Part shown: positions 1 through 64,000 of the stretch, one piece after another
How the letters are laid out: every line of letters starts with the position of its first letter
Position numbering within the stretch: position 1 is the stretch's first letter
IMG/VR virus record: IMGVR_UViG_3300037501_000255
Length of the DNA: 64,000 bases
Source of the DNA: a virus
Lineage: Duplodnaviria > Caudoviricetes
Strand: one strand, 5' to 3'
Notes under the pieces: generated by a model
Told to the model about the DNA's origin: nothing
What the model saw: only the letters and a program-made list of their open reading frames with translations
The model's database searches: none
Program-made: the position numbers and the translations under genes

Positions 1-1531
1 TGACTAGCTTTGGTGTTAATCGGAGAATGTTAGAAATGAATGCAACCTTGTCTTCTCCATACTTGTCTTTGCAATATTGAATAACACGCTCTCTGCCGCT
101 AGGAGCAAAGTCGCAATCGATATCTGGAAGTGACTTCTTCTCCTTATTCTGGAAACGCTCGAAAAGCAATCCATATTTAATAGGATCTGCCATATGAATA
201 CCGAGCAGGAATGCTACAAGGGAGCCCCCCACGCTTCCGCGGCCGGGACCGACAGTAATCCCGTTATTTTTGGCCCATTGTATGTAATCGGCGACGATTA
301 GCATATACGAGCTGAAGTTGCGCATCTCAAGAATATCAAGCTCTTTCTTTACGCGCTCCAGGTATTCCTGCTTCTTTTCTTTAGAAAAGGCTTCTGTGTA
401 TTTGTCAAATGCCTTTTTAACACGGAAGCGTAGATAGGCGGCGTCTTTCTTGAGCGCAGCGATTGCAGGCTTATCTTGCGACCATGCGCTGAACTCAGCT
501 GCATCCCCCTCGTCTTTCCAGGGATACGCCGGCAGTCTGTGACCCTTCGGAGCCATGTAGTCCGGATATTCACAACTATCGGCTATTTTCACAGTATTAT
601 CCACCATTGTGCCCGCAGTGGTACTATCGAATTTTTTCGCAAAGTAGCTGACTAACTGATCTCGGCCCTTCAAGTAGAATTCCGGGCACGGCTTAATCGC
701 CCCGTACTTGGTACCGCCGCATTGATAACATTCCTTCTTGGAATCCGCAGGATACTCCCCGGTTCCAGCGCAAATTAGGCATGGCTGATATGTAGCGTAA
801 CGGTGACGCGTTGGGTCCTCAAGGGATTTCTTGGAACCGATTGCCAATACCATATCGTGATATTTCTCATGCTTACTCGTAAGATAGTGCGAGTCGCATG
901 TGGCAATCATTTGTATTTTTAGCTCATCTGCCAAGAATTTAAGTTGTTCATTTAGGAATGATTGATTAAACTCTCCGCGCTGCAACTCATGCGGCTGTAG
1001 TTCAATATAAAACTTGTCGCCAAAAAGATCTCTGAAGATTGACGCCAAATCCTTTGCTTTGCGAATATTTTTTTCAAATATGGCGGAGGCGAATGGGGAA
1101 CCGCCGCATGCAGAGTTTACAAATAATCCTTCCCTGTGTTTCTTTAGGATACTAAAGTCTACGCGCGGAAATTGACGCCCCATCACTGTCACGGAATTAC
1201 GAAATCCAGCAGCATTTATCTGCAATAGGTTGCGATAACCTTCCTCATTTTTGGCTAATAGCACAAGATGCCGTCTCTTAGACTTGGGATCATTTAGATC
1301 TTCACAGTAATATATTTCACTGCCTGGAATGAACTTAATCTGCCGCCCCTGCTCTTTATACTTCTTGTATTCCTTATATCCCTCGTGTATACCAGCCAGG
1401 ACACCGTGATCTGTAATTGCTATACCGGGCTGCCCTAACTCTGCCACTCTCTTAAAAAGATCTGGTATGCAAATGATTGCATCCATGTGAGAGTGATATG
1501 TGTGCGAGTGTAGGTTTACGAAATTGTCCAT
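1..1531 (-). CDS. dnaE: DNA polymerase III alpha subunit (DnaE), N-terminal part; runs off the left edge
   Basis: Absent from the ORF track because there is no stop in the window. Hand translation from ATG at 1531 gives MDNFVNLHSHTYHSHMDA, AITDHG, HLVLLAKNEEGYRNL, CDSHY, GPGRGSVGGSLVAFLLGI, LLFERF and LPDIDCDF (PHP domain plus polymerase catalytic motif). Confidence 0.97.
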   Translation of the reverse strand, partial: MDNFVNLHSHTYHSHMDAIICIPDLFKRVAELGQPGIAITDHGVLAGIHEGYKEYKKYKEQGRQIKFIPGSEIYYCEDLNDPKSKRRHLVLLAKNEEGYRNLLQINAAGFRNSVTVMGRQFPRVDFSILKKHREGLFVNSACGGSPFASAIFEKNIRKAKDLASIFRDLFGDKFYIELQPHELQRGEFNQSFLNEQLKFLADELKIQMIATCDSHYLTSKHEKYHDMVLAIGSKKSLEDPTRHRYATYQPCLICAGTGEYPADSKKECYQCGGTKYGAIKPCPEFYLKGRDQLVSYFAKKFDSTTAGTMVDNTVKIADSCEYPDYMAPKGHRLPAYPWKDEGDAAEFSAWSQDKPAIAALKKDAAYLRFRVKKAFDKYTEAFSKEKKQEYLERVKKELDILEMRNFSSYMLIVADYIQWAKNNGITVGPGRGSVGGSLVAFLLGIHMADPIKYGLLFERFQNKEKKSLPDIDCDFAPSGRERVIQYCKDKYGEDKVAFISNILRLTPKLV

Positions 1532-1533
1532 CT

Positions 1534-1860
1534 TTATACTCCTGAGATCGGGATATTCAATTCATTTTGAAGATATGCAGCAAGCTGTACTTCAAATAAA
1601 TTCACAATCCTCGTATCATCTTTATTTTTGAACTTGACATGGATATCTACCGTGCCAAGCTTCGACTGCAATAATATTGCGTCATTATCTATTCTGATAA
1701 TAGAATAGACTTCAAGATCGTACGCTAACCTTCCAAATGGAAGAAGAAATTCTCCGATGCTTTTGCTGATCGGCTGCGGCAACGTGTACTGTATGGTTCG
1801 GCATGTTTTGCAGCTCTGAAGCTGACGAACCTGTACTAAATCATGAAATGGCTTATCCAT
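1534..1860 (-). CDS. hypothetical protein (CxxC)
   Basis: 108-aa ORF abutting dnaE on the main coding strand. Confidence 0.7.
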   Translation of the reverse strand: MDKPFHDLVQVRQLQSCKTCRTIQYTLPQPISKSIGEFLLPFGRLAYDLEVYSIIRIDNDAILLQSKLGTVDIHVKFKNKDDTRIVNLFEVQLAAYLQNELNIPISGV

Positions 1861-1873
1861 TCTAATATACGGA

Positions 1874-1898
1874 AATAGGGGAGAATAACTCCCCTATT
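1874..1898. terminator. perfect 10-bp hairpin (terminator or RNA processing stem)
   Basis: AATAGGGGAG-aataa-CTCCCCTATT in the intergenic gap; U-tract is weak. Confidence 0.5.
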
Positions 1899-1918
1899 GC
1901 CTGCCTTGACAGTAATCT

Positions 1919-2140
1919 TTAGGAAAATCGCGCCTGAACTGCTACCGGCTCGTTTGTTGACTGGTGCATCGTCATGGCACCAAGAATTGCTGTTAGATCA
2001 CGATCGGCAGCGCGCAACTCCTCCTTGCTGGCCTCAAGCACAACTCGAACCTTGCCAACATCCTCTTCGCCCTTGCCTGGAATAACGGTAATAGTCTTAA
2101 CTGTGAAGCCTGAAATTGAACCTACTGCTTGTGTTGTCAT
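1919..2140 (-). CDS. hypothetical protein
   Basis: 73-aa ORF with AGGAG upstream. Confidence 0.75.
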   Translation of the reverse strand: MTTQAVGSISGFTVKTITVIPGKGEEDVGKVRVVLEASKEELRAADRDLTAILGAMTMHQSTNEPVAVQARFS

Positions 2141-2148
2141 ACTTGCTC

Positions 2149-3360
2149 CTACTTAACCTTTGCTTGTGAAATGAGAAAATCTATCGCTCTGTTTCTCTCA
2201 TGGAAAGACATCAAAAGTTCATACTGGCCGGAATTTCTTAGATGTGTCAAAACCTCGTCCGGCGTTCTTCCAACCTTCTGCGCCTCGGCCTCTACTACGC
2301 CGAACGCCTCGTCTGCGGACATGTGAATATTTTCGCGCTCACGATAAATGGCATCAAGGAATATATTAGACAGTATATTTCTACGCGCCTGCTGTTTGAG
2401 TTGCTGTACGAGCTGCTCCGAGTCTTTAGGAAGCGCTTTTAAACCAATGCGCCTGCAGATCACCTCAGTCTCGGCATCTATCCAGCGGTCCGGAATCTCC
2501 AGAGGGTTAGCCTCGATTAGCTGTGTTAGAACTTCATTATAAAGCTTGGCCTTTAGCGGTACGGAATGATCATTGGTTTTCTTAGAGATTAAATCTCTCT
2601 TCATATCCTCCAACGAAGAGAATAGAGCTGATTTAGCAAATTCGTCATCTAGTGCTGGTAATGCTCGTGCGAATACGGCGGATAAGCGAACCCGAATAAC
2701 CCTACCATCCTTAAGCGCTGCGTCAAACTCATCACCTGCTTTCTTATCAAGAAAGACAGTATTGTCAACAAACGTGTCCGGTGTATCTGATAATGCTACT
2801 GAGGCGTGACTATTGCTGCCATCGAGGAATTCAACGGAAACCTGATCGCTCGCCTCAGCAGGCCTTTCTACAAAATCAAGCTGCGCCATAGAAGCGCGTA
2901 TCTTCTCAAGATCAGCCGCCACCAGACTGTCTAGTGTTGGCAAAGCCTCTGAAATGTGCAGTTCGGGCGGGATCACCACCTGTAACTCGGGCTCAAAATC
3001 AGCAATTACTGCGAACTCAAAGGAGCCATCGAGATTAAACTCTCCGACATATTTTTTTCTACGCGAAGCCCTATGAGCCTCAATGAGACTTGGCGAGCCG
3101 ACTATTTTAAGTTGTTTCTCGCGAATTGATCCCGAGACCTCTTCATGAACAATTCTCGCGGAGCACTCTGCTAAAATAATATCCTTGAATTGATTACGAA
3201 TTACTGCCGGCGGGGCAGTGCCCTTCCTAAAACCCCTTGCCTCAACACGCGGGGCGATTTCTTTAATGAAGGAGTTGATTGATTCGTCTACTTGAGATTG
3301 TGTAACCGAGAAAAACAGTTGCTTCTCTATGCCACTCTTATCTTCTATCCTTACTAACAT
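2149..3360 (-). CDS. tig: trigger factor (ribosome-associated chaperone) with degenerate PPIase domain
   Basis: Ribosome-binding motif GFRKGTAP, LPALDDEFAK and a C-terminal helical domain; start moved to ATG 3360, which has AGGAG upstream. Confidence 0.9.
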   Translation of the reverse strand: MLVRIEDKSGIEKQLFFSVTQSQVDESINSFIKEIAPRVEARGFRKGTAPPAVIRNQFKDIILAECSARIVHEEVSGSIREKQLKIVGSPSLIEAHRASRRKKYVGEFNLDGSFEFAVIADFEPELQVVIPPELHISEALPTLDSLVAADLEKIRASMAQLDFVERPAEASDQVSVEFLDGSNSHASVALSDTPDTFVDNTVFLDKKAGDEFDAALKDGRVIRVRLSAVFARALPALDDEFAKSALFSSLEDMKRDLISKKTNDHSVPLKAKLYNEVLTQLIEANPLEIPDRWIDAETEVICRRIGLKALPKDSEQLVQQLKQQARRNILSNIFLDAIYRERENIHMSADEAFGVVEAEAQKVGRTPDEVLTHLRNSGQYELLMSFHERNRAIDFLISQAKVK

Positions 3361-3367
3361 ATATTGT

Positions 3368-6300
3368 CTATCTCCTATATTGGTTTGGATCAGTAAGTAG
3401 CTGTGACTGCTCCTGCTTAATTGCTGACTCCCAACGTTCGGCCTGTTCATCAAACATTGTATCTATATCCTTAACCTCCTCTCTCTTGGCCCGCTCAGAG
3501 GGCGGTCGTGTATTGCGTACTCGATATTTATCCAATTCGAGAAGAAGATTACTGAAGTCATCGCCTGCCGATAGGCGACGATTTAGGTCCATCAGAAGCA
3601 ATTGCAGATGCTGTGGACTGACTGCGTCACCTAGATCCTTTACATTTACAAGGCTATCGAGCGCCATAGACACCCTGCGTACAGTATCGGCCTTATCCTT
3701 GTACTGAGGTGACTGGGACATTCGACTAATAAAGTCCCGTACCTTATCTCGCGATACGGTCAGCGACTCTTTGATATAATCAAACTCTTCTTCTGCACCG
3801 GCCGCCTCGCGCTCTGCCATGTCTTTTGCTTTATTGATAGCCTTAAGTAGTTGCGAGCGATACACTTTTGATGTGGAAAGTAGGTCGCGTAGTTGATTAA
3901 GTAATACGGGATTTCTCCCAGCTGCAGACATCTCTTTTGAGAGGGATGCTTGTGCCTGAACTACAGCCTGCAGGTACTTCATTAGTTCTTCGGCCTTGCT
4001 ATTGAGGCGCGCAACGCCATCTTGCTGTTGGGGCACAAGCCTGTCTGCCAGCTTGCCGCCAGAGAAAATAGTTTTCGATAGGGATGTAATGAGCGCCTCA
4101 CCCTCCTCCTGTTTTGGGGCGGGCAATGCAGGGTCTTTGCCAGTATTCTGCTCTCTACGTATCGTGCTTCTTAGGGCTGGGGCAACTTTGCCCAAAATCA
4201 TCTCTACAGTTGTTCCGATACTTTTATCTGTAAGATACGATGGTGGTAGTTTCTGTAGTTCCTTCTCCACTTTCTGCAGAGTATCTGTTGGCACACCGCT
4301 TTTAGCCAAGTCATCCAAAATGCTCTTGATAATCGGATTTTCATCTGACTTATCGGTGATCTCGCTGCTACGTTCAGCATCAAGCTTCACAGAGGAGAAA
4401 TCAACCTCGACTTGTGGCGGAATGTAGGTTGTAGATACGAATGGACTCTGTTTGAATGGCACGTCGCCGCCCTTCGTATAGGGCACTATATCCTTTTCAT
4501 AGGCGGGAGAGATGGATAGCACTTCCTTCCTGCGGTCAAGCATGGCCATGCGTATAGCGCCTACAGGATTTCCTAACAGGTTGTTCCCTAGACGCCTGAC
4601 GGTATTTACTAGCGAGCTGTATACAGACGGCTCTACTATTTCGCCTTTACCCTCGGCCAATCGCTGGGCATTTAGCTTGTCTATTTGCTCACGAGAGAGT
4701 CTTTCCCCCGGCTGTATATTTAATCGAGTTTTACGCACAATGCCCGACGCGTGCGATGTCGTGTCTGGGACGGGATCGGCAAAGGCTTTTGTAATCTGAG
4801 CTAATTCCTCCCAGGACCTTGGTCTGGGGTTTGCTGGATCCGACCAATTTTCGTCAGTTACCGAAGCGTCAGACTTATTCTTCTCAAAAAACTCACGTAC
4901 GGCTGATAGAGCTGGGGCGGCGCGCGCGGCGCGAAATCCATAATCAGCACCTATAATCATTGCTCCAAGAGAATTATTTAGTAATCTAGAGGCATCCTCG
5001 CCCTTTCCCTGTTTATCTGCAAAAGCGCGGTATAGCTGACTGAGCTTGCCGTATATGGTGTTTGACGCCAGCACTGCACCGCCACGACCGCCCTTTAGAG
5101 ACATGAAGTCGGTATTTATGAATCTCTCAATCTCCTCTCTGCGCTCAGAAGTTTTAGCGGAGAGCTTCTTAGATAACACTTCCGTTACATATTCTTCAAT
5201 TATACCTGGAAGCACCTTGTTGCATACGTAGACCGATACGTGCTCCCATGTCACATCCCTCGTGACCCCCTGCTTTTGTAATTCATAATATTTTGACATG
5301 ATATCTGCCAGTATTTTATTTATTAGGTCGCCAGTGCGGCGACCTGCATCCTGCCCCGCCCCACTGTATGTCAGGGCTATATCGGCCTGCTTAGCTTTTA
5401 TACCGGTGTCATCGATACCCAGATATTTCAATAGTGGTTCAAGCTTGGATGCGGCAACCCCGGAGCCAAGGCTCTCGTCCCGCAACTTAGAGATGGCGTC
5501 AGTATTGATTACGCTGCTTTTATAGTCCTCTTCATTGGCAGCATAGCGCTCAGCGAATGCTTGCGACGACAGTGCTGCAGATAGGTGGGGGAGGAACCCG
5601 TCCGTAAGGGTGCCAAGCTTATCGTTTATGCTTTTTATTTCTTTTTCTGAGGTAAGGGGCTGTGATGCTGCATCTACAAGTTTAATTGCCGACGGCGCAT
5701 TGTACACGTAGCGCATTGTGAGCGGGAGGAGGGGCATAGCATATAGTTTGAATATATTTGAAAGAATTAATTGAAGCGAAGTTTTGTCAGCAAACAGAGG
5801 GCCGTACTTGTTGAGTATCTGCGTGCGCGCTGCCTCAAAAGCATACATCATCTCTTCATTGAATGCCCGAATATTGTCCAGGTCCTTGGTCTTAAACGAT
5901 GTACCGGCTATGTCCCCACCGGGCGTGCCAGAACCATATGTGCGCTTCGCTTCATTCGAGGCCTCTAAGAATTGATTGCTTTCTGAAGTTATTGCTTTAT
6001 TTACCTCGCCCTTGGCGGCTACTATGAATTCGTCCAAAATGTCGGTCGCTACGGCAGCGTTTGGCTTACTCATCAGTTTTGCAATGGCTTGGGTCAACTG
6101 TGCCGAGGACTGTGCCTGCATATGTGCGCGTGCACTCTCCATCGACTCCATAGCTCCATCAATAACTTCGAAAGCCACATCTGCATATGTTCTATTACTT
6201 AGAAATTTCGTACGAATATCGCCCATGTTAAGATTGGTCGACGCCACGCTATACTTCTCACCATTCCACATGGTCATATTCAAATCTAGGCTAGCTAATT

Positions 6301-7270
6301 TCTGCTCTTTAGACAATAGGTTTGTGATGCTACGCACACCCTTAACATCAGTAATATTTGGGTTTATATATATATTTGGTGTTAAAACCTCACCGGAGTT
6401 GGATATAACGCGCGTGTTTACATCCGCTATATTTGCCCAGCAGTAATCATGTAGGGCCTTTTGTAGCTCCTTATAGTGTCGCATGTAAGCTGCAGAGAGG
6501 ACGGCGAGCTGAGCTGGTAGATTTGCTAGGCTTTTCTGGTGCCCTGGCGGAGGTCCGGCCGGAAACATAACCTCAAAATCCATGCTACCCTGCATAAAGT
6601 CAGCAAGTACGGCCTGATTATATTCAATGAGATATTTGCCGTGCGCGATGCGCATGGCTTCAATCAAATCATTGAGGCGGGGAGATCTGTACTGAAAGCC
6701 CTTCTTGGGCGCGGCGCTTTTGACTAGATTATTTGGAAGAACTGTGAGGATTGGATTATTTATTATCTGCTGTTTGATAACGCTAATGAAGGCCATCCCC
6801 AATGCGAATGATAAGGCATTCCTGAGCGATTCATTATTATAAGATAATTCTCTAACAATAGACCTAATCTCCTCTGTGGGGTACTTTGAATCTAGAAGGT
6901 GTTGACGCAGCGCTACCAGGCTATCTTTATCGAAAGGTAGGACTTCCGGAATAAAGCCTGTAAGATGATTTGTGGGCAGTGCGCCGCGCAAAACGGGCAA
7001 TTCCGGCCGCACATCTTTAAGATGCGCAAGTAAGAATTGGGCAACCTTCTTGTTTAAGAGTTTTTGAAATGGATCCTCGACCTCGCCGCCAGATTTCGTA
7101 ATATTCTCAAAAGCAGCAAACAGATCTTCTACCGTAGCAGGGATGAGCTTGAACTGAGGGCGGGTTGGCGCCCTGGCATCAGCAGCTAGTGCTTTAAGAG
7201 CGTACCTTATATCGCCCGTTGCTTCAAATTTATCTGTATTCTTTTGAGATAGTATTTTCCAAAGAGTCAT
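3368..7270 (-). CDS. large hypothetical protein, 1300 aa (possible virion/internal protein)
   Basis: Long uninterrupted ORF, largely helical composition, no motif recognised. Confidence 0.85.
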   Translation of the reverse strand: MTLWKILSQKNTDKFEATGDIRYALKALAADARAPTRPQFKLIPATVEDLFAAFENITKSGGEVEDPFQKLLNKKVAQFLLAHLKDVRPELPVLRGALPTNHLTGFIPEVLPFDKDSLVALRQHLLDSKYPTEEIRSIVRELSYNNESLRNALSFALGMAFISVIKQQIINNPILTVLPNNLVKSAAPKKGFQYRSPRLNDLIEAMRIAHGKYLIEYNQAVLADFMQGSMDFEVMFPAGPPPGHQKSLANLPAQLAVLSAAYMRHYKELQKALHDYCWANIADVNTRVISNSGEVLTPNIYINPNITDVKGVRSITNLLSKEQKLASLDLNMTMWNGEKYSVASTNLNMGDIRTKFLSNRTYADVAFEVIDGAMESMESARAHMQAQSSAQLTQAIAKLMSKPNAAVATDILDEFIVAAKGEVNKAITSESNQFLEASNEAKRTYGSGTPGGDIAGTSFKTKDLDNIRAFNEEMMYAFEAARTQILNKYGPLFADKTSLQLILSNIFKLYAMPLLPLTMRYVYNAPSAIKLVDAASQPLTSEKEIKSINDKLGTLTDGFLPHLSAALSSQAFAERYAANEEDYKSSVINTDAISKLRDESLGSGVAASKLEPLLKYLGIDDTGIKAKQADIALTYSGAGQDAGRRTGDLINKILADIMSKYYELQKQGVTRDVTWEHVSVYVCNKVLPGIIEEYVTEVLSKKLSAKTSERREEIERFINTDFMSLKGGRGGAVLASNTIYGKLSQLYRAFADKQGKGEDASRLLNNSLGAMIIGADYGFRAARAAPALSAVREFFEKNKSDASVTDENWSDPANPRPRSWEELAQITKAFADPVPDTTSHASGIVRKTRLNIQPGERLSREQIDKLNAQRLAEGKGEIVEPSVYSSLVNTVRRLGNNLLGNPVGAIRMAMLDRRKEVLSISPAYEKDIVPYTKGGDVPFKQSPFVSTTYIPPQVEVDFSSVKLDAERSSEITDKSDENPIIKSILDDLAKSGVPTDTLQKVEKELQKLPPSYLTDKSIGTTVEMILGKVAPALRSTIRREQNTGKDPALPAPKQEEGEALITSLSKTIFSGGKLADRLVPQQQDGVARLNSKAEELMKYLQAVVQAQASLSKEMSAAGRNPVLLNQLRDLLSTSKVYRSQLLKAINKAKDMAEREAAGAEEEFDYIKESLTVSRDKVRDFISRMSQSPQYKDKADTVRRVSMALDSLVNVKDLGDAVSPQHLQLLLMDLNRRLSAGDDFSNLLLELDKYRVRNTRPPSERAKREEVKDIDTMFDEQAERWESAIKQEQSQLLTDPNQYRR

Positions 7271-8088
7271 TTATCCTTTCCTAAGGCTTCCAAAAGAGCT
7301 TTATTCTTAGACAGTGCCTGCAGTCGTGCTTTAATTGCCGATGTGGAAATGCCTATTTCTTCTGAAATTTCGAATAAAGTTCTGCCCTCCAAGAAAAGGT
7401 TAACTATTTTTTTGGTAGAGGGTTCAAGCCCATCAATTACGCTATTTATTGATAGGTTACTGACCACATCATGTTCTGAGTCCGAAGCTCTAAAGCCCAG
7501 TATCAGAACATCTTCGGGAGAGGTGCATTCTCGAATTGTAGTGTGCCCTCCATCTTTGAGTGGAATTTCTTCATCAGCGGAAAGCAGCGCCATGGGAATG
7601 GGATATGTGCGCCATTTACCTTCAGCAGTGCTTGTTCGGCAGTAGGTGCAGTATTTGGGCATCCCCCTGGTTTCATCAAAAACAAATGTCTGATCGCAGT
7701 GTGGGCATCGAGTTTTACAGAAGCGGTAGGTGCCATGAGTGGCCGTCCGACACTTCTCTGTGGCATACTTATATAGATTGACCATGCGATTCTTTACATG
7801 ATTCTGTAAAAATGTCAGCATATTAGCTGACTTCTCTATCGAATAATCTGGAATTGCGGCTAACGCAATGACGGTGAGTTCCTGAACTAAATCATCAATA
7901 CCGTATGATGGGATGGACATCTGACGCGCCTGATATCTGATAAAATCAGATATATATCGGTAGACCTGGTCTATCCCAACTCCCGTACGACTATCTATAT
8001 ATAGAACAACACCACTCTTCATGGGAATGTGGCCCGCAATCCACCTTCGACCACCGTCGGTGCCATATCTAATCTCGTATTGAGTCAT
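7267..8088 (-). CDS. sigma70/ECF-like sigma factor with Zn-ribbon insertion
   Basis: Region-2-like IDDLVQE...TFLQNHVKNRMVNLYK and region-4 HTH GRTLFEISEEIGISTSAIKARL, with CPHC-x15-CTYC between them; start at 8088 overlaps the upstream stop (ATGA). Confidence 0.8.
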   Translation of the reverse strand: MTQYEIRYGTDGGRRWIAGHIPMKSGVVLYIDSRTGVGIDQVYRYISDFIRYQARQMSIPSYGIDDLVQELTVIALAAIPDYSIEKSANMLTFLQNHVKNRMVNLYKYATEKCRTATHGTYRFCKTRCPHCDQTFVFDETRGMPKYCTYCRTSTAEGKWRTYPIPMALLSADEEIPLKDGGHTTIRECTSPEDVLILGFRASDSEHDVVSNLSINSVIDGLEPSTKKIVNLFLEGRTLFEISEEIGISTSAIKARLQALSKNKALLEALGKDK

Positions 8089-9974
8089 TCTACCACCTCC
8101 GACGTGCCCCTCCATTCATCAACACCATCAGTTTTAGTAGCTGGGCATGCAGCTTGGAAGTCGCAGAAAGAACAAAGCCTTGACGGGCGCGGTTCCCAGC
8201 TCTGATCCGAACGTATCATGCCTGCTACCTTGGTAATTTCGGCAACACACCGTTCGGTATCCGTCTTTGAGATCGAGTACGGGATTGTCTTAGAGGCCTC
8301 GCCGAGTACGATGTACGAGCCCTTGATACGTTTGATGTCGGGATTCTCGTGCCACATTGCTAGTGCGTATACGAGCAGCTGAAATTCGTCAAGGTACTTA
8401 CTTTTTCCGGTGTTGTGCGTGACGACCATGCCGTCGCCGCACAGGTACAGCGAATCTGCTGCTTCTACGGCGATGCATTGCGTGGGAACGCTCGGCGTCG
8501 GTATGATGTTCGTAATGACCCTGCGCTTTGCTGCACAATCATGCCTATGTGATGTTTGCAGAAAAGCATCTACCTGAGCTGCTTTGCGCGGCAATTTGAA
8601 TGGATTAATACCAACCGGTCGAAATTCGAGCCTATGCGACTTATTTCCCAGCTTATCTATAGCGTGAAAGTATTGTACAGTAATTCCAAAGGTGCGGATG
8701 AGTTCGCGGACATCGCGCGTTAAGGCCTCACTCGTGGAGATAAATACTGCGCGTTTTCTCTGCGGATTCCACGAGCCATTGGAATCCATAATGCCTCTCA
8801 GCAACTCAAGGCGTTGAATGTGGGATGCCCTCAAATACTGAGATGGTATATGCTTATTATTAAGCAATCCCACCTTCCGTAAAATACCGGACAGCGGTAT
8901 ATTCCACCTGTATACTCCAACATTGCCATTGTTTCGGCATTGACGACAATACCGCCGGCCGTGGTAGGTGGCGAATTCGCTGTGCCCATAGCCGCATCGA
9001 TTCCGATCCCTTTTAATGCACGTGACAGCATACGCGGTCCTTTCCTTCCTTATAGAAATTTCACCCCAACGGCTCTCTAGCATATCTGTCATCGCCTGTA
9101 AGTCTTGGGTGCCGACAGTGATTTGACCACTGCGAGATGAGCCGTCACCCAGCCACACGCCCAATATCCATGGATCTACTGGAAGACTGATCTCTGGTAG
9201 CTCTAAAGAGGCGCTGTTTTGTACAACAAACCGCCCAGACACAGATTGTGTAAATCTTTGATAGAGCTCATCTGCATCTATTACTTCATCGTAGTTTCCT
9301 GCGGAACCATTTGTCCTAAAGCCGACTTGCCACAGATGGACATTGTCACATACTACGCTTGTATGATCTGAAAACTCAATCCTGTAACACGGTCTGTTGT
9401 GGATTTGTGACTTTACGCTCACCCTAGTCGGCCTACCGTCGCTTCCAAATACCATATCACCTACCGTAAGCTCACCCATTGTGGACCAGCCTGTCGGGGT
9501 AGGGATTCTGGTATCCATAGCAAGTCCCTTGTAGTCTACAATCTCGACGCCGCTGTCTGTTTGGTCTACTCTATCTATGAACCCCCGCAGGACGATATTC
9601 CCTGCCAACTCTATAGTAAATTCCTTCTCATTGAAAAGGACCTTGGGCAGACCCTCGCTGCGTAGCTTGGCTAGGTATGTGTCTAACATGCTCTTGGCGG
9701 TGCCGCGCTGCTCTTTGGTCAGAGCATGTGAGGACAGTGTCTTGCGACAGATATCTTTAAGGAGCGAACCCCATTCCTCTGGTGGAGTTGGAGTGTCGCG
9801 CAAAGTATTGTGAAATGACTCAAGCACATCGTGAACGAAGTTTCCTAGCTCTATGTGAGGCCACTTTTTCTTGGGGAGCTTCTGTATGTACGTGAAGTAA
9901 TACTTTCTCGGACACTGGGTATATGTCTTGATGGCCGAGGCCGATATCTTCAACTTATCACTTTTAATTACCAT
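8085..9974 (-). CDS. PD-(D/E)xK exonuclease of Cas4/AddB/RecB-like type, intein-containing
   Basis: SASAIKTYTQCPRKY, GNFVHDVLE, RGFIDRVD, IVDYK|TGK, QLLVYA and CSFCDFQAACP (four-Cys Fe-S pattern); start at ATG 9974. Confidence 0.9.
   Translation of the reverse strand: MVIKSDKLKISASAIKTYTQCPRKYYFTYIQKLPKKKWPHIELGNFVHDVLESFHNTLRDTPTPPEEWGSLLKDICRKTLSSHALTKEQRGTAKSMLDTYLAKLRSEGLPKVLFNEKEFTIELAGNIVLRGFIDRVDQTDSGVEIVDYKGLAMDTRIPTPTGWSTMGELTVGDMVFGSDGRPTRVSVKSQIHNRPCYRIEFSDHTSVVCDNVHLWQVGFRTNGSAGNYDEVIDADELYQRFTQSVSGRFVVQNSASLELPEISLPVDPWILGVWLGDGSSRSGQITVGTQDLQAMTDMLESRWGEISIRKERTAYAVTCIKRDRNRCGYGHSEFATYHGRRYCRQCRNNGNVGVYRWNIPLSGILRKVGLLNNKHIPSQYLRASHIQRLELLRGIMDSNGSWNPQRKRAVFISTSEALTRDVRELIRTFGITVQYFHAIDKLGNKSHRLEFRPVGINPFKLPRKAAQVDAFLQTSHRHDCAAKRRVITNIIPTPSVPTQCIAVEAADSLYLCGDGMVVTHNTGKSKYLDEFQLLVYALAMWHENPDIKRIKGSYIVLGEASKTIPYSISKTDTERCVAEITKVAGMIRSDQSWEPRPSRLCSFCDFQAACPATKTDGVDEWRGTSEVVE
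8412..9527 (-). mobile_element. class 3 intein (372 aa) with LAGLIDADG homing endonuclease
   Basis: Begins with Gly (GLAMDTRIPTPTGW) and ends THN before Thr. W-C-T signature: block B DNVHLW, block F TQCIAV, block G VVTHN. Endonuclease blocks ILGVWLGDG and LRGIMDSNG. Confidence 0.92.
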
Positions 9975-9981
9975 GCCTACC

Positions 9982-10872
9982 TTAACTTTGGTGCCTACCG
10001 TATGTGAACCACTTAAACACATGCGGATTGCTATAGTGCGGTCGCGGCAGATTAGCTGGCGCCGGAGGGAGATCCTGAATGGATCTTACCCATCTGCTGC
10101 TATTTGAATCAAAGTACGAGAAGACAATAACGTTTTTATCCCTATCGTAGTGGTATTTTGTAGCGGAGCCGCTGAAATAGTTTGAGTTTCCTAAATTAAC
10201 ATAATCGATACCGCTCCAGGATGTGCGTGAGTTTCTGAGAGACATCAGATGGCCATTTATTATGTCAACAGCCGGCTTTTCCGGTGCAGATGCGCGGCCG
10301 TCTACCAAAAGATACATGGCGTCCGTTCGGACTTCACTCTGATTGTTGGCTGATGAAAACATGGGCGGGGAATCATCTATAATTGAACCCGTATATTTAG
10401 GAGGTTCCAGCACTACCCGAGTATCTGTGCCAACAACAGTGCCATCAGGCAGAGTTTCCGGCTGGATAATCTCGAGTTCGCTCAGAGGGATATCGATATA
10501 GAAAATCGGGTCTCCGGCAAAATCATAATACAGCGGCACGTCTGCGCCGCCGGGGTATGAATATACGATGCCTTCAAAAAACACGTATCTGGTGCGCCCC
10601 AGGTCTGTATTATCTGTTCCGTATGTCTGAGTCAACACCGCGCTTGGTACCGTTGCGTAGCCGTCAAAATAATATGCTACGGCGCTTACTGTAACCATCC
10701 CGACATTGGTTGGCATGGTTATAGCTTCTGTATATACGGCAGATAGCGGCGTGGGTAGTGTACCATCTAAGGTATAGTAGATGGTGGAAGGTAGATTTGT
10801 GAACAGCTCTACTTGCTGCGGTATACCGGAAATAATTTCTTTCTCTGATGGCGAAAGGGATAGGATAATCAT
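9982..10872 (-). CDS. protein with chitobiase/beta-hexosaminidase C-terminal-like (Fn3-associated) domain; possibly structural
   Basis: Motif TIYYTLDGTLPTPLSAVYTEAITM. Confidence 0.7.
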   Translation of the reverse strand: MIILSLSPSEKEIISGIPQQVELFTNLPSTIYYTLDGTLPTPLSAVYTEAITMPTNVGMVTVSAVAYYFDGYATVPSAVLTQTYGTDNTDLGRTRYVFFEGIVYSYPGGADVPLYYDFAGDPIFYIDIPLSELEIIQPETLPDGTVVGTDTRVVLEPPKYTGSIIDDSPPMFSSANNQSEVRTDAMYLLVDGRASAPEKPAVDIINGHLMSLRNSRTSWSGIDYVNLGNSNYFSGSATKYHYDRDKNVIVFSYFDSNSSRWVRSIQDLPPAPANLPRPHYSNPHVFKWFTYGRHQS

Positions 10873-11216
10873 TTAACTGCCTGTATGAAGTGAGGGCTAC
10901 GCTCGACGAGATTCTCACTCTCTGCTGCCCAATAAACGTGATGGGCTAGCTTTCTACAAAACGCGGCAGCATCCATATACTTTACTCTGATATTCTCATC
11001 AGTGGCATCTGCAGCATATCTGCCAAGATGGTGACTCCAGGACAGCAACTCAGCTATAATAATGCTGTTTGGATTTTCTCTAATTTCAGCGAGTGCGCGT
11101 TCAAATGCAATTTTGAATGCAGCATCAAACCCCAGCTTGGAAATTGCTGCGCAAAGATTATTAAATGTTATCTCCGGTATTTTGTAGTGTGTGTTTAATG
11201 TCATGGCCAAACCCAT
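10869..11216 (-). CDS. hypothetical protein
   Basis: 115-aa ORF with ATGA overlap with the next gene. Confidence 0.75.
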   Translation of the reverse strand: MGLAMTLNTHYKIPEITFNNLCAAISKLGFDAAFKIAFERALAEIRENPNSIIIAELLSWSHHLGRYAADATDENIRVKYMDAAAFCRKLAHHVYWAAESENLVERSPHFIQAVK

Positions 11217-11355
11217 AAAAATGTATAATTCTCATCGTTATAATTCCATTATCGGTGAAGTCTAGCCTTCCAACTATTCATTTTGGCTTAACTGACCTTC
11301 ACGACTTGGCCGGCCGGGAAGTTTCTTTACTGAAATATCGTATTTCATGCGTAGA

Positions 11356-13461
11356 TTAGGAAATTTCGACCTCGCTACCAGCATGGGTGCGTTTTACAGT
11401 GATAATTGTCTCAAACTCATCCTTCAACGCAGGATCGTGTGTGATCACAAGAATCTTCATATGACGCTCCAATTTTCGTATGATGGTGACAAATATATCG
11501 ATATTGTACGGATCCAAACTGGAACTAACCTCATCTAAAAGCAGCAGTTGCGCCTCGCCTCCCATCCTGCGAGCCTGAATTGAGCCAAGAGCGAGTCGGA
11601 TTGCAAAGGATACTATAAACTTCTCGCCGCCACTCAGTGAGTGCCAGGGCTGGGGGCCATTTCGTGTATTGATTTCTATATCAAAAGTCTCTTTCCACTC
11701 GCCTTTGGTGCCCTGCTTTTGCGTGACGAACGAGATGTGCATTGGCTCGCTAGAAAATTCAGATAGCCATGCATTAGTTGCTCTCGTCAGTTCATCAACA
11801 ACATTGTCGATGATAATCGCTTGGACGCCATCTCTACCAAAAGCTTTCGTTAATCGGCTATAGACTGTCGCTTGCTTGGTGCACTCATTAAGTATATCCA
11901 TAGCCTTATTGCGCGCATCCAGAGTCTCTTGCAGAGCTTCGATTTGCGCTGCCAGCTGCCCGCTTTTGACGAAAAGCTCCCGGGCGCTATTTCTATTGCT
12001 CTTTAATTCCTCTTTTTTGATGGACAGTTGTTGCGTTTTAAGAGCATATGAATCTAATGCCTCGACATTAGAAATTGAATTCAGAGCTGCTCGGATATCG
12101 TGCAGCTTCTTTTCAGTTAATAGAATTTCTTCCAGAAGCGCCGAGCGCTGACCTTCAGTCGTTGTTATTCGCAATTGAAGTGTATTGAGCCCGTCATTTA
12201 GATTAGCAAGTTGTATCTTGAACTTCTCAAGATCAAACGCCTGCTGCGATAGTCTCTCAAGCTCCCCCTTCGCAGCAGTTACTTTGCTCTCTGCGCGCTG
12301 CACCTTTGCCAGTAGAGTCGCCAGTTCTGCCTTCCGAGCATCTAACTCGGCCTGTTTGGAAGCGGCGTCGGTCCATTCGTGGCCACATGTGGTGCATTTA
12401 TCACCGTTTGTTAGGGTTTCTATTTGAGTTCTTATTTGACGAGTCTTGGCTTTCCCCTCCACTAGAGAGGCTTCCATCTTAGATACGTCTGCTTTACGCA
12501 GTTCCAAATCTGCACTTGCAAGCTCCTTAACTAGATTTGCCAGCCCAGCCTCTTTTTCTTCAATGGCCTTCTGGGCCGAAGCGAGTGAACTATTTAGCTC
12601 TGTAAGAGTGCGGTCGTGGGTATTACGCACGGATTGTAGCCTGCTCAGCTCTTTATCTAATCGCGAACTTTCCGTATCCAATTCTTTAATCTTTGTCGCT
12701 TGACGCCCCTTATCCGAATCGGATAGTATAGCGTCTTCCAAAAGACTTATTTGTTTTTCAAGTTCAGCACTGTCAGAGGCTAGTGCCTCAATCTGAGCAT
12801 TGACGTTGACAAGCTCATTGCGGGAGTCGCGCAGAGAACTCTCTGCGTTTTCGGAGCGCAGAAGCTGCGCTCTCATAATCTCAATCTCCCCTTCTAGCTT
12901 GTCGAATCTAGTTTTAGCAACCTTCTGATACTTTGTCCAATCCTCCAAATTCAACAGAGAGCCGAGAAGCGCCTGACGCGTAGAAAATGTGCCCTGTGTA
13001 AAATCGAAGAATGAACCCTGTCTAAAATAGACGGAGTTTAAAAAAACATCATATGTGCATTTTATTGTCTCACAAATGATCGAGTCTGTAATCTTATTTG
13101 TATCACCATGCAGTTTTTCTCTTTGACCGTCTTCGGTCACGCGCCAGAACTCCGTAATCATTTTGGAATATTTGGCATTGCGCGTGCGCTTTATTTGGTA
13201 TTTCTGTTCATTGTGAATAAAATCCAACACAACTTCGCACGTTACCTGACCGCGCTTGACTACATCATCGGCATTCTTATCTCCAGTTTCTCCATAAAGT
13301 GCAAATGATAGGGACTCGAGGATGGATGATTTTCCACTGCCATTACTTCTGCGTGGATCTCCAGACTTCTCGCCTATTATAAGAGCAGAGGAGAAGTCGA
13401 AATCTATTACCGAATGCGTGTGGCTCTTGAAGTTGCTGAGCTCTAATCTAGTGGGAAGCAC
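11356..13461 (-). CDS. sbcC: SbcC/Rad50/gp46-like SMC ATPase
   Basis: LSNFKSH, Walker A NGSGKSS, zinc hook CTTCG within the coiled coil, signature LSGGE, Walker B LLLDE; probable GTG start at 13461 with GGAG upstream. Confidence 0.95.
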   Translation of the reverse strand: MLPTRLELSNFKSHTHSVIDFDFSSALIIGEKSGDPRRSNGSGKSSILESLSFALYGETGDKNADDVVKRGQVTCEVVLDFIHNEQKYQIKRTRNAKYSKMITEFWRVTEDGQREKLHGDTNKITDSIICETIKCTYDVFLNSVYFRQGSFFDFTQGTFSTRQALLGSLLNLEDWTKYQKVAKTRFDKLEGEIEIMRAQLLRSENAESSLRDSRNELVNVNAQIEALASDSAELEKQISLLEDAILSDSDKGRQATKIKELDTESSRLDKELSRLQSVRNTHDRTLTELNSSLASAQKAIEEKEAGLANLVKELASADLELRKADVSKMEASLVEGKAKTRQIRTQIETLTNGDKCTTCGHEWTDAASKQAELDARKAELATLLAKVQRAESKVTAAKGELERLSQQAFDLEKFKIQLANLNDGLNTLQLRITTTEGQRSALLEEILLTEKKLHDIRAALNSISNVEALDSYALKTQQLSIKKEELKSNRNSARELFVKSGQLAAQIEALQETLDARNKAMDILNECTKQATVYSRLTKAFGRDGVQAIIIDNVVDELTRATNAWLSEFSSEPMHISFVTQKQGTKGEWKETFDIEINTRNGPQPWHSLSGGEKFIVSFAIRLALGSIQARRMGGEAQLLLLDEVSSSLDPYNIDIFVTIIRKLERHMKILVITHDPALKDEFETIITVKRTHAGSEVEIS

Positions 13462-14671
13462 TTTTATCTCCTGCTGCGCGAATAATGTCCACACCGGCAT
13501 CTATCAACATTTTGCGCATCTCTTCATCATCAACTGAATTCTCAAGGTACATCCTCAATGCTTGCACATGTGAAATATCCTCGGTAATTCTATCATCTCT
13601 AGATTGCCTAGATGTTATTATCTCAGGTTTAATTTCCGCACAGAAGTGCGCTCCATATACATCTCTCAGATGAGATGCGATCGTGCGCGCATCTAGGAAT
13701 TGTTCATCTTCGGCGCATATACGTATTGTCGTGCGCACTATGCTGCTCGAGAGGCTATGTGTTTTAGCATAAGCGGCTATGTCGATCTTGATCCTATCCA
13801 TCAGCTGCTCGCCCACAACCATGGATGCATAATCCAACGTTAGGTCCCACATGTCACGGCATGGCTCTCTGTAGTATTCGACATTGGCAGTTTCAAGATC
13901 AATTATAGCATAGAGTTTATCGTGGTCTTCAAACCCACCCCTCTTTTCCATTGAGCCGATATACGCTATGTAGGGGTTCTCGCTAATGACACCTGGCTTA
14001 TGTATATGCCCCATCAAAGTGACATTTATGCCGGAAAACATGCTGCACGGCAAGGTTAATTGATTCTCGCCATATAAATCCTTATACGCTTCATCGACAA
14101 ATGTGCCTTCTATAGTCATGTGCCCCACTAAAATTGTGGGCAAGATGTTGTTGCGTACGGACATCAGGGCGTCTAACTCAGATTTGATGGCTTGCACGGC
14201 ATCGGCATGCGTCTCCTGCTCCATCCACAGTCGATCTCGGTAGGGCATGAGAATGAGGTTTGCTACTGGCTTGCCGAACCACTCTATAGTTTGCAGAGAC
14301 AGATCATCATATACGCGTATATTTGGTAGGTTAAGTTCCTTCAGGTAAGATATGGTCGTTGTAGCGTGAATACGCTGTTGATCGTGATTTCCTATTACAA
14401 TATGTATGCGCTCTATCCCTTTAGACAAAGCGCGGTGTAGACTCTGAGAGAAGATTTTTTGTTGAACAATAGATGGGAACCTATGTTCAAAGATATCTCC
14501 TGTGAATACAATCTCTGAAACGCCCGCCGCAACCATCTCATCAATTGTAATATCTAAAGTCTCTGCATAATCAATAAGGCGCGTATTGACATTTAGCGAA
14601 GGGTGCTGCTTTCCTGCCCACTGGTTGGCTCCTAAGTGCACATCTCCGATAACACCGATTTTAATACTCAT
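13448..14671 (-). CDS. sbcD: SbcD/Mre11/gp47-like nuclease
   Basis: Metallophosphoesterase motifs GDVHLG, GDIFE, GNHD, GHM and GHIH; adjacent to sbcC. Confidence 0.95.
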   Translation of the reverse strand: MSIKIGVIGDVHLGANQWAGKQHPSLNVNTRLIDYAETLDITIDEMVAAGVSEIVFTGDIFEHRFPSIVQQKIFSQSLHRALSKGIERIHIVIGNHDQQRIHATTTISYLKELNLPNIRVYDDLSLQTIEWFGKPVANLILMPYRDRLWMEQETHADAVQAIKSELDALMSVRNNILPTILVGHMTIEGTFVDEAYKDLYGENQLTLPCSMFSGINVTLMGHIHKPGVISENPYIAYIGSMEKRGGFEDHDKLYAIIDLETANVEYYREPCRDMWDLTLDYASMVVGEQLMDRIKIDIAAYAKTHSLSSSIVRTTIRICAEDEQFLDARTIASHLRDVYGAHFCAEIKPEIITSRQSRDDRITEDISHVQALRMYLENSVDDEEMRKMLIDAGVDIIRAAGDKSASH

Positions 14672-15243
14672 ACTTTTCTACGCTCCAGCTCCATCATTAT
14701 TTGAAGGGAGAAGTTTCTGGCTTGCTCGCCGTCTTCATCGGTTAATTTTGCGAACCGCTCGTCTATTCTCTTAAATATGCTTTCCGCCCAGGCGCACTCT
14801 TCCTTGAATGCCAGTGTGTCATTTAGCGAAGCTAGATACTCCCTAATCGCCACACTCATTTGAAAATTAATCTCATGTATATTTATCTTAGGCCTTGTTG
14901 CTGCAGCGTCTGATAGGTCTATGGATATGTTCTTTGATTTTTTATACCTCATGGCGACTACATCGCCAGGAGAGCCCCTAATCATACCAATAAAATCAAA
15001 AATATCCCCTCGCGCCGAGCAGCCGTAACAGAAAAATGTCTTATCTGTGTCTGATAAATGTAACGATGGAGTTCGCTCTTGTCCGTTTTTATGGAACGGG
15101 CAGGTGCACTTATGAGTCCAAGAGGCTGAGCTAACCGACTCGACCCTATTTGAATATTTGTTTGCTACAGCTTCGAACGACAGAGATTTAGCTAGCTGCT
15201 TACGCAGTGCCTTGCTCTCATCTGTCGTCAGCCATGCAATCAT
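14668..15243 (-). CDS. stand-alone CHC2 zinc-finger (primase zinc-binding domain) protein
   Basis: CPFHKNGQERTPS...FFCYGCSARGDIFDF; no TOPRIM domain within the 191 aa. Confidence 0.85.
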   Translation of the reverse strand: MIAWLTTDESKALRKQLAKSLSFEAVANKYSNRVESVSSASWTHKCTCPFHKNGQERTPSLHLSDTDKTFFCYGCSARGDIFDFIGMIRGSPGDVVAMRYKKSKNISIDLSDAAATRPKINIHEINFQMSVAIREYLASLNDTLAFKEECAWAESIFKRIDERFAKLTDEDGEQARNFSLQIMMELERRKV

Positions 15244-15662
15244 TTTTCAATATCCACCTTTGCGGCGACAGCTTTAAGCCTTTTGTTTAGTACAGCATTT
15301 TGAAATTTAAGATCATTGATTTCATCTTTTAGCAGAAGATTTGAGTGTAGTGCGGTAATACAAAGGGTCATCAGTCCTTCGCCAGCATTGACAAATTCAA
15401 GTTGACCTGCCAAATCATGCATATCAACTATAATTTTGTGGCGAGTGCGATTTTCATCAGTTGAGCGGTTAGCAGCCAGCTGAGTCTTTTGCAGCAATTC
15501 TTTGTACTCAAGTACGGCCGTCTGGAGTGCCGTGCGCGCCTTCTCTAACCGCTCCTTCAACTCAGCTTCATTGATTTGAGGCTTGGGCGGTGATGGGGGG
15601 CTCTCCTGAGTTTGTTGGCGTGGCGTCAGTTTCGGTGGCGGCAGACGCGGGGCTTTTGGCAT
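15240..15662 (-). CDS. hypothetical protein (Pro-rich N-terminus, coiled coil)
   Basis: 140-aa ORF with ATGA overlap. Confidence 0.75.
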   Translation of the reverse strand: MPKAPRLPPPKLTPRQQTQESPPSPPKPQINEAELKERLEKARTALQTAVLEYKELLQKTQLAANRSTDENRTRHKIIVDMHDLAGQLEFVNAGEGLMTLCITALHSNLLLKDEINDLKFQNAVLNKRLKAVAAKVDIEK

Positions 15663-16146
15663 AGATCTCCTCCGTCAAATTCAATAGGTTTTCTAAAGAG
15701 CTGTTGTGTACTGTACATTTAGCACATTTCTTATGCTGTGTAATGAATAATCTAGAATAACATACTGTATCCGATGTCCAAAAATCAAGCTTTTCACAAT
15801 ATTTGGGCTTATCCATTTCTTGATTAGCTACATTTAGTACTTTTAGTACTGGAAGCGTCAGCTTTTGGCATAGCGCATCTTTTATGGACTTGAGTTCTCG
15901 GGCAGCGCGGCGGATGGCGCGTTTTTTGCGCTTCTCTTCAAGCTCTCGTTGCTTTCTCAAGATATCAGGATGTAATTCCCCGGAAGATGTAAAATACCCT
16001 TTCTTGTGCTTAGCAAAGCAGGCTGAGCACCACCCGTCGACTACCATACCATTACGACCGCATTTGGTTTTACAAAGCGGCGGGGGTGTTTGGACTTTTT
16101 GCTTGGGGTCGGTCTCAAATCGTATTTTCGATTTTTTTGCTGCCAT
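15568..16146 (-). CDS. hypothetical Cys-rich protein
   Basis: 192-aa ORF with two Cys clusters flanking a basic helix. Confidence 0.7.
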   Translation of the reverse strand: MAAKKSKIRFETDPKQKVQTPPPLCKTKCGRNGMVVDGWCSACFAKHKKGYFTSSGELHPDILRKQRELEEKRKKRAIRRAARELKSIKDALCQKLTLPVLKVLNVANQEMDKPKYCEKLDFWTSDTVCYSRLFITQHKKCAKCTVHNSSLENLLNLTEEIYAKSPASAATETDATPTNSGEPPITAQASNQ

Positions 16147-16147
16147 A

Positions 16148-16975
16148 CTATCTCATCAATTTATATTCTGTTTTCAGAACTGAGATGTCCTTTCTTGAGT
16201 GTCTCTGGTGATTTTTAAGCCACGACGAGAGCAACAGCCCTCCGACCGTGCCAGCGAGTACCGTGCCCCAGCCAGAGTCGGACTGCTCGTTTTTATCTGA
16301 GTGATCTAATTCTTCCGACAATTCAATTGCAACAGGTGGCTTACCGCGCACAACTTCATGCATGCCGTCACTGTAGACATAGATTATGAACAGCGGGGAG
16401 TCATTTTCATATAATCCGATTTGACGAACCTGCCCATTTTCCCACAAGACATGCGCCCCATTCCATTCACGAGTATCCTTATTGCGGCATATGAGCTCTG
16501 TGTGATGTGGGGTATCATCTCTATTTATGAGGAACCATTCGCGAGAGTCGAAGCCATTTTGGTGAATCTGGTTTGTAGAGGATATGAGTGCCGACATGAC
16601 GTAATCTGAAAATGGATTATTGAGAACGGAATTGTGTATCCGCATGTGCGGAGGCCACTGAATGCTGGCGACCCTATCGGCCAACTCGCATATCCCATCA
16701 CCCATTCTTTCTAAAATTTCAGGCGATGTCAAGATATCCGGATACTCTGACATTAGTCGCTCGCCTATTAGGCCATATTCCATGGCAATGCGCAGCAGAT
16801 CGTCCACCAAATCCTTGCCGTTTGGAAGCTCAAAATATGGCCTGCACAGCTCTATCACATGCTGTATTTCTAAGTATTTGCCATATATGTCAAAGAATGA
16901 ATCTATGACTGCCGATTCATTTGTCTCGCTCACATGTACTCCACATCTGTCTCGACATAGAAATATAGGCCGCAC
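16148..16975 (-). CDS. hypothetical protein with C-terminal hydrophobic anchor
   Basis: 275-aa ORF; WGTVLAGTVGGLLLSSWL followed by a basic tail. Confidence 0.75.
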   Translation of the reverse strand: MRPIFLCRDRCGVHVSETNESAVIDSFFDIYGKYLEIQHVIELCRPYFELPNGKDLVDDLLRIAMEYGLIGERLMSEYPDILTSPEILERMGDGICELADRVASIQWPPHMRIHNSVLNNPFSDYVMSALISSTNQIHQNGFDSREWFLINRDDTPHHTELICRNKDTREWNGAHVLWENGQVRQIGLYENDSPLFIIYVYSDGMHEVVRGKPPVAIELSEELDHSDKNEQSDSGWGTVLAGTVGGLLLSSWLKNHQRHSRKDISVLKTEYKLMR

Positions 16976-17247
16976 GGCTTGTGCATGACCCTGTAGTCGT
17001 ATAACAGCTTTTTAATATGCTCCGGTACCAGATCATTTTTTATTATGTACTCAAGAAGATTGTTGACTGCATTATTGTCTTGAATTACCTGCTCAAATAT
17101 TTTGAAGTGACTATCCAAATGATTTAGTATATCTCTCGAGTCTGGCCCGAGACGGGAAAGATCTAGAATTTTATTCTTAGTGCCCTTGCATATCGAGAAG
17201 CCAAACTTCCTGCAGCCATGGCACCCGAGCATGAGCCCACCGTGCAT
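16930..17247 (-). CDS. hypothetical protein
   Basis: 105-aa ORF with AGGAG upstream and CxxC. Confidence 0.6.
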   Translation of the reverse strand: MHGGLMLGCHGCRKFGFSICKGTKNKILDLSRLGPDSRDILNHLDSHFKIFEQVIQDNNAVNNLLEYIIKNDLVPEHIKKLLYDYRVMHKPCGLYFYVETDVEYM

Positions 17248-17255
17248 CTGTTCTC

Positions 17256-17747
17256 CTATTGGGATGCCAGAAAATCTTCAAAAGCATACGCTAGGCGCTC
17301 ATCCAGATCCCTATCTGAGATACCGCTGCGGTAGTTGAGGAGGTGAGCTATTTCATGCGCAAGAACGCCATCCCGTTTCCGGATAGAGTCCATGACAACG
17401 TATACTCTACGATCGCCCGGATAATACCTTCCTAGCACATCCTTATTTCTTGTTAGCCCAAATGGCAACGAACCATCATTCATCACAGTATGCGTTACTA
17501 TAGCAACATCTATTCTGTCTAGGACGGCAGGCCTGTGCAAGTTTAAGAAGCGCGCATGATTCTCCGGTACTGCATTCACGGTGCGTTGTACAAATTGCAA
17601 ATCGCCTTTCGTCAGAGGCTGATATGCACAAATGCGTATATCGGTCTGAGTGACAAGCCTATATTTAAAAGTGCAGTCGATCTCTACCTGCGCGGTAGCG
17701 GTTTGTGCAAAAAGCAGTGCGAAAAGGATAGCTATGAACCTTATCAT
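17256..17747 (-). CDS. exported zinc metallopeptidase-like protein
   Basis: Signal peptide MIRFIAILFALLFAQTATA and HExxH motif LAHEIAH. Confidence 0.75.
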   Translation of the reverse strand: MIRFIAILFALLFAQTATAQVEIDCTFKYRLVTQTDIRICAYQPLTKGDLQFVQRTVNAVPENHARFLNLHRPAVLDRIDVAIVTHTVMNDGSLPFGLTRNKDVLGRYYPGDRRVYVVMDSIRKRDGVLAHEIAHLLNYRSGISDRDLDERLAYAFEDFLASQ

Positions 17748-18331
17748 TTCCTTCTTCTCTTCCTAATTTTAGTCAGCGGTGTTGTTGAAGATAGTATCTC
17801 GTCGACTATTCCGTACTCTAGCGCCTCCTGGGCTGTAAGGTACTTATCTGATTTAAGATCCATCTCGAGCTGCTTTACTGGTTTGCCTGTATATTTTGAA
17901 TATAGCTTGTACATTGTATCCTGTAGAGCTTTCGTGTGCTTTACTTCGATGGATAAGTCCGATACCGTTCCGTACACTTCGGTATTGACCTGGTGCATCA
18001 TAATCGATGTATTTTCCGCTATTGAGCGCCGATCTCCTGCCGCAAGCAGGAGCACCCCGGCGCTCATCACCTTACCAATGCCTATTGTATGCAGGGGGCA
18101 TTTTACCAATCTCATTGCATCGTACATGGCATTCATCTCATACATATCTCCGCCGTAAGTGGAGATATATATAGTGATGTGTTCTGTGGGGCTTTGAGCC
18201 GACAGCAGTACTAGATATTTGATGAATTGCTGAGCTTTACGCTCATCAATCTCTCCTGTGAGCATTATTATTCGCTGCTCCTCTATACATGTTACTTCTA
18301 TATCATCCGTGTATTCCTCTGTATCTGCCAT
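17744..18331 (-). CDS. clpP: ATP-dependent Clp protease proteolytic subunit
   Basis: RIIMLTGEID, YISTYGG, catalytic Ser in VMSAG, His in MMHQ and Asp in DKYLT. Confidence 0.95.
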   Translation of the reverse strand: MADTEEYTDDIEVTCIEEQRIIMLTGEIDERKAQQFIKYLVLLSAQSPTEHITIYISTYGGDMYEMNAMYDAMRLVKCPLHTIGIGKVMSAGVLLLAAGDRRSIAENTSIMMHQVNTEVYGTVSDLSIEVKHTKALQDTMYKLYSKYTGKPVKQLEMDLKSDKYLTAQEALEYGIVDEILSSTTPLTKIRKRRRK

Positions 18332-18390
18332 GTCAATCTCCCATGTCTGCGGCTACCATGGGGCGAATCTTACTGTGCCCTCATTGAAAA

Positions 18391-18411
18391 GCAGGCAGGA
18401 TTCCTGCCTGC
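18391..18411 (-). terminator. Rho-independent terminator after bS21
   Basis: Perfect 9-bp stem GCAGGCAGG/CCTGCCTGC followed by TTTTC on the minus strand. Confidence 0.75.
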
Positions 18412-18416
18412 CGCTA

Positions 18417-18821
18417 TCATTGTCCTTGCGACTCACCCTGAGGTGCGCGGCGAGGGGTATATGGACGGAATTTCACTTTCTTAGAATCGAAGTCCATCAT
18501 CATCTCTAGCTTTGCTTGGCGCTTGCGGGCATTTTTAATCGCCTTCATATGCCTCTCGCGGCGCTTCTGGCTCTTGCTCTTAAAATGCTCTCTTTTCTTT
18601 ATCTCAGACAAAACACCGGAGGCTTCGACTACACGCTTGAAGCGCCGGATAAGACGCTCGTTGTCCTCACCAGGTTCCGCCTTGACAGTCCTAAAAGTGA
18701 AGGAATTCAGCAAATCTTGTGAATTATCTACCCGTGGATCAAATTTGCCTAGTGGGCGATGCTGTGGGGGCCTGCGATTCTGATATGGGCGGTTAGACTC
18801 CCAATTATTAAACTTTCTCAT
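18417..18821 (-). CDS. rpsU: ribosomal protein bS21 with N- and C-terminal extensions
   Basis: Core VKAEPGEDNERLIRRFKRVVEASGVLSEIKKREHFKSKSQKRRE matches the bS21 pattern. Confidence 0.88.
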   Translation of the reverse strand: MRKFNNWESNRPYQNRRPPQHRPLGKFDPRVDNSQDLLNSFTFRTVKAEPGEDNERLIRRFKRVVEASGVLSEIKKREHFKSKSQKRRERHMKAIKNARKRQAKLEMMMDFDSKKVKFRPYTPRRAPQGESQGQ

Positions 18822-19417
18822 TCTTCCTCCGTTCTGCCGCCTAAATATTGGGTGGCAGATTTTGAATTCATTATGAACACTGCTACGGCAGCTAGTGTAT
18901 GGCTGTCAGTGATGTCCATAGATAATATCTTTTTATGTAGCTCTACGGCTGTTACCTCTTCGACCTTGAGTTCGGATAACTCCTCTTCAGGATCAAGATT
19001 TTGATTTGGTGTAGTGTCTGTATCAACAACGGCCAGGCAAATAGCCGTTGTACCGTTACTGCCCCCGGGGTTCGAGTACATACTGTACAGTAATTTGACT
19101 TCCTTAGCTAAGTACCCAGTTTCTTGCTTCAATTCTCTTAGAGCAGCATCTAGAATAGCCTCGCCCGGCTCCCGGCGACCTGCCGGAAATTCTAAATCAT
19201 ATGAGCCTACAGGGTACCTATATTGGCGCACCATGAGGTATGTGTGGGAGTCTGGATTCAGGCCGGGTTTAACCGGTATTACAACTACAGTTCCTGGGCT
19301 ATCCGCGTGAAAATAGTCTGTAACTACCCCGTTAGGCATTTCCACCTCGGCCTTCACGATGGTCAGGTGCTTTGTCTTTAGCGCCACCTCTTTACTTACC
19401 GTCTTCCATTTTTTCAT
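18818..19417 (-). CDS. NUDIX hydrolase (ADP-ribose pyrophosphatase-like)
   Basis: VRQYRYP and Nudix box AGRREPGEAILDAALRELKQETGY. Confidence 0.9.
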   Translation of the reverse strand: MKKWKTVSKEVALKTKHLTIVKAEVEMPNGVVTDYFHADSPGTVVVIPVKPGLNPDSHTYLMVRQYRYPVGSYDLEFPAGRREPGEAILDAALRELKQETGYLAKEVKLLYSMYSNPGGSNGTTAICLAVVDTDTTPNQNLDPEEELSELKVEEVTAVELHKKILSMDITDSHTLAAVAVFIMNSKSATQYLGGRTEEE

Positions 19418-19691
19418 GTTCTTCTCTCAGGAAAGCAACGTATGCCTTACATATGTGTATCATGCTATTGATACGTCTGGCTAGACCCTGTCCATAAGCA
19501 AAATGTAGCTCATCTTTGTGAATGTACTGCAGCTGTAGGATCTTGTTAATGTGATGTTTTGATGGAAAGTCCACTGTTGCCCAGTATCCCACATCAAGCT
19601 GATGCCTGCACACTGCACGAAAATCATCTATAATCTTAATTGAATCATCAATACTCTTCTTCGATGGAAGTTTTGACTTCCTGTCCTTCAT
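19392..19691 (-). CDS. hypothetical protein
   Basis: 99-aa ORF with GAGG upstream. Confidence 0.7.
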   Translation of the reverse strand: MKDRKSKLPSKKSIDDSIKIIDDFRAVCRHQLDVGYWATVDFPSKHHINKILQLQYIHKDELHFAYGQGLARRINSMIHICKAYVAFLREEHEKMEDGK

Positions 19692-19712
19692 ATTACCCTC
19701 TTTTGAGGCATC

Positions 19713-20750
19713 TTAACGTCGTAGAATGTGCGGAGTAGCCTCTACTGCCGACGAATGCGACACTTCGACAAATACTGCATTCTTATTCAGCTCAGCTACA
19801 CTTCTCGCTCCATTGTATGAGCACCCTGTCGATACGCCATTTATCATGTCTGCTATAACAGCAGCTAGGGGACCCTTATACGGAATCATGGTTGACACAC
19901 CCTCGTTGGATGAGTGAAATCCTCGCCAATCTACCTGGGCCTCTTTGGAGGCCATGCCTCGATATGTTTTCATTAGCCCGCGTTCAGTTTCTATAAGCTC
20001 TCCGGGCGCCTCATCTGTGCCGGCAAACATAGAGCCCATCATTACGAAGTGAGCGCCGGCAGCCAGAGCTTTTACAATGTCGCCGAACTCCCTAATGCCG
20101 CCATCAGAAATAATCTGAGCGGGGCGTGTCGTTTTGGCTACATCAAATATATTCTGCAGCATTGGATATCCGCATCCCGTCTGCACTCTAGTAGAGCAGA
20201 TTGATCCGCTGCCCACACCAAGTCTGATACTGTCCGCGCCCCAGTCGCTCAGATCGTCAAAACCCTCAAGCGTAGCCACATTTCCTGCCATAATATGGGT
20301 GGTTGGAAAAATGTCTCGTAGCTTTGTTAGAGCTTTTCTCATCAGCTCATGGTGACCATGTGCGATATCCACACATATCAGACTCGCTCCGGCCTCTACT
20401 ACCGCTTGGGCACGTTCAACGTAATCGCCGTTCACACCCACGGCTGCTCCAACAATAGCACCATCCGCCATAGATCGTGTCTGCTTTAATAAATTTACCT
20501 GCTCGGATATTGAATTGTACCTGTGCAGGATTCCCATGCCACCGCGCAATTTATGCATAGCGGCGCACATTTCTGGACCCGACACCGTATCCATAGGAGA
20601 AGCTATGAATGGTGTTGGTAATCTGATATTTGTATTTTTGAGTGGCACAGATAGATCTATATCAGTCTTCCGAGACTCTATATCGGATTTCTGAGGGACT
20701 AAATGCACATCTCCGAAAGTAAGCGCCTTGTGTGGCAGGAGTCTAGCCAT
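19713..20750 (-). CDS. guaB: IMP dehydrogenase / GMP reductase family enzyme lacking CBS domains
   Basis: LTFGDVHLVP, ASPMDTV, DIAHGH, catalytic loop GVGSGSICSTR, DGGIR and YRGMAS; IMPDH versus GMPR not resolved. Confidence 0.9.
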   Translation of the reverse strand: MARLLPHKALTFGDVHLVPQKSDIESRKTDIDLSVPLKNTNIRLPTPFIASPMDTVSGPEMCAAMHKLRGGMGILHRYNSISEQVNLLKQTRSMADGAIVGAAVGVNGDYVERAQAVVEAGASLICVDIAHGHHELMRKALTKLRDIFPTTHIMAGNVATLEGFDDLSDWGADSIRLGVGSGSICSTRVQTGCGYPMLQNIFDVAKTTRPAQIISDGGIREFGDIVKALAAGAHFVMMGSMFAGTDEAPGELIETERGLMKTYRGMASKEAQVDWRGFHSSNEGVSTMIPYKGPLAAVIADMINGVSTGCSYNGARSVAELNKNAVFVEVSHSSAVEATPHILRR

Positions 20751-20759
20751 GTTCTTTTC

Positions 20760-21104
20760 TCAGCCTTGCTGGGCATCTACAACCTTACCCGTGGCATCAA
20801 TGGTAAGTGAAATTCTACCCGGCTTGTAATCTTGCGTTACAGTGGCGCCGATCGGCGCTACACGGAACTCCGCTATTTTCTTGTCATTCACTAACTTTGT
20901 TAGCAACTCAACTGCATCATCTTTCATTTTATCCATTAAACCATCCAGCGTATCTCTCATTGAGAAATCAGGTGTGGCAACAACATGCTTACTAGGATCA
21001 AATTGTATTTCTTTCATATCGCTTTTAGCCTCATCTTTAATTATCTTGGAGTCCCAATCTGCGGGATTTTGTGAATCTATTCTTCTGAATACTTTACCTG
21101 ACAT
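20760..21104 (-). CDS. protein with C-terminal peptidase-inhibitor I78-like domain
   Basis: C-terminus RVAPIGATVTQDYKPGRISLTIDATGKVVDAQQG; start probably ATG 21104 with GAGGAG upstream. Confidence 0.65.
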   Translation of the reverse strand: MSGKVFRRIDSQNPADWDSKIIKDEAKSDMKEIQFDPSKHVVATPDFSMRDTLDGLMDKMKDDAVELLTKLVNDKKIAEFRVAPIGATVTQDYKPGRISLTIDATGKVVDAQQG

Positions 21105-21156
21105 GGAATTCTCCTCAGAAAGTAGGGGTGGGGGCGTGGGGATAGACGACGGCTTT

Positions 21157-22263
21157 TTAAGTCGCGCCCACAACCCCTTTAATGATTTCAGCAGCATCTA
21201 TAATCTCCTGCCATGTTGTTTTTGGGCTAATCGAAACCCTTATTGAGCCAGAGAGACGTGGCGACAATTCCCCATACATAGCTGCCAGAGTATAGCTGTG
21301 CGTCGACATACCTGATTCACAGGCGCTCATGCCAGATACCATCACGCCAGCCACTGATAGCTGTTCTACAAATAATTGTACATCCTTAACTTTTGGAAAA
21401 TATAGATTTGTAGTATTGGGCAGTCTCTTGGCTCCAGCCCCATTTACCAGAGCAACATCTCCCAATATTCGCTCAAGCTCTGCAATTTGCAATTGCATTT
21501 GCGCCGAAATGTGCGGAGATAAATTACTCATCTCTGTCACTGCCAATCCAAGACTGTATATAGCTTCGGTATTTATCGTGCCAGGTCGCAAACCCCACTG
21601 CTGCGCCCCTCCCAACATTAGCGGATAAAGTTGAGGAAAGATATTGTCCTTGAAGGCCAGTGCGCCAACACCCTTCATGGCGTGCATTTTATGACCAGAA
21701 ATAACAATTGTACTAGCGCAATTCCGCTGTATTTCAGATAGGCTCCCGCCTTTTGCATAGCATTGCGATGCGTCAATGTGAAGCTTTATTCCTTTCGCCC
21801 GGCAAAGCTCGGCAATGGAACAGTCCGGATCAAGATGAATTCCGGTTTCATTATTGGCATACATACAGGCCAGTACAATATTGGGGGCGTGCTTGCATCC
21901 GGATATTTTTTTAGCCAGCGTATCGTAGCATAGGTAACCTTCCGGAGTCACCGGCAGGATCTCATCCGCGTATTTAAGGACTGACTTGTGCTCGACTGCT
22001 GAAGACCAGATGGTGTGCCCTGACTTTCTGTATGAGGACAGCGCCATGGCATTTGCTTCTGTAGCGCCGCTCGTAAACAATACATTGTTTGTTCTGGTAC
22101 CCAGAAGTGTCGCAACAATCTCGCGGCTCCCATCAATAATCTTCTTAGAAGCGGCGCCTGCCGCATGTTGCGAGTCGGCATTTCCTAGAAATATTTCATC
22201 GGATAGCTGCTCGTATACATGCGGCAGGACATATGTGGCCGAATTATGATCTAAGTATATCAT
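21157..22263 (-). CDS. iscS: cysteine desulfurase (IscS/NifS)
   Basis: IYLDHNSAT, FTSGATEAN, PLP lysine in SGHK, catalytic Cys in SACESG. Confidence 0.95.
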   Translation of the reverse strand: MIYLDHNSATYVLPHVYEQLSDEIFLGNADSQHAAGAASKKIIDGSREIVATLLGTRTNNVLFTSGATEANAMALSSYRKSGHTIWSSAVEHKSVLKYADEILPVTPEGYLCYDTLAKKISGCKHAPNIVLACMYANNETGIHLDPDCSIAELCRAKGIKLHIDASQCYAKGGSLSEIQRNCASTIVISGHKMHAMKGVGALAFKDNIFPQLYPLMLGGAQQWGLRPGTINTEAIYSLGLAVTEMSNLSPHISAQMQLQIAELERILGDVALVNGAGAKRLPNTTNLYFPKVKDVQLFVEQLSVAGVMVSGMSACESGMSTHSYTLAAMYGELSPRLSGSIRVSISPKTTWQEIIDAAEIIKGVVGAT

Positions 22264-23897
22264 CCCATCATCATGCCAGGATGGGCGGTAGATGATTTAT
22301 TCTCTTCACTCTCGTCTATGGCTACCACCGCCTCTGTAGTAAGAATTAGCGAACTCACACTGGCTGCATTTTGAAGCGCAACCCTTGTTACCTGAGCCGG
22401 GTCGATAATCCCCGCCTGCAGCATATCTCTGTATTCATGAGTAGCTGCATCGTATCCCCAAGTGCCAGTCAATTCAGATCTGACCTTGTTTAGGACTACC
22501 TCCTGCGACTTGCCCGCATTGGCAACAATCTGCATCAATGGAGCAGAACACGCCTTGAGTATGATCTTAACTCCAATATCCTCTTCTGGGTCGCCTGTAG
22601 TGAAATTTTCGAGTGTTGCTGCTGCACGCACTAGAGCTACGCCTCCGCCCGGCACTATGCCCTCTTGTATCGCCGCCTTTGTAGCGGCAAGCGCATCCTC
22701 AAATCTATCCTTTCTTTCTTTCATTTCGATATCTGTAGCTGCGCCAACCTCGATAACGGCAATGCCGCCAATCAGCTTGGCCAAACGCTTGTTTAGCACA
22801 TCGCGTGCGTGAAAGTCGGTTATGCGAGAGAGTTCTTGGCGGATTTGAGCTGCGCGTTGCTGAATAGCGTCCTCGGCACCGCTCTTTCCCACCACCACGG
22901 TCTTCTCCCTTGTAATAATAATGCGCTCAGCCGTTCCTAGATCGGAGAGCTGCGTTTCGATTAGGCGAGATTCAATACCGAGCTCTTTGATTTGAGCACC
23001 AGTGAGAATCGCCAAATCCTCCATCATTTCCTTTTTTGCGTCTCCGAAACCAGGGGCTTTTACTGCAGCGCAGACAAGAGAGTTGCGCAGAGAATTGACT
23101 ACCATAGTACCGAGAACTTCACCCTCAATAGAGTCTGCTATCACGACCAGCGGTACCTTGTGCTTGCTGCAGTGCTGGAATAGTGGAAGCATCTCCTCCA
23201 TATCGGCTGCGCTGGTAAGCTTGCTATTTACCAGCCAGATTAACGGCTTTTCAAAAACGACCCTTTGGCGCTCCTTATCATTACAGAAGTGTGGTGAAAG
23301 GAATCCGCGGTCAAATTCAAAACCTTCGGCAGCACGAACTGTAGACTCAAAACCCTTGCCTTCCTCCAGAGTGATTACTCCATCCTTACCCACAACTTCC
23401 ATAGCCGAGGCTATCATCTTGCCGATCGAGGTGTCGCCGTTGGCGGAAATGGTTGCTACTTGCTCCACCTCTTTAATATCCTCAACTTGCTTACTTAGTT
23501 TTTTAATCTCAGCCACAACCGCCTCTGCGGCCTTGTCAATGCCGCGCTTGATTGGCATTGGGTCGTGACGAGCCACTATGAGGCGCAGACCTTCAGCCAC
23601 TATAGCGTCAGCCAAAACCGTTGCTGTGGTAGTCCCGTCACCGGCTAAATCCGCAGTACGCGACGCCACCTCTTTCACCATTTGGGCGCCCATATTGGCA
23701 AATGGATCTTTAACTACAATCTCTCTAGCCACCGACACGCCATCCTTGGTGATATGTGGAGGTAATCCACGGCGCTGCAGGACTACGTTTCTGCCACGTG
23801 GGCCCAGCGTACAGGCCACTGCCTTTGCTAAGGTCCTTACTCCGCTAGCTATTTTATCTCTGGAATTTTGACCAAATTCAATTATTTTAGAATCCAT
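22260..23897 (-). CDS. groL: group I chaperonin GroEL
   Basis: TLGPRGRNV, ITKDGVSVA, AGDGTTTATVLA, GIVPGGG and a Gly/Met-rich tail. Confidence 0.98.
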   Translation of the reverse strand: MDSKIIEFGQNSRDKIASGVRTLAKAVACTLGPRGRNVVLQRRGLPPHITKDGVSVAREIVVKDPFANMGAQMVKEVASRTADLAGDGTTTATVLADAIVAEGLRLIVARHDPMPIKRGIDKAAEAVVAEIKKLSKQVEDIKEVEQVATISANGDTSIGKMIASAMEVVGKDGVITLEEGKGFESTVRAAEGFEFDRGFLSPHFCNDKERQRVVFEKPLIWLVNSKLTSAADMEEMLPLFQHCSKHKVPLVVIADSIEGEVLGTMVVNSLRNSLVCAAVKAPGFGDAKKEMMEDLAILTGAQIKELGIESRLIETQLSDLGTAERIIITREKTVVVGKSGAEDAIQQRAAQIRQELSRITDFHARDVLNKRLAKLIGGIAVIEVGAATDIEMKERKDRFEDALAATKAAIQEGIVPGGGVALVRAAATLENFTTGDPEEDIGVKIILKACSAPLMQIVANAGKSQEVVLNKVRSELTGTWGYDAATHEYRDMLQAGIIDPAQVTRVALQNAASVSSLILTTEAVVAIDESEENKSSTAHPGMMMG

Positions 23898-23913
23898 ACT
23901 GCTTTTCTCCTAA

Positions 23914-24345
23914 TTATATGTCGTTAAGTTTCTTGCCTAATTTTGACAGGTATTTGTTATAAAGCCCCTCGTATATGTGCTGATACGGCGACGCTAGTAT
24001 TTGTACATCGTCTTCCGCAGTAAGCGTAGATCCAACCCGCATACGAATTTTTGCACTATCCTCTTCACGCGAAAGAAGCATTTCAATAGATGAAAGTCCG
24101 TGATGGCGTTGCGCGTATGCGGCTAAACCATCTAATGTATCTTGGGAAAACTCCAGAATGGCAGGAGCATTGTCTTCATCCGAAAGAAGGACGATGGTGG
24201 CATAGTGAATCTTTTCTGCGCGATCCGGCGCAGAAACTAGACCGTCTTTGCTAGCTGGAATTGCTATAGGAGGAAATGGGAATTTAACCCCATGAACCCG
24301 CTCAGATGTCAGTAGTTGATTTAGGATCCGAATCTTCATTCTCAT
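23914..24345 (-). CDS. hypothetical protein in the groES position
   Basis: 143-aa ORF directly upstream of groEL; only weak GroES-like segments. Confidence 0.7.
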   Translation of the reverse strand: MRMKIRILNQLLTSERVHGVKFPFPPIAIPASKDGLVSAPDRAEKIHYATIVLLSDEDNAPAILEFSQDTLDGLAAYAQRHHGLSSIEMLLSREEDSAKIRMRVGSTLTAEDDVQILASPYQHIYEGLYNKYLSKLGKKLNDI

Positions 24346-24568
24346 TTACCTGCGGTTCTGCTGATGCTGTGGGGAAGTCTTGCACATCGTCATATATACC
24401 CACCTCGCGCGTCGAACCTTTGAGATGCGGCGGTGCTTCGACTGATTTGAGTATATTAAATACAGATGAGAATGTGATATTGTTTCTGTGTTCGGCGGGG
24501 ACTGATTTCTTAGCCTTTTTTAGATGCCGCCTTACGCGATCTCGTAACATTTTTCTATTTCCAGACAT
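24302..24568 (-). CDS. hypothetical protein
   Basis: Start at 24568 overlaps the def stop (TAATG); basic N-terminus, acidic tail. Confidence 0.7.
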   Translation of the reverse strand: MSGNRKMLRDRVRRHLKKAKKSVPAEHRNNITFSSVFNILKSVEAPPHLKGSTREVGIYDDVQDFPTASAEPQVNENEDSDPKSTTDI

Positions 24569-25083
24569 TAGAAGATCCTCATATGTTTGCGAAGCTCTGC
24601 CTTGCAGCACTTGGCAAAAGTGAGATTTGAGCTGCACAGGCATAGCCCGTCATCTTTTATGTTGGACAGCTGATTTCTAAACATACTCTGACCAATTGTA
24701 TGCTGATGCTCGTGCTGCGCGACGATGGCGGGAAGGCCGGTAAGCCTTATACCTTGAGGATTCAAGTCGTCTACTATAACTGCAGTATTGTATCTTAGGG
24801 TGCGTATGGACTGACCGGGATACGACAGACACCCCTCTGCAGTAAAGATAAGCGGCTCAGACAGGTGGGTGATGCGCGCATTTATGAAGTTATAACTGTG
24901 CTTTGCAGAAATGCGTATTATGAATGCTTGCTTTACTACACCAATCTGGCATGCTGCCAGACCAATTCCCTGTACCTCCGACATTCGAAGCTCATTTTCG
25001 AGCCTAGTCAGAAGTTCAGCGGCTTCCCCCGGCAAGACCGGAGTGGACGGAATTAGGAGAGTATCCTCATCGGTAACGATCAT
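24568..25083 (-). CDS. def: peptide deformylase with C-terminal SEC-C-like motif
   Basis: GIGLAACQIG, EGCLS, QHEHQH and C-terminal DGLCLCSSNLTFAKCC; start at 25083 (ATGA overlap). Confidence 0.9.
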   Translation of the reverse strand: MIVTDEDTLLIPSTPVLPGEAAELLTRLENELRMSEVQGIGLAACQIGVVKQAFIIRISAKHSYNFINARITHLSEPLIFTAEGCLSYPGQSIRTLRYNTAVIVDDLNPQGIRLTGLPAIVAQHEHQHTIGQSMFRNQLSNIKDDGLCLCSSNLTFAKCCKAELRKHMRIF

Positions 25084-25403
25084 ACGGAAAAGCTCTTCCC
25101 GCAGGAGCAGGAGGGTTTGGTATCTGGGAATATAAACACAAACCGGCTCTCCGTCAAGGAAGTTTTCCAATCAAGCGTGGCTCCGTTGAGGAGTGTTGCG
25201 CTCTTTTTATCAATTAGTATTTTGAATTTCTCGCAATCAATGATGTGATCCCCAACAGATTCGGTAGCTGATAATTCGATAAACTGCTCAAAACCCTTGC
25301 AGCCTCCGCTGCGCAGTCCGACCCGGATGGCGCAACTCCCATCGCGGGTGGCGACAAGTTCGCTCATTTTTTGTTTGGCGCTGTCCGAGAGTGCGATTGG
25401 CAT
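25080..25403 (-). CDS. iscA: HesB/IscA family Fe-S assembly protein
   Basis: RSGGCKGF...CSCGKSF. Confidence 0.93.
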   Translation of the reverse strand: MPIALSDSAKQKMSELVATRDGSCAIRVGLRSGGCKGFEQFIELSATESVGDHIIDCEKFKILIDKKSATLLNGATLDWKTSLTESRFVFIFPDTKPSCSCGKSFSV

Positions 25404-25458
25404 GCGGTCCCCGTGGTATGTAATTGCTGCGGCCGGCTAGACGTGCGGTTTTTATTTG

Positions 25459-25812
25459 TTATTCTGAGAATGATGAGCCGCAAGCGCAGTGGCGGCGATC
25501 TGCAGAGCCTCCGGAAAATTTAAATCCTTCTTGCAGATCAGAGGTGATATAATCTAACTCTACGCCCTGCATGTACATGGCGGAAAATGAGTCCATAGCA
25601 ATGCGAATACTGCGTTCGCCGGACGAGAACTCCTCTATCAAATCTTCATCTGGATCTAAGTCATTATCAAAGGCGAGTTCGTTTTGGAAGCCGGAACATC
25701 CCCCTCCCTTTACTGAGGCGCGTATAAAATAATCATCACTTAATTCATCTCCATTTTTAGCTGCGATGAGACGCTCAATTGCGGCAGTTGTCAGTTTTAG
25801 CGGAAATGTCAT
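25459..25812 (-). CDS. HesB/IscA/ErpA family Fe-S assembly protein (second copy)
   Basis: VKGGGCSGF...CACGSSF; start moved to ATG 25812. Confidence 0.93.
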   Translation of the reverse strand: MTFPLKLTTAAIERLIAAKNGDELSDDYFIRASVKGGGCSGFQNELAFDNDLDPDEDLIEEFSSGERSIRIAMDSFSAMYMQGVELDYITSDLQEGFKFSGGSADRRHCACGSSFSE

Positions 25813-25813
25813 A

Positions 25814-25996
25814 TCATACCTCATAAATATAAGAGATGCGCTGAACCCATTCGTCATCTTCGTAGTTAGAGTGGGTGTATATCTTAATTTCGGATGGTGT
25901 TAAAGGGCGTTTGAAGCCGCACTTCCAACAGTGCAGCAGTTTATTTTCCAGTATATCCCTTTCATCCAGATCTTCCTTACAGAATTGGCAATTCAT
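25814..25996 (-). CDS. small Zn-ribbon protein
   Basis: CQFC...CWKC, 60 aa. Confidence 0.65.
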   Translation of the reverse strand: MNCQFCKEDLDERDILENKLLHCWKCGFKRPLTPSEIKIYTHSNYEDDEWVQRISYIYEV

Positions 25997-26010
25997 AATT
26001 ATCTATATTT

Positions 26011-27114
26011 TTATGCTAACATACTATTGACGTATTTGGCAATTGAAAAGGCACATGTCAGCCCGGGGCTTTCAATCCCGACCAATGAAACCATCTTGCG
26101 ATCACCGTCGCAAGACTCGTCTTCAATGATAAAATCAGACTTAAAACCGCCGCTATTGATCTTTGGTCTAATTCCAGTGTAATCTGGATATATATCTTCG
26201 GGGGCCAGATCGACATCTAAGTATTTATTTATGTCGGTGAGAAATTCCGCCTTGCGCGATTCATCTATGCTATAATCTACATTTTTGACTGGATATGCGT
26301 TGGGGCCAAATCCGATGGAGCCATCCATGTAGTTTCTAGTATGTATGCCTAGCGATAGCTGATCTGCTGGCGGCACCGCATATACGAGATGCTTTAGATC
26401 TCTTATTTTATTTGTTTTGTAGTATTCTCCTTTATAGAAGTACAGCTTATATTTATATATGCCAGATAGGGCCGCTATTCTGTCTGCAAAGAGGCCTGCG
26501 GCATTGATAATACAGTCTGTATTAATTACAAAATCATTGTCGTTGACCGAAATCTCCCAGCGACTGCCGGCGGCATCTATAGCAGTGACTCGCGAATTAT
26601 ACGACAAAACTCCCTGGTTAGCAGTTATGTCTTGCTCCAGAGCGCGCATGAGTAGATGCGAGTCGAAATATCCGGTATCGGGTATAAATATACCCTCGCA
26701 TGGTTTGAGTGGAATATTGTTTTGGATGTCTGATGAATTCCATCTGATACTTCGATATCCCAGCCCTATTTCATCGGCATTCTTTTTTAATGCATCAAGG
26801 GAGGATAATTCGTTTTCGGAATGTTGGGCAACAATAAGCTTTCCGGACTGCTTATGTGGCACGCCTTTTTCTTTCAAGTACTGATACATTAGCTCTTTGC
26901 CATCTAGGCAAAGTTGTGACTTCAGACTTCCAGGTGTATAGTAGATGCCGGAATGAATAACCTCGCTATTGCGACTACTAGTATGATATCCGAATCCAGC
27001 CTCTGTATCTAGCACTACAACAGAGTCGTGTATTTTAGATAATTCGGCAGCTATAGCTAGACCTAGTGCGCCCGCCCCAATAACTACAGGACCACACTCT
27101 ACAATGTCGGTCAT
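26011..27114 (-). CDS. FAD-dependent oxidoreductase, L-2-hydroxyglutarate oxidase (LhgO)-like
   Basis: IGAGALG, TSSRNSEVIHSGIYY, YTGIRPK and GIESPGLT. Confidence 0.9.
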   Translation of the reverse strand: MTDIVECGPVVIGAGALGLAIAAELSKIHDSVVVLDTEAGFGYHTSSRNSEVIHSGIYYTPGSLKSQLCLDGKELMYQYLKEKGVPHKQSGKLIVAQHSENELSSLDALKKNADEIGLGYRSIRWNSSDIQNNIPLKPCEGIFIPDTGYFDSHLLMRALEQDITANQGVLSYNSRVTAIDAAGSRWEISVNDNDFVINTDCIINAAGLFADRIAALSGIYKYKLYFYKGEYYKTNKIRDLKHLVYAVPPADQLSLGIHTRNYMDGSIGFGPNAYPVKNVDYSIDESRKAEFLTDINKYLDVDLAPEDIYPDYTGIRPKINSGGFKSDFIIEDESCDGDRKMVSLVGIESPGLTCAFSIAKYVNSMLA

Positions 27115-27962
27115 AGGGACATTACTTGATCTCTTAGGGATGGAATTCTGAGTTTAGCGAGAAGCGACTTCTCAGTAGCAAGCGTTCTATCCACCGCCTC
27201 TTGAGCTGGAGTTGGGGAAATTGTAAGTTTTAGATCATACCTATCATTAATAAGATGTAGCAGCTGTTCTTTGGTTACGGAGTCCGAGTGTACGTGGAAT
27301 AATCCGGTCTCGTACAGTTCCCCTTCTATAATCTGCGAGCAGATGTCGGCATATTGCTGGCAGGTGATGCCATTCCACAGATGGTTTGTAAATCCGCGCA
27401 CCTCCCTACCCGCTTGGCTTTGCGCCCACGCAATCAAAGACGCCTGCTTGTGAATCTCTGGTCCGATAATTGAGGTGCGGATTACCATAGCATCGCTATA
27501 CGGCTCCCCCAGACTTTTGCTCTTACCATAATCATCAAGCGCATCGTGAGGCGAAGACTCTGTGTAGGCACCAGTCGCTCCGGAGAATACACAATCTGTG
27601 GTGATATGAATCATCTTGATTCCAAAAGATTTTAGCGTTTCTGCCCAAATATGAGGTAGTAGAGAGTTGATTAATATACTCTCCTTCTTGTTTTTAGCCA
27701 TAAATGGTTTGATGGTTCCGATACAGTTTATTACATAGTCTGGATTTTTGGGAAACATCTCAAGCACTTCTCTAATATCCGAGGCCGCATCTAGAGTCTT
27801 CTCTGTTGGATCAAATTTTATCCAGTTACTTCTCCTACCGTACACTAGTGATAGATCCCTAGTAGTGAGGAATGTGTCGTACTTATCTGGATGGGCTTGG
27901 AAAAACTTCCCAACAGCGTTGCCCAGCATACCTGTTCCACCTAGAATTAAGACCGTCTTCAT
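27111..27962 (-). CDS. RmlD-like NDP-4-keto-6-deoxysugar reductase
   Basis: GGTGMLG, HITTDCVFSG, YGKSK and IRTS. Confidence 0.9.
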   Translation of the reverse strand: MKTVLILGGTGMLGNAVGKFFQAHPDKYDTFLTTRDLSLVYGRRSNWIKFDPTEKTLDAASDIREVLEMFPKNPDYVINCIGTIKPFMAKNKKESILINSLLPHIWAETLKSFGIKMIHITTDCVFSGATGAYTESSPHDALDDYGKSKSLGEPYSDAMVIRTSIIGPEIHKQASLIAWAQSQAGREVRGFTNHLWNGITCQQYADICSQIIEGELYETGLFHVHSDSVTKEQLLHLINDRYDLKLTISPTPAQEAVDRTLATEKSLLAKLRIPSLRDQVMSL

Positions 27963-28429
27963 TACCTCACCTCAATGTCAAATGTGCCGTCGGTTGCTTC
28001 AAACGGAAATCTATAGTCGTCTTGCGCACTCTCAGCAAGAGTGGATGTTGAGTAGAAAATAAGTATCGTGCCTGGCTCCAACATCCTGAATCCATTTGCC
28101 ATGCCGGCCGGTATGTGTAGCACCTTGGGCTGTAGAGCGGATAGGACGAAGGTCTGCGGCGGAAAGGCGCCCCGTGCTGGATCTATGGAGGGAACCTCAA
28201 CATCGTCCCACCCCATCTTAATGGCCGCAATTATGGCCGAGCCCCGGGCACAATACACATACTTATGCTCTAGCAGATGTCCGTGCCAAGCACGGATCTC
28301 ACAGAGTGGGTTATTCTCTACCTGATACATGCGCTTAATGCCTGCTGCCGTGAAGTCAAAATCATTCACGAAGCGCAGATTGCCTCGATTATCGCATGCC
28401 AACCCACCACCTATCAATCTTGCCGTCAT
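27962..28429 (-). CDS. RmlC-like cupin (NDP-sugar 3,5-epimerase/isomerase)
   Basis: DNRG, RAWHGH and LHIPAGMANGF. Confidence 0.85.
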   Translation of the reverse strand: MTARLIGGGLACDNRGNLRFVNDFDFTAAGIKRMYQVENNPLCEIRAWHGHLLEHKYVYCARGSAIIAAIKMGWDDVEVPSIDPARGAFPPQTFVLSALQPKVLHIPAGMANGFRMLEPGTILIFYSTSTLAESAQDDYRFPFEATDGTFDIEVR

Positions 28430-29367
28430 TAAAATGCCCCCAGCTGCTTCATATACGCCGCATTGGAATATATTGGATCTGATGTATTTTTTACTCTATT
28501 TTCAATAATTAGCTTATTCACTTCCATAACTCCATCGGCCAATTTTAGAGATGCGCTCCACCCAAATTTAGAGAATTTGCTATTATCAACCTTATAATTA
28601 CGCTGATCTTCAAATGACAGATCGGAAAGTATAACGGATGACCCGGGAATAAGCGAGCTAATTTCCTCTGCCATGTCCGACAGTCTGTAGTTGGCGTGTG
28701 ATAAGTTATACAGCCCCGATATCTCATTCTGTAGTGCAAATGCGGTTGCGTGCGCCACATCCCTTACATGTAGTAGGGGCCTCCACTGTTCTCCTCCGAA
28801 AACAGTCAATGGCTCTCCGCGAGACGCCTTAATTGTCAGAACATTGGCGACAAGATCGACTCTGATACGTGAATGTGCATCTCCTGTCCCAAACAGCGTT
28901 CCTAAACGCCATACTAACGCGTCGGGGCGCTTAGCCAGCAAATATTTTTCTGCCTCTAGTTTTGTAACCGCATATACGGACAGAGGATTGGTCGGAGAAT
29001 CTTCGTTAAGCATATCATCATTCTTTCCGTATACGCTGCAAGTTGATGTCCAAACAATCTTTCCACTGTAATTGTCAGCCAGCCATTTTACAGTTTCGGT
29101 GTTAATCTGTCGTGTAAGTTCGGGATTTACCGCGCAGGCTCCGTCACCCACCAGCGCTGCAAGCCAAACTACACAATCATATTTAGGCAGTATTTGTATG
29201 AGCTTGCCGGTGTCGCGTATGTCGCCATAAATAAAGCTGACGGGTTTCATGAAGCGCGTTTCGTATAAGAGATTGTCGTAAATAGTTACGTCGTAACCTT
29301 TGGATATGAGATGGTCGGTCATGTAACCGCCCAAATATCCCGCTCCTCCAGCAATTAATATTTTCAT
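28429..29367 (-). CDS. NAD-dependent sugar epimerase/dehydratase (SDR)
   Basis: GGAGYLG, STCSVYG and YAVTK. Confidence 0.93.
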   Translation of the reverse strand: MKILIAGGAGYLGGYMTDHLISKGYDVTIYDNLLYETRFMKPVSFIYGDIRDTGKLIQILPKYDCVVWLAALVGDGACAVNPELTRQINTETVKWLADNYSGKIVWTSTCSVYGKNDDMLNEDSPTNPLSVYAVTKLEAEKYLLAKRPDALVWRLGTLFGTGDAHSRIRVDLVANVLTIKASRGEPLTVFGGEQWRPLLHVRDVAHATAFALQNEISGLYNLSHANYRLSDMAEEISSLIPGSSVILSDLSFEDQRNYKVDNSKFSKFGWSASLKLADGVMEVNKLIIENRVKNTSDPIYSNAAYMKQLGAF

Positions 29368-29408
29368 ATTACCTCATTTATAGGCTGCACTGCAAGTATA
29401 TTAGTGCT

Positions 29409-30281
29409 CTAATCTAAAGACGATAGGATCTCCTCGAGATCGCGTATTGATCCAATATTGTTAGTCTCTTGCCATTTATAAGCGCTATCTACAATATCCT
29501 CGTATTCTGATTCGGACATCTCCATAAGTCGTTTTGAAAGTGCGGTCGAATCACCATCAAAGTCTCGATAGTCTATAAATAAATTTTTTGGAACATAATC
29601 CTCTATGTTAAAGCACCCGTAGTATACTGCTATTGTCTTAGATTTAAAGCAATTAAAAATTCTTTCGGTAATAAAGTCATAGCTATGAAATGGATGGTAT
29701 GTGCTTTCAAAACACAAGCAGAATTTGTATTCATTTATTTTTTTAAGGTTTTCATAATGAGAATGATAATATGGTATGCTACCAGCGTACATGCTGCCGC
29801 CCCAGGGCGTTCTGGAGAAAACGTGTTTTACTGGTAGGTCAAGTGACTGCATTACGCGCTCGCGCATGAAATATATGTCACCTTCTCTGCCTGTATAATT
29901 TATTTTATTCAAACAAATTATACCGTTTATTTTTTTATTAAATTCAACAAACTCATCTAAGCAAAAATATGAATTACATGCGGGTACACCGCGAATCAGA
30001 TGCACCTGCACCGACGGCAGCTGTGCCCTAACTACATTCGCCATTTTAGAGCTATATGTTATATATGATTGATATTTAGATATAATATTGAGGTCCCAAT
30101 TTTCAGGTATCTCAATGTGAGGCTCTGCAACAAGGAGATGCCTGTATTTGGGCGGAAGCATCATCCTGCTGCCCCACCTAGCATTGAATGCTACATTTTG
30201 ATACTTCTCGCTCAAGTAGTACCACTCATCCCTGGCCAGCCTTACGTCTAAATCCTGTATTTGCAAGTTTTTTTTGATCAT
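29409..30281 (-). CDS. GT10 family (fucosyltransferase-like) glycosyltransferase
   Basis: YKFCLCFES...DFITERI...IAVYYG matches the alpha-1,3-fucosyltransferase motif. Confidence 0.8.
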   Translation of the reverse strand: MIKKNLQIQDLDVRLARDEWYYLSEKYQNVAFNARWGSRMMLPPKYRHLLVAEPHIEIPENWDLNIISKYQSYITYSSKMANVVRAQLPSVQVHLIRGVPACNSYFCLDEFVEFNKKINGIICLNKINYTGREGDIYFMRERVMQSLDLPVKHVFSRTPWGGSMYAGSIPYYHSHYENLKKINEYKFCLCFESTYHPFHSYDFITERIFNCFKSKTIAVYYGCFNIEDYVPKNLFIDYRDFDGDSTALSKRLMEMSESEYEDIVDSAYKWQETNNIGSIRDLEEILSSLD

Positions 30282-31009
30282 ATATCAGTCAATTCACCAT
30301 ACATTGGCCGAGCCCTGATTAGAGAAGCGTTGTCTATCTGCGATCTTTGATTTACCTTCATATCATTAATTGGATTAACATCATTGTATACGTACATTAT
30401 TCTATCTATAAACGCAGCCTTTTTGTTTCCGGCCATCTCTAACATAGGAAACATAAAAGCAGCATCCCACGCAGTTTGAAAGTATGCCCCAGAGTCATCA
30501 CGCAAATCTTTATCAGAAATGCGTGTCCAGAGTTTTCGTCTAAATGTACGAAGGTGGGAGGCTAACCATTCCCCACCACGCCTGTATTTAGATATATCTG
30601 GAATTCTATTTCCATATGGACCGTATTTACCACTAATTGGAATAAAAGTGCCGTACGTCATCCAGCAATCCCGATTATTATACTCTTCATTAAGATAAGA
30701 CAGCACTGCTTCATCGCTAAGCTGGTCGTCTCCATCAACAGTAACAATTATATCATAATCTATATCACTTGTTATATTTATAGCATTTATTATATTATTG
30801 AGCGCGCCCAACCTGACTGTGTTGAATATGGTTTGACAACGCGGATCTGATATGGTTCTAAGGAAATCGGCAGTTGAATCAGAAGAATTGTCATCTATGA
30901 TAATTAATCTAAAATTATCATAGTTCTGATTTAATATCGAATTAACACAGCCGGATATAAACTTCTCGGCATTAAAAACCGGGGTAATTATTGTAAAATA
31001 ATTTTTCAT
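30278..31009 (-). CDS. GT2 glycosyltransferase
   Basis: IITPVFNAE, IIDDNSSD and DGDD. Confidence 0.92.
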   Translation of the reverse strand: MKNYFTIITPVFNAEKFISGCVNSILNQNYDNFRLIIIDDNSSDSTADFLRTISDPRCQTIFNTVRLGALNNIINAINITSDIDYDIIVTVDGDDQLSDEAVLSYLNEEYNNRDCWMTYGTFIPISGKYGPYGNRIPDISKYRRGGEWLASHLRTFRRKLWTRISDKDLRDDSGAYFQTAWDAAFMFPMLEMAGNKKAAFIDRIMYVYNDVNPINDMKVNQRSQIDNASLIRARPMYGELTDI

Positions 31010-31779
31010 ACTAGTGAATTTCTTCTGTTATTTATAGAAGGATGTCTTAGAGATGGATCATTATTAAAAAATTTCATTTGTGCAAAGTTATGCAGCGGCA
31101 TCTGCGGTATCTTGCCAGATAAAATATCATTAAATAATTCTATTTTTAAGTATGTCACTACAGTGCTGCATTTTATCAATCCGGTGGCTATCCAGGATTT
31201 TGTCATTGCGATCTCTATGCCGACCCCTCTACAGTGTAATTTTGAGTATGCATGCATTGATATGAAGTCAGCTCTCTTTAGAATAGCGACTGGAAAGTTT
31301 AAAAAATAATCATCAACAATAGACACATCTTTTATAAAAAAGAGATCGTCGCCAATATTTATATACTTACTGCAATCACGACAGTAGTCTGCCGAATTGT
31401 CGGGAAGGTGTGTGTTAAAGCATATATAACCAATTCCTCTAGAAGAGAGGGTGTTGAGTGTTTTTTTGGATGGTATTTTGTTAATTATTATATCATCTTC
31501 AGAGTAGAAGATCCAGTCGGCATCAGTAGCGTGCAGGCCCCTCAGTTGATTTTCGGCCATCCCGCGTATTCCGCTAGCGGCGCCGGAAACTATGCGCCAG
31601 CCTAAATTAACAAACTTATCAAAATAACCTATATCACACCCATTGTTAAATATATCAACAGAAATTATTTTATCATCAAATAAATCGGTATTACATAGCT
31701 CTATAGAGTTAATCGTCGCATCTAGTAAAGCAAGTCTATCTTTAAGATTTGTAGTCAATACGATGGCTGCTACTTTCAT
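31006..31779 (-). CDS. putative GT-A fold glycosyltransferase
   Basis: WIFYSEDD; located within the GT cluster; start at 31779 (ATGA overlap). Confidence 0.65.
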   Translation of the reverse strand: MKVAAIVLTTNLKDRLALLDATINSIELCNTDLFDDKIISVDIFNNGCDIGYFDKFVNLGWRIVSGAASGIRGMAENQLRGLHATDADWIFYSEDDIIINKIPSKKTLNTLSSRGIGYICFNTHLPDNSADYCRDCSKYINIGDDLFFIKDVSIVDDYFLNFPVAILKRADFISMHAYSKLHCRGVGIEIAMTKSWIATGLIKCSTVVTYLKIELFNDILSGKIPQMPLHNFAQMKFFNNDPSLRHPSINNRRNSLV

Positions 31780-32648
31780 ATATACTCCCACGTCGGAAAT
31801 ATCTCTCTCACCATTTTAATAAGCGTGCCATGATTATTATATGATAAATAATTATTGTGATTTATATTGCATATTAGATGCTTAACGTATTCGCTTCCGC
31901 CGTACCAATGAATGCCTATTGAATATTTACCCAAATACATGGTACCATCTATATCATATAAATATTCTTTGTGATTGTGATCAATAGCGTATACTGTTTC
32001 TTTATGAAATGAGTGTGCGCGGCCGTATTTTTTATTTATCAATCCAAGATTATATTTAGAATTAAGCAGCCCGGCGCCTAGAACTTCATAATCATTATTA
32101 CCTATCTTGCTTAGGGCATCTCTATATATATCTCTATATAGAACATTGTCTTTTGAAGACATTAAAAATCCTACTGCATGTCCCAATATCTCATCAGCGG
32201 CGGAATCTTGTCCGTAATAAAAAAATGTATCTATACAATTGTCATATTCTATTTTATTACACAGCATCTCTTCTATTGGTCTAATATATAAAATATCCAT
32301 ATCTGACCACACACCTCCATAAGTATGCAGAAGATAATATCTTATTATATCAGACTTATGCACTTCGTTTATTGAATTTGATATGCCTATCGATTCACAA
32401 TTGAATATTCTTATATCAACTCCGCAACTATGCAACTGCGGAGTGTAGTCTATTATATCGTTATTATTCTCATATTGTTTGTTGCCCCAGGTTGTCTGAG
32501 AATTCAGACTGTGCGGAGTGTATACAACAATATTCCACTCTGGGTTTAACTTTTTAAATGATAATATCGATAGGAGTCTTAAAAATGACAGCCTGCGTGC
32601 ACCCCAATAGAAATATATTGTTTTAGGTATTTGCGACAGCATCCACAT
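31776..32648 (-). CDS. GT32-like (DxD sugar-binding region) glycosyltransferase
   Basis: IPKTIYFYW, HKSDIIRY and YGGVWSDMD. Confidence 0.88.
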   Translation of the reverse strand: MWMLSQIPKTIYFYWGARRLSFLRLLSILSFKKLNPEWNIVVYTPHSLNSQTTWGNKQYENNNDIIDYTPQLHSCGVDIRIFNCESIGISNSINEVHKSDIIRYYLLHTYGGVWSDMDILYIRPIEEMLCNKIEYDNCIDTFFYYGQDSAADEILGHAVGFLMSSKDNVLYRDIYRDALSKIGNNDYEVLGAGLLNSKYNLGLINKKYGRAHSFHKETVYAIDHNHKEYLYDIDGTMYLGKYSIGIHWYGGSEYVKHLICNINHNNYLSYNNHGTLIKMVREIFPTWEYI

Positions 32649-32649
32649 A

Positions 32650-33483
32650 TTACACGCAACATAAATCTATAATAGTAGATAGCGCTGCATTTTTCGGAAT
32701 GTTCCCGGGGCAACACCTCTCCTCATACGCAAGAGACAATTCGCTTCCACCATACCAGTGACATCCTATAGAACGGCTCATATCTATGGGTTTTGATAAA
32801 AATAAATCTTTAATATTGGTAGGTAGTACCGGGTAAACCGAATATCTACTTATATTGCAAAGCTTTACTTGTGGAAATTTATCAATGATATCCGATAATT
32901 TACGAAAGTATGTGTTTAACACTGTAGAGCCATGCGCCTGATATGCGCCCGCAGGAGCCTGCCTTGCCAATTGAAAGCAATTATTGAAAAACTCATTATT
33001 ACCAGATGAAAATAAAAATCCTATCGCATGCGCGCTTAATTCGGGATATATATGTATGCCAGTATTAGATGTGTGAGCCAATGGGTTTTCAATTACAATA
33101 TTATCAATGCTATTGGTATATACAATGTCCATATCAGACCACACTCCGCCATCCTCGGCGAGGAGCTTCCATCTAAGTAGGTCGGATTTGTGCACCTCAT
33201 GCATTTCATTGTCTATTCCATAATCTTCAAAATCATGTTCTATCACATTTGATACCGCACTGAGCGCTCGATCATAAAAGTTCTCGCGTATGAGTGGGGG
33301 GCGACTCTGTTCACCGGTTTTCCATGAAATATTGTTTCTGCTGGGGAATCTTGGAACATGTAAGTTTATTTCCCAGTTAGAATTAAACTTTTTCAAAGAA
33401 TGTATTGTCAAATATCTAAGGTAAGACATTTGTCTTGATGCAGATCCCCAATATAAATGAATTTTTTTAGGTATAATATTCAA
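32650..33483 (-). CDS. GT32-like glycosyltransferase (tandem paralogue)
   Basis: IPKKIHLYW, HKSDLLRW, GGVWSDMD; shares HWYGGSE with its neighbour. Confidence 0.88.
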   Translation of the reverse strand: MNIIPKKIHLYWGSASRQMSYLRYLTIHSLKKFNSNWEINLHVPRFPSRNNISWKTGEQSRPPLIRENFYDRALSAVSNVIEHDFEDYGIDNEMHEVHKSDLLRWKLLAEDGGVWSDMDIVYTNSIDNIVIENPLAHTSNTGIHIYPELSAHAIGFLFSSGNNEFFNNCFQLARQAPAGAYQAHGSTVLNTYFRKLSDIIDKFPQVKLCNISRYSVYPVLPTNIKDLFLSKPIDMSRSIGCHWYGGSELSLAYEERCCPGNIPKNAALSTIIDLCCV

Positions 33484-34070
33484 GGAGCACCGTCGCTTCT
33501 AGAAGAAAACGATATGTTGAAATCATAATAATATAATATACGTTCAATTCTATGTTGACTTTTACAAGCATTGCTGGCCATTACCGCCCACTCAATATCT
33601 TCGCCATAATTTTTAGATGGAAACTTTATATCTTTAACGACATCTCGTTTAAAAATCATATTGTGGGATGGTTTGCCAGTCCAAAAACCGCGGCCCGTAT
33701 CATTTTCATTATACTCTAACTCGATACCGTATTTACAGTGTATTCTCTTACCAGAATGTACATGTGTGCAAATAATATCATACACTATCACATCCGCGCC
33801 ATTAGCATCGTCTATCGCTAGAAGCGCCTGCTCTATAAAATCTCCAACAACCCAATCATCATCATCCAGAAATACGATATATGATCCGGTAGCGGCGGCC
33901 AAGAGCGCATTTCTTTTATCGCCTATAGATAGAGACTTGTTGTCGTATAGGCATATGAGTTCAACACTATCTCTTCCATCAGCCTGTAACTCAAGGTAGT
34001 CCAACATCCTAGACATGAACGTTCTACGGCGAGCTGGTATAGATGGTATTAAAATTGACAATTTCTTCAT
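33480..34070 (-). CDS. GT2 glycosyltransferase
   Basis: LSILIPS, IGDKRN, FLDDDD and GED. Confidence 0.85.
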   Translation of the reverse strand: MKKLSILIPSIPARRRTFMSRMLDYLELQADGRDSVELICLYDNKSLSIGDKRNALLAAATGSYIVFLDDDDWVVGDFIEQALLAIDDANGADVIVYDIICTHVHSGKRIHCKYGIELEYNENDTGRGFWTGKPSHNMIFKRDVVKDIKFPSKNYGEDIEWAVMASNACKSQHRIERILYYYDFNISFSSRSDGAP

Positions 34071-35137
34071 ATATTCTCAGATATAGCTTCAATTATATGA
34101 TCTGACGTGCGGCCGTCACCAAGCCATTTCACCTTGCCTTTAAATCCTCTGCCATGAGAGTCGAGCCAAGTTACAGCCCTATTCGCCTGCTTTAAATAAT
34201 CATCTCTTTCTATATAAATCATCATGCTGCAATTATTGTCTACAGACTCTGGTCTTTCGGTGAAATCACGCGGAACCAGTACCGGTATTCCTAGCAGAGC
34301 AGATTCTTCTTGCGCACTGCCAGAATCTGAATATACAAATAGACTTTCTTGTTGAGCACGAATAAAATCTTTATATCCCATCAAATCTATAAATTCAATC
34401 CCATGCATATTAATTGCATTTAGATCTATGACAGACTTAGTTCTGGAAAAACTAAGCATCTTAACAGGCAAACTGTAATGTTTGCCTAACACTGCTGCTG
34501 TCTCCAATATTCTTGTAAGCCTAACTGCATGCTTGAAATTCTCCGGGCGATGAATGTCTAAGATTATATGTTTTGGGCTTGGTTTATATGACAGATCGGC
34601 TATATTAAGAAGGGGTTCTACTATGGTATTGCCAACCACATATATCGAGTCTTTTGCTATACCCTCCTTCATTGCCTTTTTCTTATAATTATTGTGATAA
34701 ACGAACAGCATATCTGAAACATGGTCGCAAGCCACGCGATTAGTTTCTTCAAGCATGACTTTGTGGTAAGAGCGCATTCCGGCTTCAATATGGGCTATTT
34801 TAAACCCCTCTTTATGAATTGGAATGGATGCCAGCACTGAATTGGAGTCTCCGAGGAATACTACCAGATCTGGCCTCAATTCAAGACACAGCTTAGTTGC
34901 TTTAACTGACAAATCAGCCACCTGCTCGTAATGGGGGCGGCCTGGGCTACCGGCTGACAGATTGAAGTCGGGCTCTCTGATATTCAAATCTTTAAAAAAG
35001 ACATCTGAAAGTTTTGGATCATAGTGCTGACCGGTGTGTACAAGTATGTGATTAAATCCGGCATCCAACTTGCGGAAAACTTCGGACATGCGGATAAAAT
35101 CTGGCCGTATCCCAGTTATTGTCATCACGGTTTTCAC
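34067..35137 (-). CDS. wecB: UDP-N-acetylglucosamine 2-epimerase (non-hydrolysing)
   Basis: GIRPDFI, VHTGQHYD, HIEAGMRS, EETNR and DSGSAQEE; GTG start at 35137 with GAGGAG upstream. Confidence 0.95.
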   Translation of the reverse strand: MKTVMTITGIRPDFIRMSEVFRKLDAGFNHILVHTGQHYDPKLSDVFFKDLNIREPDFNLSAGSPGRPHYEQVADLSVKATKLCLELRPDLVVFLGDSNSVLASIPIHKEGFKIAHIEAGMRSYHKVMLEETNRVACDHVSDMLFVYHNNYKKKAMKEGIAKDSIYVVGNTIVEPLLNIADLSYKPSPKHIILDIHRPENFKHAVRLTRILETAAVLGKHYSLPVKMLSFSRTKSVIDLNAINMHGIEFIDLMGYKDFIRAQQESLFVYSDSGSAQEESALLGIPVLVPRDFTERPESVDNNCSMMIYIERDDYLKQANRAVTWLDSHGRGFKGKVKWLGDGRTSDHIIEAISENI

Positions 35138-35970
35138 TAGAACTCCTCTTTGATTGCAGATGCGCTGCCCCAGTCCCAACCAATATTTGCAACCGTAGCC
35201 CTTTCCTTAAGAGATAACCAAAGCGTCTGATTTGCATTGACTAGGTTTTCCTGGTAGCCCCGAGAGTGGCTGAGGTGGATGCCTGCTACCTGATCATTGA
35301 AAATAATTTGTATGCCATTACTGACGCAACAATGTGCAAAGAAATTGTCTTCATATGCAATCGAGCGCATAAATCCCTCTTCTACCCCGCCTATTTCAAA
35401 ATAATCAGATTTTCTAATAAATCCAAGGAAATAATTCTCATACTTCCATGGTCTTGATGGCACATCATCACGACACATGGCTCCATTACCAGGAACTCGG
35501 CATAGATCTTTTATTTTCTCGGTAGAAATCCCCCCAACCAATGTGCCAATCGCTGATACCGGCTTTTCATCAATCCAGCCCAAAACAAAGTGTTTTTCTT
35601 TGTTTTTGAATAAACGATTTACTACCTCCACATTCGTGCGTGAATTTATTACCTCAGGACTTGTAAGACATAGAATATCTCCAGATGCCATGCGGGCGCC
35701 TATATTCTGCGCCAATGCTGGGTTATAGGCGCCCCCATATTGCGATGGTGGGTGAGCCAGCGGGTGCGCTGCGGGGTCAATAAACAACAACCGCACCCTC
35801 ATTCCGCGCGCACGGCAGGCCCGTACAAGCTGCCGCAGAGGCTCGGTGTCGCCAAATGAATTATCTACTATAATAACCTCGAAATCTTTAGAGGATTGGG
35901 CTTCGAGCGTTTGCATGTTGGCCCTTAGCAACTCAACGCGATTTCTATGAGGAATTATATAACTAATCAT
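35137..35970 (-). CDS. GT2-like glycosyltransferase
   Basis: SYIIPHRNR, IIVDNS, NIGARMASGD and IGGVEEGF...YED. Confidence 0.8.
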   Translation of the reverse strand: MISYIIPHRNRVELLRANMQTLEAQSSKDFEVIIVDNSFGDTEPLRQLVRACRARGMRVRLLFIDPAAHPLAHPPSQYGGAYNPALAQNIGARMASGDILCLTSPEVINSRTNVEVVNRLFKNKEKHFVLGWIDEKPVSAIGTLVGGISTEKIKDLCRVPGNGAMCRDDVPSRPWKYENYFLGFIRKSDYFEIGGVEEGFMRSIAYEDNFFAHCCVSNGIQIIFNDQVAGIHLSHSRGYQENLVNANQTLWLSLKERATVANIGWDWGSASAIKEEF

Positions 35971-36647
35971 AATTTATATGCGAATGCTTCACAGATACCA
36001 GACTGATTCCATTTGTTGTGGATATACATGCTGTCGTGCATTGCAGGTCTATAATGCGTTCCGCCTTCGCGGCCTATATGATAACTACGAGATAGTGTTG
36101 GTGTTAAATTTGGGAGATTCTGTGCGGTCTGAAATGCCGTCATGCTCCAATCCCAGCCTCTCTTATCAACGTGATAATTTGGTGCAAAGTAATTGTCCCA
36201 CTGTGACTTGGTGGCTACAAAACTTAGGGCGTTAAAGCCCATTTTGGATATCACCACGCCGTCCTCGCCAGTACTATCTGGATTATACAAGTTTAAACAT
36301 AAATATTTATTTTTATCTTCAAGTGATAGATATGAGTCTATGAGCTTAGTGGCATCTGGAGACACCACCACATCATCTTCAAGCTGCCAAACCACATCTG
36401 CGCCCCAGTCAAACGCACGCTTTATGGTAGCAAATGGGTTTTCTTTGACCCCAAGTATTTTTGGATTCACAACCATATTCGTAGGAACAAAGTCTATATC
36501 CCTACATATTTTAATCACTTCTGCGGAGACGGGCTCTACTCCAATAAACAGAGTATAATCACTTATATCGTTCTTCTTTACAGATTCAAGGACCTGACAT
36601 AGGTATGCTGGGCGCTTGAAGGCAGTTATTGCCATAGCTTTCTTCAT
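35967..36647 (-). CDS. GT-A fold glycosyltransferase
   Basis: AFKRPAYL, LEDD, GWDW and SRSYHIG. Confidence 0.75.
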   Translation of the reverse strand: MKKAMAITAFKRPAYLCQVLESVKKNDISDYTLFIGVEPVSAEVIKICRDIDFVPTNMVVNPKILGVKENPFATIKRAFDWGADVVWQLEDDVVVSPDATKLIDSYLSLEDKNKYLCLNLYNPDSTGEDGVVISKMGFNALSFVATKSQWDNYFAPNYHVDKRGWDWSMTAFQTAQNLPNLTPTLSRSYHIGREGGTHYRPAMHDSMYIHNKWNQSGICEAFAYKL

Positions 36648-37757
36648 ACGACCTCTTTTATGGCTTTTAGCATTTTAGCGCCAATATTAGACCATGAGTA
36701 TTTATCCAACCAATCCTGACTGGGCTGCGCGCGCTCACGGGCAACATTCTTGTCTTGGAAAACAGATCTCATTAGAATACGGAGATGATCTATGCTGGGC
36801 TCTGCCCATTGACCCCTATCCGTATATAGCGGCGAGTCCATACCACGAACCCGAGTTAGGGTGTAATCTATCAGATTTGAATTATCATAAGACATAAATT
36901 ATAAATTTCCAGAGTAACCGGTAGCAATTACTGGGGTGCCAACCGCCATCGCCTCTTGTATAGAATATCCCCATCCCTCAGCACGGTGCGGGGAAACCAA
37001 ACAATCCCCGCGTCGATGAAGCTCCCAAACCTCATCTCTAGACATCATTTTATGAAGAAGTACAATCTGCGGATGCGGTCCAACAGAGACTGAATTTTTA
37101 ATAGATAATATTTGCTGGCGTACCCAATCGCGATCATTAGAAGTTCCATCTAGCTTATATGTTTTAAGTACTAGAGCAACATCGTCCCGACCAGCAAATT
37201 AAGTTAAAAATGCCATTATAAGAGTCTGTGGATTTTTTCTTTCATTCCATTGAAATATGGAATAAAATATAAATTTATTTTCTGGTAAACATAGACTCTT
37301 ATCCAGACGCCCGCCATGAATTTCTGATGGATCAAGAGTGTGCTCTATCTTCTTAACCGGTACTTGAACGCCGCACTGTTTAAATATATCAACATTCCAC
37401 TCAGATGGAACCCATATCGCATCCATCTTATTGCATTTTTCAACCCAGCCATCAGGCAAGTGTGTAGTTTCCCATACAGTATAACCTATATTAGGAATGC
37501 CTTTAACAATAAAGCGGTCCCATAAATTTGGAACCATATGAACTATATTTAATTGTGGCGCTATTTTTTTTATCAAAATGATTTTTAAGACTATTGTAGA
37601 ATTTTGACTGATCTGTATTTATGGGCTCAAAATTTACCGACTTAATAGAGAAATCTATGTCGGCCCGCTGTGTCGCGAGAGCGGACAAATAACCTCTAGA
37701 TGCCTGAGAATACCCGGGAACTCCCAACGCGGCACATGAAAATTGCAGTCGTATCAT
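36644..37757 (-). pseudogene. GT4-like glycosyltransferase broken by one frameshift and two in-frame TAA codons
   Basis: The pieces align end-to-end with the intact paralogue at 38731-39855. Lesions: A8 run at 37564-37571 (A7 restores the frame), TAA at 37199-37201 (AFLT*FAG) and TAA at 36899-36901 (SGNL*FM versus SGNLEFM). Confidence 0.85.
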
Positions 37758-38728
37758 CCAGACCTCGGTAGAGAAAGATCGTATTCAAACATCTCTTTCA
37801 GGAGAGACTGCCATGTGTACTCAGGACTCCAGCCAATGTCACGAATCTTTGAAGAATCACCTTTCAAAAATGGAACATCGCTAGGTCGCATAAATCGCTC
37901 ATCAGCTTGATATACCTCTGCTGGATTAAGGTGGGCCAGGGAGCATACGTATTCCAGCATCTGTCTAATAGTCGCCCCATCTCCTGTAGCAACAACATAA
38001 TCATCGGGCATGGTTTGCTGTAACATCAGATGCATAGCTCTCACAAAATCTTTGCTGTGTCCCTCATCCCTGAAGGCTTCTAGATTTCCCATTAATATTT
38101 TCTTTGAGCGGCCAGTTACAATATCTGCCACACCTCTTGTTATTTTACGCGTAGCAAAATCAATTCCTCTACGTGTAGAGGAATGATTAAATAGGATTCC
38201 GCTACTGGCGTGCAATCCATATGCTTCACGATAATTTTTTGTGGCATGAAATGCAGCGAGCTTGGCTATAGCATATGGGCTACGCGGATTCAGTGGTGAA
38301 GATTCGTCAAAGCCAGCAGGTGGGCAGTTGAGGCCGCCAAACATCTCTGATGTTGACGCATTGTAAAATCTGGTATTTGGAGAAAAATGTCGTATCGCCT
38401 CTAATTGAATTATGACGGCTTCTGCATTTACTCTGAATGTTTCTATTGGTATTTTAAAAGAATATCCAACATGGCTTTGTGCTGCCAGTCCGTAGACTTC
38501 GTCCGGCTGCACATCTTTAAAGAGGGAGTTGATGAATCCTGCGTCGCAAATATCTCCCTCTAAGAGGCGGAGATTGGGGTGTCCATAGGCATCACCGAGG
38601 TTGCTGAAATCGTTGCCCGAACTAACTCTTTTATATAGTCCGGTTACCTGATAGTCTAGTGATAGCAGATACTCAGCTAGAAAGCTCCCGTCCTGGCCGA
38701 GCACTCCTGTGATTATAGCTTTTTTCAC
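37754..38728 (-). CDS. gmd: GDP-mannose 4,6-dehydratase
   Basis: ITGVLGQDGS, LAAQSHV, ASTSEMFG, SPYAIAK, ILFNH and RKIT. Confidence 0.95.
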   Translation of the reverse strand: MKKAIITGVLGQDGSFLAEYLLSLDYQVTGLYKRVSSGNDFSNLGDAYGHPNLRLLEGDICDAGFINSLFKDVQPDEVYGLAAQSHVGYSFKIPIETFRVNAEAVIIQLEAIRHFSPNTRFYNASTSEMFGGLNCPPAGFDESSPLNPRSPYAIAKLAAFHATKNYREAYGLHASSGILFNHSSTRRGIDFATRKITRGVADIVTGRSKKILMGNLEAFRDEGHSKDFVRAMHLMLQQTMPDDYVVATGDGATIRQMLEYVCSLAHLNPAEVYQADERFMRPSDVPFLKGDSSKIRDIGWSPEYTWQSLLKEMFEYDLSLPRSG

Positions 38729-38730
38729 TT

Positions 38731-39855
38731 TCACTTCTCCTTCCATGACTTATACAGCGCTTCCAGGGTATTTTTCAGAGCAGCAAGCTGCTTGTCCCAA
38801 TTCAGTCGCCGCAGTAGATCTCCTCTGGCCGCGGCTGCCACTGCGCGAGCATCATCCTGATTTTTGTAAACATACAGCATTCTGTCTGCTAGCTGATCTA
38901 TATTGGGCTGTGCCCACCGCATATCGCCCGTATACCATCCGCCCAGATGCCTCATGTTAAATACAGGCTCGAGTTGATAGTCAATAAGATAGGAATTTTG
39001 ATCTGTCATGAACTCTAGGTTTCCGGAATACCTGGTACCGATAGTTGGGTTGCCTATCATCATTGATTCAATATATGGTAGACCGAGCCCCTCTGCTCTA
39101 GTAGGTAATACAAAGCAGTCGTGAGAGACATGCAGGTCTGTAATCAGCTGATCTGTGAGTTTTCCGTATTTCATAGTTATGAGCGGAGGGGAGCCTCCTT
39201 CAACAGAATCGCGGATAGCTAAAATTTCCTTGCGAAGAAAGTCCTCCTCCTCTTTTGAGTAGTTTTTTAGATATGTCTTTAGCGTCAGCGATACATTGCT
39301 ATTGCCCGCAAAAGCTGCTGTAAATGCTCTAATCAGTGCTGCTGGATTTTTACGTTCTGACCATTGAAAAATAGAGTAAAACTTGAAGTCTGGCTTCATG
39401 CCAATCCTTTGACGCTTGGCTGGATATAATTCCGGATCGATTCCCGGCACAGCAACCTCAACTGGTACGTTGACACCTGATGAAATAAATACTTCTTTGT
39501 TCCACTGACAAGGAACCAGGATGGCATCCATCTGGTTGCATTGCTGCACCCAGATTGGAGGTATCTTAGATGTCTCAAACATCGTAAAACCTATATTTAG
39601 AGCTCCTGGCTTTTTAAAGTTCTGATATACTTTTGGTATCATATTGATGATATTTATCTCAGGAGCTCTCACTCCTTTAGACAACATTGTGTTACATATA
39701 TCCCCATATGTGCCATGAGAAGCGTGTACCTGCTCAAAGCTAATTGGCTCCAGAGTTACATCCCATCCGGCACGGTACATCGCCACCGCCCAATTTCTAG
39801 CAAATTGCGCATAACCCGAGGAGTCCCTAAATGCTCCTACAAAATTTATCTTCAT
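38731..39855 (-). CDS. GT4-like glycosyltransferase
   Basis: SGYA, FETSKIP, SERKN and EGLGLPYIESM. Confidence 0.9.
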   Translation of the reverse strand: MKINFVGAFRDSSGYAQFARNWAVAMYRAGWDVTLEPISFEQVHASHGTYGDICNTMLSKGVRAPEINIINMIPKVYQNFKKPGALNIGFTMFETSKIPPIWVQQCNQMDAILVPCQWNKEVFISSGVNVPVEVAVPGIDPELYPAKRQRIGMKPDFKFYSIFQWSERKNPAALIRAFTAAFAGNSNVSLTLKTYLKNYSKEEEDFLRKEILAIRDSVEGGSPPLITMKYGKLTDQLITDLHVSHDCFVLPTRAEGLGLPYIESMMIGNPTIGTRYSGNLEFMTDQNSYLIDYQLEPVFNMRHLGGWYTGDMRWAQPNIDQLADRMLYVYKNQDDARAVAAAARGDLLRRLNWDKQLAALKNTLEALYKSWKEK

Positions 39856-40841
39856 TTCGCCGCCTCAATAATCTTGTGTGATGGCGCCGTTTTCTTAATA
39901 GCCTTCTTGGGCAAAATCAGCGCCGTAGCGGCCATCGCCAGAAGCCCAAAAAGTACGCCTCCGCTGCCGCTCGATTGCAGTTCGGTTTGTTCTTGAGGTA
40001 ATTCCTCTATCTCGGAAGCTGGCTCGGCTGCAGTCGCATCAGATAGGGCAGAGTGTAGCCATGCCTCAATTGCACTGGACAGCATTGCTGCAGACTTCTC
40101 ATAGGTAGCCATGGTAGTCTTGGATATCTCCTCTAGCCCGGCAATGTAGACATCGATTGATGGCAAATCGCGCACTTTGAATATCCGAAGGATGTTCCGT
40201 GCCGACAGTCCCCCAAGCATCATTAGAGTCTGCACGCGACCCGAGCATACTGATTGCGGTTCTATACGTATCAATTCAGCATACACGTCATACTCCATTG
40301 TTCCAATGGCACCTATGCAATCCCCCGCCTTATTGAAGCAGTATATTTCACCATTTTTAGTGAATGAAATAAGTGGTCCCATCTGTTTCCATGCATCATA
40401 TTCGCTCTCTGACAGCTTGATTCCGGAAAGATAATAAAGCCCCGTGTGCTGTGGCGATGTGTGCGAGACGGCTGGCCCATCAGTCCTATGTAGAACCCCA
40501 TGTCTGTACCACAATTCCTGTCCATCCTCCCTTATTACTGCAGGCATGCCTTCCGCGTGTCTGACGTTATCTTTGAAGAGCGAGAGTACCGAAATCCCTC
40601 CATCATCGGATCTTGTAGGATAAAGACCTTGACTGGTGCACAGTAACCACTGCTGCTTGGTTAGATTTATACCGTTGATATAGTATGCTAGGCTGGTGGC
40701 ATCGACCGACGCTGGGCCACTCAAGTTGTGGAGCTGATGCGTGGCTCGACTTCTTACTTCCCAGGCGGTTATCCCGCTTTGATCTTGTGAAGATGGGGTG
40801 GCATCAGCATCAATACTTACTAGTGGGCATGGTATAGCCAT
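39852..40841 (-). CDS. hypothetical protein with H(R/N)xxGPA-type repeats and C-terminal membrane anchor
   Basis: RHAEGMPAV, LHRTDGPAV; GGVLFGLLAMAATALILPKK; AGGAGG upstream. Confidence 0.8.
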   Translation of the reverse strand: MAIPCPLVSIDADATPSSQDQSGITAWEVRSRATHQLHNLSGPASVDATSLAYYINGINLTKQQWLLCTSQGLYPTRSDDGGISVLSLFKDNVRHAEGMPAVIREDGQELWYRHGVLHRTDGPAVSHTSPQHTGLYYLSGIKLSESEYDAWKQMGPLISFTKNGEIYCFNKAGDCIGAIGTMEYDVYAELIRIEPQSVCSGRVQTLMMLGGLSARNILRIFKVRDLPSIDVYIAGLEEISKTTMATYEKSAAMLSSAIEAWLHSALSDATAAEPASEIEELPQEQTELQSSGSGGVLFGLLAMAATALILPKKAIKKTAPSHKIIEAAK

Positions 40842-40951
40842 AATTCCTCCTGCGCGGGTGCGTGTGTGATCAATGCTGTATCGACCGCCGTGGCGCTATA
40901 GACGCAACGCATAATTCACCTGCCAGTTAAAAATTAATTAACTTTTTGAGT

Positions 40952-40980
40952 AAAAGAAAAGGCCGCTATGGGCGGCTTTT
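40952..40980 (-). terminator. Rho-independent terminator (possibly bidirectional)
   Basis: GCCGC-5nt-GCGGC stem flanked by A/T tracts; TTTTCTTTT follows on the minus strand. Confidence 0.75.
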
Positions 40981-41091
40981 CTACTTGAGAATCTTTCTGA
41001 GCTTTTCAGCGAGCCAAATGACTGCCTCCAGTATCTTGAGCAAGATAAGGCGCATTCTTACTAATTTATTCCAGTCATCTCTCCAACCCAT
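40981..41091 (-). CDS. 36-aa cationic amphipathic peptide
   Basis: Below the ORF-track cutoff: MGWRDDWNKLVRMRLILLKILEAVIWLAEKLRKILK; GGAG 6 nt upstream and a terminator directly downstream. Confidence 0.7.
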   Translation of the reverse strand: MGWRDDWNKLVRMRLILLKILEAVIWLAEKLRKILK

Positions 41092-41093
41092 GA

Positions 41094-41656
41094 TTATCTC
41101 CATTTTTTGTAAACTAGCGCATCGCGCAGCTTCTTTAGACCCTTTTTATTTATACTTGCTGTAGGTGTGCGACGTGAATTTTCTTTTCTCTGACAGAAGG
41201 TCCAGTCGTCTTTCGAGAGGAATGCTGCGTAAACGGCATCAATACTTACGCACGCCGCTGTGTTACGTATACTATATTTAATCGCTAGTATCCACCCTTC
41301 TTCAACATTGTGCCCCTGCCAGGTTGAGTTTTTTGAGGCTTTAATCTCTATACCGCAAGATCCTTTGAGGATATAGTTGTCCGCATACACATCTCGCGGC
41401 AGAAGATCTGGATATCCTCCAACGCGAGTATTTTTAACTAAGTCAGGAGATGCGCACTCCAGACTTGACACCATTAATTCGGAGACGATGCCTGAGAGGG
41501 CGTTTGGTGCGAGTACTTTGCAAAGTGATGGCAACCCATCAATCGCTGCAGCCTCATTAATCCTAAAAAATAGCGCTACACCTGCGCTACCGCAGCACTA
41601 ACATGTGATATTGTGAGTCCGTGCGGTAAAACTGGCGTGCTATTGTATGAGGCGGG
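41094..41656 (-). pseudogene. PD-(D/E)xK restriction-endonuclease-like gene, apparently 5-prime disrupted
   Basis: GYPDL...GIEIKAS...WQGHN...SRRTPTAS in ORF 41094-41534; a probable N-terminal remnant PASYNSTPVLPHGLTISHVSAAVAQV lies in another frame at 41579-41656. Confidence 0.5.
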
Positions 41657-42114
41657 CTAGAGCTCGATAGGGGGAAATGTCCTCTGAGTAATCGGGGGTC
41701 GTCGGGTATGAGAAATTCCCCTCTCACCACAGACCTGGGCGCATTGAAAGTATAATATAGTATGCGGTGAAAATCACGGAGGGCATAGTAGTCTGACTGA
41801 GGTGCGTACCTCCTGCACACTCCCAAAGTTAGTCGTCGAACTGATGGCAGAAGGGTTGGCAGTTGATCTTTTATCAGCGCCAGCCACTGAGCGAATGTTG
41901 CCGCCTGCTTGTCGTACACGGATAGCCTAGACTCGTACCTTGCCCTCTTTTGCTCGAATTTTGCCAGTATCATCTTTGTGCATGAGCTAATAACCCTAGT
42001 GCGGCGGGCTAGGCATATCCCTGCATTTAAGGGATTCTTCATGACTATATAATCTTCTAGAGAATGTCCTGATGGAATGCTAGCAATTAGCTCTGCGAGA
42101 GATGGGGGGTCCAT
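41587..42114 (-). CDS. hypothetical protein
   Basis: 175-aa ORF; the last ~25 codons overlap the nuclease remnant and may be spurious. Confidence 0.55.
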   Translation of the reverse strand: MDPPSLAELIASIPSGHSLEDYIVMKNPLNAGICLARRTRVISSCTKMILAKFEQKRARYESRLSVYDKQAATFAQWLALIKDQLPTLLPSVRRLTLGVCRRYAPQSDYYALRDFHRILYYTFNAPRSVVRGEFLIPDDPRLLRGHFPLSSSSPPHTIARQFYRTDSQYHMLVLR

Positions 42115-42272
42115 TTCCCTCTTCTTTGAAGAAAGAATTCTACCTTGTCTTCGTACAACTCATTTGTTCGGGGCGGGGATGGCGGTAGTGGGGCTATTGG
42201 CAGATCTTTGGGTTTTGCGGCGACCAACTCCGCTAGCTGTCTAAGTGGTGATTTCAATCTTTTTTTCAGCAT
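42087..42272 (-). CDS. hypothetical protein
   Basis: 61-aa ORF filling the gap between coding-strand genes. Confidence 0.45.
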   Translation of the reverse strand: MLKKRLKSPLRQLAELVAAKPKDLPIAPLPPSPPRTNELYEDKVEFFLQRRGKWTPHLSQS

Positions 42273-42672
42273 TGCCTATCCTCGATATTACCCAATCTAC
42301 TACAGGATATAGTCTATCCTTTACTTTTAGGCGGGCCTCTTCTGGAGACAGCCATACAAATCCGTGATGCTCCGTCATGCCAGTCTGCGGATTTGGAAGC
42401 AGGCGCACATCTCCCTCGGGGCATGATGCTAGAAAGTAGCACGCAACTTTTTTGCCCTTTTTATATGGCAACGATTCTTGAAAATCGAGGCCCCACTGAA
42501 ATTGAGGATCTGAGAGATTAGTCTCCTCAAATAATTCCCTAATTGCTGTTTGCAGCGGCGATTCATCTGGATCTGGCTTGCCCTTAGGGAAATCAAATGT
42601 GTCGTACACTCTCAATAGCAATATCTTATCTTCTCTGACGGGAACAATTCCGTAGGATATCTCTTTAATCAT
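42241..42672 (-). CDS. NUDIX hydrolase (Ap4A hydrolase-like)
   Basis: SYGIVP and FPKGKPDPDESPLQTAIRELFEETNL. Confidence 0.9.
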   Translation of the reverse strand: MIKEISYGIVPVREDKILLLRVYDTFDFPKGKPDPDESPLQTAIRELFEETNLSDPQFQWGLDFQESLPYKKGKKVACYFLASCPEGDVRLLPNPQTGMTEHHGFVWLSPEEARLKVKDRLYPVVDWVISRIGNAEKKIEITT

Positions 42673-42673
42673 G

Positions 42674-43495
42674 CTAGTAATTCTGTATCAGAACCTCAGG
42701 CACAGGACCGCGCCTGGCACCATTTGTATTTATGCTTCTTTTTGCAAAAACTATTGAAATATTGTATTCTCTGTACAGCTGTATGATTTCTTGTGAGTGC
42801 GAGTTTGAAACCAAAACCTTAGTGCGGCGTTCCGTAAGCACATCACAGAACTCTTTCAGGGCACGATGATCTGATATATCAAATCCCCCAGCGTTATATT
42901 GCGTGAAGTTTGCAGTCTCGCTTATCGGCAAATAGGGGGGATCGATGTATACCCAATCGTCCGCTTCGATTCTTGAGAGCAGCTCTGCGTAGCCAACATT
43001 CAGAATTTCACAGTTCTGGAGCGCTGCAGAGGCAGCGCGGATATTGTCAGCGTCAAAATCTACCCCGTCCCGCTTTCCAAAGGGAACATTGAAAAAGCCA
43101 GATGAATTAACTCTATAGAGTCCATTGAAACCCAGCTTGTTTAGATATATTGTTCTAGCTGCCTTCTGGCGCGCTGACCATTCAGCAAATTCCTCAGATT
43201 TCTCAATCTCTCTTATACGGTAGTATGATTCCGCATCCTGTCTTAGGTCTTGAAGTGCGGAGATTACTCCCTCCGGATCTTCCTTTACCTGGTGGTATGC
43301 GTTGACGAGCTCGGAATTGATATCGTTAATTATCGCGGGAGGAGGGCTTGCGCCTTCGGATAGGGCAAAGAATAGAGCTCCGCCACCAATCATTGGCTCA
43401 ATATATCTGCTGAAAGAAACTGGGCGCCTAGAGAGGATTTCTTCTAGCAGCTGACTTTTTCCACCCGCCCACTTTAAAAAAGGTCTCGCCATCAC
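42674..43495 (-). CDS. dam: Dam-family DNA adenine methyltransferase
   Basis: FLKWAGGK, EPMIGGGA, FNGLYRVNSSGFFNVPFG and DPPY. Confidence 0.95.
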   Translation of the reverse strand: MMARPFLKWAGGKSQLLEEILSRRPVSFSRYIEPMIGGGALFFALSEGASPPPAIINDINSELVNAYHQVKEDPEGVISALQDLRQDAESYYRIREIEKSEEFAEWSARQKAARTIYLNKLGFNGLYRVNSSGFFNVPFGKRDGVDFDADNIRAASAALQNCEILNVGYAELLSRIEADDWVYIDPPYLPISETANFTQYNAGGFDISDHRALKEFCDVLTERRTKVLVSNSHSQEIIQLYREYNISIVFAKRSINTNGARRGPVPEVLIQNY

Positions 43496-44913
43496 AAATC
43501 CTCTATCTGATCCAAATCAGCATCACGGGCATATGTTTCAATTAACTGGCCCCTGAGGCTTCTCCACTCTTCTGGGGTAAGACCCTCTTTAATCTCACGG
43601 AGGAGCGATAGGCTGTCATCATCGCTATCGTCTGATGATAATTCTTCATCTGACAACTCAGAGTCGTCATCATCGATGTCGTCGCTGTTATCGAAAGCCT
43701 TTTTCTCTATGGAAATTCTACTCTTATACTCTTCTATAGTATCGGCCAATTCCTGCTCAAACGTCTCATCTGAGAAGTTTCTGCTTTCTATCGCCAATTC
43801 TTTTAAGTAAGCTGGGCTAAGTCCTATCACTCTAGTTGCAATATTGGCAATTACCTCGCGTGGGACTGATGGATTGTACTGGCCAAAGTACATGCTGAGT
43901 ATAGTTTCGTATTCATACTCCTGGGGATAGCCGAAGTACATCATCTTATCAAATCTTCCGGGCCGCAGCAGTGCTGGATCTAACTTACCCAGGCTATTGA
44001 CTGTAGCAAAGATAATGACCTCGGGGTGAGATTGCTTGATATTTTCAAGCATAAATAGAGCCACATCTACAGAGCTGTAGGCCCTATCGAAATCTTCGAA
44101 AACCAGTATTTGAGGCCGCAATTGGTTGATGAAGAACTCGAGTTCACCAGTCTCAAGCGTTCTAGCTATAGCCGGATCTATCTTGATAATACGGCTAAAG
44201 TGACGATAGGCTATTTGCAGAACTGACGTTGTCTTGCCTACCCCCGGCGGGCCGTGAAATAGGAAGGATCTAGAGATCCCTTCTTCCTGCGATCTTTTTA
44301 GACGCGCACAGAATTTCTCTAGGTCGTACTTGCCAATGTATTCTGGCTTCGAGGCCGGCAACGAGCGCAGCTCCAGTGTATGCGTTTGCCTGTTGCGCTT
44401 CAGATAGATACCGTACGGATACAGGTTCCACAATCTATCAAATAGCAGATCGAAGTTGAAGTTCTTCGTGTAGAAGAAGTCCATTCCTACGTCTTCGCGG
44501 CGGCTCTGTCTATACGCGTCTGTTGAGTTCTTGTATTGTACGATGTACATCGAGCTATCATCTGTTAATTTAAGCTCTATCAGCTCCTCATTTTCTGAGG
44601 AAAATACTATATCCTTCTCTACTGAGGCAAAGAGCTCTGATGTGAATATGAGGATTGGAAGATGGCCGAACCCGTGTTCTACATCTAGAGTGGAGATGTA
44701 CGACTCCATCGGGGACAGTTGGGGGAGGTTGAATGATTCTGCCAGCGCATTTGCGACGCTTAGCCCAGCAGCTGTGATCGTTAGCGGATCACGCTGCTTC
44801 ATCAAATGCATCGTTTCAAGAAGATGATAGGAGAATTTGGACAGATTCCTGACTATGGGCTTGTTTAACTGGTTAACAACCTTGGTCAAGAATCGGCGTA
44901 GTTTCTTCTCCAC
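43492..44913 (-). CDS. AAA+ ATPase with acidic C-terminal tail
   Basis: GPPGVGKT, LVFEDFD and second region of homology LDPALLRPGRFD. Confidence 0.92.
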   Translation of the reverse strand: MEKKLRRFLTKVVNQLNKPIVRNLSKFSYHLLETMHLMKQRDPLTITAAGLSVANALAESFNLPQLSPMESYISTLDVEHGFGHLPILIFTSELFASVEKDIVFSSENEELIELKLTDDSSMYIVQYKNSTDAYRQSRREDVGMDFFYTKNFNFDLLFDRLWNLYPYGIYLKRNRQTHTLELRSLPASKPEYIGKYDLEKFCARLKRSQEEGISRSFLFHGPPGVGKTTSVLQIAYRHFSRIIKIDPAIARTLETGELEFFINQLRPQILVFEDFDRAYSSVDVALFMLENIKQSHPEVIIFATVNSLGKLDPALLRPGRFDKMMYFGYPQEYEYETILSMYFGQYNPSVPREVIANIATRVIGLSPAYLKELAIESRNFSDETFEQELADTIEEYKSRISIEKKAFDNSDDIDDDDSELSDEELSSDDSDDDSLSLLREIKEGLTPEEWRSLRGQLIETYARDADLDQIEDL

Positions 44914-44927
44914 GAATCACCTCTTTT

Positions 44928-45176
44928 TCACTCTTCGTCATATTCCTCATCTTCATCTGTTGCCGAAGAGATTCTGACTTTAACTGCATCACCAGTTTTG
45001 AGTAACTCATCTAATTGTTGGTCGCGCTTCGCCTCTTCTGCCGGCGAAGCCGGCGTTTCATCGCCCCTGCGCAGGGTCATAAACAGTCGAATATACTTCT
45101 GCGCATGAAACCCTAGAACAACTAGGCCGCCAACAGCACCAAGTAGCAGCGCCTTTTTGATAATAGACTTGTTCAT
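44928..45176 (-). CDS. small membrane-anchored protein
   Basis: N-terminal hydrophobic segment and acidic tail. Confidence 0.7.
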   Translation of the reverse strand: MNKSIIKKALLLGAVGGLVVLGFHAQKYIRLFMTLRRGDETPASPAEEAKRDQQLDELLKTGDAVKVRISSATDEDEEYDEE

Positions 45177-45178
45177 TT

Positions 45179-46795
45179 TTATCCTCTTTCTACCTTGAAT
45201 TTTTCAAGGTCTTTTGTTGTTATAGACTTATACGCCTCCAGCGTATATCTGGAAAGTAAATCTTTCCTGCCGGCAAACCGCGAGAAGGCTCCATCCAACA
45301 CATAAAACGTGGCATGATCGTCCTCCGAGCGCACAGCGCGTCCGTATGCCTGCATAACGGACGTGGCGACTTCGTTGTCATAATAATTGCTGTAAAGGGC
45401 CATCATGCGCTTCGTATAGTCGTCCAGTGTCGGGAATGGTAATTTAATCATTACCTGGAATCTAGCCAGATCATCTTTCAGATCAACCCCCTCTAGCATA
45501 GCTGGGGACACAAGAACGCTTGCATTTTTGGCTGACGCGTGCTTTACTAGATGCTTACTCTTATCTTGCCCCTGCTCAACCCAAACAAAGCGCTTGTCGT
45601 GTTTGAATAACTTTTGTAGCTGACGAAAGAAGGAGTAATTGGAGCAGTGAATTATTCCCTTATCCCGGGCGTGCTTCTCCAAAATTACTCTAAGAGCTGC
45701 AATCGTAGGGTGTGTAGATGTGAATTCGGTTTTGTAATTGAGTGCTGGCAGGTCCTTTACAAAAAGGAGCGGGCGCTTTTCCTTTGGAAAGGATGACGGG
45801 ATGTCAATGACCTCAATCTCGTCATCTGATATGTTGAATATCTCACAAAAATTCTTTGGGAATGTTGCGGATAATAGAAGGACTTTTTTGAAAGGGTAGA
45901 ATATAATATTCTTAAGATATTTGAAGTTGACTGGCTTAATGTCAACCTCCGAGCCTTTATCGTCTATGAAGAACTTATTCTTGTCTTCTATTTCAAACTG
46001 AGATATGAATGAGGTGTTTATATTAAACTTGTATAGTTCCGGCGCAGCCTTTAAATCCCCTTCTTTTTTGAGAAGTTCTGAGGAGAGGAGAACGTGGCGC
46101 GCTAACCATTGGGCGGGGGATTCGCCCTGTCTGCGGCGAGCATCCTTACCTAAAAGATTCTCTACCGCTGTTTCAGAAATTTTATACCCAAATACCGAGC
46201 GAGCTTTGGACATCAGGTGATGTGCTTCATCGAAGACTACATTCTCACCGAAATTAGTACCCTCGCTAGGGTTTAGCGGAGTTTTCTTTAAGTGGAAGAA
46301 GAGGTCGTAGTTGACCACCGGGCTTGGCTTTACTGGAATGCTGCTGATTAGCTTGTAGTACTCGCATATGCCCGCACTAGTGCATCGCCCCTTGAGAGTC
46401 ATGGCCGGAGCATGTTCCTTCTTGAGTTCCTTTTCCCAATCTGTCATATCGGCATACTCGCGAGTAGCCGCGTCGGAACAGCATATGGCCTGGTCTACAG
46501 TCAGGTGTTTGAATGCCTTTAGCCCACAACGATAGTTGCTTTTTCCAAATATTGTGTACTCTGTGCCAAACTCTTTCGTGTCTGCATATTGGTTCTGCAG
46601 GATTTTTGTAGGTGTAAGTATGGCAGATCTAAAATGCCTTGCAAAAGCCACTGCGACAGCAGATTTTCCGCTGCCCGTTGGAGCATTGATCATAACAAAT
46701 TTCTTGCCTGAGTCAAATGCTGCCTCTGCATCAGCAAGGGCATCTTCGATGTATGGTCTGAACTTTGGAAAAGGATACTTTGATGCGAGTGACAT
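45179..46795 (-). CDS. DinG/YoaA/XPD-family SF2 helicase with Fe-S Cys residues
   Basis: APTGSGKS, NYRC...CC...C...C, FDEAHH, SAT, EGVD and QAYGRAVRSEDD. Confidence 0.93.
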   Translation of the reverse strand: MSLASKYPFPKFRPYIEDALADAEAAFDSGKKFVMINAPTGSGKSAVAVAFARHFRSAILTPTKILQNQYADTKEFGTEYTIFGKSNYRCGLKAFKHLTVDQAICCSDAATREYADMTDWEKELKKEHAPAMTLKGRCTSAGICEYYKLISSIPVKPSPVVNYDLFFHLKKTPLNPSEGTNFGENVVFDEAHHLMSKARSVFGYKISETAVENLLGKDARRRQGESPAQWLARHVLLSSELLKKEGDLKAAPELYKFNINTSFISQFEIEDKNKFFIDDKGSEVDIKPVNFKYLKNIIFYPFKKVLLLSATFPKNFCEIFNISDDEIEVIDIPSSFPKEKRPLLFVKDLPALNYKTEFTSTHPTIAALRVILEKHARDKGIIHCSNYSFFRQLQKLFKHDKRFVWVEQGQDKSKHLVKHASAKNASVLVSPAMLEGVDLKDDLARFQVMIKLPFPTLDDYTKRMMALYSNYYDNEVATSVMQAYGRAVRSEDDHATFYVLDGAFSRFAGRKDLLSRYTLEAYKSITTKDLEKFKVERG

Positions 46796-47254
46796 TTATT
46801 CTCCGCTGGAGCCGAAACCTCCAGTTCCACGCTCAGATATATACAGCGGTGTGGCGTAAAGCTCCTCTTCTGATTCACACTCAAATGCCCTGAAGTGGAC
46901 CACTGGAATCAAAAGTAACTGCGCCACTCTGTCCCCATGTGAGATTTTTTGTACAGAGAGCCCATCATTGTGGAGATTTATCATTATCTCCCCCTTGTAA
47001 CCAGGATCAATTACTTGAGCTCCTACCTTTAACACTTTTTCTGACGCTAGACCAGATCGATTCATGACTAATAGGGCGTAGCCGTGAGGCACGTGGGTTT
47101 TGAGTCCGGTCTTGAGTTTAACACTCTCGCCTGGCTTCAGCTCCAATTCTGGTAACTCTGGAGAGAACCATCGGATATCGGCGCCGGCATCTGAAGCGTT
47201 TTTTCGTGTAGGTAGCGTTACATCCGGATGAAGTTTTAGAAATTGGAGAAGCAT
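46796..47254 (-). CDS. dut: trimeric dUTPase
   Basis: AGAD, RSGLA, VIDPGYKGE and RGTGGFGSSG. Confidence 0.97.
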   Translation of the reverse strand: MLLQFLKLHPDVTLPTRKNASDAGADIRWFSPELPELELKPGESVKLKTGLKTHVPHGYALLVMNRSGLASEKVLKVGAQVIDPGYKGEIMINLHNDGLSVQKISHGDRVAQLLLIPVVHFRAFECESEEELYATPLYISERGTGGFGSSGE

Positions 47255-47260
47255 AATACC

Positions 47261-48028
47261 TCAGCTAAAGTCAGGATCTGAATATGCATTTTCTGCAGCA
47301 GGACTAGCGAATATTACCCGACATTTGTCGCACATGTCCGGATCGTCTCGGTAGCATATTCCTATCCATTTGCCAGTAAGGACATTGTACATTTTTTGAT
47401 ACTTCTTAGAGGATCGGACGAGTTGTGGGTGTTCCTTGTGCTCTGCCTGATTTAGCAGGAATTCCTCATTCCTGACGTTATTTCGTGTCTTGACCAGGAC
47501 GTTTAGCGTAACACTCTCGCCACCTTGCGGATTCTGCGTTCGCTGTATAGACGCGATGAGTGGGACGCGATCAAGCGTATCCGAGTCTGTCACGCTCCAG
47601 CGCTCAGGCAAGCACTCTTCGAATGCCGCCATAAGTGCCGCATCTAGCGATGCCTCAGGGCCTGCCCACAGATTAGGAGGGCAGGCCCTGAATACCGCTG
47701 CGTGTGTTTCGTTAAATGCGGCCATTGACAGCACACCGTCCGCCACACTACGTCCCGACACCTGCTCGAAGGACAGGTGCGGATGTAGACCGCGCGGCGT
47801 CGGCAGCAGCCGTACACAGCAAATATTTCTGTGTACGGCTCTATCACTTTCCTCCATTTGATACCAGGCCGTCAGCACCACTGGCACAGCATACTTGGTA
47901 AGAAAGTACTTCCTCGCTAACGCCGCAGATTGCGTTCTGGCAATAAGAAGCATTTCTGCTGGTGAGAAGTCGGAGACGAGAGTGCGCTTTTCGGAAAAAA
48001 TAAGTGGAGTCATTACAGCCCCTGTCAC
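47261..48028 (-). CDS. hypothetical protein coupled to the E1 gene
   Basis: 255-aa ORF whose start overlaps the ThiF stop. Confidence 0.75.
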   Translation of the reverse strand: MTGAVMTPLIFSEKRTLVSDFSPAEMLLIARTQSAALARKYFLTKYAVPVVLTAWYQMEESDRAVHRNICCVRLLPTPRGLHPHLSFEQVSGRSVADGVLSMAAFNETHAAVFRACPPNLWAGPEASLDAALMAAFEECLPERWSVTDSDTLDRVPLIASIQRTQNPQGGESVTLNVLVKTRNNVRNEEFLLNQAEHKEHPQLVRSSKKYQKMYNVLTGKWIGICYRDDPDMCDKCRVIFASPAAENAYSDPDFS

Positions 48029-48891
48029 TTAGGTAGACGCAGTGCGAGCCCCAGCTTGGACCACGATTCCAACGAGGACTTCGTCAGCGGCCTTTGCGAG
48101 AACTTATTTTTGATTGAAAATTCAACCATGTATGTGGATATGGGATTTCCGCTTAGCAGATCATACACGAAGTTGAGTGCAAAAGTGGCCGCATTAAGGT
48201 TGACGAATCCGAATTGATTTGAGGACTCTGCCATCTCAGCACAACTGAGTTCGCTAGCCAGCTTATCTGTCTTAGCTCGCTCGACTAGCTCGGGGAATAC
48301 TTCGAACAGATGCGGGGTGCGATACACCCCGGTGCTGGGCTCCATTGCTGATGTTATGCAGGTGAGGAGCACCTGGCCGGCCACATCTTCATTGCCACAG
48401 TCAATGATATAACCGCCATTTGGGTAATATAGCTGAAGGGCCTCGACCATAAACTTCCGGGCTTTGATATTGTCAACGCACGAAATGATGAGTGGCGTAG
48501 AATTACCATAGTTTATGTTGTTGACCTGCGCATTGCGGAGGGCTGTTTTGATAGAGTTTGCGGATTCTAGATACTGCGGCAGGAATTGTATCTGCGTACC
48601 AAATGCAGTTGAATATCTCCTGGCCAGAGCCTCAGCCTTGTTTTTACCAACATCAGACTTGATAAAGTTCTGGCGTATAAGATTCTTTGGCTCTACCGTA
48701 TCTGCATCTGCAAGTGTCAAACAGACTGGCTGCCTGCTGTTAAGCAGCAAACGAACTAGATTTGGGATGACGTAACTGCCCGTGCCTCCGCAGCCTATAA
48801 CTAGTACATTTTGTATATTTGTCAGCGGCTTGAGCGGATACAGGGGTTCGATCGTGAGTGTTTTTGTCTGTGCCATGCTACATTGCCTCAC
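48025..48891 (-). CDS. E1-like ThiF/MoeB family enzyme (PRTRC ThiF-like)
   Basis: IGCGGTGS, DADTVEPKNLIRQNF, KAEALA, SCVDN, DCGN and candidate catalytic Cys in LSCAE. Confidence 0.93.
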   Translation of the reverse strand: MRQCSMAQTKTLTIEPLYPLKPLTNIQNVLVIGCGGTGSYVIPNLVRLLLNSRQPVCLTLADADTVEPKNLIRQNFIKSDVGKNKAEALARRYSTAFGTQIQFLPQYLESANSIKTALRNAQVNNINYGNSTPLIISCVDNIKARKFMVEALQLYYPNGGYIIDCGNEDVAGQVLLTCITSAMEPSTGVYRTPHLFEVFPELVERAKTDKLASELSCAEMAESSNQFGFVNLNAATFALNFVYDLLSGNPISTYMVEFSIKNKFSQRPLTKSSLESWSKLGLALRLPK

Positions 48892-50048
48892 TCATTCAGG
48901 AATGGGTCTGATGGAAGTTCGTCTGTCTCGGCAGCGTCTGCAACTTCTGGAAGGAGCGCCACTATCGTCTCTTCGTGGCCCGCCTCGAGAAGAGATCCAA
49001 TCAGGTCGGCAACGTCATCATCAGTCATGGCGTCGACCAATTTGTCGAACAGTCTCTGCTTCTGTACTCTTGTCATTTCAACTCCTCCGATAGAAAGGCG
49101 CGCGGTGGTGCTTTTAATCAGATCAATCAGTAGTTCGTCATCATCAGCGTCTACGTCTGACGACGCTGCGCTCCGCTGAAAAAAGGGGTGGTCCGCCGCC
49201 GCACCTCCCATTCTCCTACGAGCATCGCTTATTGCGAATTCAAGCTCGGTTTCAATGTCCAGTTGTGTGGGGCGAGATCTGTGCGTCATCGCCGCACGTT
49301 CATTGCCCAGCGACGTACTTTCAGACGAAGAAGTGGTTCTGACAGGAGCTGTTGGATATTTAGTAATCCTGCTTTTCCAATCGCCAGGAAAGGCGACCTC
49401 CGGCTCCTCCTCAAAGATATCTTCGCGTTTAATAATCACCCGCTTGCCTCCACACACAAAGGAGAAGAGCGTGGCAGGTGAGGACTGATTTAACTTACCG
49501 ATAACACCAAAAAATCTGTCACTCTTCTCATCAGCATTGTCTGTTCCAGAGAAAAAAGCATCCATTGTGTTGTGGGAGTGAGTCTCTAGAACAAGGTGGC
49601 ACCGCGCTTCAAGTTCCGTATCTCTCTCGAAATTGACTGAAGCGCCGCTAACTCGTTGGGCCGGGACATGGTTGAAGTACCGCTTCTCAACGGGGTCCCA
49701 AAATGTTTGGACGTACGCCTCATCCTTGCTCTCGTCGCAGATGGATTTAAAAAAAGCAAGTATTTCTTTGAAGAGGGCTAGCGGTATCTTGCCGAAGTGG
49801 CTCCGGCCATACTCTACATTTTGCTCTTCAGGAAATCCAGGAAGTGGGTTTGCGAATTTCTCCCTCTGGATAACAAAAATGCCTGCCCTGGACTTCCGTA
49901 GTTCCCAGACGCCATCGCGTCTGACAATGTAGTTTACCGGCTTCTCTACATTGGAAATGTCGGGCCAAGCCGCGTCCGTGAGGAATCCGGTATTCTGACG
50001 AGCCAGAAACGTTTTCAGATCTAGTTTAGGCTGAGATGATTCAGTCAT
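48888..50048 (-). CDS. JAB/MPN isopeptidase (PRTRC protein A-like) with acidic C-terminal extension
   Basis: JAMM motif E...THSHNTMDAFFSGTD (HxH-x7-S-x2-D). Confidence 0.92.
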   Translation of the reverse strand: MTESSQPKLDLKTFLARQNTGFLTDAAWPDISNVEKPVNYIVRRDGVWELRKSRAGIFVIQREKFANPLPGFPEEQNVEYGRSHFGKIPLALFKEILAFFKSICDESKDEAYVQTFWDPVEKRYFNHVPAQRVSGASVNFERDTELEARCHLVLETHSHNTMDAFFSGTDNADEKSDRFFGVIGKLNQSSPATLFSFVCGGKRVIIKREDIFEEEPEVAFPGDWKSRITKYPTAPVRTTSSSESTSLGNERAAMTHRSRPTQLDIETELEFAISDARRRMGGAAADHPFFQRSAASSDVDADDDELLIDLIKSTTARLSIGGVEMTRVQKQRLFDKLVDAMTDDDVADLIGSLLEAGHEETIVALLPEVADAAETDELPSDPFLNE

Positions 50049-50051
50049 TCG

Positions 50052-50771
50052 TCACTCTCCGTGCTTGAATATGGTTTTGATTGCTGTATCAAAATTCTTA
50101 TATTCTCGACTGTGAGGAAGCAGCCACTCGGTGTCGAATGGGTGCTCAGTCAGATATTTGAGATAGCTCTGAGCTACTGACTCGTTATCTCTACTCACCT
50201 GCGCCCATGGGAACTTTGAGTTTAGGCACGAGGTCTGGAATAGGTCATCATTGAATGGGGCCGTGAAGAATCTCCGCACCGCGCCATTTAGTGCAGCTAA
50301 CGATTTAAAGTTCTTGATCGCCTCTTCGTTTTGCCCCCAGCAAATTCTAGCATCTGGGAATACATTTGGTGTAGGGTAACTGTACAGCCCATCAATACCA
50401 AGCATAATGTTATTCTGCTTCATTGCAAAGATGTATGAATTGCTCACGAAATAGTGATCATTCGCCTTTGTGAGGATGAAGAGGAATAGAGCCGGAGGCA
50501 GGTTGGCTTTGCCCACGGCGTCAGCGGCGCGACCGCGCGAAGAGAATGATACATCATACGTGCTGGCTGGGCGCTCTACCGCTATGTGCGTCTGATCTCC
50601 TTTGACGCCAAGGTATCGCGTGCCGATGGGCAGGAATCCAATGTCAAATGCGACATTGGTGGACAGCACCTTGACTAGATCGGTCAGGTCTATTCCCTTG
50701 ACCTGCTTGTTGCCAGTAGGATCTGTGTACGTGAGGGTCGTTCCCGATTCAACAATATTTACGTCTAACAT
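50052..50771 (-). CDS. prokaryotic E2-like protein (PRTRC protein B / E2 family D-like)
   Basis: LPPALF...LYSYPTPNVFPDARICWG with the expected Cys, FFTAPFN; lies between Ubl and JAB genes. Confidence 0.85.
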   Translation of the reverse strand: MLDVNIVESGTTLTYTDPTGNKQVKGIDLTDLVKVLSTNVAFDIGFLPIGTRYLGVKGDQTHIAVERPASTYDVSFSSRGRAADAVGKANLPPALFLFILTKANDHYFVSNSYIFAMKQNNIMLGIDGLYSYPTPNVFPDARICWGQNEEAIKNFKSLAALNGAVRRFFTAPFNDDLFQTSCLNSKFPWAQVSRDNESVAQSYLKYLTEHPFDTEWLLPHSREYKNFDTAIKTIFKHGE

Positions 50772-50774
50772 TTT

Positions 50775-51638
50775 TCACCATCCAAAAAGTGTGTCTGTGG
50801 AGATTGTCATTTGCTGACGCTCGTCAGTTGCTATAACGGGACTAACATCGTATGTCAGCTGATTTGGGGCATCCATTATTTCATTAATGGTCATTGTGCG
50901 GCGGCGGCGAATTTCTTCCAACCTTTCTCTAGCTATCCGCTGGGCTCTAGCGCTATCAGTCTCTTCAAGAGAGACGGCTGTAGGCTGATTCTTTACAACA
51001 GTTACCAGAATATTCGCCCTGCCAGCAATTACCTCGCGGCGCTGCTCTTCGGAAAGAGAAGAGTGTGCGAGAATCAGGGCGCGCATGACGAGAAGCTTGG
51101 CTGCCAGGATCTTGTTGAAATCTTCTTGCTCGCGCTCTAAATTGCAGAATGGCGCAGTCTTAAATGCCGGGATTAGAAATTCCAGAGCTGTGTTACCTGA
51201 GCGTCCATCTTCGTGTGTGAATGGTGATACGCCGCCGGCAAGCTCCATAGCAGTCGCGAGATCGGGTGATTGGCGAGAGAAATTGAGTGCTCCTACAATT
51301 GCCGCTGCAATGTTATAGTCTATGCCGTCCGCCACGAGCCTACCACCCAACCCGCGAACCAAGATCTTAGGAGACCAGCTTACCGATAAGCCTGGCGTTT
51401 TTGCAATTTGCTTGTCAACAGCAAAGCGCAAATTCTCTATGAAGTGCTTTGAGTTGAAAGCTATGAAAGATTTCATGACTTCATTCACAGCCTCCGGCTT
51501 TGAGAAGTCCAGCGTTGAAATCTCGCTATATCTAGTTGACGTGGGGCGCCGAGATCTGCGCCCAAGCACGAGACTTTGCTCTACAACAAAGACGTGATTT
51601 AGAAGGGAGGCTGCAAGTTGCTCTCTGAGCTTTGACAT
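50775..51638 (-). CDS. hypothetical protein within the Ubl operon
   Basis: 287-aa ORF between the Ubl genes and E2. Confidence 0.8.
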   Translation of the reverse strand: MSKLREQLAASLLNHVFVVEQSLVLGRRSRRPTSTRYSEISTLDFSKPEAVNEVMKSFIAFNSKHFIENLRFAVDKQIAKTPGLSVSWSPKILVRGLGGRLVADGIDYNIAAAIVGALNFSRQSPDLATAMELAGGVSPFTHEDGRSGNTALEFLIPAFKTAPFCNLEREQEDFNKILAAKLLVMRALILAHSSLSEEQRREVIAGRANILVTVVKNQPTAVSLEETDSARAQRIARERLEEIRRRRTMTINEIMDAPNQLTYDVSPVIATDERQQMTISTDTLFGW

Positions 51639-51644
51639 GTGACC

Positions 51645-51962
51645 TCAGATGAAGTCTGAGTTGAGACTTACAGTCTTCAACCTCAGGAAAACGCCTTTGC
51701 ACTCTCGCGCGCTAAACCTCGCGCTAAGCATATCTTTGGCGGTACAGTTCTGGAATATCGTATCAATATCTTCCTGGGAGAGGGCTCTGCGAGCCTGAAT
51801 TAGCTTCTCCAGCGAAGAGCATGAGAGTATGGCTGTGATGTTATCTGAATGGCGCTTAAATGTCTCGCCGAAGAACTTGTCGATGATTTGCTTTTGAATT
51901 TCAGGAATATTCATCTTCATCCCAAAAATAACGGTGGGGACATCAGCGAGTGACATCCCCAC
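51645..51962 (-). CDS. hypothetical protein within the Ubl operon
   Basis: 105-aa ORF. Confidence 0.7.
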   Translation of the reverse strand: MGMSLADVPTVIFGMKMNIPEIQKQIIDKFFGETFKRHSDNITAILSCSSLEKLIQARRALSQEDIDTIFQNCTAKDMLSARFSARECKGVFLRLKTVSLNSDFI

Positions 51963-51983
51963 CGTTATGGTGCGGCTTATAGC

Positions 51984-52169
51984 TCAACCCTTGGTTCCGG
52001 CCTTCTCGGAGAACTCCCAAGTGGTGGAGCCATCGGCATTTTGCACGCGATTCACCTGCGCGTGCATGATGGCGGGCGCCTGCTCTGAAAGAGCAGCGCG
52101 GATTTCCCCTTCGGTGTGACCCGGAGGGAGGTGGTAAGTGACGCCCTGGAAAATAACGGTGTCCTGCAT
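51984..52169 (-). CDS. ubiquitin-like protein (PRTRC protein C-like), copy A
   Basis: 61 aa ending WEFSEKAGTKG; AGGAG upstream. Confidence 0.88.
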   Translation of the reverse strand: MQDTVIFQGVTYHLPPGHTEGEIRAALSEQAPAIMHAQVNRVQNADGSTTWEFSEKAGTKG

Positions 52170-52302
52170 TGTATACTCCTACAGTGGTGTATATGTGTTT
52201 TACCCGCCTCAGCACCACAACAGAGTCGGATATTTGTGAAAATCAACCCTTGGTTCCGGCCTTCTCGGAGAACTCCCAAGTGGTGGAGCCATCGGCATTT
52301 TG
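51984..52302. repeat. 60-bp perfect direct repeat (51984-52043 and 52243-52302)
   Basis: Identical 3-prime 20 codons of the two Ubl genes, checked base by base. Confidence 0.95.
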
Positions 52303-52434
52303 AAACTTATTTAGAGTTGCATGCAGAATAGCGGGGGCTTGTTCTGAGAGGGCTGCGCGAATCTCGCCTTCCGTGTGACCGGCGGGAAGATTATACGTAA
52401 CCCCTTGAAATAGTACTGTATCCATGTGCTTCAA
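52243..52434 (-). CDS. ubiquitin-like protein (PRTRC protein C-like), copy B
   Basis: 63 aa ending WEFSEKAGTKG; 51 of 59 aligned residues identical to copy A. Confidence 0.88.
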   Translation of the reverse strand: MKHMDTVLFQGVTYNLPAGHTEGEIRAALSEQAPAILHATLNKFQNADGSTTWEFSEKAGTKG

Positions 52435-52652
52435 TCCTTGTCTTTAAGTTGTTTCCTGGAGCGCTTGAGGACAACAATGTCCAGCTCCTCGGGGTCACCA
52501 TCTTCGACGGGAACCTCCACTACCGAGACACGCTTCTTGCTGACGCGCGCCTTCTCGCCCGAGAAAAGGGTGCCGAGCTTTCTTGAAGCTAGAACACCTA
52601 CGGCTGCGCCACCGGCAGCAGCTACACCAAGTAATTTCAATAATCCGGTCAT
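52431..52652 (-). CDS. small protein with N-terminal hydrophobic segment
   Basis: 73 aa; AAGGAG upstream; stop overlaps the Ubl copy B start. Confidence 0.75.
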   Translation of the reverse strand: MTGLLKLLGVAAAGGAAVGVLASRKLGTLFSGEKARVSKKRVSVVEVPVEDGDPEELDIVVLKRSRKQLKDKD

Positions 52653-52742
52653 ATGTTCTCCTTATTTACTGTAACCATGCGTGTTGCTGTCACCGTTAGC
52701 GACTACTGCTACGCGGACGGCGGCCACATTGGACGCCTGCCT

Positions 52743-53102
52743 TTAATCCTCTGCTGGCGTCTCTAACTCCTCGACTTCACCGGCATTTAGCACAGTTAGC
52801 TGTACGAAAGCATGTGTAAGTTTTGAAAGTGCCTCATTTAACTTATTAGATGGCGGTATGTCCCTAAACAGAATGCTTAGGACAGCCTTGACTACTGACA
52901 TTTGAACATCTATCTCATCTCTGTGTTGGGATGGATTGAGGCGCAGCTTCCATGTGGCTGGCGCCTCTGCTTCCACACAATCAGAGATTTTAGACAAATC
53001 CGTAATTTCTACTTGAATCTTGTAGTACGGATCTACATGGAGGATGTTTGTGTACTCCTCTATGAGGGCTTCAGCTAGGGAAAGTATATCAGCTTCCTTC
53101 AT
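52743..53102 (-). CDS. hypothetical protein
   Basis: 119-aa ORF. Confidence 0.7.
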   Translation of the reverse strand: MKEADILSLAEALIEEYTNILHVDPYYKIQVEITDLSKISDCVEAEAPATWKLRLNPSQHRDEIDVQMSVVKAVLSILFRDIPPSNKLNEALSKLTHAFVQLTVLNAGEVEELETPAED

Positions 53103-53316
53103 GAGTCGGTGCCCTAAGTGCTGCCAGAAGGATATGATACATCCTCAGTGCAAGGTCTTGCCTCTCTGCATCTGACTGGCCGATTGTCCCAGTTTGAACC
53201 ACGGTTTTATTGCCGGCGGCATCAGTCAACGCAGATTCAAATGTAGAGGTATCGAGATCCATAAAGTACTCGATACTCTTTTCTTCTGATTTTAGGGTAA
53301 CAAGCACTTTTCTCAT
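53089..53316 (-). CDS. hypothetical protein
   Basis: 75-aa ORF. Confidence 0.7.
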   Translation of the reverse strand: MRKVLVTLKSEEKSIEYFMDLDTSTFESALTDAAGNKTVVQTGTIGQSDAERQDLALRMYHILLAALRAPTHEGS

Positions 53317-53318
53317 AA

Positions 53319-53534
53319 TTACTCTGACTTGTTTTCAATGTTGAGCGCCTGCTCAACCTTCTTCAGTCGAGCATCCAGCGAATTTACTGCATTGACAGTC
53401 TTTCCGACAAATTTAATCAGAAGCTGCACGCCAGCATTTTTAGCCGCAAAGCCCGGCAGGTGGTCCTTAATCATAGCCTTGACTTCTTCCATATCAATCA
53501 ACATATCTACTCCGACTTTAGGGTTCAAGTGCAA
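53319..53534 (-). CDS. hypothetical protein
   Basis: 71-aa ORF. Confidence 0.65.
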   Translation of the reverse strand: MHLNPKVGVDMLIDMEEVKAMIKDHLPGFAAKNAGVQLLIKFVGKTVNAVNSLDARLKKVEQALNIENKSE

Positions 53535-53883
53535 TTTGTGTTTTGCAAGATGGGCACTTGTCTATCTTGCCATTGAGATCGAAGAATTTCTGCGAACACT
53601 TTACGCATGTGTGCTTGTGTCCGTACCTGGTCGGCGGGCCGCAGATCGCAGACTTGGCAGATGTATGATCTGCCGGCGTTGGCAGGCGCACCTTATCGCT
53701 CAGTTCTCCGGCTGTGGCCAGATAGCATAAGATCTGTAGTGCTGCCACTGTGCCGTCCTCGACCTCTAACTGCTCCATCCTGTAAAGGAGGGGGCGGGAG
53801 TAGCGCGAGTCTGAAATCACAGCGACGACTTTTTCGTCGTGGAAAAGGAACCTTCCATCAACCAAAGAAAATTTAGACTGCAT
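53518..53883 (-). CDS. protein with C-terminal FYDLN-type zinc ribbon
   Basis: GHKHTCVKCSQKFFDLNGKIDKCPSC. Confidence 0.7.
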   Translation of the reverse strand: MQSKFSLVDGRFLFHDEKVVAVISDSRYSRPLLYRMEQLEVEDGTVAALQILCYLATAGELSDKVRLPTPADHTSAKSAICGPPTRYGHKHTCVKCSQKFFDLNGKIDKCPSCKTQIALEP

Positions 53884-53894
53884 AACTGCTTTCT

Positions 53895-55757
53895 TTATTT
53901 AGAGTTAGAGGTGACCTGTGCTTCGAGGCGCTCGACCTCTTCGGCATCAGCTGTGAGCTCTGCGATCTCCTCTGCGGAGATCCCCTGTAGCTTATCAAGC
54001 AGCATTGGAGCCACAAAGCTAACTATGTCCACTGCATCGCGGCCCAGTGTTTCGCCAGCCACGTACCGGGCTAGCCCACCATAGCCTTCACGGCGCTCTT
54101 CAGTGAACCCGACTTTGGATGCCGCCCCATCAGGCAGTCTCTCTGCCAATTCGGCGGTACCAAGCAGCAGTGCGAGCTGCACAATGCGTTGTACCACAAC
54201 ATTGTCAGTAGGCGAGGCTGCCTCGACTATCTTCTCTGCCACCTTTTGCGAGCCAACTCGCAAAACTGCCTTCTGCAGACCAAGTTTAGCACCAGAAGTT
54301 ACCTGCTTCATACGAGAGTCGGAAGTCGTCGCAGGCGCCTCCCCATGCTTAGTTGTTTTTGTATCCATCGCTGCTCCTCTGAGATTAATTCCTTCTTTCA
54401 CTTCAGCCGAGCGCTTCGCTACGCGCTTCAAAGCCTCTTCGAACTTGTTTTGACGTTGCTCTTGCTTCACTTTCAGGTCTGTGTATGTGGGCATTGCTGT
54501 TCCTGCTAAGTTAATTAATTGTCCGGCATCTATTTCACTAGAAGATGGTCCTATGACCATACTGCCATTCTCAAACCAATATTTGAGAGTCTCTCCGTGT
54601 GGAAGAAAATCTATTATCGCCGGGCCATCATGTCTATGATAGAGCCCCGCAGAGTTAATGAATGTGATGCTTTTAGAATCAGTATCGTACCTAGTATGCT
54701 CAGCTCTATTTACCTGCAGGCCGTGTAAGAAATACGCCTCATACGTTGAGGCATGTGGCGTGGTTGCGGGTAATTTTACTGCTGGTCCCAAAACATTGTG
54801 TAAATTGCCAGTCTCGTCACGATGAATCTCTACTGAGGGGAAGCGTGAAAGTGCTGAAGTGTGATGCTTTGATGTGTCAAAGCCAAAATCTGTTACCGCA
54901 GAGTATGTCTGTCCGCCGGGAACTTTGATTTTAAAGGCTAAGCAGTGTGTGTTTTTTGAGTACGAGAGAATGGCCTTTGACCCGTCCGGGCGCTCATAGA
55001 TTGCCTTTGTTGCTTCAGGATAGGCATTTACCTTCCAGGTTCCGCGATCTAATTGAAGATACGAATACAGTGGGGCTATTGCATGCCCTATATTCTCGTA
55101 AGCAAAGACTTTATACCCTGGCAGACGAGTGCCTACTAGGTCCAGCAGAAGATCGTCTACATTTGTTTCACCCTGCGATGCTGAGAGCAGGGCGATTGTT
55201 CCATCTACCCCTCTGACTACAGCTAAATTATCTAACTTTGCCGTAGTAAAGGAGGAGTCACCACGCACACCCCACGAATGCGAGGATTTGGGGCTGCGCT
55301 CAATGAAGTCGGTAAGGGATACTTCCTGACCTTCAAGAAAGTAGCGTTTGCCCAGCGGCTCAATTATAGCGGGGCCGGCTTCGTTGTGAAGGGCTCCGTT
55401 CTTGTAGAATTCTACAGTTGAGCCGTAGCGCTTGGCTGCTCCAAGAGCACAATGAAGAAGATTTCTGAAAGTGAATTCGAAGTCACCATTGTCATACTTG
55501 TGATAGGCAAATCGTTCTTTGCCGAGATCAATCGAATACGAGATTCGTCGAGAGCCGCCGGCTTTGGTCTTGTTGTAAATGACTTTCCGAGAGGATAGGC
55601 ATTCGAAAGCTAGGGGCAGATGCTCGTATGGTATCTCTTCGCCATCTAACATCAATGTGTTGTGCTGACCTAGCGAAATTCGCTCAGTCCTGCGCGATAT
55701 GTTTGGCGCAGACTCTTTGATGGCTCTAAGCTTAGAAACCCAATCTTCTGTCATCAC
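53895..55757 (-). CDS. 620-aa hypothetical protein with H(N/R)xxGPA repeats and a C-terminal paralogous helical domain
   Basis: LHNEAGPAI, LHNVLGPAV and YHRHDGPAI; C-terminus resembles 58622-59134 and 60753-61232. Confidence 0.85.
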   Translation of the reverse strand: MMTEDWVSKLRAIKESAPNISRRTERISLGQHNTLMLDGEEIPYEHLPLAFECLSSRKVIYNKTKAGGSRRISYSIDLGKERFAYHKYDNGDFEFTFRNLLHCALGAAKRYGSTVEFYKNGALHNEAGPAIIEPLGKRYFLEGQEVSLTDFIERSPKSSHSWGVRGDSSFTTAKLDNLAVVRGVDGTIALLSASQGETNVDDLLLDLVGTRLPGYKVFAYENIGHAIAPLYSYLQLDRGTWKVNAYPEATKAIYERPDGSKAILSYSKNTHCLAFKIKVPGGQTYSAVTDFGFDTSKHHTSALSRFPSVEIHRDETGNLHNVLGPAVKLPATTPHASTYEAYFLHGLQVNRAEHTRYDTDSKSITFINSAGLYHRHDGPAIIDFLPHGETLKYWFENGSMVIGPSSSEIDAGQLINLAGTAMPTYTDLKVKQEQRQNKFEEALKRVAKRSAEVKEGINLRGAAMDTKTTKHGEAPATTSDSRMKQVTSGAKLGLQKAVLRVGSQKVAEKIVEAASPTDNVVVQRIVQLALLLGTAELAERLPDGAASKVGFTEERREGYGGLARYVAGETLGRDAVDIVSFVAPMLLDKLQGISAEEIAELTADAEEVERLEAQVTSNSK

Positions 55758-55758
55758 T

Positions 55759-55806
55759 CACCCACACTCTATACATGTATATGTATACATTGTAAGAATG
55801 TGGGTG
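55759..55806 (-). promoter_or_regulatory. long intergenic hairpin overlapping the ribosome-binding region of the 620-aa gene
   Basis: CACCCACA...TGTGGGTG outer arms enclose further complementary segments (TCT/AGA, TACA/TGTA, TGTAT/ATACA). Confidence 0.55.
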
Positions 55807-55811
55807 TTTGG

Positions 55812-56135
55812 TTAGCCGTACATTGTCTCTATGCCGCTCTCCACTGCCCTACGAGCAGTAGATGGGTTAAATGCCATCTTTGGCCTGCCACCCTTGGGAG
55901 CTCCGTTTGGATGTTGCTCCGTCGCCAGTCCACGATTTAGGACCTTAGCGATTGGCCAAACTGAGGCTTTATCTAGAATTTGAAGAACGGCCTCTCTCGG
56001 AATCTTAAATTCCTCTGCTAGCTGCTCGGCAGTGACATATGCGTCCTCGGGCATGCCGGCATCCAATACGTCAGGAATTGACTTTGTTCTGGTTTTCGCT
56101 GTTATTTGTGTCGCTAGCCTCGCTGTGAATTGCAT
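55812..56135 (-). CDS. putative HTH DNA-binding protein
   Basis: VTAEQLAEEFKIPREAVLQIL and KGGRPK; start at 56135 with AGGAG upstream. Confidence 0.6.
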   Translation of the reverse strand: MQFTARLATQITAKTRTKSIPDVLDAGMPEDAYVTAEQLAEEFKIPREAVLQILDKASVWPIAKVLNRGLATEQHPNGAPKGGRPKMAFNPSTARRAVESGIETMYG

Positions 56136-56240
56136 CTCTCTTTCTCCTAAACTTCTTGTATGCAAGAAGGCCGGTGATTACAAGAAATCCGCCTGGCAGC
56201 AGAATAGCCGCAGAGCCAAGGAGGATTTTTTTGAATTTGG

Positions 56241-57086
56241 TCATATGTCGAACTCCCCGTCTATATCAGCCTGTCCCAACCTCAGTTTCTTTAGCCTGAG
56301 TGGCATGCCGCCCAAAACATTATTGAAGTATCTAGAAATCTTCCTATTTAGGGTGAAGTAGCCTTTTTCTGGAGAAAGAAGCTTCTTGCTGCACAACTGC
56401 ACTGCCCTAGCTGGCTCCTGAGCGACTAGGTCACGGAGTATTTGTCCAATGGCCTCTGTGCGACCTTCTCGTATATCAAAAATGAAGAAGTCCCTAGCGT
56501 CTTTGGCATGCAAATCTCGCACAATCGGCATATCGCCATAGTCATGCAGCAATTGCTTGTAGAATTTGAGCGTAGCAAGTATGAAGAGGTAGTTTACCTG
56601 ATCTCTCGCCACAGACACATTGCGCCTCTTCCTATTACAGTCTGCTTCAAGGAGGCCGACTAGATCGGATAGTCGGATTATCTCCTCCTCAGAAATGAGC
56701 AGTGAGTGGGGGGTTGGGTAGCTGGCTTTAGATAGTTCCTGATCTGGATCTTCAATCTGAACAAATCTCTTGCGTTTATTGAAGGCTTGAATGAGGTCAT
56801 GCTTGAACGCAGTTTTTAGGTACGACTTGAGTGATTTTTGAAAAGCCTCATTTTGCTCAAGCGTTGGAGATTCGGGTAGTACTTCTACCGTACCATCATC
56901 TCTATGGATTTCGCGTTGTAACTTACCAAGGTTAAATGCTGAAACAATGTCAGCGAACCTGGCGTACCAAGACCTAGCCTCTCCAGCCGGATCTGATACG
57001 CCAAGTTTGGCTGCTATTCCTGTAAGTGACGGCTCTAGTTCTGAGAAGAGCATCTGTGCAGAATCTGTGGAGATCTCAGCCGTCAT
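56241..57086 (-). CDS. hypothetical protein, weakly sigma-region-2-like
   Basis: LKSYLKTAFKHDLIQAFNKRKR...PHSLLISEEEIIRL. Confidence 0.6.
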   Translation of the reverse strand: MTAEISTDSAQMLFSELEPSLTGIAAKLGVSDPAGEARSWYARFADIVSAFNLGKLQREIHRDDGTVEVLPESPTLEQNEAFQKSLKSYLKTAFKHDLIQAFNKRKRFVQIEDPDQELSKASYPTPHSLLISEEEIIRLSDLVGLLEADCNRKRRNVSVARDQVNYLFILATLKFYKQLLHDYGDMPIVRDLHAKDARDFFIFDIREGRTEAIGQILRDLVAQEPARAVQLCSKKLLSPEKGYFTLNRKISRYFNNVLGGMPLRLKKLRLGQADIDGEFDI

Positions 57087-57089
57087 ACC

Positions 57090-58424
57090 TCAACCGAACA
57101 CCCTCTTGCCGGCAACTACTATGGCTACCAAGACAAATAGTGCTGCAGCCCACATTAGCGAGTATCCTGCACCGCCTGATGATGCCTCCTGTACAGCCGC
57201 ACCTACATTGAGGATGCCGGCTCCGTATTTGAATTCATCTCCAGCATCAGTGGCAGTAGAAGTCATAAGCTTCATAACTTCCGCGCGATCCACACCTGGA
57301 CCAAGAATTGAAACCAGTAGTGCTGCTGAGCCTGCAGCCATAGGCGTCGCCATCGAAGTTCCTTGATAAGGAAACATCCCCCACTCAGATGGATTTTCTG
57401 GATTGACCGTAGACTGCCACACTCCGCCCTCTGGGCCAAAATCTCGCATATTACCGCCGGGTGCTGCAAGGAAAACTCCTCGTTCGTCGTCAGGGTCTCT
57501 ACCGTGTGAAGAATACGGCGCTAGTTTGCCATCGGGCCCAACTGAGGATATGGCTAGGCAGCCCTCCATGCCTGCTGGGTATTCGATAACTCCCCTACCT
57601 GCATTACCTGCGGCGCAAAACACCAGAACATTTTTCTCAACGGCATATGTCAATGCATCCTGCATGACTTGACTAAAGCCACCTCCGCCCAGAGACATGT
57701 TGATTACATGCGCTCCATTATCTGCAGCAAATCTAATGCCTTCGGCAATATCTGCAGTATCGCCCCAACCCTGATCAGACAGCACTTTAACTGGCATGAT
57801 GCATGCGTTGAACGCAATCCCTACGCCGCCAAGGGTGTTGTTTGTGCTCTCTGCGATTGTTGAAGCTACGTGGGTGCCGTGACTCTGGATATCATATGGG
57901 TCTGTGGTGTCTGCCGCGAAGTCATAGCCGGCAACGAAACAGGTGTCCTTTAGATCTGGTATCTGGGGGTATTTGCTATCCGGCCCGGATACGCCAGTGT
58001 CCAAGACAGCGACTACTGCGCCTGTGCCAGTAGTCTTTCGCCATGCAAGGGGCAGTCCAATCATATCGAAATGCCACGCTTGCTTTGCGAGAAATGGATC
58101 ATTAGGCACATCAAAATCGGCGCCGTCGGAAAGGGCGCGATAGACTTGTGAAACTTCAACACTCTGAATGTCGGAATCTCCCCTAATTTCCTCTATAATT
58201 TCTGCCACTTTTGAAGAATCAACCACGGCGGTGGTGATCTTCGTTGATGGGAACATAAGCGAGTTAGGGAGTAGATCTGTGTCAATCTCCTCCTCTGTCT
58301 CTGCGATATCGACTCTGGTGGCGTCATCTTTGAAGTCTACAATGAGCTTGACTGGCGCGGCACTTGCTGCGCTTGCCATGGTTAAAAGAGTAGCGCATAC
58401 CAGTGCGTGGATTATTTTATTCAT
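57090..58424 (-). CDS. exported S8 subtilisin-like serine protease with C-terminal membrane anchor
   Basis: Triad motifs VAVLDTG, HGTHVA and GTSMATP; signal peptide from ATG 58424 (GAGG upstream); C-terminal TM segment plus KR. Confidence 0.95.
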   Translation of the reverse strand: MNKIIHALVCATLLTMASAASAAPVKLIVDFKDDATRVDIAETEEEIDTDLLPNSLMFPSTKITTAVVDSSKVAEIIEEIRGDSDIQSVEVSQVYRALSDGADFDVPNDPFLAKQAWHFDMIGLPLAWRKTTGTGAVVAVLDTGVSGPDSKYPQIPDLKDTCFVAGYDFAADTTDPYDIQSHGTHVASTIAESTNNTLGGVGIAFNACIMPVKVLSDQGWGDTADIAEGIRFAADNGAHVINMSLGGGGFSQVMQDALTYAVEKNVLVFCAAGNAGRGVIEYPAGMEGCLAISSVGPDGKLAPYSSHGRDPDDERGVFLAAPGGNMRDFGPEGGVWQSTVNPENPSEWGMFPYQGTSMATPMAAGSAALLVSILGPGVDRAEVMKLMTSTATDAGDEFKYGAGILNVGAAVQEASSGGAGYSLMWAAALFVLVAIVVAGKRVFG

Positions 58425-58434
58425 TTGCTTCACC

Positions 58435-58617
58435 TCAAACCTCCTGCTCTGGCGCATCAGGCTCAATCTCATCGGTAGTTCTGCGAAGCTTCTTGCGTGC
58501 AGAGGTTTTCGCAACGAAAAGCTCCTTGGCTCGCTTTACAGCTGTTTTACTTATATCACGTGCGATGGTGCTGACGAAGATGTCCACCACCTTTTCTGTT
58601 ATACTTTTCTTTGCCAT
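58435..58617 (-). CDS. hypothetical protein
   Basis: 60-aa ORF with GGAGG upstream. Confidence 0.65.
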   Translation of the reverse strand: MAKKSITEKVVDIFVSTIARDISKTAVKRAKELFVAKTSARKKLRRTTDEIEPDAPEQEV

Positions 58618-58621
58618 ATTA

Positions 58622-59134
58622 TCAACCCTCCGCTACCAGCTCTTGATCGACAGAGCTCTCTTGTGAAACATCATCTGCCGCACTGAGCAGTTCGCTTAGA
58701 TCTGTCTGCGACAGCATGTCGCGAAATAGCGGAACGAGTTGCACCGCCGCTTCAACCACCTGTTCACCCAGCTTCTCGCCGGAATAATTCCTCATCCAAA
58801 GTGCCAGAGCCTGTGTCTTAGCTACAGCCTCCTCTCTCGAGAGCGACACGCCCGGAGCCTTGGTGATGAGCGGGCCGCCCACCTCGAGGATTTCTGCAAG
58901 GGCATTGAGAAGTGCGAACTCCAGGAGGGATTTCACAGCCGGGTCTGCCAACTGCAATCCTGGGTGCATCTCGTGCAACTTAGGAGTGATCTTATCTGCA
59001 AGGGGGGTAACAATCTGATCTACAACACGGTCAACCGTGCTCTTGATCATACCTTGCTTCACACCTCGGGCGACCTGACTGGTACGCTTTTCCTTGACAA
59101 CTTTCACGATTTTTTCCTTAGGAATATTAGCCAT
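58622..59134 (-). CDS. hypothetical helical protein (paralogue family)
   Basis: Clearly similar to 60753-61232 (PAVKxxLEFA; LAxWMRxYxGExxGEQxVEAA). Confidence 0.85.
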   Translation of the reverse strand: MANIPKEKIVKVVKEKRTSQVARGVKQGMIKSTVDRVVDQIVTPLADKITPKLHEMHPGLQLADPAVKSLLEFALLNALAEILEVGGPLITKAPGVSLSREEAVAKTQALALWMRNYSGEKLGEQVVEAAVQLVPLFRDMLSQTDLSELLSAADDVSQESSVDQELVAEG

Positions 59135-59161
59135 TACAGACTCCTGGAGTTAAAGATTGAG

Positions 59162-59386
59162 CTATTTGACCCTGTAAACAATTCTACCACGATTCAAATC
59201 GTATGGCGAGACTTCGATATGGACCCTGTCGCCTGGAACAATTTTAATTGAGTTCAGTCGCATTTTTCCTGATGGAGTACAGGTCACCACATGTGACCCA
59301 TTTTTAGTCTCTACTTCTACTCTAAACATATCCTTGCAGAAGTCTAGAACAATACCTTCGAACTCAATTTTATCTGAATCAGCCAC
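59162..59386 (-). CDS. infA: translation initiation factor IF-1
   Basis: [41 protein letters not shown]; GTG start with GAGG upstream. Confidence 0.95.
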
Positions 59387-59396
59387 TTAATTATCC

Positions 59397-59723
59397 TCAG
59401 GGTGTAAACTTAGCATCTACCGGCGGATCGCCGGGGTTTTCTGAATTTGGAGTCTCGGAAGCCTCCGCCTGCTTTGCTTGCTTCGCTTTTTTATAATGCG
59501 AGGCGGTGTCTTTTACAAGGTCATTTAGGCCCTTACGGGTCTCCTTTGCCTTCTGCAGCTCATCAGCCTTGTCAAGCACTGCGTTGAGTTTCTCCTTGAC
59601 CTTCGGCCATACAGCCTTGCCCAATTCGGTAGCAGCACCAGCAACGGCTTGGACGGCAACGATATTACCAACTTGCTTTAAGAATTTCTTCATTGGAGAA
59701 TCCTGATTCGTATTCATAACCAT
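59397..59723 (-). CDS. hypothetical protein
   Basis: 108-aa ORF. Confidence 0.7.
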   Translation of the reverse strand: MVMNTNQDSPMKKFLKQVGNIVAVQAVAGAATELGKAVWPKVKEKLNAVLDKADELQKAKETRKGLNDLVKDTASHYKKAKQAKQAEASETPNSENPGDPPVDAKFTP

Positions 59724-59727
59724 TCCT

Positions 59728-60063
59728 TCAGTTAATCGAGTTTTTATTTTTATGCTTGAAATCAGCTACCATTTTTCGCAACTGTGCAGGCATTACTTCA
59801 AATGGCCCGGTGTCCGTTGGAGCATGCGCTAAAATCATGCAGGTTCGTGGTACCCAGGCCACATCACTGGGAATAGTCAGGGTGACATCGGCTTCACCTG
59901 GAAGCTTGCCGCGAACACCGGATAAAATCTCAATCTTATCTTCGCCAAAGTAGTAGCTGCCTTCACCTGGCAGTACGTGCCCCAATTCAGGATCTGACTT
60001 CAAGGAAAGGATTCCAGAATCGAGTAGGTTGCGAAGCTTGACGTGTAGACTGAGTGTTTGCAT
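59728..60063 (-). CDS. hypothetical protein
   Basis: 111-aa ORF. Confidence 0.7.
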   Translation of the reverse strand: MQTLSLHVKLRNLLDSGILSLKSDPELGHVLPGEGSYYFGEDKIEILSGVRGKLPGEADVTLTIPSDVAWVPRTCMILAHAPTDTGPFEVMPAQLRKMVADFKHKNKNSIN

Positions 60064-60065
60064 AT

Positions 60066-60362
60066 TTATTTGCCTTTTCTAATTATTTCAAGATCAATAT
60101 TTATGTTTATCTTCACGAGATCAAATGAGTCTTCCTCATCATCACTCTCCATAATGTCGCGAACTTTGTCGGAGAGTTCCGACAGCGATTGTGACGCGGC
60201 GACCCATCCTGCATCCTGCGATGAGTAGCCGCAGTCCAGGTCGTCTATTAGTTGGCTAAGCGAAAAATTCTCTATTTGAGAGGAAAGATCCTTGCTATCT
60301 TCGAAAGTTCCACATCGTACTGCAGCAAAGATGGTAGGACTGTCTTTGTTTGACTTGTTCAT
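60066..60362 (-). CDS. hypothetical acidic protein
   Basis: Start moved to ATG 60362 because a terminator lies just upstream. Confidence 0.65.
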   Translation of the reverse strand: MNKSNKDSPTIFAAVRCGTFEDSKDLSSQIENFSLSQLIDDLDCGYSSQDAGWVAASQSLSELSDKVRDIMESDDEEDSFDLVKININIDLEIIRKGK

Positions 60363-60369
60363 AAGTAAC

Positions 60370-60398
60370 AACAAACCCGCCTGGACGGCGGGCTTGTT
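60370..60398 (-). terminator. Rho-independent terminator
   Basis: AACAAGCCCGCC-gtcca-GGCGGGTTTGTT on the minus strand, directly after the 60400 stop. Confidence 0.75.
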
Positions 60399-60399
60399 T

Positions 60400-60663
60400 T
60401 CAGCGACCTGAGCGGCGATAGACTGTGACGCTGTGCCGAATACGTGCATTGTATACGGTTTCGTCCGTCGGTCTAATCACCCCCTCTGATTCAAGCTGGC
60501 GAAACGCTGTGCGAATCACAGCACCGCGCCTAGCCCCTCTAAAAGAGGGGGCTGCAGATACGACATCCACCGAACTAATTGTCGTGTTGTTTCTGAGGCG
60601 GCGCCGCACAGCGGTGCGCACCTGTGAAACCGCACGCTCAAAAGCACTAGTTTTATTTGTCAT
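60400..60663 (-). CDS. small basic, winged-helix-like protein
   Basis: Arg-rich; IRTAFRQLESEGVIRPT; start at 60663 with GGAG upstream. Confidence 0.6.
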   Translation of the reverse strand: MTNKTSAFERAVSQVRTAVRRRLRNNTTISSVDVVSAAPSFRGARRGAVIRTAFRQLESEGVIRPTDETVYNARIRHSVTVYRRSGR

Positions 60664-60752
60664 TACAACTCCAAATGCATCAAGCATATGTTTAAGGGAC
60701 GCGCCATTGCGTCGACATAACTAGGAGCGCCGGGGGAGGGTTAGACTATTTC

Positions 60753-61232
60753 TTATTTTTGCTCAACGGCGGCCACCGCGGGCTCGCCCAGCAGTTCAGC
60801 AACATCTGCTGTATTAATATCGCTGAATTGCTCCATAACCATCGGGAATACGGTTAGGGCCGCTTCCACAAGTTGTTCGCCCACACGCTCTCCGGCATAC
60901 TTCCGCATCCAGGTGGCGAGCAATTGACTCTTGCGTGCAAGATCCTCAGGGCTCGATGAGGGTACAATTTTTGATGCTGTAGGGGCTGCAAATACCATGA
61001 GTTCAGCTATCCCCATAATGAAAGCAAACTCCAGAGCGGCCTTGACCGCCGGCTCGAGCAGATGCGTGCCATTTGGAAATGTGGCTTGGAATTTAGGCAT
61101 GATGGCCTGGCATACCGGGTCTGACATTGTATGCACCAGCTTATCCACCACTCCCTTAAGAGCGCCCTCTTTTACACCGCGCATAACCGTCGCCCTGCGC
61201 GTCTCTAGCTCTGACATTTGAATGCTCGTCAT
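60753..61232 (-). CDS. hypothetical helical protein (paralogue family)
   Basis: Paralogue of 58622-59134; start at 61232 with GAGG upstream. Confidence 0.85.
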   Translation of the reverse strand: MTSIQMSELETRRATVMRGVKEGALKGVVDKLVHTMSDPVCQAIMPKFQATFPNGTHLLEPAVKAALEFAFIMGIAELMVFAAPTASKIVPSSSPEDLARKSQLLATWMRKYAGERVGEQLVEAALTVFPMVMEQFSDINTADVAELLGEPAVAAVEQK

Positions 61233-61284
61233 GGTTACCTCTCTCATGATACTAATACCTAAATATAGATATCAGGAGTACAAA

Positions 61285-61665
61285 ATGCTCACTACTCAAG
61301 AGATCTACAACTTTTTGATTAATGCTGCCGAGGTGGCCCCGCTACCGGGGCCGCCGCCCGCTGAAAATGCCTCTCCACCGCCATTATCCCCTATGCCTAT
61401 CGGACCGGAGGCTTATGATAGCCGCATTGAAAATCTACGCACAAGACTTCAGGCTTTAATTGGAACCTCTGTTAAGCATGCCGCTACTGAAGAGGATAAG
61501 GTTCAGATAAATCGAGTTTTTGGTAAAACTCCCGGCGAGGCCGACCCTGAAGCGGAACCGCTTGATCCTGAATGGGAGCAGTTGTTGCGCATGGTTGTTG
61601 GTGATGGCCCCTTGCCAGATGCCTTTGAAACTGTATCGCTCCGCCCGAAAAGGTCTATGCCCTAA
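61285..61665 (+). CDS. Pro-rich hypothetical protein; the only convincing plus-strand gene
   Basis: AGGAG before ATG 61285; fills an otherwise empty gap between minus-strand genes. Confidence 0.75.
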   Translation: MLTTQEIYNFLINAAEVAPLPGPPPAENASPPPLSPMPIGPEAYDSRIENLRTRLQALIGTSVKHAATEEDKVQINRVFGKTPGEADPEAEPLDPEWEQLLRMVVGDGPLPDAFETVSLRPKRSMP

Positions 61666-61686
61666 GCGTGCGTCCTAAGCAGTTAA

Positions 61687-62793
61687 TTAATTTCTCTTCT
61701 TCGAGACTGCTTGTATAAGCCTGCCAAAAAAAGTAGTATTCTGTTGTAGGGGAACTTTGTTCCTTACTGCCTTAGTGGTGGGTGCATCCTGTGCAACGTA
61801 TGCTCCTCTAAACCGGAATGTATTACCGGATTCGTCAAGAAGAAGGGCGTCGCCTTTACCAAGAAGATTCTCTGCCCCATGTCGATCCAGCACAACTCGT
61901 GAGTGCACCTGGGTCGATACTTTACAAGCGATTTTACTGGGGAAGTTTGCGCGGATCTCACCTGTTAGCACCTTTGATGATGGATGCTGTGTTGCGGCTA
62001 TAATGTGAATTCCCGCTGCACGGCTCTTCTGAGCCAGTTCACAGAGAAGTTTTTCAAAACCCTTGACGCGCATAAGATCTGCTAGCTCATCAATAACGAG
62101 AACTACGTACGGAATCTTCTTGACCTTGGCCCTGTACTCTGAGATGTCACGGCACTTAAACTTTTGAAAAACTCTATATCTATTATTCATCTCCTCCTTC
62201 AGATCCTGCAGCATATCAATGGCTAACTCTGCCTCATTTACTACTGGATAGAGAAGTGCCGGGTGCTTGGAGTATCGATCGAACTCCACTAGTTTCGGAT
62301 CCACTAGTGCAAGTTTAATTCCAACATCAGCATATGTGCGAATAATAGACGTTATCATTGCATGTAGGAGCATGCTTTTGCCGCTACCCGTAGTGCCTGC
62401 GACAATTAGGTGGGGCATCTTAGTTAGATCAATAACTAGCGGAGTTGTGATATCAGTCGTTCCGATGACGAGGGGGAGATTTCCGTTTGTCTGATTTGCA
62501 AATATTGAGTCGAAGTTTATTACAGGGTGATCGGCAAACATCATCTCGACAATGACTAAGCCGCTTGTAAATGCCGGGCGAATGACGGGGGGGGCGATGG
62601 GTTTCATCGCCAAGGCGATATCCTCGGCCATTCCCTCAAGTTTCGAAAGGCGAGTTTGCGGATCGAGTCGGACGAAGTACCGAGATAGGGGGAATTTTTC
62701 GTCGACCGATTCTACAGTAGCTTTAATACCCAATGATCTTAACACGCTTTCGAAGTCAGCTGTGGAAGGTGTGGATTGCGATTGATCTAGCAT
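61687..62793 (-). CDS. FtsK/SpoIIIE motor (alpha and beta domains only)
   Basis: HLIVAGTTGSGKS, LVDPK, VIDELADL, RAAGIHIIAATQHPS and GAENLLGKGD. Confidence 0.92.
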   Translation of the reverse strand: MLDQSQSTPSTADFESVLRSLGIKATVESVDEKFPLSRYFVRLDPQTRLSKLEGMAEDIALAMKPIAPPVIRPAFTSGLVIVEMMFADHPVINFDSIFANQTNGNLPLVIGTTDITTPLVIDLTKMPHLIVAGTTGSGKSMLLHAMITSIIRTYADVGIKLALVDPKLVEFDRYSKHPALLYPVVNEAELAIDMLQDLKEEMNNRYRVFQKFKCRDISEYRAKVKKIPYVVLVIDELADLMRVKGFEKLLCELAQKSRAAGIHIIAATQHPSSKVLTGEIRANFPSKIACKVSTQVHSRVVLDRHGAENLLGKGDALLLDESGNTFRFRGAYVAQDAPTTKAVRNKVPLQQNTTFFGRLIQAVSKKRN

Positions 62794-62802
62794 ATTATTT
62801 AC

Positions 62803-63285
62803 CTACTGTTTAGTTATTTTTTCTAGAATTGAGTCTTTCAAATCTGCCAGTGTGGAACCTTCGGCGTCCTCGATCATTATCTTGGATGAGAGGTATTCGA
62901 CGAATATTTCTGGTGTTAGATTACTAAACTTAAAGTTAAGATATACTATGCGTCGCACTCCCGCATTTGCTAGCATACGAAAGCAGCGCCAGCAAGGAAA
63001 GTGTGTAGTATATGCGGTGGTATCTGCAACGGATATACCAAACCTAGCGGCGGTCACCACTGCGTTTTCTTCTGCATGGGCAGCGCGGACACAGGAGTTG
63101 TCTATGATGATATGGCCCGCCTCATCACAATGAGGGTGGCCGCTTACAGAGGCATTGTAGCCCGTAGATAGCACTCTGTTATCTTTTACTAGAACACAGC
63201 CAACTTGCGCGCGGTCGCATGTAGCTCGCGTGGCTGCCGCCTTGGCTAAATCAAGGAAATATTCGTCCCAATCTGGTCTGCTCAT
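62803..63285 (-). CDS. dCMP deaminase
   Basis: RATCDRAQVGC, GYN, HAEENA and PCWRC. Confidence 0.93.
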   Translation of the reverse strand: MSRPDWDEYFLDLAKAAATRATCDRAQVGCVLVKDNRVLSTGYNASVSGHPHCDEAGHIIIDNSCVRAAHAEENAVVTAARFGISVADTTAYTTHFPCWRCFRMLANAGVRRIVYLNFKFSNLTPEIFVEYLSSKIMIEDAEGSTLADLKDSILEKITKQ

Positions 63286-63526
63286 ATATGCCTGTTAATC
63301 TTAGTATGAAGTCATGTTTTTTTAGAAGGGCAAGAATTGCTGCTTCGAAAGCACGCTCATATCTCCACCCCCAAGGGAGGGTGGGTTTTAATCCTGTTGG
63401 AACTACGCGTGCCTTACCGTCTATGGACAGTTTACACATGGGATCGCTGAGAGTGGAGCCCGGATACACCTGTAGGTCCACAATCATATATCCGTCATCA
63501 TCAATAGATATTTCCGCCACCGGCAT
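63251..63526 (-). CDS. hypothetical protein
   Basis: 91-aa ORF. Confidence 0.6.
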   Translation of the reverse strand: MPVAEISIDDDGYMIVDLQVYPGSTLSDPMCKLSIDGKARVVPTGLKPTLPWGWRYERAFEAAILALLKKHDFILRLTGIYEQTRLGRIFP

Positions 63527-64000
63527 TATCAGTATGCTTACTTATTACCAGATGCGGATTTAACCGTATTTTATCAACAACTGACTTAACTACCATTTGA
63601 TTTTTCTTGATGTTTATGTCTAGTTCTATGCTTGGTATCTTAACCAGTTTAGATAGCTTTTTGACTCCAATTGAATCAAGTATTGGTATATACTGTGATG
63701 TCGATAACCCCTCGGGCAGACCAAGCTTATTTGCTGTGACAAACCATTCCGGTAATTTATAAGCCTGCGCTAATCCCGCATTGAGAGGGAGATCTTGCGC
63801 TAAGCTAACTATGAAACGGTTGTGTTCTGGAAAAGAACGGTTTGATAGGTGCCCTAGCGCCATGTGCCCAAACTCATGGGCAAGTACAGCTATCTTCTCT
63901 TCAGAGAAGAGTGTATCGAACTTCCTCTTGTTCAAGATAAGAGTTACTCTATCCTCGGCGATTGATATAGCTGCGCAGGCGAAATCCCTATCGTCTATCT
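63501..64000 (-). CDS. HExxH metallopeptidase-like protein (DUF2201 N-terminal-like); start lies beyond the right edge
   Basis: LAHEFGHMALGH...LAQDLPLN; the frame stays open to the window edge. Confidence 0.7.
   Translation of the reverse strand, partial: IDDRDFACAAISIAEDRVTLILNKRKFDTLFSEEKIAVLAHEFGHMALGHLSNRSFPEHNRFIVSLAQDLPLNAGLAQAYKLPEWFVTANKLGLPEGLSTSQYIPILDSIGVKKLSKLVKIPSIELDINIKKNQMVVKSVVDKIRLNPHLVISKHTDNAGGGNIY

Follow-up and report, generated by a model that had tools for sequence, protein, structure and literature searches.

Genes at the locus

The 64,000-nt window, that is the whole stretch of DNA analysed, belongs to an IMG/VR virus record with an estimated completeness of 38%, whose parent contig measures 367,953 bp. 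Six genes encoding IF-1, bS21, peptide deformylase, trigger factor, GroEL and ClpP are located on its minus strand (Table 1), all intact-looking and with their functional motifs kept. These identities, first proposed in an initial annotation from the sequence alone, were upheld by profile matches. The six loci were likewise correct; however, the starts of tig and def had been placed too far upstream, as orthologues set them at 3360 (ORF open to 3453) and 25083 (M30; ORF open to 25170), respectively.

Table 1. Features of the window
Feature	Coordinates	Strand	Profile match or remark
Trigger factor, phage-type, 403 aa	2149..3360	-	Trigger_N + Trigger_C
Giant protein, 1300 aa (context, not toolkit)	3368..7270	-	Always directly 5' of tig
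ClpP-family serine protease, 195 aa	17744..18331	-	PF00574, 159.4 bits
bS21, 134 aa	18417..18821	-	PF01165 + TIGR00030 above cut-offs (TIGR00030 38.6 vs 28.95)
Cysteine desulfurase-like (IscS/NifS class V aminotransferase)	21157..22263	-	PF00266, 127.6 bits
GroEL chaperonin, 545 aa	22260..23897	-	TIGR02348, 658.1 vs 582.1
Conserved 143-aa ORF	23914..24345	-	Directly 5' of GroEL
Peptide deformylase, 171 aa, C-terminal SEC-C-like cysteine motif	24568..25083	-	PF01327
Two IscA/HesB-like Fe-S assembly genes	25080-25403 + 25459-25857	-	PF01521
Ubl operon (E1, JAB, E2)	48025-50771
IF-1, 74 aa, GTG start	59162..59386	-	TIGR00008, 82.9 vs 61.15

The contig carries a portal gene (phrog_16240 match, 5.6e-45) adjoining a large terminase with an intein, has a coding share of 91%, and holds nearly every gene on the same strand. 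Because of the portal, the intein-bearing terminase, the near-unidirectional genes, the virus record and the length of the parent, the contig is a huge uncultured tailed phage of ~368 kb and not cellular DNA, the outcome that the initial annotation had named as fatal to its proposal. An origin from a cell, for example a CPR bacterium or a symbiont with a small genome, or from chimeric assembly, with ordinary housekeeping genes, would fit the cell-like gene set, and one-strand orientation is possible in small genomes. Such an origin is highly improbable, as portal and terminase are on the contig, and neither ribosomal-protein operons nor the elongation factors EF-Tu and EF-G were found in the 142 kb (~38% of the genome) covered by our searches for partners and factors. 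Furthermore, the gene block described below is shared by independent contigs, 125-423 kb long, that come from different samples, large identity gaps separate the phage from the cellular versions, and a cellular IF-1 used as control has quite a different context.

A conserved gene block

Five of the six genes are found within 23 kb, with S21 and ClpP 85 bp apart, in the order IscA - def - GroEL - IscS - GMP reductase - NUDIX - bS21 - ClpP - primase, continuing with SbcDC - sigma-like - giant ORF - tig - Pol III alpha - DnaJ - RecA. The block is a conserved replication or early-type backbone in which each gene has a fixed slot. DnaJ, just past the window edge, has an HPD motif and four zinc-finger repeats; IF-1 and IF-3, the latter also just past the edge, occupy a second conserved neighbourhood. 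The genes had been described as dispersed and outside their normal bacterial operons. The latter holds, as the cellular IF-1 control sits in SecY-Adk-Map-InfA-L36-S13 instead, but dispersal describes the genes only in part, as all have fixed slots and five lie within 23 kb.

In the relative G001, tig, clpP, S21, groEL and def are collinear (identity 58-85%), and contigs of 229, 423 and 163 kb retain def-GroEL-IscS-GMP reductase-NUDIX-S21(-ClpP). The IscS-like gene directly 3' of GroEL has the equal slot in L028, L029 and L030, which also carry an Fe-S_biosyn gene 5' of def, where the IscA/HesB-like pair is located here. The analysis directly establishes what the genes encode, that their motifs are intact, that they are of phage origin, and that they are conserved and syntenic across the clade; this conservation argues for selection. 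The 423-kb relative keeps the block but has no ClpP in the corresponding slot.

Deformylase and trigger factor

The deformylase matches PF01327 (67.3 bits vs 22.8) and scores 71 against the NCBIfam equivalog, below its cut-off of 103.95, with the catalytic motifs GIGLAACQ, EGCLS and HEHQH intact. Its nearest solved relatives are the phage deformylases of Vibrio phage Vp16 (5mtc) and cyanophage S-SSM7 (3uwa), which have all three motifs in common with it. Their chains of 137 and 154 residues end soon after HExxH, whereas the deformylase described here and its clade continue into a tail of ~40 more residues, which closes with a SEC-C-type C-x-C...C-C motif. Among orthologues the tail pattern C-x-C-x-S...C-C is invariant and its four cysteines are conserved, although in this phage it gives no Pfam SEC-C match at E 0.01. 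Pep_deformylase plus SEC-C occurs in 12 of 30 atlas matches, those listed being 93-100% viral, and this architecture appears to be almost only viral.

The metal-binding domain at the C-terminus of SecA interacts with SecB and, close to uL23, with the ribosome (Jamshad 2019, PMC6620043; bioRxiv 10.1101/613315). Both SecA and the phage deformylase carry a short C-terminal Cys-rich motif, putatively metal-binding here, but it is fused to a translocation ATPase in the former and to a deformylase in the latter, and the phage copy is degenerate.

The trigger factor matches Trigger_N (61.3 bits) and Trigger_C (55.1 bits) but stays below the NCBIfam equivalog threshold (TIGR00115, 153.3 vs 180.2). Its AF2 model (pLDDT 89.6) aligns over the full length with T. 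maritima and E. coli trigger factors (E 1e-18 to 1e-19), and its N-domain matches the ribosome-binding domain with a TM-score of 0.82. Bacterial Tig (TIGR00115; E. coli 1w26/2vrh, T. maritima 3gty) shares the three-part architecture, the fold and GFRxGxxP. Nothing else in the phage family is conserved as well as this ribosome-docking loop, and the GFRKGTAP signature at residues 43-50 has G43 and R45 invariant. In contrast, deletions have shortened the isomerase head domain of the phage protein, which yields no match to Pfam FKBP_C. Phage trigger factors group in a single clade (support 0.999) that is restricted to phages and spans at least 37 clusters, and that of this phage is at most 26% identical to the listed named or FKBP-bearing, apparently cellular, trigger factors.

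Bacterial tig is found in a tig-clpP-clpX cluster, while phage tig adjoins Pol III alpha and stays between this gene and the giant ORF down to 24% identity. The 1300-aa giant protein has no match in Pfam, PHROG or the atlas; an ORF of 1219-2121 aa occupies the same slot in L015, L016, L017, L031 and L034, always directly 5' of tig with a gap of 2-70 bp. This invariable coupling could indicate a dedicated rather than a general role for the trigger factor.

bS21 and initiation factors

bS21 is located next to the anti-Shine-Dalgarno region. In the phage protein, residues 46-104 are the core, aligning to solved bS21, flanked by basic arms of 45 aa at the N-terminus and 30 aa at the C-terminus, both genuine: the full ORF is 73% conserved in G001, and an N-terminal M-x-K-F is invariant clade-wide. 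IF-1 aligns over its full length to solved bacterial IF-1 and belongs to a phage-specific group (67-99% identity), cellular IF-1 being at most 62% identical. IF-3, which scores above its cut-off, is also a phage-specific version.

GroEL and ClpP

GroEL has DGTTT at residue 87 and a Met/Gly-rich C-terminal tail. Its identity is 85% to the G001 protein and 57-61% to those of distant relatives, and plateaus at 52-54% against many phyla. Phage-collection records with a GroEL homologue number 234, none more than 51% identical; as in chaperonins of Vibrio, Flavobacterium, Pseudomonas and other phages, the protein is full-length, but it differs from these in that no GroES or gp31-like partner was recognisable in the 142 kb searched. 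The 143-aa ORF directly upstream (AF2 pLDDT 86), kept in G001, L028, L029 and L030, is not recognisable as a co-chaperonin: it gave no GroES/gp31 match and only weak OB-fold/SSB-like rows (E >=0.07); it has no match in Pfam or PHROG.

Cellular ClpP meets its unfoldase through the N-terminal region. In the phage ClpP this region is divergent, with an acidic N-terminus, and the C-tail is polybasic, while the triad S90, H113 and D162 is invariant among orthologues. The protein scores 155.8 bits on true ClpP models, below the NCBIfam equivalog cut-offs. Neither GroEL nor ClpP is a ribosome-associated protein, and DnaK, GroES and a ClpX/ClpA-type unfoldase are absent from the 142 kb searched (~38% of the genome).

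Proposed role during infection

Probably, each protein acts alone with host ribosomes and host partners, and together they would sustain a high protein output during production of the hundreds of phage proteins. The six genes would most likely be long-resident, phage-lineage versions of bacterial genes, long residence being suggested by the trigger factor clade, the GroEL plateau and the distance to cellular IF-1. IF-1, IF-3 and the armed bS21 may act at 30S initiation. Formyl groups would be trimmed by the deformylase, with the SEC-C-type zinc tail as a possible docking device replacing the usual ribosome-binding helix. The trigger factor is predicted to dock on uL23 through its GFRxGxxP loop and hold nascent chains while having hardly any isomerase activity, or none; released chains would be folded by DnaJ and GroEL, and ClpP may degrade proteins through a host unfoldase. 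Each of these steps, together with ribosome binding, expression timing and the benefit to the phage, is an inference. A role of this general kind has been proposed for IF-1, S21 and deformylase (PMC7162821), and likewise for chaperones together with Clp protease (PMC9723584). Re-equipment of host ribosomes from end to end, as first suggested, is not supported, as IF-2, EF-Tu, EF-G, release factors and methionine aminopeptidase (Map) were not found in the 142 kb searched (~38% of the genome).

Counting against independent action with host partners are the scores of trigger factor, deformylase and ClpP under equivalog cut-offs, the divergent ClpP N-terminal region, the absence of ClpP from its position in the 423-kb relative, the deformylase tail falling short of Pfam SEC-C at E 0.01, the constant coupling of tig to the giant ORF, and the obligate partners DnaK, GroES and a ClpX/ClpA-type unfoldase, not found in the 142 kb.

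Chaperones and protease may instead mainly serve virion assembly and not the ribosome, with GroEL, DnaJ and trigger factor folding capsid, tail and giant proteins, the trigger factor dedicated to the giant ORF, and ClpP acting as a head-maturation or scaffold-removing protease. The constant tig-giant ORF pairing suggests this, as does the best structural match, the T. maritima trigger factor, whose structures were determined as those of an assembly chaperone (3gty/3gu0 titles). ClpP, whose divergent N-terminus and polybasic tail would fit, also matches a ClpP-related head-maturation model (79.7 bits), and of the 900 phages of Chen 2022 (PMC9723584), 310 have bS21 beside a prohead protease and ~50 each have it beside Clp proteases. 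We nevertheless regard this as rather unlikely: the docking loop that phage trigger factors conserve best would be superfluous in a free assembly chaperone, and with true ClpP models ClpP reaches double the score, falling short of the head-maturation cut-off of 120. It is also located ~41 kb from portal and terminase, amid replication genes, and an essential maturation protease would hardly be expected to be absent from the 423-kb relative, as ClpP is. For GroEL, DnaJ and trigger factor, virion assembly and support of host ribosomes are mutually compatible.

Phage factors could also displace host trigger factor, SecA/SRP, deformylase, bS21 and initiation factors, so that ribosomes favour phage mRNAs and host secretion and folding are shut down, with the Ubl operon supplying degradation tags. 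The clade-conserved basic arms of bS21, for which RNA binding has been proposed in such proteins (Al-Shayeb 2020, PMC7162821), are consistent with this, as are the kept docking loop and reduced head of the trigger factor, the SecA-type deformylase tail, whose cellular counterpart binds near uL23, and phage-specific versions of both IF-1 and IF-3. We consider it improbable, since no selectivity is seen, the upstream regions of phage genes carrying ordinary GGAG-type Shine-Dalgarno sequences, and tags would be unreadable by ClpP without an unfoldase. The Ubl operon had been put forward as a tagging arm, but nothing ties it physically or genomically to ClpP, ~30 kb away, or to the ribosome, and its link to proteostasis is pure conjecture.

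Relation to known phage systems

Redirection of translation and proteostasis by huge phages has already been proposed in general terms in the literature. From such phages, IF-1, terminal-armed bS21, deformylase, chaperonins and Clp protease have been published (Al-Shayeb 2020; Chen 2022), as the initial annotation noted for bS21 and initiation factors in large phages (PMC7162821). Less known are the phage-only trigger factor clade and the SEC-C-tailed deformylase, neither of which is known to have been treated in published text. Chen 2022 (ISME Commun, PMC9723584) described bS21-encoding freshwater phages and suggested control of the proteostasis network, with no mention of trigger factor, deformylase or initiation factors. 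In those phages bS21 is on the opposite strand in a TerL-portal-protease-MCP module, with late transcription, whereas here it is co-directional in the replication module, ~41 kb from the portal.

The supplementary tables of Al-Shayeb 2020 (PMC7162821) include GroL, DnaK and ClpA; neither the fixed syntenic block nor the deformylase SEC-C tail is described there. Trigger factor is absent from the main text, but among the first 200 files of the supplement, most of them annotated phage genomes, ~13 carry "Trigger factor" as an automatic label (PMC7162821). In one phage of that study, GWD1_PHAGE_CIR_38_79, tig adjoins a split dnaE, like here, but its product retains an FPxxY-type isomerase motif and lacks the GFRxGxxP loop, opposite to the trigger factor described here.

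The phage and its conserved gene block

The assembly is a single linear virus record of 142,142 bp (C1), on which the window occupies C1:65127-129126. The contig has no terminal repeats, is 91% coding and carries almost all genes on the same strand, the window itself consisting of closely packed minus-strand genes. A portal protein (phrog_16240, E 5.6e-45), closest among cultured phages to that of Bacillus phage G (32% identity), and a large terminase ATPase with an intein are encoded on the same contig about 41 kb from clpP, and a contig of 367,953 bp carries proteins identical to the window's trigger factor (TF), GroEL and IF-1. The molecule is that of a tailed huge phage, with portal and large terminase on one molecule and a genome above 200 kb. 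A cellular IF-1 control sits in the context SecY-Adk-Map-InfA-L36-S13-S11-S4-RpoA, whereas neither ribosomal-protein operons nor translational GTPases were found on the contig. The phage portal and terminase, the one-strand gene order, the huge parent contig and this unlike context together make a cellular contig very improbable, and the initial annotation is not refuted on that count.

That annotation described infA, rpsU, def, tig, groL and clpP as a dispersed toolkit for the ribosome and nascent chain. All six match their families at the positions assigned, and the observation itself is confirmed. Its interpretation stands in part: these are intact, conserved phage genes, but end-to-end coverage and a link to the ubiquitin-like (Ubl) operon find no such backing. 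IF-1, bS21 and GroEL pass curated equivalog thresholds; deformylase, TF and ClpP score above Pfam thresholds and below NCBIfam equivalog cut-offs, which marks them as divergent family members. We infer putative roles for all six from their sequences.

The genes are not dispersed, as five of the six lie within 23 kb inside a conserved block, among genes for replication, repair, nucleotide metabolism and Fe-S assembly. In a related 125-kb IMG/VR contig the order tig, clpP, S21, groEL, def is kept at 58-85% identity, a range equal to that of the backbone genes. More distant relatives (GroEL 57-61% identical), whose contigs measure 229, 423 and 163 kb and come from different samples, have the order IscA - def - two small ORFs - GroEL - IscS - GMP reductase - NUDIX - S21 - ClpP and, after ClpP and further genes, primase zinc ribbon - SbcD - SbcC; gene contexts in the 229-kb relative were pieced together from four overlapping regions. 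The 423-kb phage and contigs with 45%, 35%, 30% and 24% identical TFs share the arrangement giant ORF - tig - Pol III alpha. In front of it stands a sigma-like gene or, in that slot, an ORF lacking annotation, and on contigs extending far enough DnaJ (and RecA) come after it. ClpP is the sole variable block member: the 423-kb phage has no ClpP at this position. The six genes are thus fixed, long-resident backbone parts common to phages of 125-423 kb, and not loose recent pick-ups. Searches of IMG/VR with GroEL returned a single close viral relative, and those from TF alignments no confirmed match.

Coordinates of the translation and proteostasis genes and their conserved neighbours (C1, the 142,142-bp contig; L-numbers, regions from relatives; other coordinates, window)
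Feature	Coordinates	Strand	Length (aa)	Remarks
tig (TF)	2149-3360	-	403	start corrected to 3360 by orthologues
Giant ORF	3368-7270	-		directly upstream of tig in every case; also L015:6339-9998, L031:11892-17387, L034:390-6755
ClpP	17744-18331	-		PF00574, 159.4 bits
bS21	18417-18821	-	134	TIGR00030, 38.6 vs cut-off 28.95; PF01165, 43.1 vs 27
Cysteine desulfurase-like	21157-22263	-		flanks GroEL; arrangement kept in distant relatives
GroEL	22260-23897	-	545	TIGR02348, 658.1 vs cut-off 582.1
def	24568-25083	-	171	start corrected to 25083 by orthologues
IscA-like Fe-S assembly (two genes)	25080-25403, 25459-25857	-		flank def; arrangement kept in distant relatives
IF-1	59162-59386	-	74	TIGR00008, 82.9 bits vs cut-off 61.15
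DnaJ	C1:58658-59674			canonical type-I; HPD and four CxxCxGxG repeats; outside window
IF-3	C1:130601-131116			complete; outside window; followed by a tRNA array

Delivery of metal to the metal-dependent deformylase, or to its SEC-C-type tail, by the neighbouring Fe-S genes is conceivable.

Trigger factor

TF is the least precedented of the six genes. It scores above the Pfam thresholds for Trigger_N (61.3 bits) and Trigger_C (55.1 bits), and under the equivalog cut-off of TIGR00115 (153.3 against 180.2). Residues 43-50, GFRKGTAP, correspond to the GFRxGxxP signature of the N-terminal ribosome-binding domain, which is the most conserved element in the phage TF family: G43 and R45 never vary among 24 sequences, conservation is at least 90% at G47 and P50, and G[FY]RxGxxP is present in 142 of 153 family members. 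The AF2 model (pLDDT 89.6) aligns over its full length (421-441 columns) to 3gu0, 3gty, 1w26 and 2vrh, with E from 2.6e-19 to 3.2e-18; these are T. maritima and E. coli TFs and include a ribosome-bound structure. The protein is accordingly modelled with the three-domain fold of tail, head and arms, and its N-domain alone gives a TM-score of 0.82 against the ribosome-binding domain 1oms.

The head appears reduced. Compared with cellular TFs and with phage TFs further off, it lacks about 12 residues at each of two places, FKBP_C (PF00254) has no match in this protein, and in fold it resembles 1l1p, the PPIase domain from E. coli, only weakly (E 0.23, TM 0.44). The shortening belongs to this TF subclade; deeper members of the clade retain FKBP_C.

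Among 50,697 records of a phage collection, TF finds matches only in short fragments from gut viromes and in a single Acinetobacter record, which reads like a bacterial assembly. Large protein collections hold relatives graded from 69% to about 25% identity, which, with nine further clusters added, fall into a single clade (support 0.999) comprising 37 or more clusters at 50% identity. PHROGs contains one TF-like family, labelled "unknown function", and a full-text literature search found no discussion of a phage trigger factor. TF is a clade-wide phage gene with its docking loop kept, labelled automatically in published genomes and, as far as that search shows, never discussed.

The giant ORF beside tig measures 1219-2121 aa across relatives, and comparison with Pfam, PHROGs and the protein atlas assigned it to no family. 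It may be a client or partner of TF, which would explain the fixed position of tig.

Deformylase with a SEC-C-type tail

The deformylase scores 67.3 bits against PF01327, above the Pfam threshold, and 71 bits against TIGR00079, below the equivalog cut-off of 103.95. Tested against the patterns G-x-G-x-A-A-x-Q, E-G-C-L-S and H-E-x-x-H, its catalytic motifs GIGLAACQ, EGCLS and HEHQH are all intact and invariant among orthologues; its closest solved relatives are phage enzymes. In bacterial type 1B deformylases a C-terminal alpha-helix serves ribosome binding. The C-terminus in this clade has instead an invariant C-x-C-x-S...C-C motif, and the tails of orthologues are recognised as Pfam SEC-C, with relatives in the 423-kb (L029:8693-9238) and 163-kb (L030:8687-9238) contigs.

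The protein atlas combines Pep_deformylase with SEC-C in 12 of 30 matches, and the three leading clusters, of 64-96 members apiece, show both in 72-98% of their proteins; among the matches listed, atlas rows are 93-100% viral. None of the deposited phage records covers the tail, and the literature yielded no relevant paper coupling deformylase with SEC-C. As judged from these sequences, there is a large, almost purely viral deformylase family in which the usual C-terminal end appears replaced by a SecA-type zinc motif. The metal-binding domain of SecA binds to SecB and, close to uL23, to the ribosome (PMC6620043; bioRxiv 10.1101/613315), an analogy which suggests that the tail could be an alternative docking device.

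GroEL, IF-1 and bS21

GroEL is canonical in sequence, with the DGTTT motif (residue 87) and a C-tail rich in Met and Gly that ends in PGMMMG. No Cpn10 match at E <=1 occurs in the 142 kb (about 38% of the genome). A conserved 143-aa ORF upstream of GroEL was considered as a GroES/gp31 co-chaperonin and rejected, since it has no Cpn10, Pfam or PHROG match and its confident model yields no GroES/gp31-like fold, just weak OB-fold rows.

IF-1 was recognised by its equivalog score and by a complete S1-type OB domain (about 72 aa), its residues 1-74 aligning end to end with residues 1-72 of the solved IF-1 2n8n. Its neighbourhood, FtsK ... IF-1 - ORF - subtilase, is kept in a relative with IF-3 and Ro60 nearby. 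The protease, of subtilisin-type S8 (57090-58514), lies two genes downstream of IF-1 and in the same position in the relative (L032:8960-10297).

Residues 46-104 of bS21 align with solved bS21 chains. The protein is longer than solved bacterial chains (51-88 residues) by a basic N-arm of 45 aa and a basic C-arm of 30 aa, both kept in relatives, with an N-terminal M-x-K-F invariant across the clade; extensions on phage S21 were already described (PMC7162821). A GC-rich hairpin with a T-run (18394-18412) falls exactly within the 85 bp that separate the stop of bS21 from the start of ClpP and may be an attenuator. Terminator-like sites across 14-27 kb occur at chance level (14 against 11.1). Promoter-like sites in the same region also occur at chance (23 against 22.7), and neither Rfam matches nor tRNAs were found within the window.

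Comparison of GroEL, IF-1 and TF, proposed for inferring the donor or host, gave no resolution. Cellular matches come from many phyla and reach 52-54% identity for GroEL, at most 62% for IF-1 (67-99% within a phage-specific group) and at most 26% for TF, counting named or FKBP-bearing, apparently cellular proteins.

ClpP and its possible partners

The catalytic triad S90, H113, D162 of ClpP is invariant, with scores under the cut-offs of TIGR00493 (123.5 against 308.6) and PRK00277 (155.8 against 249). The N-terminus is divergent and acidic, alignments to solved ClpP start at query residue 16-18, and no canonical N-terminal axial region is recognised in these alignments. A role as prohead protease is unlikely: the score against the head-maturation model NF045542 is 79.7, below the cut-off of 120, by scores the protein is nearer to the true ClpP models, and its gene is surrounded by genes for replication and nucleotide metabolism, some 41 kb away from portal and terminase. 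A polybasic patch, K-I-R-K-R-R-R-K, is C-terminal in three phages, and its equivalent is N-terminal in a distant fourth (L030:15838-16410); going by these sequences, the patch appears to be kept while its position moves.

No AAA_2 match for a ClpX/ClpA-type unfoldase occurs in the 142 kb, and a host unfoldase is a possible partner for ClpP. The one AAA protein nearby, the ATPase at 43492-44913, was rejected for this part, being a single classic VCP/Cdc48-type module, not ClpX/ClpA, and 25 kb off. This ATPase has a 200-aa N-domain without assignment, adjoins a Dam methylase and lies a few kb from the Ubl operon (48025-50771), after it in transcription order.

Reach of the set and comparison with published phages

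The proposal that the phage re-equips host ribosomes end to end is not supported by the part of the genome covered. The 142 kb (about 38% of the genome) encode no IF-2, EF-Tu, EF-G, release factor or methionine aminopeptidase, nor DnaK, GroES or a ClpX/ClpA-type AAA protein, and thus several members need partners supplied by the host or by another part of the genome. The Ubl operon, suggested as a tagging arm, is real (E1, JAB, E2), but nothing ties it to ClpP or ribosomes. We regard as improbable a scheme in which TF, with its docking loop kept and head reduced, and the SecA-tailed deformylase would form a lineage-specific exit-site pair on the uL23/uL29/uL22 surface and keep host TF, SecA or SRP away from it. 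Together with IF-1, IF-3 and the armed bS21, the pair would make the ribosomes of infected cells functionally specific to the phage and would stop host secretion.

The occurrence of bS21 and initiation factors in large phages, which the initial annotation took as established, is indeed published: Al-Shayeb et al. 2020 described huge phages with IF1, IF3, deformylase and N-terminally extended S21 and proposed translation redirection (PMC7162821). Chen et al. 2022 reported bS21 phages with chaperones and Clp protease, bS21 often adjoining a protease (PMC9723584). The main text of neither paper mentions trigger factor. Among the supplementary files of the former (mostly annotated phage genomes), an automatic "Trigger factor" label occurs in about 13 of the first 200. 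In one of them, GWD1_PHAGE_CIR_38_79 (PMC7162821 file 127, 128261-129544), the TF gene adjoins a split dnaE as in this phage, but its product has retained an FPxxY-type isomerase motif and lost the GFRxGxxP loop, a pattern of domain decay opposite to that of the TF described here.

As a whole, the six-gene set is mostly a further example of a published phenomenon. The additions are a fixed, deeply conserved block, a phage-only TF clade with docking loop, and a viral deformylase-SEC-C architecture. Retuning of host translation is already attributed to huge phages; to our knowledge, phage targeting of the ribosomal exit tunnel is not yet known, and the phage TF and SEC-C deformylase open concrete, cheap tests of viral action at this site.

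Other features of the genome

The order of bS21, a DnaG-type primase zinc ribbon (14668-15243) and a sigma-70-like gene (7267-8115) is that of the bacterial rpsU-dnaG-rpoD operon, with many genes inserted between; it could be a relic from one acquisition, or coincidence. The primase is apparently split, as the DnaG catalytic core and Toprim lie at C1:55743-56507, about 24 kb from the zinc ribbon. Inteins or homing endonucleases split many backbone genes, in this phage a PD-(D/E)XK nuclease (8085-10022) and the terminase (C1:41770-44682), and in the 229-kb relative (regions L015 and L028) SbcC, Pol III alpha and GMP reductase. Beside the portal, a single 433-aa protein (C1:38252-39553) joins an M23 peptidase domain to the catalytic core of a eukaryotic-type topoisomerase IB.

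Follow-up and report, generated by a model that had tools for sequence, protein, structure and literature searches.

We propose that a compact gene cassette in the DNA of a probable giant freshwater phage encodes a self-contained pathway of ubiquitin-like protein (Ubl) conjugation and deconjugation, which belongs to the core genome of a freshwater jumbo-phage clade and acts in the phage's own infection cycle. We give this reading a probability of slightly under 60%. The pathway most likely serves to attach the Ubl to proteins in a reversible way during infection. The cassette lies in a window (the whole stretch of DNA that was analysed, 64,000 nucleotides from IMG/VR record IMGVR_UViG_3300037501_000255) whose source is probably a lytic phage of roughly 370 kb.

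Judged by homology, the chemistry would run as follows. The ThiF-type E1 of 283 aa would use ATP to adenylate the exposed C-terminal glycine of the 60-61-aa Ubl, which would then move onto Cys217 of E1 as a thioester, be handed over to Cys144 of E2 and finally be joined to lysines in target proteins, from which the JAB metallopeptidase could take it off again. In the Bacillus-phage relatives, JAB would have the further task of releasing Ubl monomers from a five-unit polyprotein.

The cassette genes form a closely packed block on one strand

All cassette genes lie on the minus strand within 47261-52652, in the order small membrane protein, Ubl, Ubl, orf89, orf287, E2, JAB, E1, orf250:

52431..52652, minus strand: small protein of 73 aa, hydrophobic in an N-terminal stretch; ORF without a family match
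52243..52425, minus strand: Ubl1, 60 aa, ending GTKG-stop; 85% identical to Ubl2
51984..52169, minus strand: Ubl2, 61 aa, ending GTKG-stop; PRTRC_C match (3.7e-4)
51645..51914, minus strand: orf89; same position in related loci L004, L005, L007 and L008
50775..51638, minus strand: orf287, between the Ubl genes and E2
50052..50771, minus strand: E2-like conjugating enzyme, 239 aa; PF14460, PRTRC_B
48888..50048, minus strand: JAB/JAMM metallopeptidase, 386 aa; PF14464, PRTRC_A
48025..48891, minus strand: ThiF-type E1, 288 aa; PF00899, PRTRC_ThiF
47261..48028, minus strand: orf250 (255 aa from GTG), after E1 in all four syntenic loci

The seven co-directional ORFs of the original prediction (Ubl-Ubl-orf-orf-E2-JAB-E1) were all recovered at their coordinates on the minus strand, and a script check found every motif quoted for Ubl, E2, the JAMM and E1. 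The proposed extent of 48025-52434 holds for the core, but the conserved block is longer: it also takes in orf250 (47261-48013) downstream and, probably, the 73-aa membrane protein upstream. Gaps between genes range from -4 to +21 bases, with the exception of 73 bases between Ubl1 and Ubl2.

Several starts differ from those of the longest ORFs. Ubl1 most likely begins at ATG 52425 (60 aa), the longest ORF running from TTG 52434; its relatives begin with MDTV. In relatives orf89 has 89 aa (51645-51914), as opposed to 105 aa for the longest ORF, from GTG 51962. E1 and the 255-aa ORF both probably start at the sixth codon, Met6 at 48876 (283 aa) and Met6 at 48013 (250 aa, hence orf250), respectively.

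The cassette is a stable part of a jumbo-phage genome

The viral origin of the contig was confirmed by a large terminase gene outside the window, and the suggestion of a jumbo phage agrees with an identical E2 present on a 368-kb contig. No RNA data for the source phage were found. Four diverged uncultured contigs, two of them 229 and 249 kb long, carry the entire block in unchanged order beside the helicase gene; because the order is identical in all four, the arrangement is far beyond chance. Conservation of E1, E2 and JAB is about that of the adjoining helicase.

Besides the helicase, the neighbours of the cassette are a dUTPase, an AAA ATPase (bearing out the earlier statement that the phage encodes one) and a Dam methylase. 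This neighbourhood might speak for a tag that controls proteins of DNA replication, segregation or genome maintenance, as might the fact that canonical PRTRC cassettes accompany ParB on plasmids and temperate phages (PMC13366799). For PRTRC on plasmids, ICEs and temperate phages a maintenance role has been loosely proposed, and it has been called a partitioning cassette (PMC13366799). However, no ParB was found in the 142 kb of genome searched, in line with the absence of parB noted before; none of the papers found gives the "partitioning" label an experimental basis, and neighbourhood is weak evidence in a densely packed, one-strand phage genome. We regard such a regulator as quite improbable.

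The roles suggested earlier (tagging of host defence proteins or of virion proteins, or countering of host Ubl systems) are guesses. In a counter-defence module, the pathway would mainly oppose Ubl-based host immunity (CBASS Cap2/Cap3, Bil, Bub) or defences of other kinds, perhaps through removal of host conjugates by JAB or through attachment of the phage Ubl to defence proteins, which would be disabled. On one hand, bacterial E1/E2/JAB systems do function in phage defence (PMC10097602, PMC11601596), anti-defence genes are numerous in jumbo phages (PMC7824862), and the nucleotide-binding stretch of E1 is similar to CBASS E1-E2 models. On the other hand, anti-defence genes are usually patchy, whereas this cassette is stably kept throughout the clade as a syntenic core block of the replication region. 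E2, JAB and Ubl had no match among PADLOC defence models, and for deconjugation alone E1, E2 and two Ubl genes would be needless. Counter-defence is an unlikely main role. Exclusion systems are common in phages, and the Ubl could also be a weapon against rival phages or superinfection, put on structural proteins of competitors in the way that Bil tagging of a tail protein stops phage assembly (PMC11601596). Yet the resemblance to Bil is limited to shared superfamilies, and conservation as a core gene set better fits a role in every infection, which makes this idea very unlikely.

Two small proteins are predicted to be ubiquitin-like modifiers

Both Ubls end with GTKG followed directly by the stop codon, their C-terminus being a single glycine, as in ThiS and MoaD. 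The two copies differ by 25 synonymous and 8 non-synonymous codon changes. Ubl2 matches every Prok_Ub repeat of Bacillus phage WH1 gp211, and this protein, which matches PF14454 (3.4e-27) and has the same AGTKG end as the Ubl, bridges both and thus ties the Ubl to Prok_Ub. That the small proteins adopt a beta-grasp fold was borne out by structure prediction: the AlphaFold2 model of Ubl2 (pLDDT 86) has a beta-beta-alpha-beta-beta core with a floppy tail, and its fold matches MoaD, ubiquitin and other beta-grasp proteins, even the best of these matches, MoaD included, being weakly significant (Foldseek E 0.04; VIA Z 5.2). Ubl copy number is raised by two routes, through tandem genes in this cassette and through repeats within one polyprotein in Bacillus phages; this would suit a modifier that is consumed, not a carrier that is recycled.

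E1, E2 and JAB retain candidate catalytic residues

Profile searches placed the enzymes in the families predicted, with Pfam scores above the cut-offs: E2 matches PF14460 (Prok-E2_D) at 1.9e-8 (34.7 bits, cut-off 25), JAB matches PF14464 (Prok-JAB) at 2.1e-6 (28 bits, cut-off 25) and E1 matches PF00899 (ThiF) at 1.3e-17. The best NCBIfam matches are PRTRC models, each below its trusted cut-off (PRTRC_ThiF 2.9e-36, PRTRC_A 2.2e-14, PRTRC_B 2e-4, PRTRC_C 3.7e-4).

Residues 135-146 of E2 (PNVFPDARICWG) contain the candidate catalytic Cys144 within T-P-N-x7-C-W-G. Asn136, Cys144 and Gly146 are invariant across this clade, Bacillus phage WH1 and the canonical PRTRC B of phage Dina, and the spacing of Asn136 and Cys144 is that of the UBC HPN...C motif. 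In JAB, a PRTRC_A-type domain at the N-terminus precedes the catalytic domain, and a linker and a helical domain make up the C-terminal part; residues 157-170 of JAB read HSHNTMDAFFSGTD. Glu110 upstream and His157-Ser-His159 are invariant among relatives, nearly all of which also retain the Ser-x2-Asp present here. E1 is a single adenylation domain with GCGGTG at 33-38, DADTVEPKNLIRQ at 62-74 and SCAE at 216-219, the candidate catalytic residue being Cys217; its G-x-G-G-x-G loop, Asp64, Asn70, Arg73, Gln74, Asp140 and Cys217 are invariant. The active sites of all three enzymes are intact, and they are preserved even in strongly diverged relatives. Among solved structures, ThiF and the adenylation domain of Uba1 are nearest to E1; for E2 and JAB, no solved structure related in sequence was found.

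As E1 comes from the ThiF/MoeB family, and as the Ubl has MoaD among its best fold matches and a single glycine at its end, one might imagine a ThiS/MoaD-like sulphur carrier, its thiocarboxylate made by E1 for a cofactor or thio-nucleoside, with no protein tagging. But the conserved partners are a JAB peptidase and an E2 whose cysteine is invariant, and no rhodanese domain, cysteine desulphurase or sulphurtransferase was found in the cassette and the flanking genes scanned. E1 also lacks the Cys-x-x-Cys pairs that are a feature of ThiF and MoeB, and multi-copy and polyprotein Ubl genes would be odd for a recycled carrier. We consider this the least probable of the readings.

Lineage-specific proteins accompany the core

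Orf89, orf287 and orf250 are the foremost candidates for a role as adaptor, E3-like factor or substrate in the proposed conjugation pathway. Orf89, a lineage-specific accessory protein, keeps its position in the four related loci at 27-70% identity and had no match in family profile searches. Orf287 lies between the Ubl genes and E2 in all four loci examined and has just 25 cluster representatives in 1.84 billion proteins. Its AlphaFold2 model (pLDDT 94.3) is mixed alpha/beta, with no convincing match in fold searches; orf287, too, is a lineage-specific accessory protein. It occupies the slot of PRTRC protein F in canonical cassettes, and comparison of the two revealed no similarity. The start of orf250 overlaps the E1 stop by 4 bases, and orf250 is translationally coupled to E1. 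This conserved accessory protein had no match in family profile searches; in its C-terminal cysteine cluster Cys233 and Cys236 are invariant, and the A-Y-D-D-P tail is conserved. The 73-aa protein, whose stop overlaps the longest Ubl1 ORF by 4 bases, is a possible accessory member: it has no Pfam or NCBIfam match, and a homologue lies directly upstream of the Ubl genes in L004.

Related cassettes occur in cultured phages and PRTRC elements

Homologous cores are present in the cultured large phages Bacillus WH1, Edson and KLEB27-3, Salmonella Arash, Vibrio D69 and Acinetobacter ME3, and the cassette is thus testable there. The closest cultured relatives of the core are those of the Bacillus jumbo phages vB_BceM_WH1, Edson and vB_BauM_KLEB27-3, whose hosts are Gram-positive: identity is 36-38% for E1, along most of the protein, about 30% for JAB and about 25% for E2, gene order is the same, and Ubl units end with AGTKG. 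In contrast to the tandem genes found here, the WH1 Ubl is a polyprotein of five head-to-tail units plus a 15-residue tail, which therefore needs cleavage; KLEB27-3 has a shorter related gene. The accessory proteins of these phages (127 and 509 aa) do not resemble orf89 or orf287. For Arash, LC-MS/MS of phage preparations identified the homologues of E1 and E2 (PMC10585845); as the proteome lists 116 proteins, many of them enzymes (PMC10585845), this indicates that the proteins are made and is not proof of virion membership.

On sequence grounds, the cassette is related to, though divergent from, the PRTRC cassette of bacteria (ParB-Related, ThiF-Related Cassette; NCBIfam models including TIGR03735-03738), as had been suspected. 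Ralstonia phage Dina gp02-gp07 is an example. Common to both are a Ubl (protein C) ending G-x-K-G, an E2-like protein (B) with Asn and Cys, a JAB (A) with the N-terminal domain and a ThiF-type E1, in the order C-x-B-A-ThiF. Unlike PRTRC, the cassette has two Ubl genes and a long C-terminal extension of JAB; ParB was not found, proteins E and F are unrecognisable, and three unrelated clade-specific proteins are present instead. The replicon differs as well, being a probably lytic jumbo phage of ~370 kb rather than a plasmid, ICE or temperate phage. The view that the virus itself carries a probable tagging cassette stands, but its novelty was overstated: PRTRC-type genes are already annotated in the records of Dina, ME3 and KLEB27-3, so this is not the first such phage cassette, and they have been discussed for a Burkholderia gladioli prophage (PMC13366799). 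In the searchable literature we found no biochemistry for any PRTRC or 6d-type system.

Comparison with other bacterial conjugation systems

The same general chemistry (E1 adenylation, E2 transfer, JAB reversal) is expected for Bil, type II CBASS (Cap2/Cap3) and Bub (PMC11601596, PMC10097602); unlike the phage cassette, all three serve host defence. Cap2, which acts on a cyclase, unites E1 and E2 in one fusion protein, whereas E1 and E2 are separate here, both with cysteines, and CBASS models match only about 70 residues of the phage E1. BilD is a multi-domain E1, in contrast to the single adenylation domain here, and Bub, with Ser and Tyr oxyesters and a DUF6527 protease, differs too.

The type 6d operon of Iyer, Burroughs and Aravind (2006; PMC1779556) has a conserved histidine downstream in E2, where the phage clade has Asn/Asp (Dina has histidines in our alignment), and its "largely alpha-helical" partner is not recognisably the mixed alpha/beta orf287. 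Other features are common to this operon and the phage cassette: the small beta-grasp protein stands alone and ends in a glycine, the E2-like protein has a conserved cysteine but lacks the classical histidine, JAB carries at its N-terminus an additional alpha+beta domain with a conserved tryptophan (Trp117 here), and E1 has no rhodanese domain (PMC1779556).

A compact minus-strand cassette encodes Ubl, E2, JAB and E1 proteins

Every gene in the 64-kb window lies on the minus strand in a dense packing, and nine of them fill the cassette region listed below.

Table. Genes of the cassette region, read 5' to 3' on the minus strand
52652-47261, minus: whole cassette region, nine genes
first gene of 52652-47261, minus: small protein of 73 aa with a hydrophobic N-terminus
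second gene, starting at ATG 52425, minus: Ubl1 (ubiquitin-like modifier), 60 aa
third gene, minus: Ubl2, 61 aa
between Ubl2 and E2, minus: orf89, then orf287
after orf287, minus: E2-like protein, 239 aa
after E2, minus: JAB peptidase, 386 aa
after JAB, minus: ThiF-type E1, 283-288 aa
last gene of 52652-47261, minus: orf250

Intergenic gaps range from -4 to +21 bases, with the exception of the 73 bases between Ubl1 and Ubl2, and the 4-base overlaps at JAB/E1 and E1/orf250 suggest that these pairs are translationally coupled. A dUTPase and a helicase come after orf250. The original prediction named a set of motifs, and a script check found all of them: GTKG stands directly before the stop codon in both Ubls, E2 residues 135-146 read PNVFPDARICWG, JAB residues 157-170 read HSHNTMDAFFSGTD, and GCGGTG, NLIRQ and SCAE are all present in E1.

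Among the upstream neighbours (window 57090-58514, 61687-62793 and 53518-53883, minus strand) are a subtilase S8 peptidase (4.6e-53), an ATPase resembling FtsK/SpoIIIE (7.2e-40) and a small protein whose C-terminus is of the FYDLN_acid zinc-ribbon type; of these, the peptidase and the FYDLN protein recur upstream of the cassette in L004, a diverged locus on an uncultured contig. Elsewhere, positions 30001-34000 have a G+C content of 0.37, compared with 0.43-0.50 in the rest of the window.

The three enzymes retain their predicted active-site residues

The HMM comparison proposed with the original prediction places all three enzymes in Pfam families above the gathering score, namely E2 in Prok-E2_D (1.9e-8), JAB in Prok-JAB (PF14464, 2.1e-6) and E1 in ThiF (PF00899, 1.3e-17), while the best NCBIfam matches are models of PRTRC (ParB-Related, ThiF-Related Cassette) that score below their cut-offs. 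We compared active sites across this clade, Bacillus phage vB_BceM_WH1, the distant IMG/VR phage locus L006 and the canonical PRTRC of Ralstonia phage Dina. In E2, Asn136, Cys144 and Gly146 are invariant, and the Asn-to-Cys spacing is the same as in the HPN...C motif of UBC enzymes. Iyer, Burroughs and Aravind (2006, PMC1779556) described the E2 of the 6d operon type with a conserved cysteine followed, some way downstream, by a conserved histidine. In this clade no invariant histidine lies downstream of Cys144, in an alignment that is too thin on the canonical side, with just one such sequence, to place the histidine firmly.

JAB carries the JAMM/MPN+ motif (Glu110, His157-Ser-His159-x7-Ser-x2-Asp), of which Glu110 and His157-Ser-His159 never vary, while nearly all sequences retain Ser-x2-Asp. 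Its N-terminal part aligns to the PRTRC_A model from model position 29 onwards. The 6d JAB has an N-terminal alpha+beta domain with a conserved Arg and Trp; across eight JAB sequences, Trp117 is invariant and no invariant arginine was seen.

The E1 residues invariant in eight diverged sequences are G-C-G-G-T-G (33-38), Asp64, Asn70, Arg73, Gln74, Asp140 and Cys217. They match what would be expected of a ThiF/MoeB/Uba-type enzyme, with a predicted glycine-rich ATP loop, the Arg and Asp of an adenylation site and a candidate thioester cysteine, Cys217, which we infer to lie on the crossover loop. Among solved structures, those nearest in sequence to the E1 profile are Uba1, in its active adenylation domain (1e-11), and ThiF (4e-10); E2 and JAB have no sequence relative with a solved structure.

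Ubl is consistent with a beta-grasp modifier and occurs in more than one copy

The Ubl family invariably terminates in A-G-x-K-G followed by the stop codon, which resembles the small stand-alone beta-grasp Ubl with a conserved C-terminal glycine of the 6d type. An AlphaFold2 model built from 14 family members (mean pLDDT 86) shows two strands, a helix, a short helix and two further strands, with the last seven residues disordered. Top Foldseek rows for this model include MoaD (probability 0.98) and ubiquitin (TM 0.63, rmsd 2.8 A), and an independent VIA search returns nearly only beta-grasp proteins (GB1, MoaD with Z 5.2 and 4.9, Raf RBD, Fubi, SUMO, ISG15 and TtuB). The scores are modest, as expected at 55 residues, and a structure search is no proof by itself; the model is nevertheless consistent with the beta-grasp fold that had been predicted for the small proteins. 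The tie to known prokaryotic ubiquitin-like proteins is strengthened by gp211 of phage WH1 (L001:829-1728), which matches Prok_Ub at 3.4e-27 and consists of five head-to-tail Prok_Ub units, each closed by AGTKG and each aligning with Ubl2, plus a 15-residue tail. In its record gp211 is labelled 'virion structural protein'.

The Ubl1 and Ubl2 genes (51984-52425, minus strand) differ at 25 synonymous and 8 non-synonymous positions in their first 41 codons, while their final 60 bases are identical; this identity ends at the stop codon, and the flanks beyond are unrelated. Such a pattern points to a probable old duplication under purifying selection, overlaid by a recent gene-conversion tract. Two Ubl copies are also found in other genomes of the clade. 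Considered alongside the WH1 polyprotein with its five units, the paired genes suggest selection for an abundant tag supply, as would fit a modifier that is consumed.

In our estimate the likeliest function, with a probability of about 0.58, is reversible Ubl conjugation by the phage during infection, its chemistry being predicted from homology. That the Ubl and its ThiF-type E1 serve a sulphur-carrier pathway instead seems to us hardly probable.

The cassette shares its core with PRTRC and lies outside its formal definition

For E1, the PRTRC ThiF model is the best NCBIfam match (125 bits, E 2.9e-36, 217 of 245 model positions), though the score falls short of the 144.75-bit cut-off of TIGR03736 (PRTRC ThiF-family). 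The PRTRC A, B and C models are the best or sole NCBIfam matches of JAB (53.5 bits, 2.2e-14; cut-off 101.8), E2 (20.7 bits, 2e-4; cut-off 131.45) and Ubl (20.6 bits, 3.7e-4; cut-off 45.95), respectively, all far short. PRTRC proteins E and F gave no NCBIfam match to orf89 or orf287 (28 family members, E up to 1), and hhalign assigned a probability of 0.1% to a relation between the orf287 family and protein F of Dina. The absence of parB from the window, stated in the original prediction, holds: no ParB_N match was obtained in the 142-kb record, rated 38% complete, and none adjacent to the cassette, while control genomes were matched; a distant ParB may still be encoded in the rest of the genome. 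PHROGs offered no family for six of seven cassette proteins.

On the other hand, both cassettes follow the one-strand order C ... B - A - ThiF (Ubl-Ubl-x-x-E2-JAB-E1 in the window, E-C-F-B-A-ThiF in Dina), and PRTRC C of Dina carries G-R-K-G where our Ubl has G-T-K-G. The 6d operon type (PMC1779556) likewise agrees with the core. The cassette is not a formal PRTRC member by scores, ParB or proteins E and F; its core families and their order are common with PRTRC.

The PRTRC of a Burkholderia gladioli prophage has been called a 'partitioning cassette', its function there being described as unstudied (PMC13366799), and our literature search found no paper that put a PRTRC or 6d system to experimental test. 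Of bacterial cassettes of this type, 6d/PRTRC (2006) is the one predicted earliest, and it appears never to have been put to test. A role in the control of replication or in replicon maintenance is another way to read these genes, which we consider quite unlikely. Reversible Ubl conjugation remains our preferred reading.

The cassette is a vertically inherited core block of a phage clade

The window belongs to an IMG/VR record of 142 kb (38% complete) from a freshwater metagenome, and a 367,953-base contig encodes an identical E2. Outside the window the record encodes the large subunit of a terminase (phrog_675, 2.7e-54), which contains a LAGLIDADG-type insert, and a protein that in one stretch resembles a head protease; inside it are a phage DNA polymerase, GroEL, SbcCD-like nucleases and a helicase. 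An ordinary PRTRC locus of a plasmid, ICE or chromosome, the outcome that would have spoken against the original prediction, is excluded by the terminase, the phage DNA polymerase, the dense one-strand packing and the IMG/VR record itself, and no ParB_N was matched. The contig is viral, and with PRTRC-like core families in PRTRC-like order the initial observation is confirmed and its interpretation supported overall.

Two of these genes deserve a separate remark. The terminase (G000:C1:41770-44682; L014:1770-4682) is 970 aa long, the LAGLIDADG homing-endonuclease family is matched in its middle, and the insert may be an intein or a homing-endonuclease insertion. The GroEL-type chaperonin (window 22260-23897, minus strand; phrog_5725, 6.5e-153) shares at most 51% identity with any copy in the phage collection.

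Twelve relatives of E2 were found at 58-82% identity, several of them on contigs of 229-259 kb. All four diverged syntenic loci on uncultured contigs (L005, L004, L007 and L008) share one gene order, orf~90, orf~287, E2, JAB, E1, orf~250 and then the helicase, with a dUTPase just before the helicase in three of them; on every contig that extends far enough, Ubl genes are found upstream. Identity to the window tracks that of the helicase (81 to 42%), falling from 77 to 46% for E1, 82 to 34% for E2 and 69 to 45% for JAB, and divergence is faster in the three accessory proteins, whose identity drops to 25-34%. The shared order, the parallel fall with the helicase and the presence of distant orf287 relatives in the same neighbourhood argue that the cassette is a vertically inherited core block of this clade and no recent add-on.

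A blastn search of 50,697 phage records with the cassette returned nothing, nor did a back-translated pattern scan of IMG/VR with the single E2; the scan with an E2 alignment yielded one distant locus, L006. No RNA-seq run containing the cassette stretch was found. Use of the cassette in competition between phages is an alternative that we regard as very unlikely.

Homologous cores are present in cultured phages

Cultured relatives were found by tblastn with E1, JAB and E2.

Table. Cultured phages with related cassettes
Bacillus jumbo phages WH1, Edson and KLEB27-3: all three enzymes in the same order
Salmonella phage Arash: homologous core
Vibrio phages D69, D181 and D148: homologous core
Acinetobacter jumbo phage ME3: homologous core; annotated PRTRC protein A and ThiF
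Dina, YO105_4 and BgVeeders33: small temperate phages with the canonical cassette

The annotation of KLEB27-3 includes a PRTRC_A domain. In Arash, E2-like, JAB and ThiF homologues (gp248c-gp246c, L010:1519-4539) occupy the end of the linear record; gp248c is the E2-like protein (hhalign probability 97%, E 3e-11) and gp246c the ThiF homologue, and among the small ORFs next to E2 no Ubl was recognisable. As these cores occur in cultured Bacillus, Salmonella, Vibrio and Acinetobacter phages, the question of the cassette is open to bench testing.

The 'structural protein' labels of gp246c and gp248c derive from LC-MS/MS on Arash phage preparations, a set of 116 proteins that includes ribonucleotide reductases and ligases (PMC10585845). 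We take these data as evidence for the production of both proteins and not for their packaging. We rejected virion association of the cassette proteins as read from the WH1 and Arash labels, which are unreliable given the many enzymes in the Arash proteome.

The accessory proteins are specific companions of the cassette

Neither Pfam, NCBIfam, PHROGs nor PADLOC gave any match for orf89, orf287 or orf250. The AlphaFold2 model of orf287 (pLDDT 94.3, pTM 0.81) shows an N-terminal helical bundle followed by repeated helix-plus-hairpin units. Undivided, it found no convincing match in PDB Foldseek, AFDB clusters, VIA wide, BFVD or the ESM Atlas, the rows from these five libraries being of low TM score or generic helical bundles; the ESM Atlas models consulted for orf287 and for orf255 (orf250 counted from five residues further upstream) were of low confidence and uninformative. 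Nor was similarity seen between orf287 and PRTRC F of Dina, WH1 gp211, WH1 gp213 or Arash gp250c, or between orf89 and WH1 gp212. The sole BFVD row to span 274 orf287 columns at rmsd below 10 A is A0A7R7G1K1 (rank 18, 509 aa, TM 0.29); it is as long as gp213, which occupies the orf287-equivalent position in the WH1 cassette.

The orf287 profile collects just 25 cluster representatives among 1.84 billion, and the two most distant ones traced share the cassette neighbourhood. In orf250, Cys233 and Cys236 are invariant, extra cysteines occur in some relatives, and a conserved A-Y-D-D-P tail follows; in the window its C-terminus (47261-47400) carries Cys225, Cys233 and Cys236, and the version in locus L008 has up to about ten cysteines. 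This cluster may form a small metal-binding module. Because the accessory proteins co-occur strictly with the cassette, one may guess at an adaptor, an E3-like factor or a substrate.

Significance and comparison with bacterial defence systems

Tagging of host or viral proteins by the phage, should it take place, would add a new layer to the control that phages exert over infection and give PRTRC a first function; the five-unit Ubl polyprotein of WH1 is an immediate candidate substrate for the JAB protease. A bolder proposal, to which we give somewhat less than even odds, is that a jumbo-phage clade runs a complete virus-encoded Ubl system, comprising the tag, E1, E2, a deconjugase and dedicated adaptors, within its core infection programme, tagging specific host or phage proteins in every infection. 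Tandem genes here, and a polyubiquitin-style polyprotein in the Bacillus relatives, would then increase the tag supply. Such a system would be for prokaryotic viruses what ubiquitin signalling is for eukaryotes, and plasmid PRTRC may have its source or reservoir in it.

Neither of the two jumbo-phage overviews searched (PMC7824862, PMC13282480) describes ubiquitin-like conjugation by a phage or a ThiF enzyme. In bacteria, ubiquitin-like tagging by CBASS and Bil was recently shown to be antiviral (PMC10097602, PMC11601596), and a dedicated counter-defence role of the cassette is one reading, albeit an unlikely one. Cap2 of CBASS is an E1-E2 fusion (PMC11601596), whereas here E1 and E2 are separate genes, and no type II CBASS cyclase or effector family was found among the cassette and flanking proteins scanned. 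The PADLOC E1-E2 models cover solely E1 residues 27 to about 110, the nucleotide-binding Rossmann stretch, and PADLOC gave no further match for cassette proteins. BilD is a multi-domain E1 (PMC11601596), from which the cassette E1, with one adenylation domain in 283-288 aa, is set apart by description. Bub combines a catalytic-serine E2, a tyrosine-using E1, oxyesters and a DUF6527 serine protease (PMC11601596); the cassette has no DUF6527 match in any of its proteins and, unlike Bub, an invariant cysteine in E2 and Cys217 in E1. What our analysis shows is a divergent, ParB-less version of PRTRC as a conserved core block in a jumbo-phage clade.
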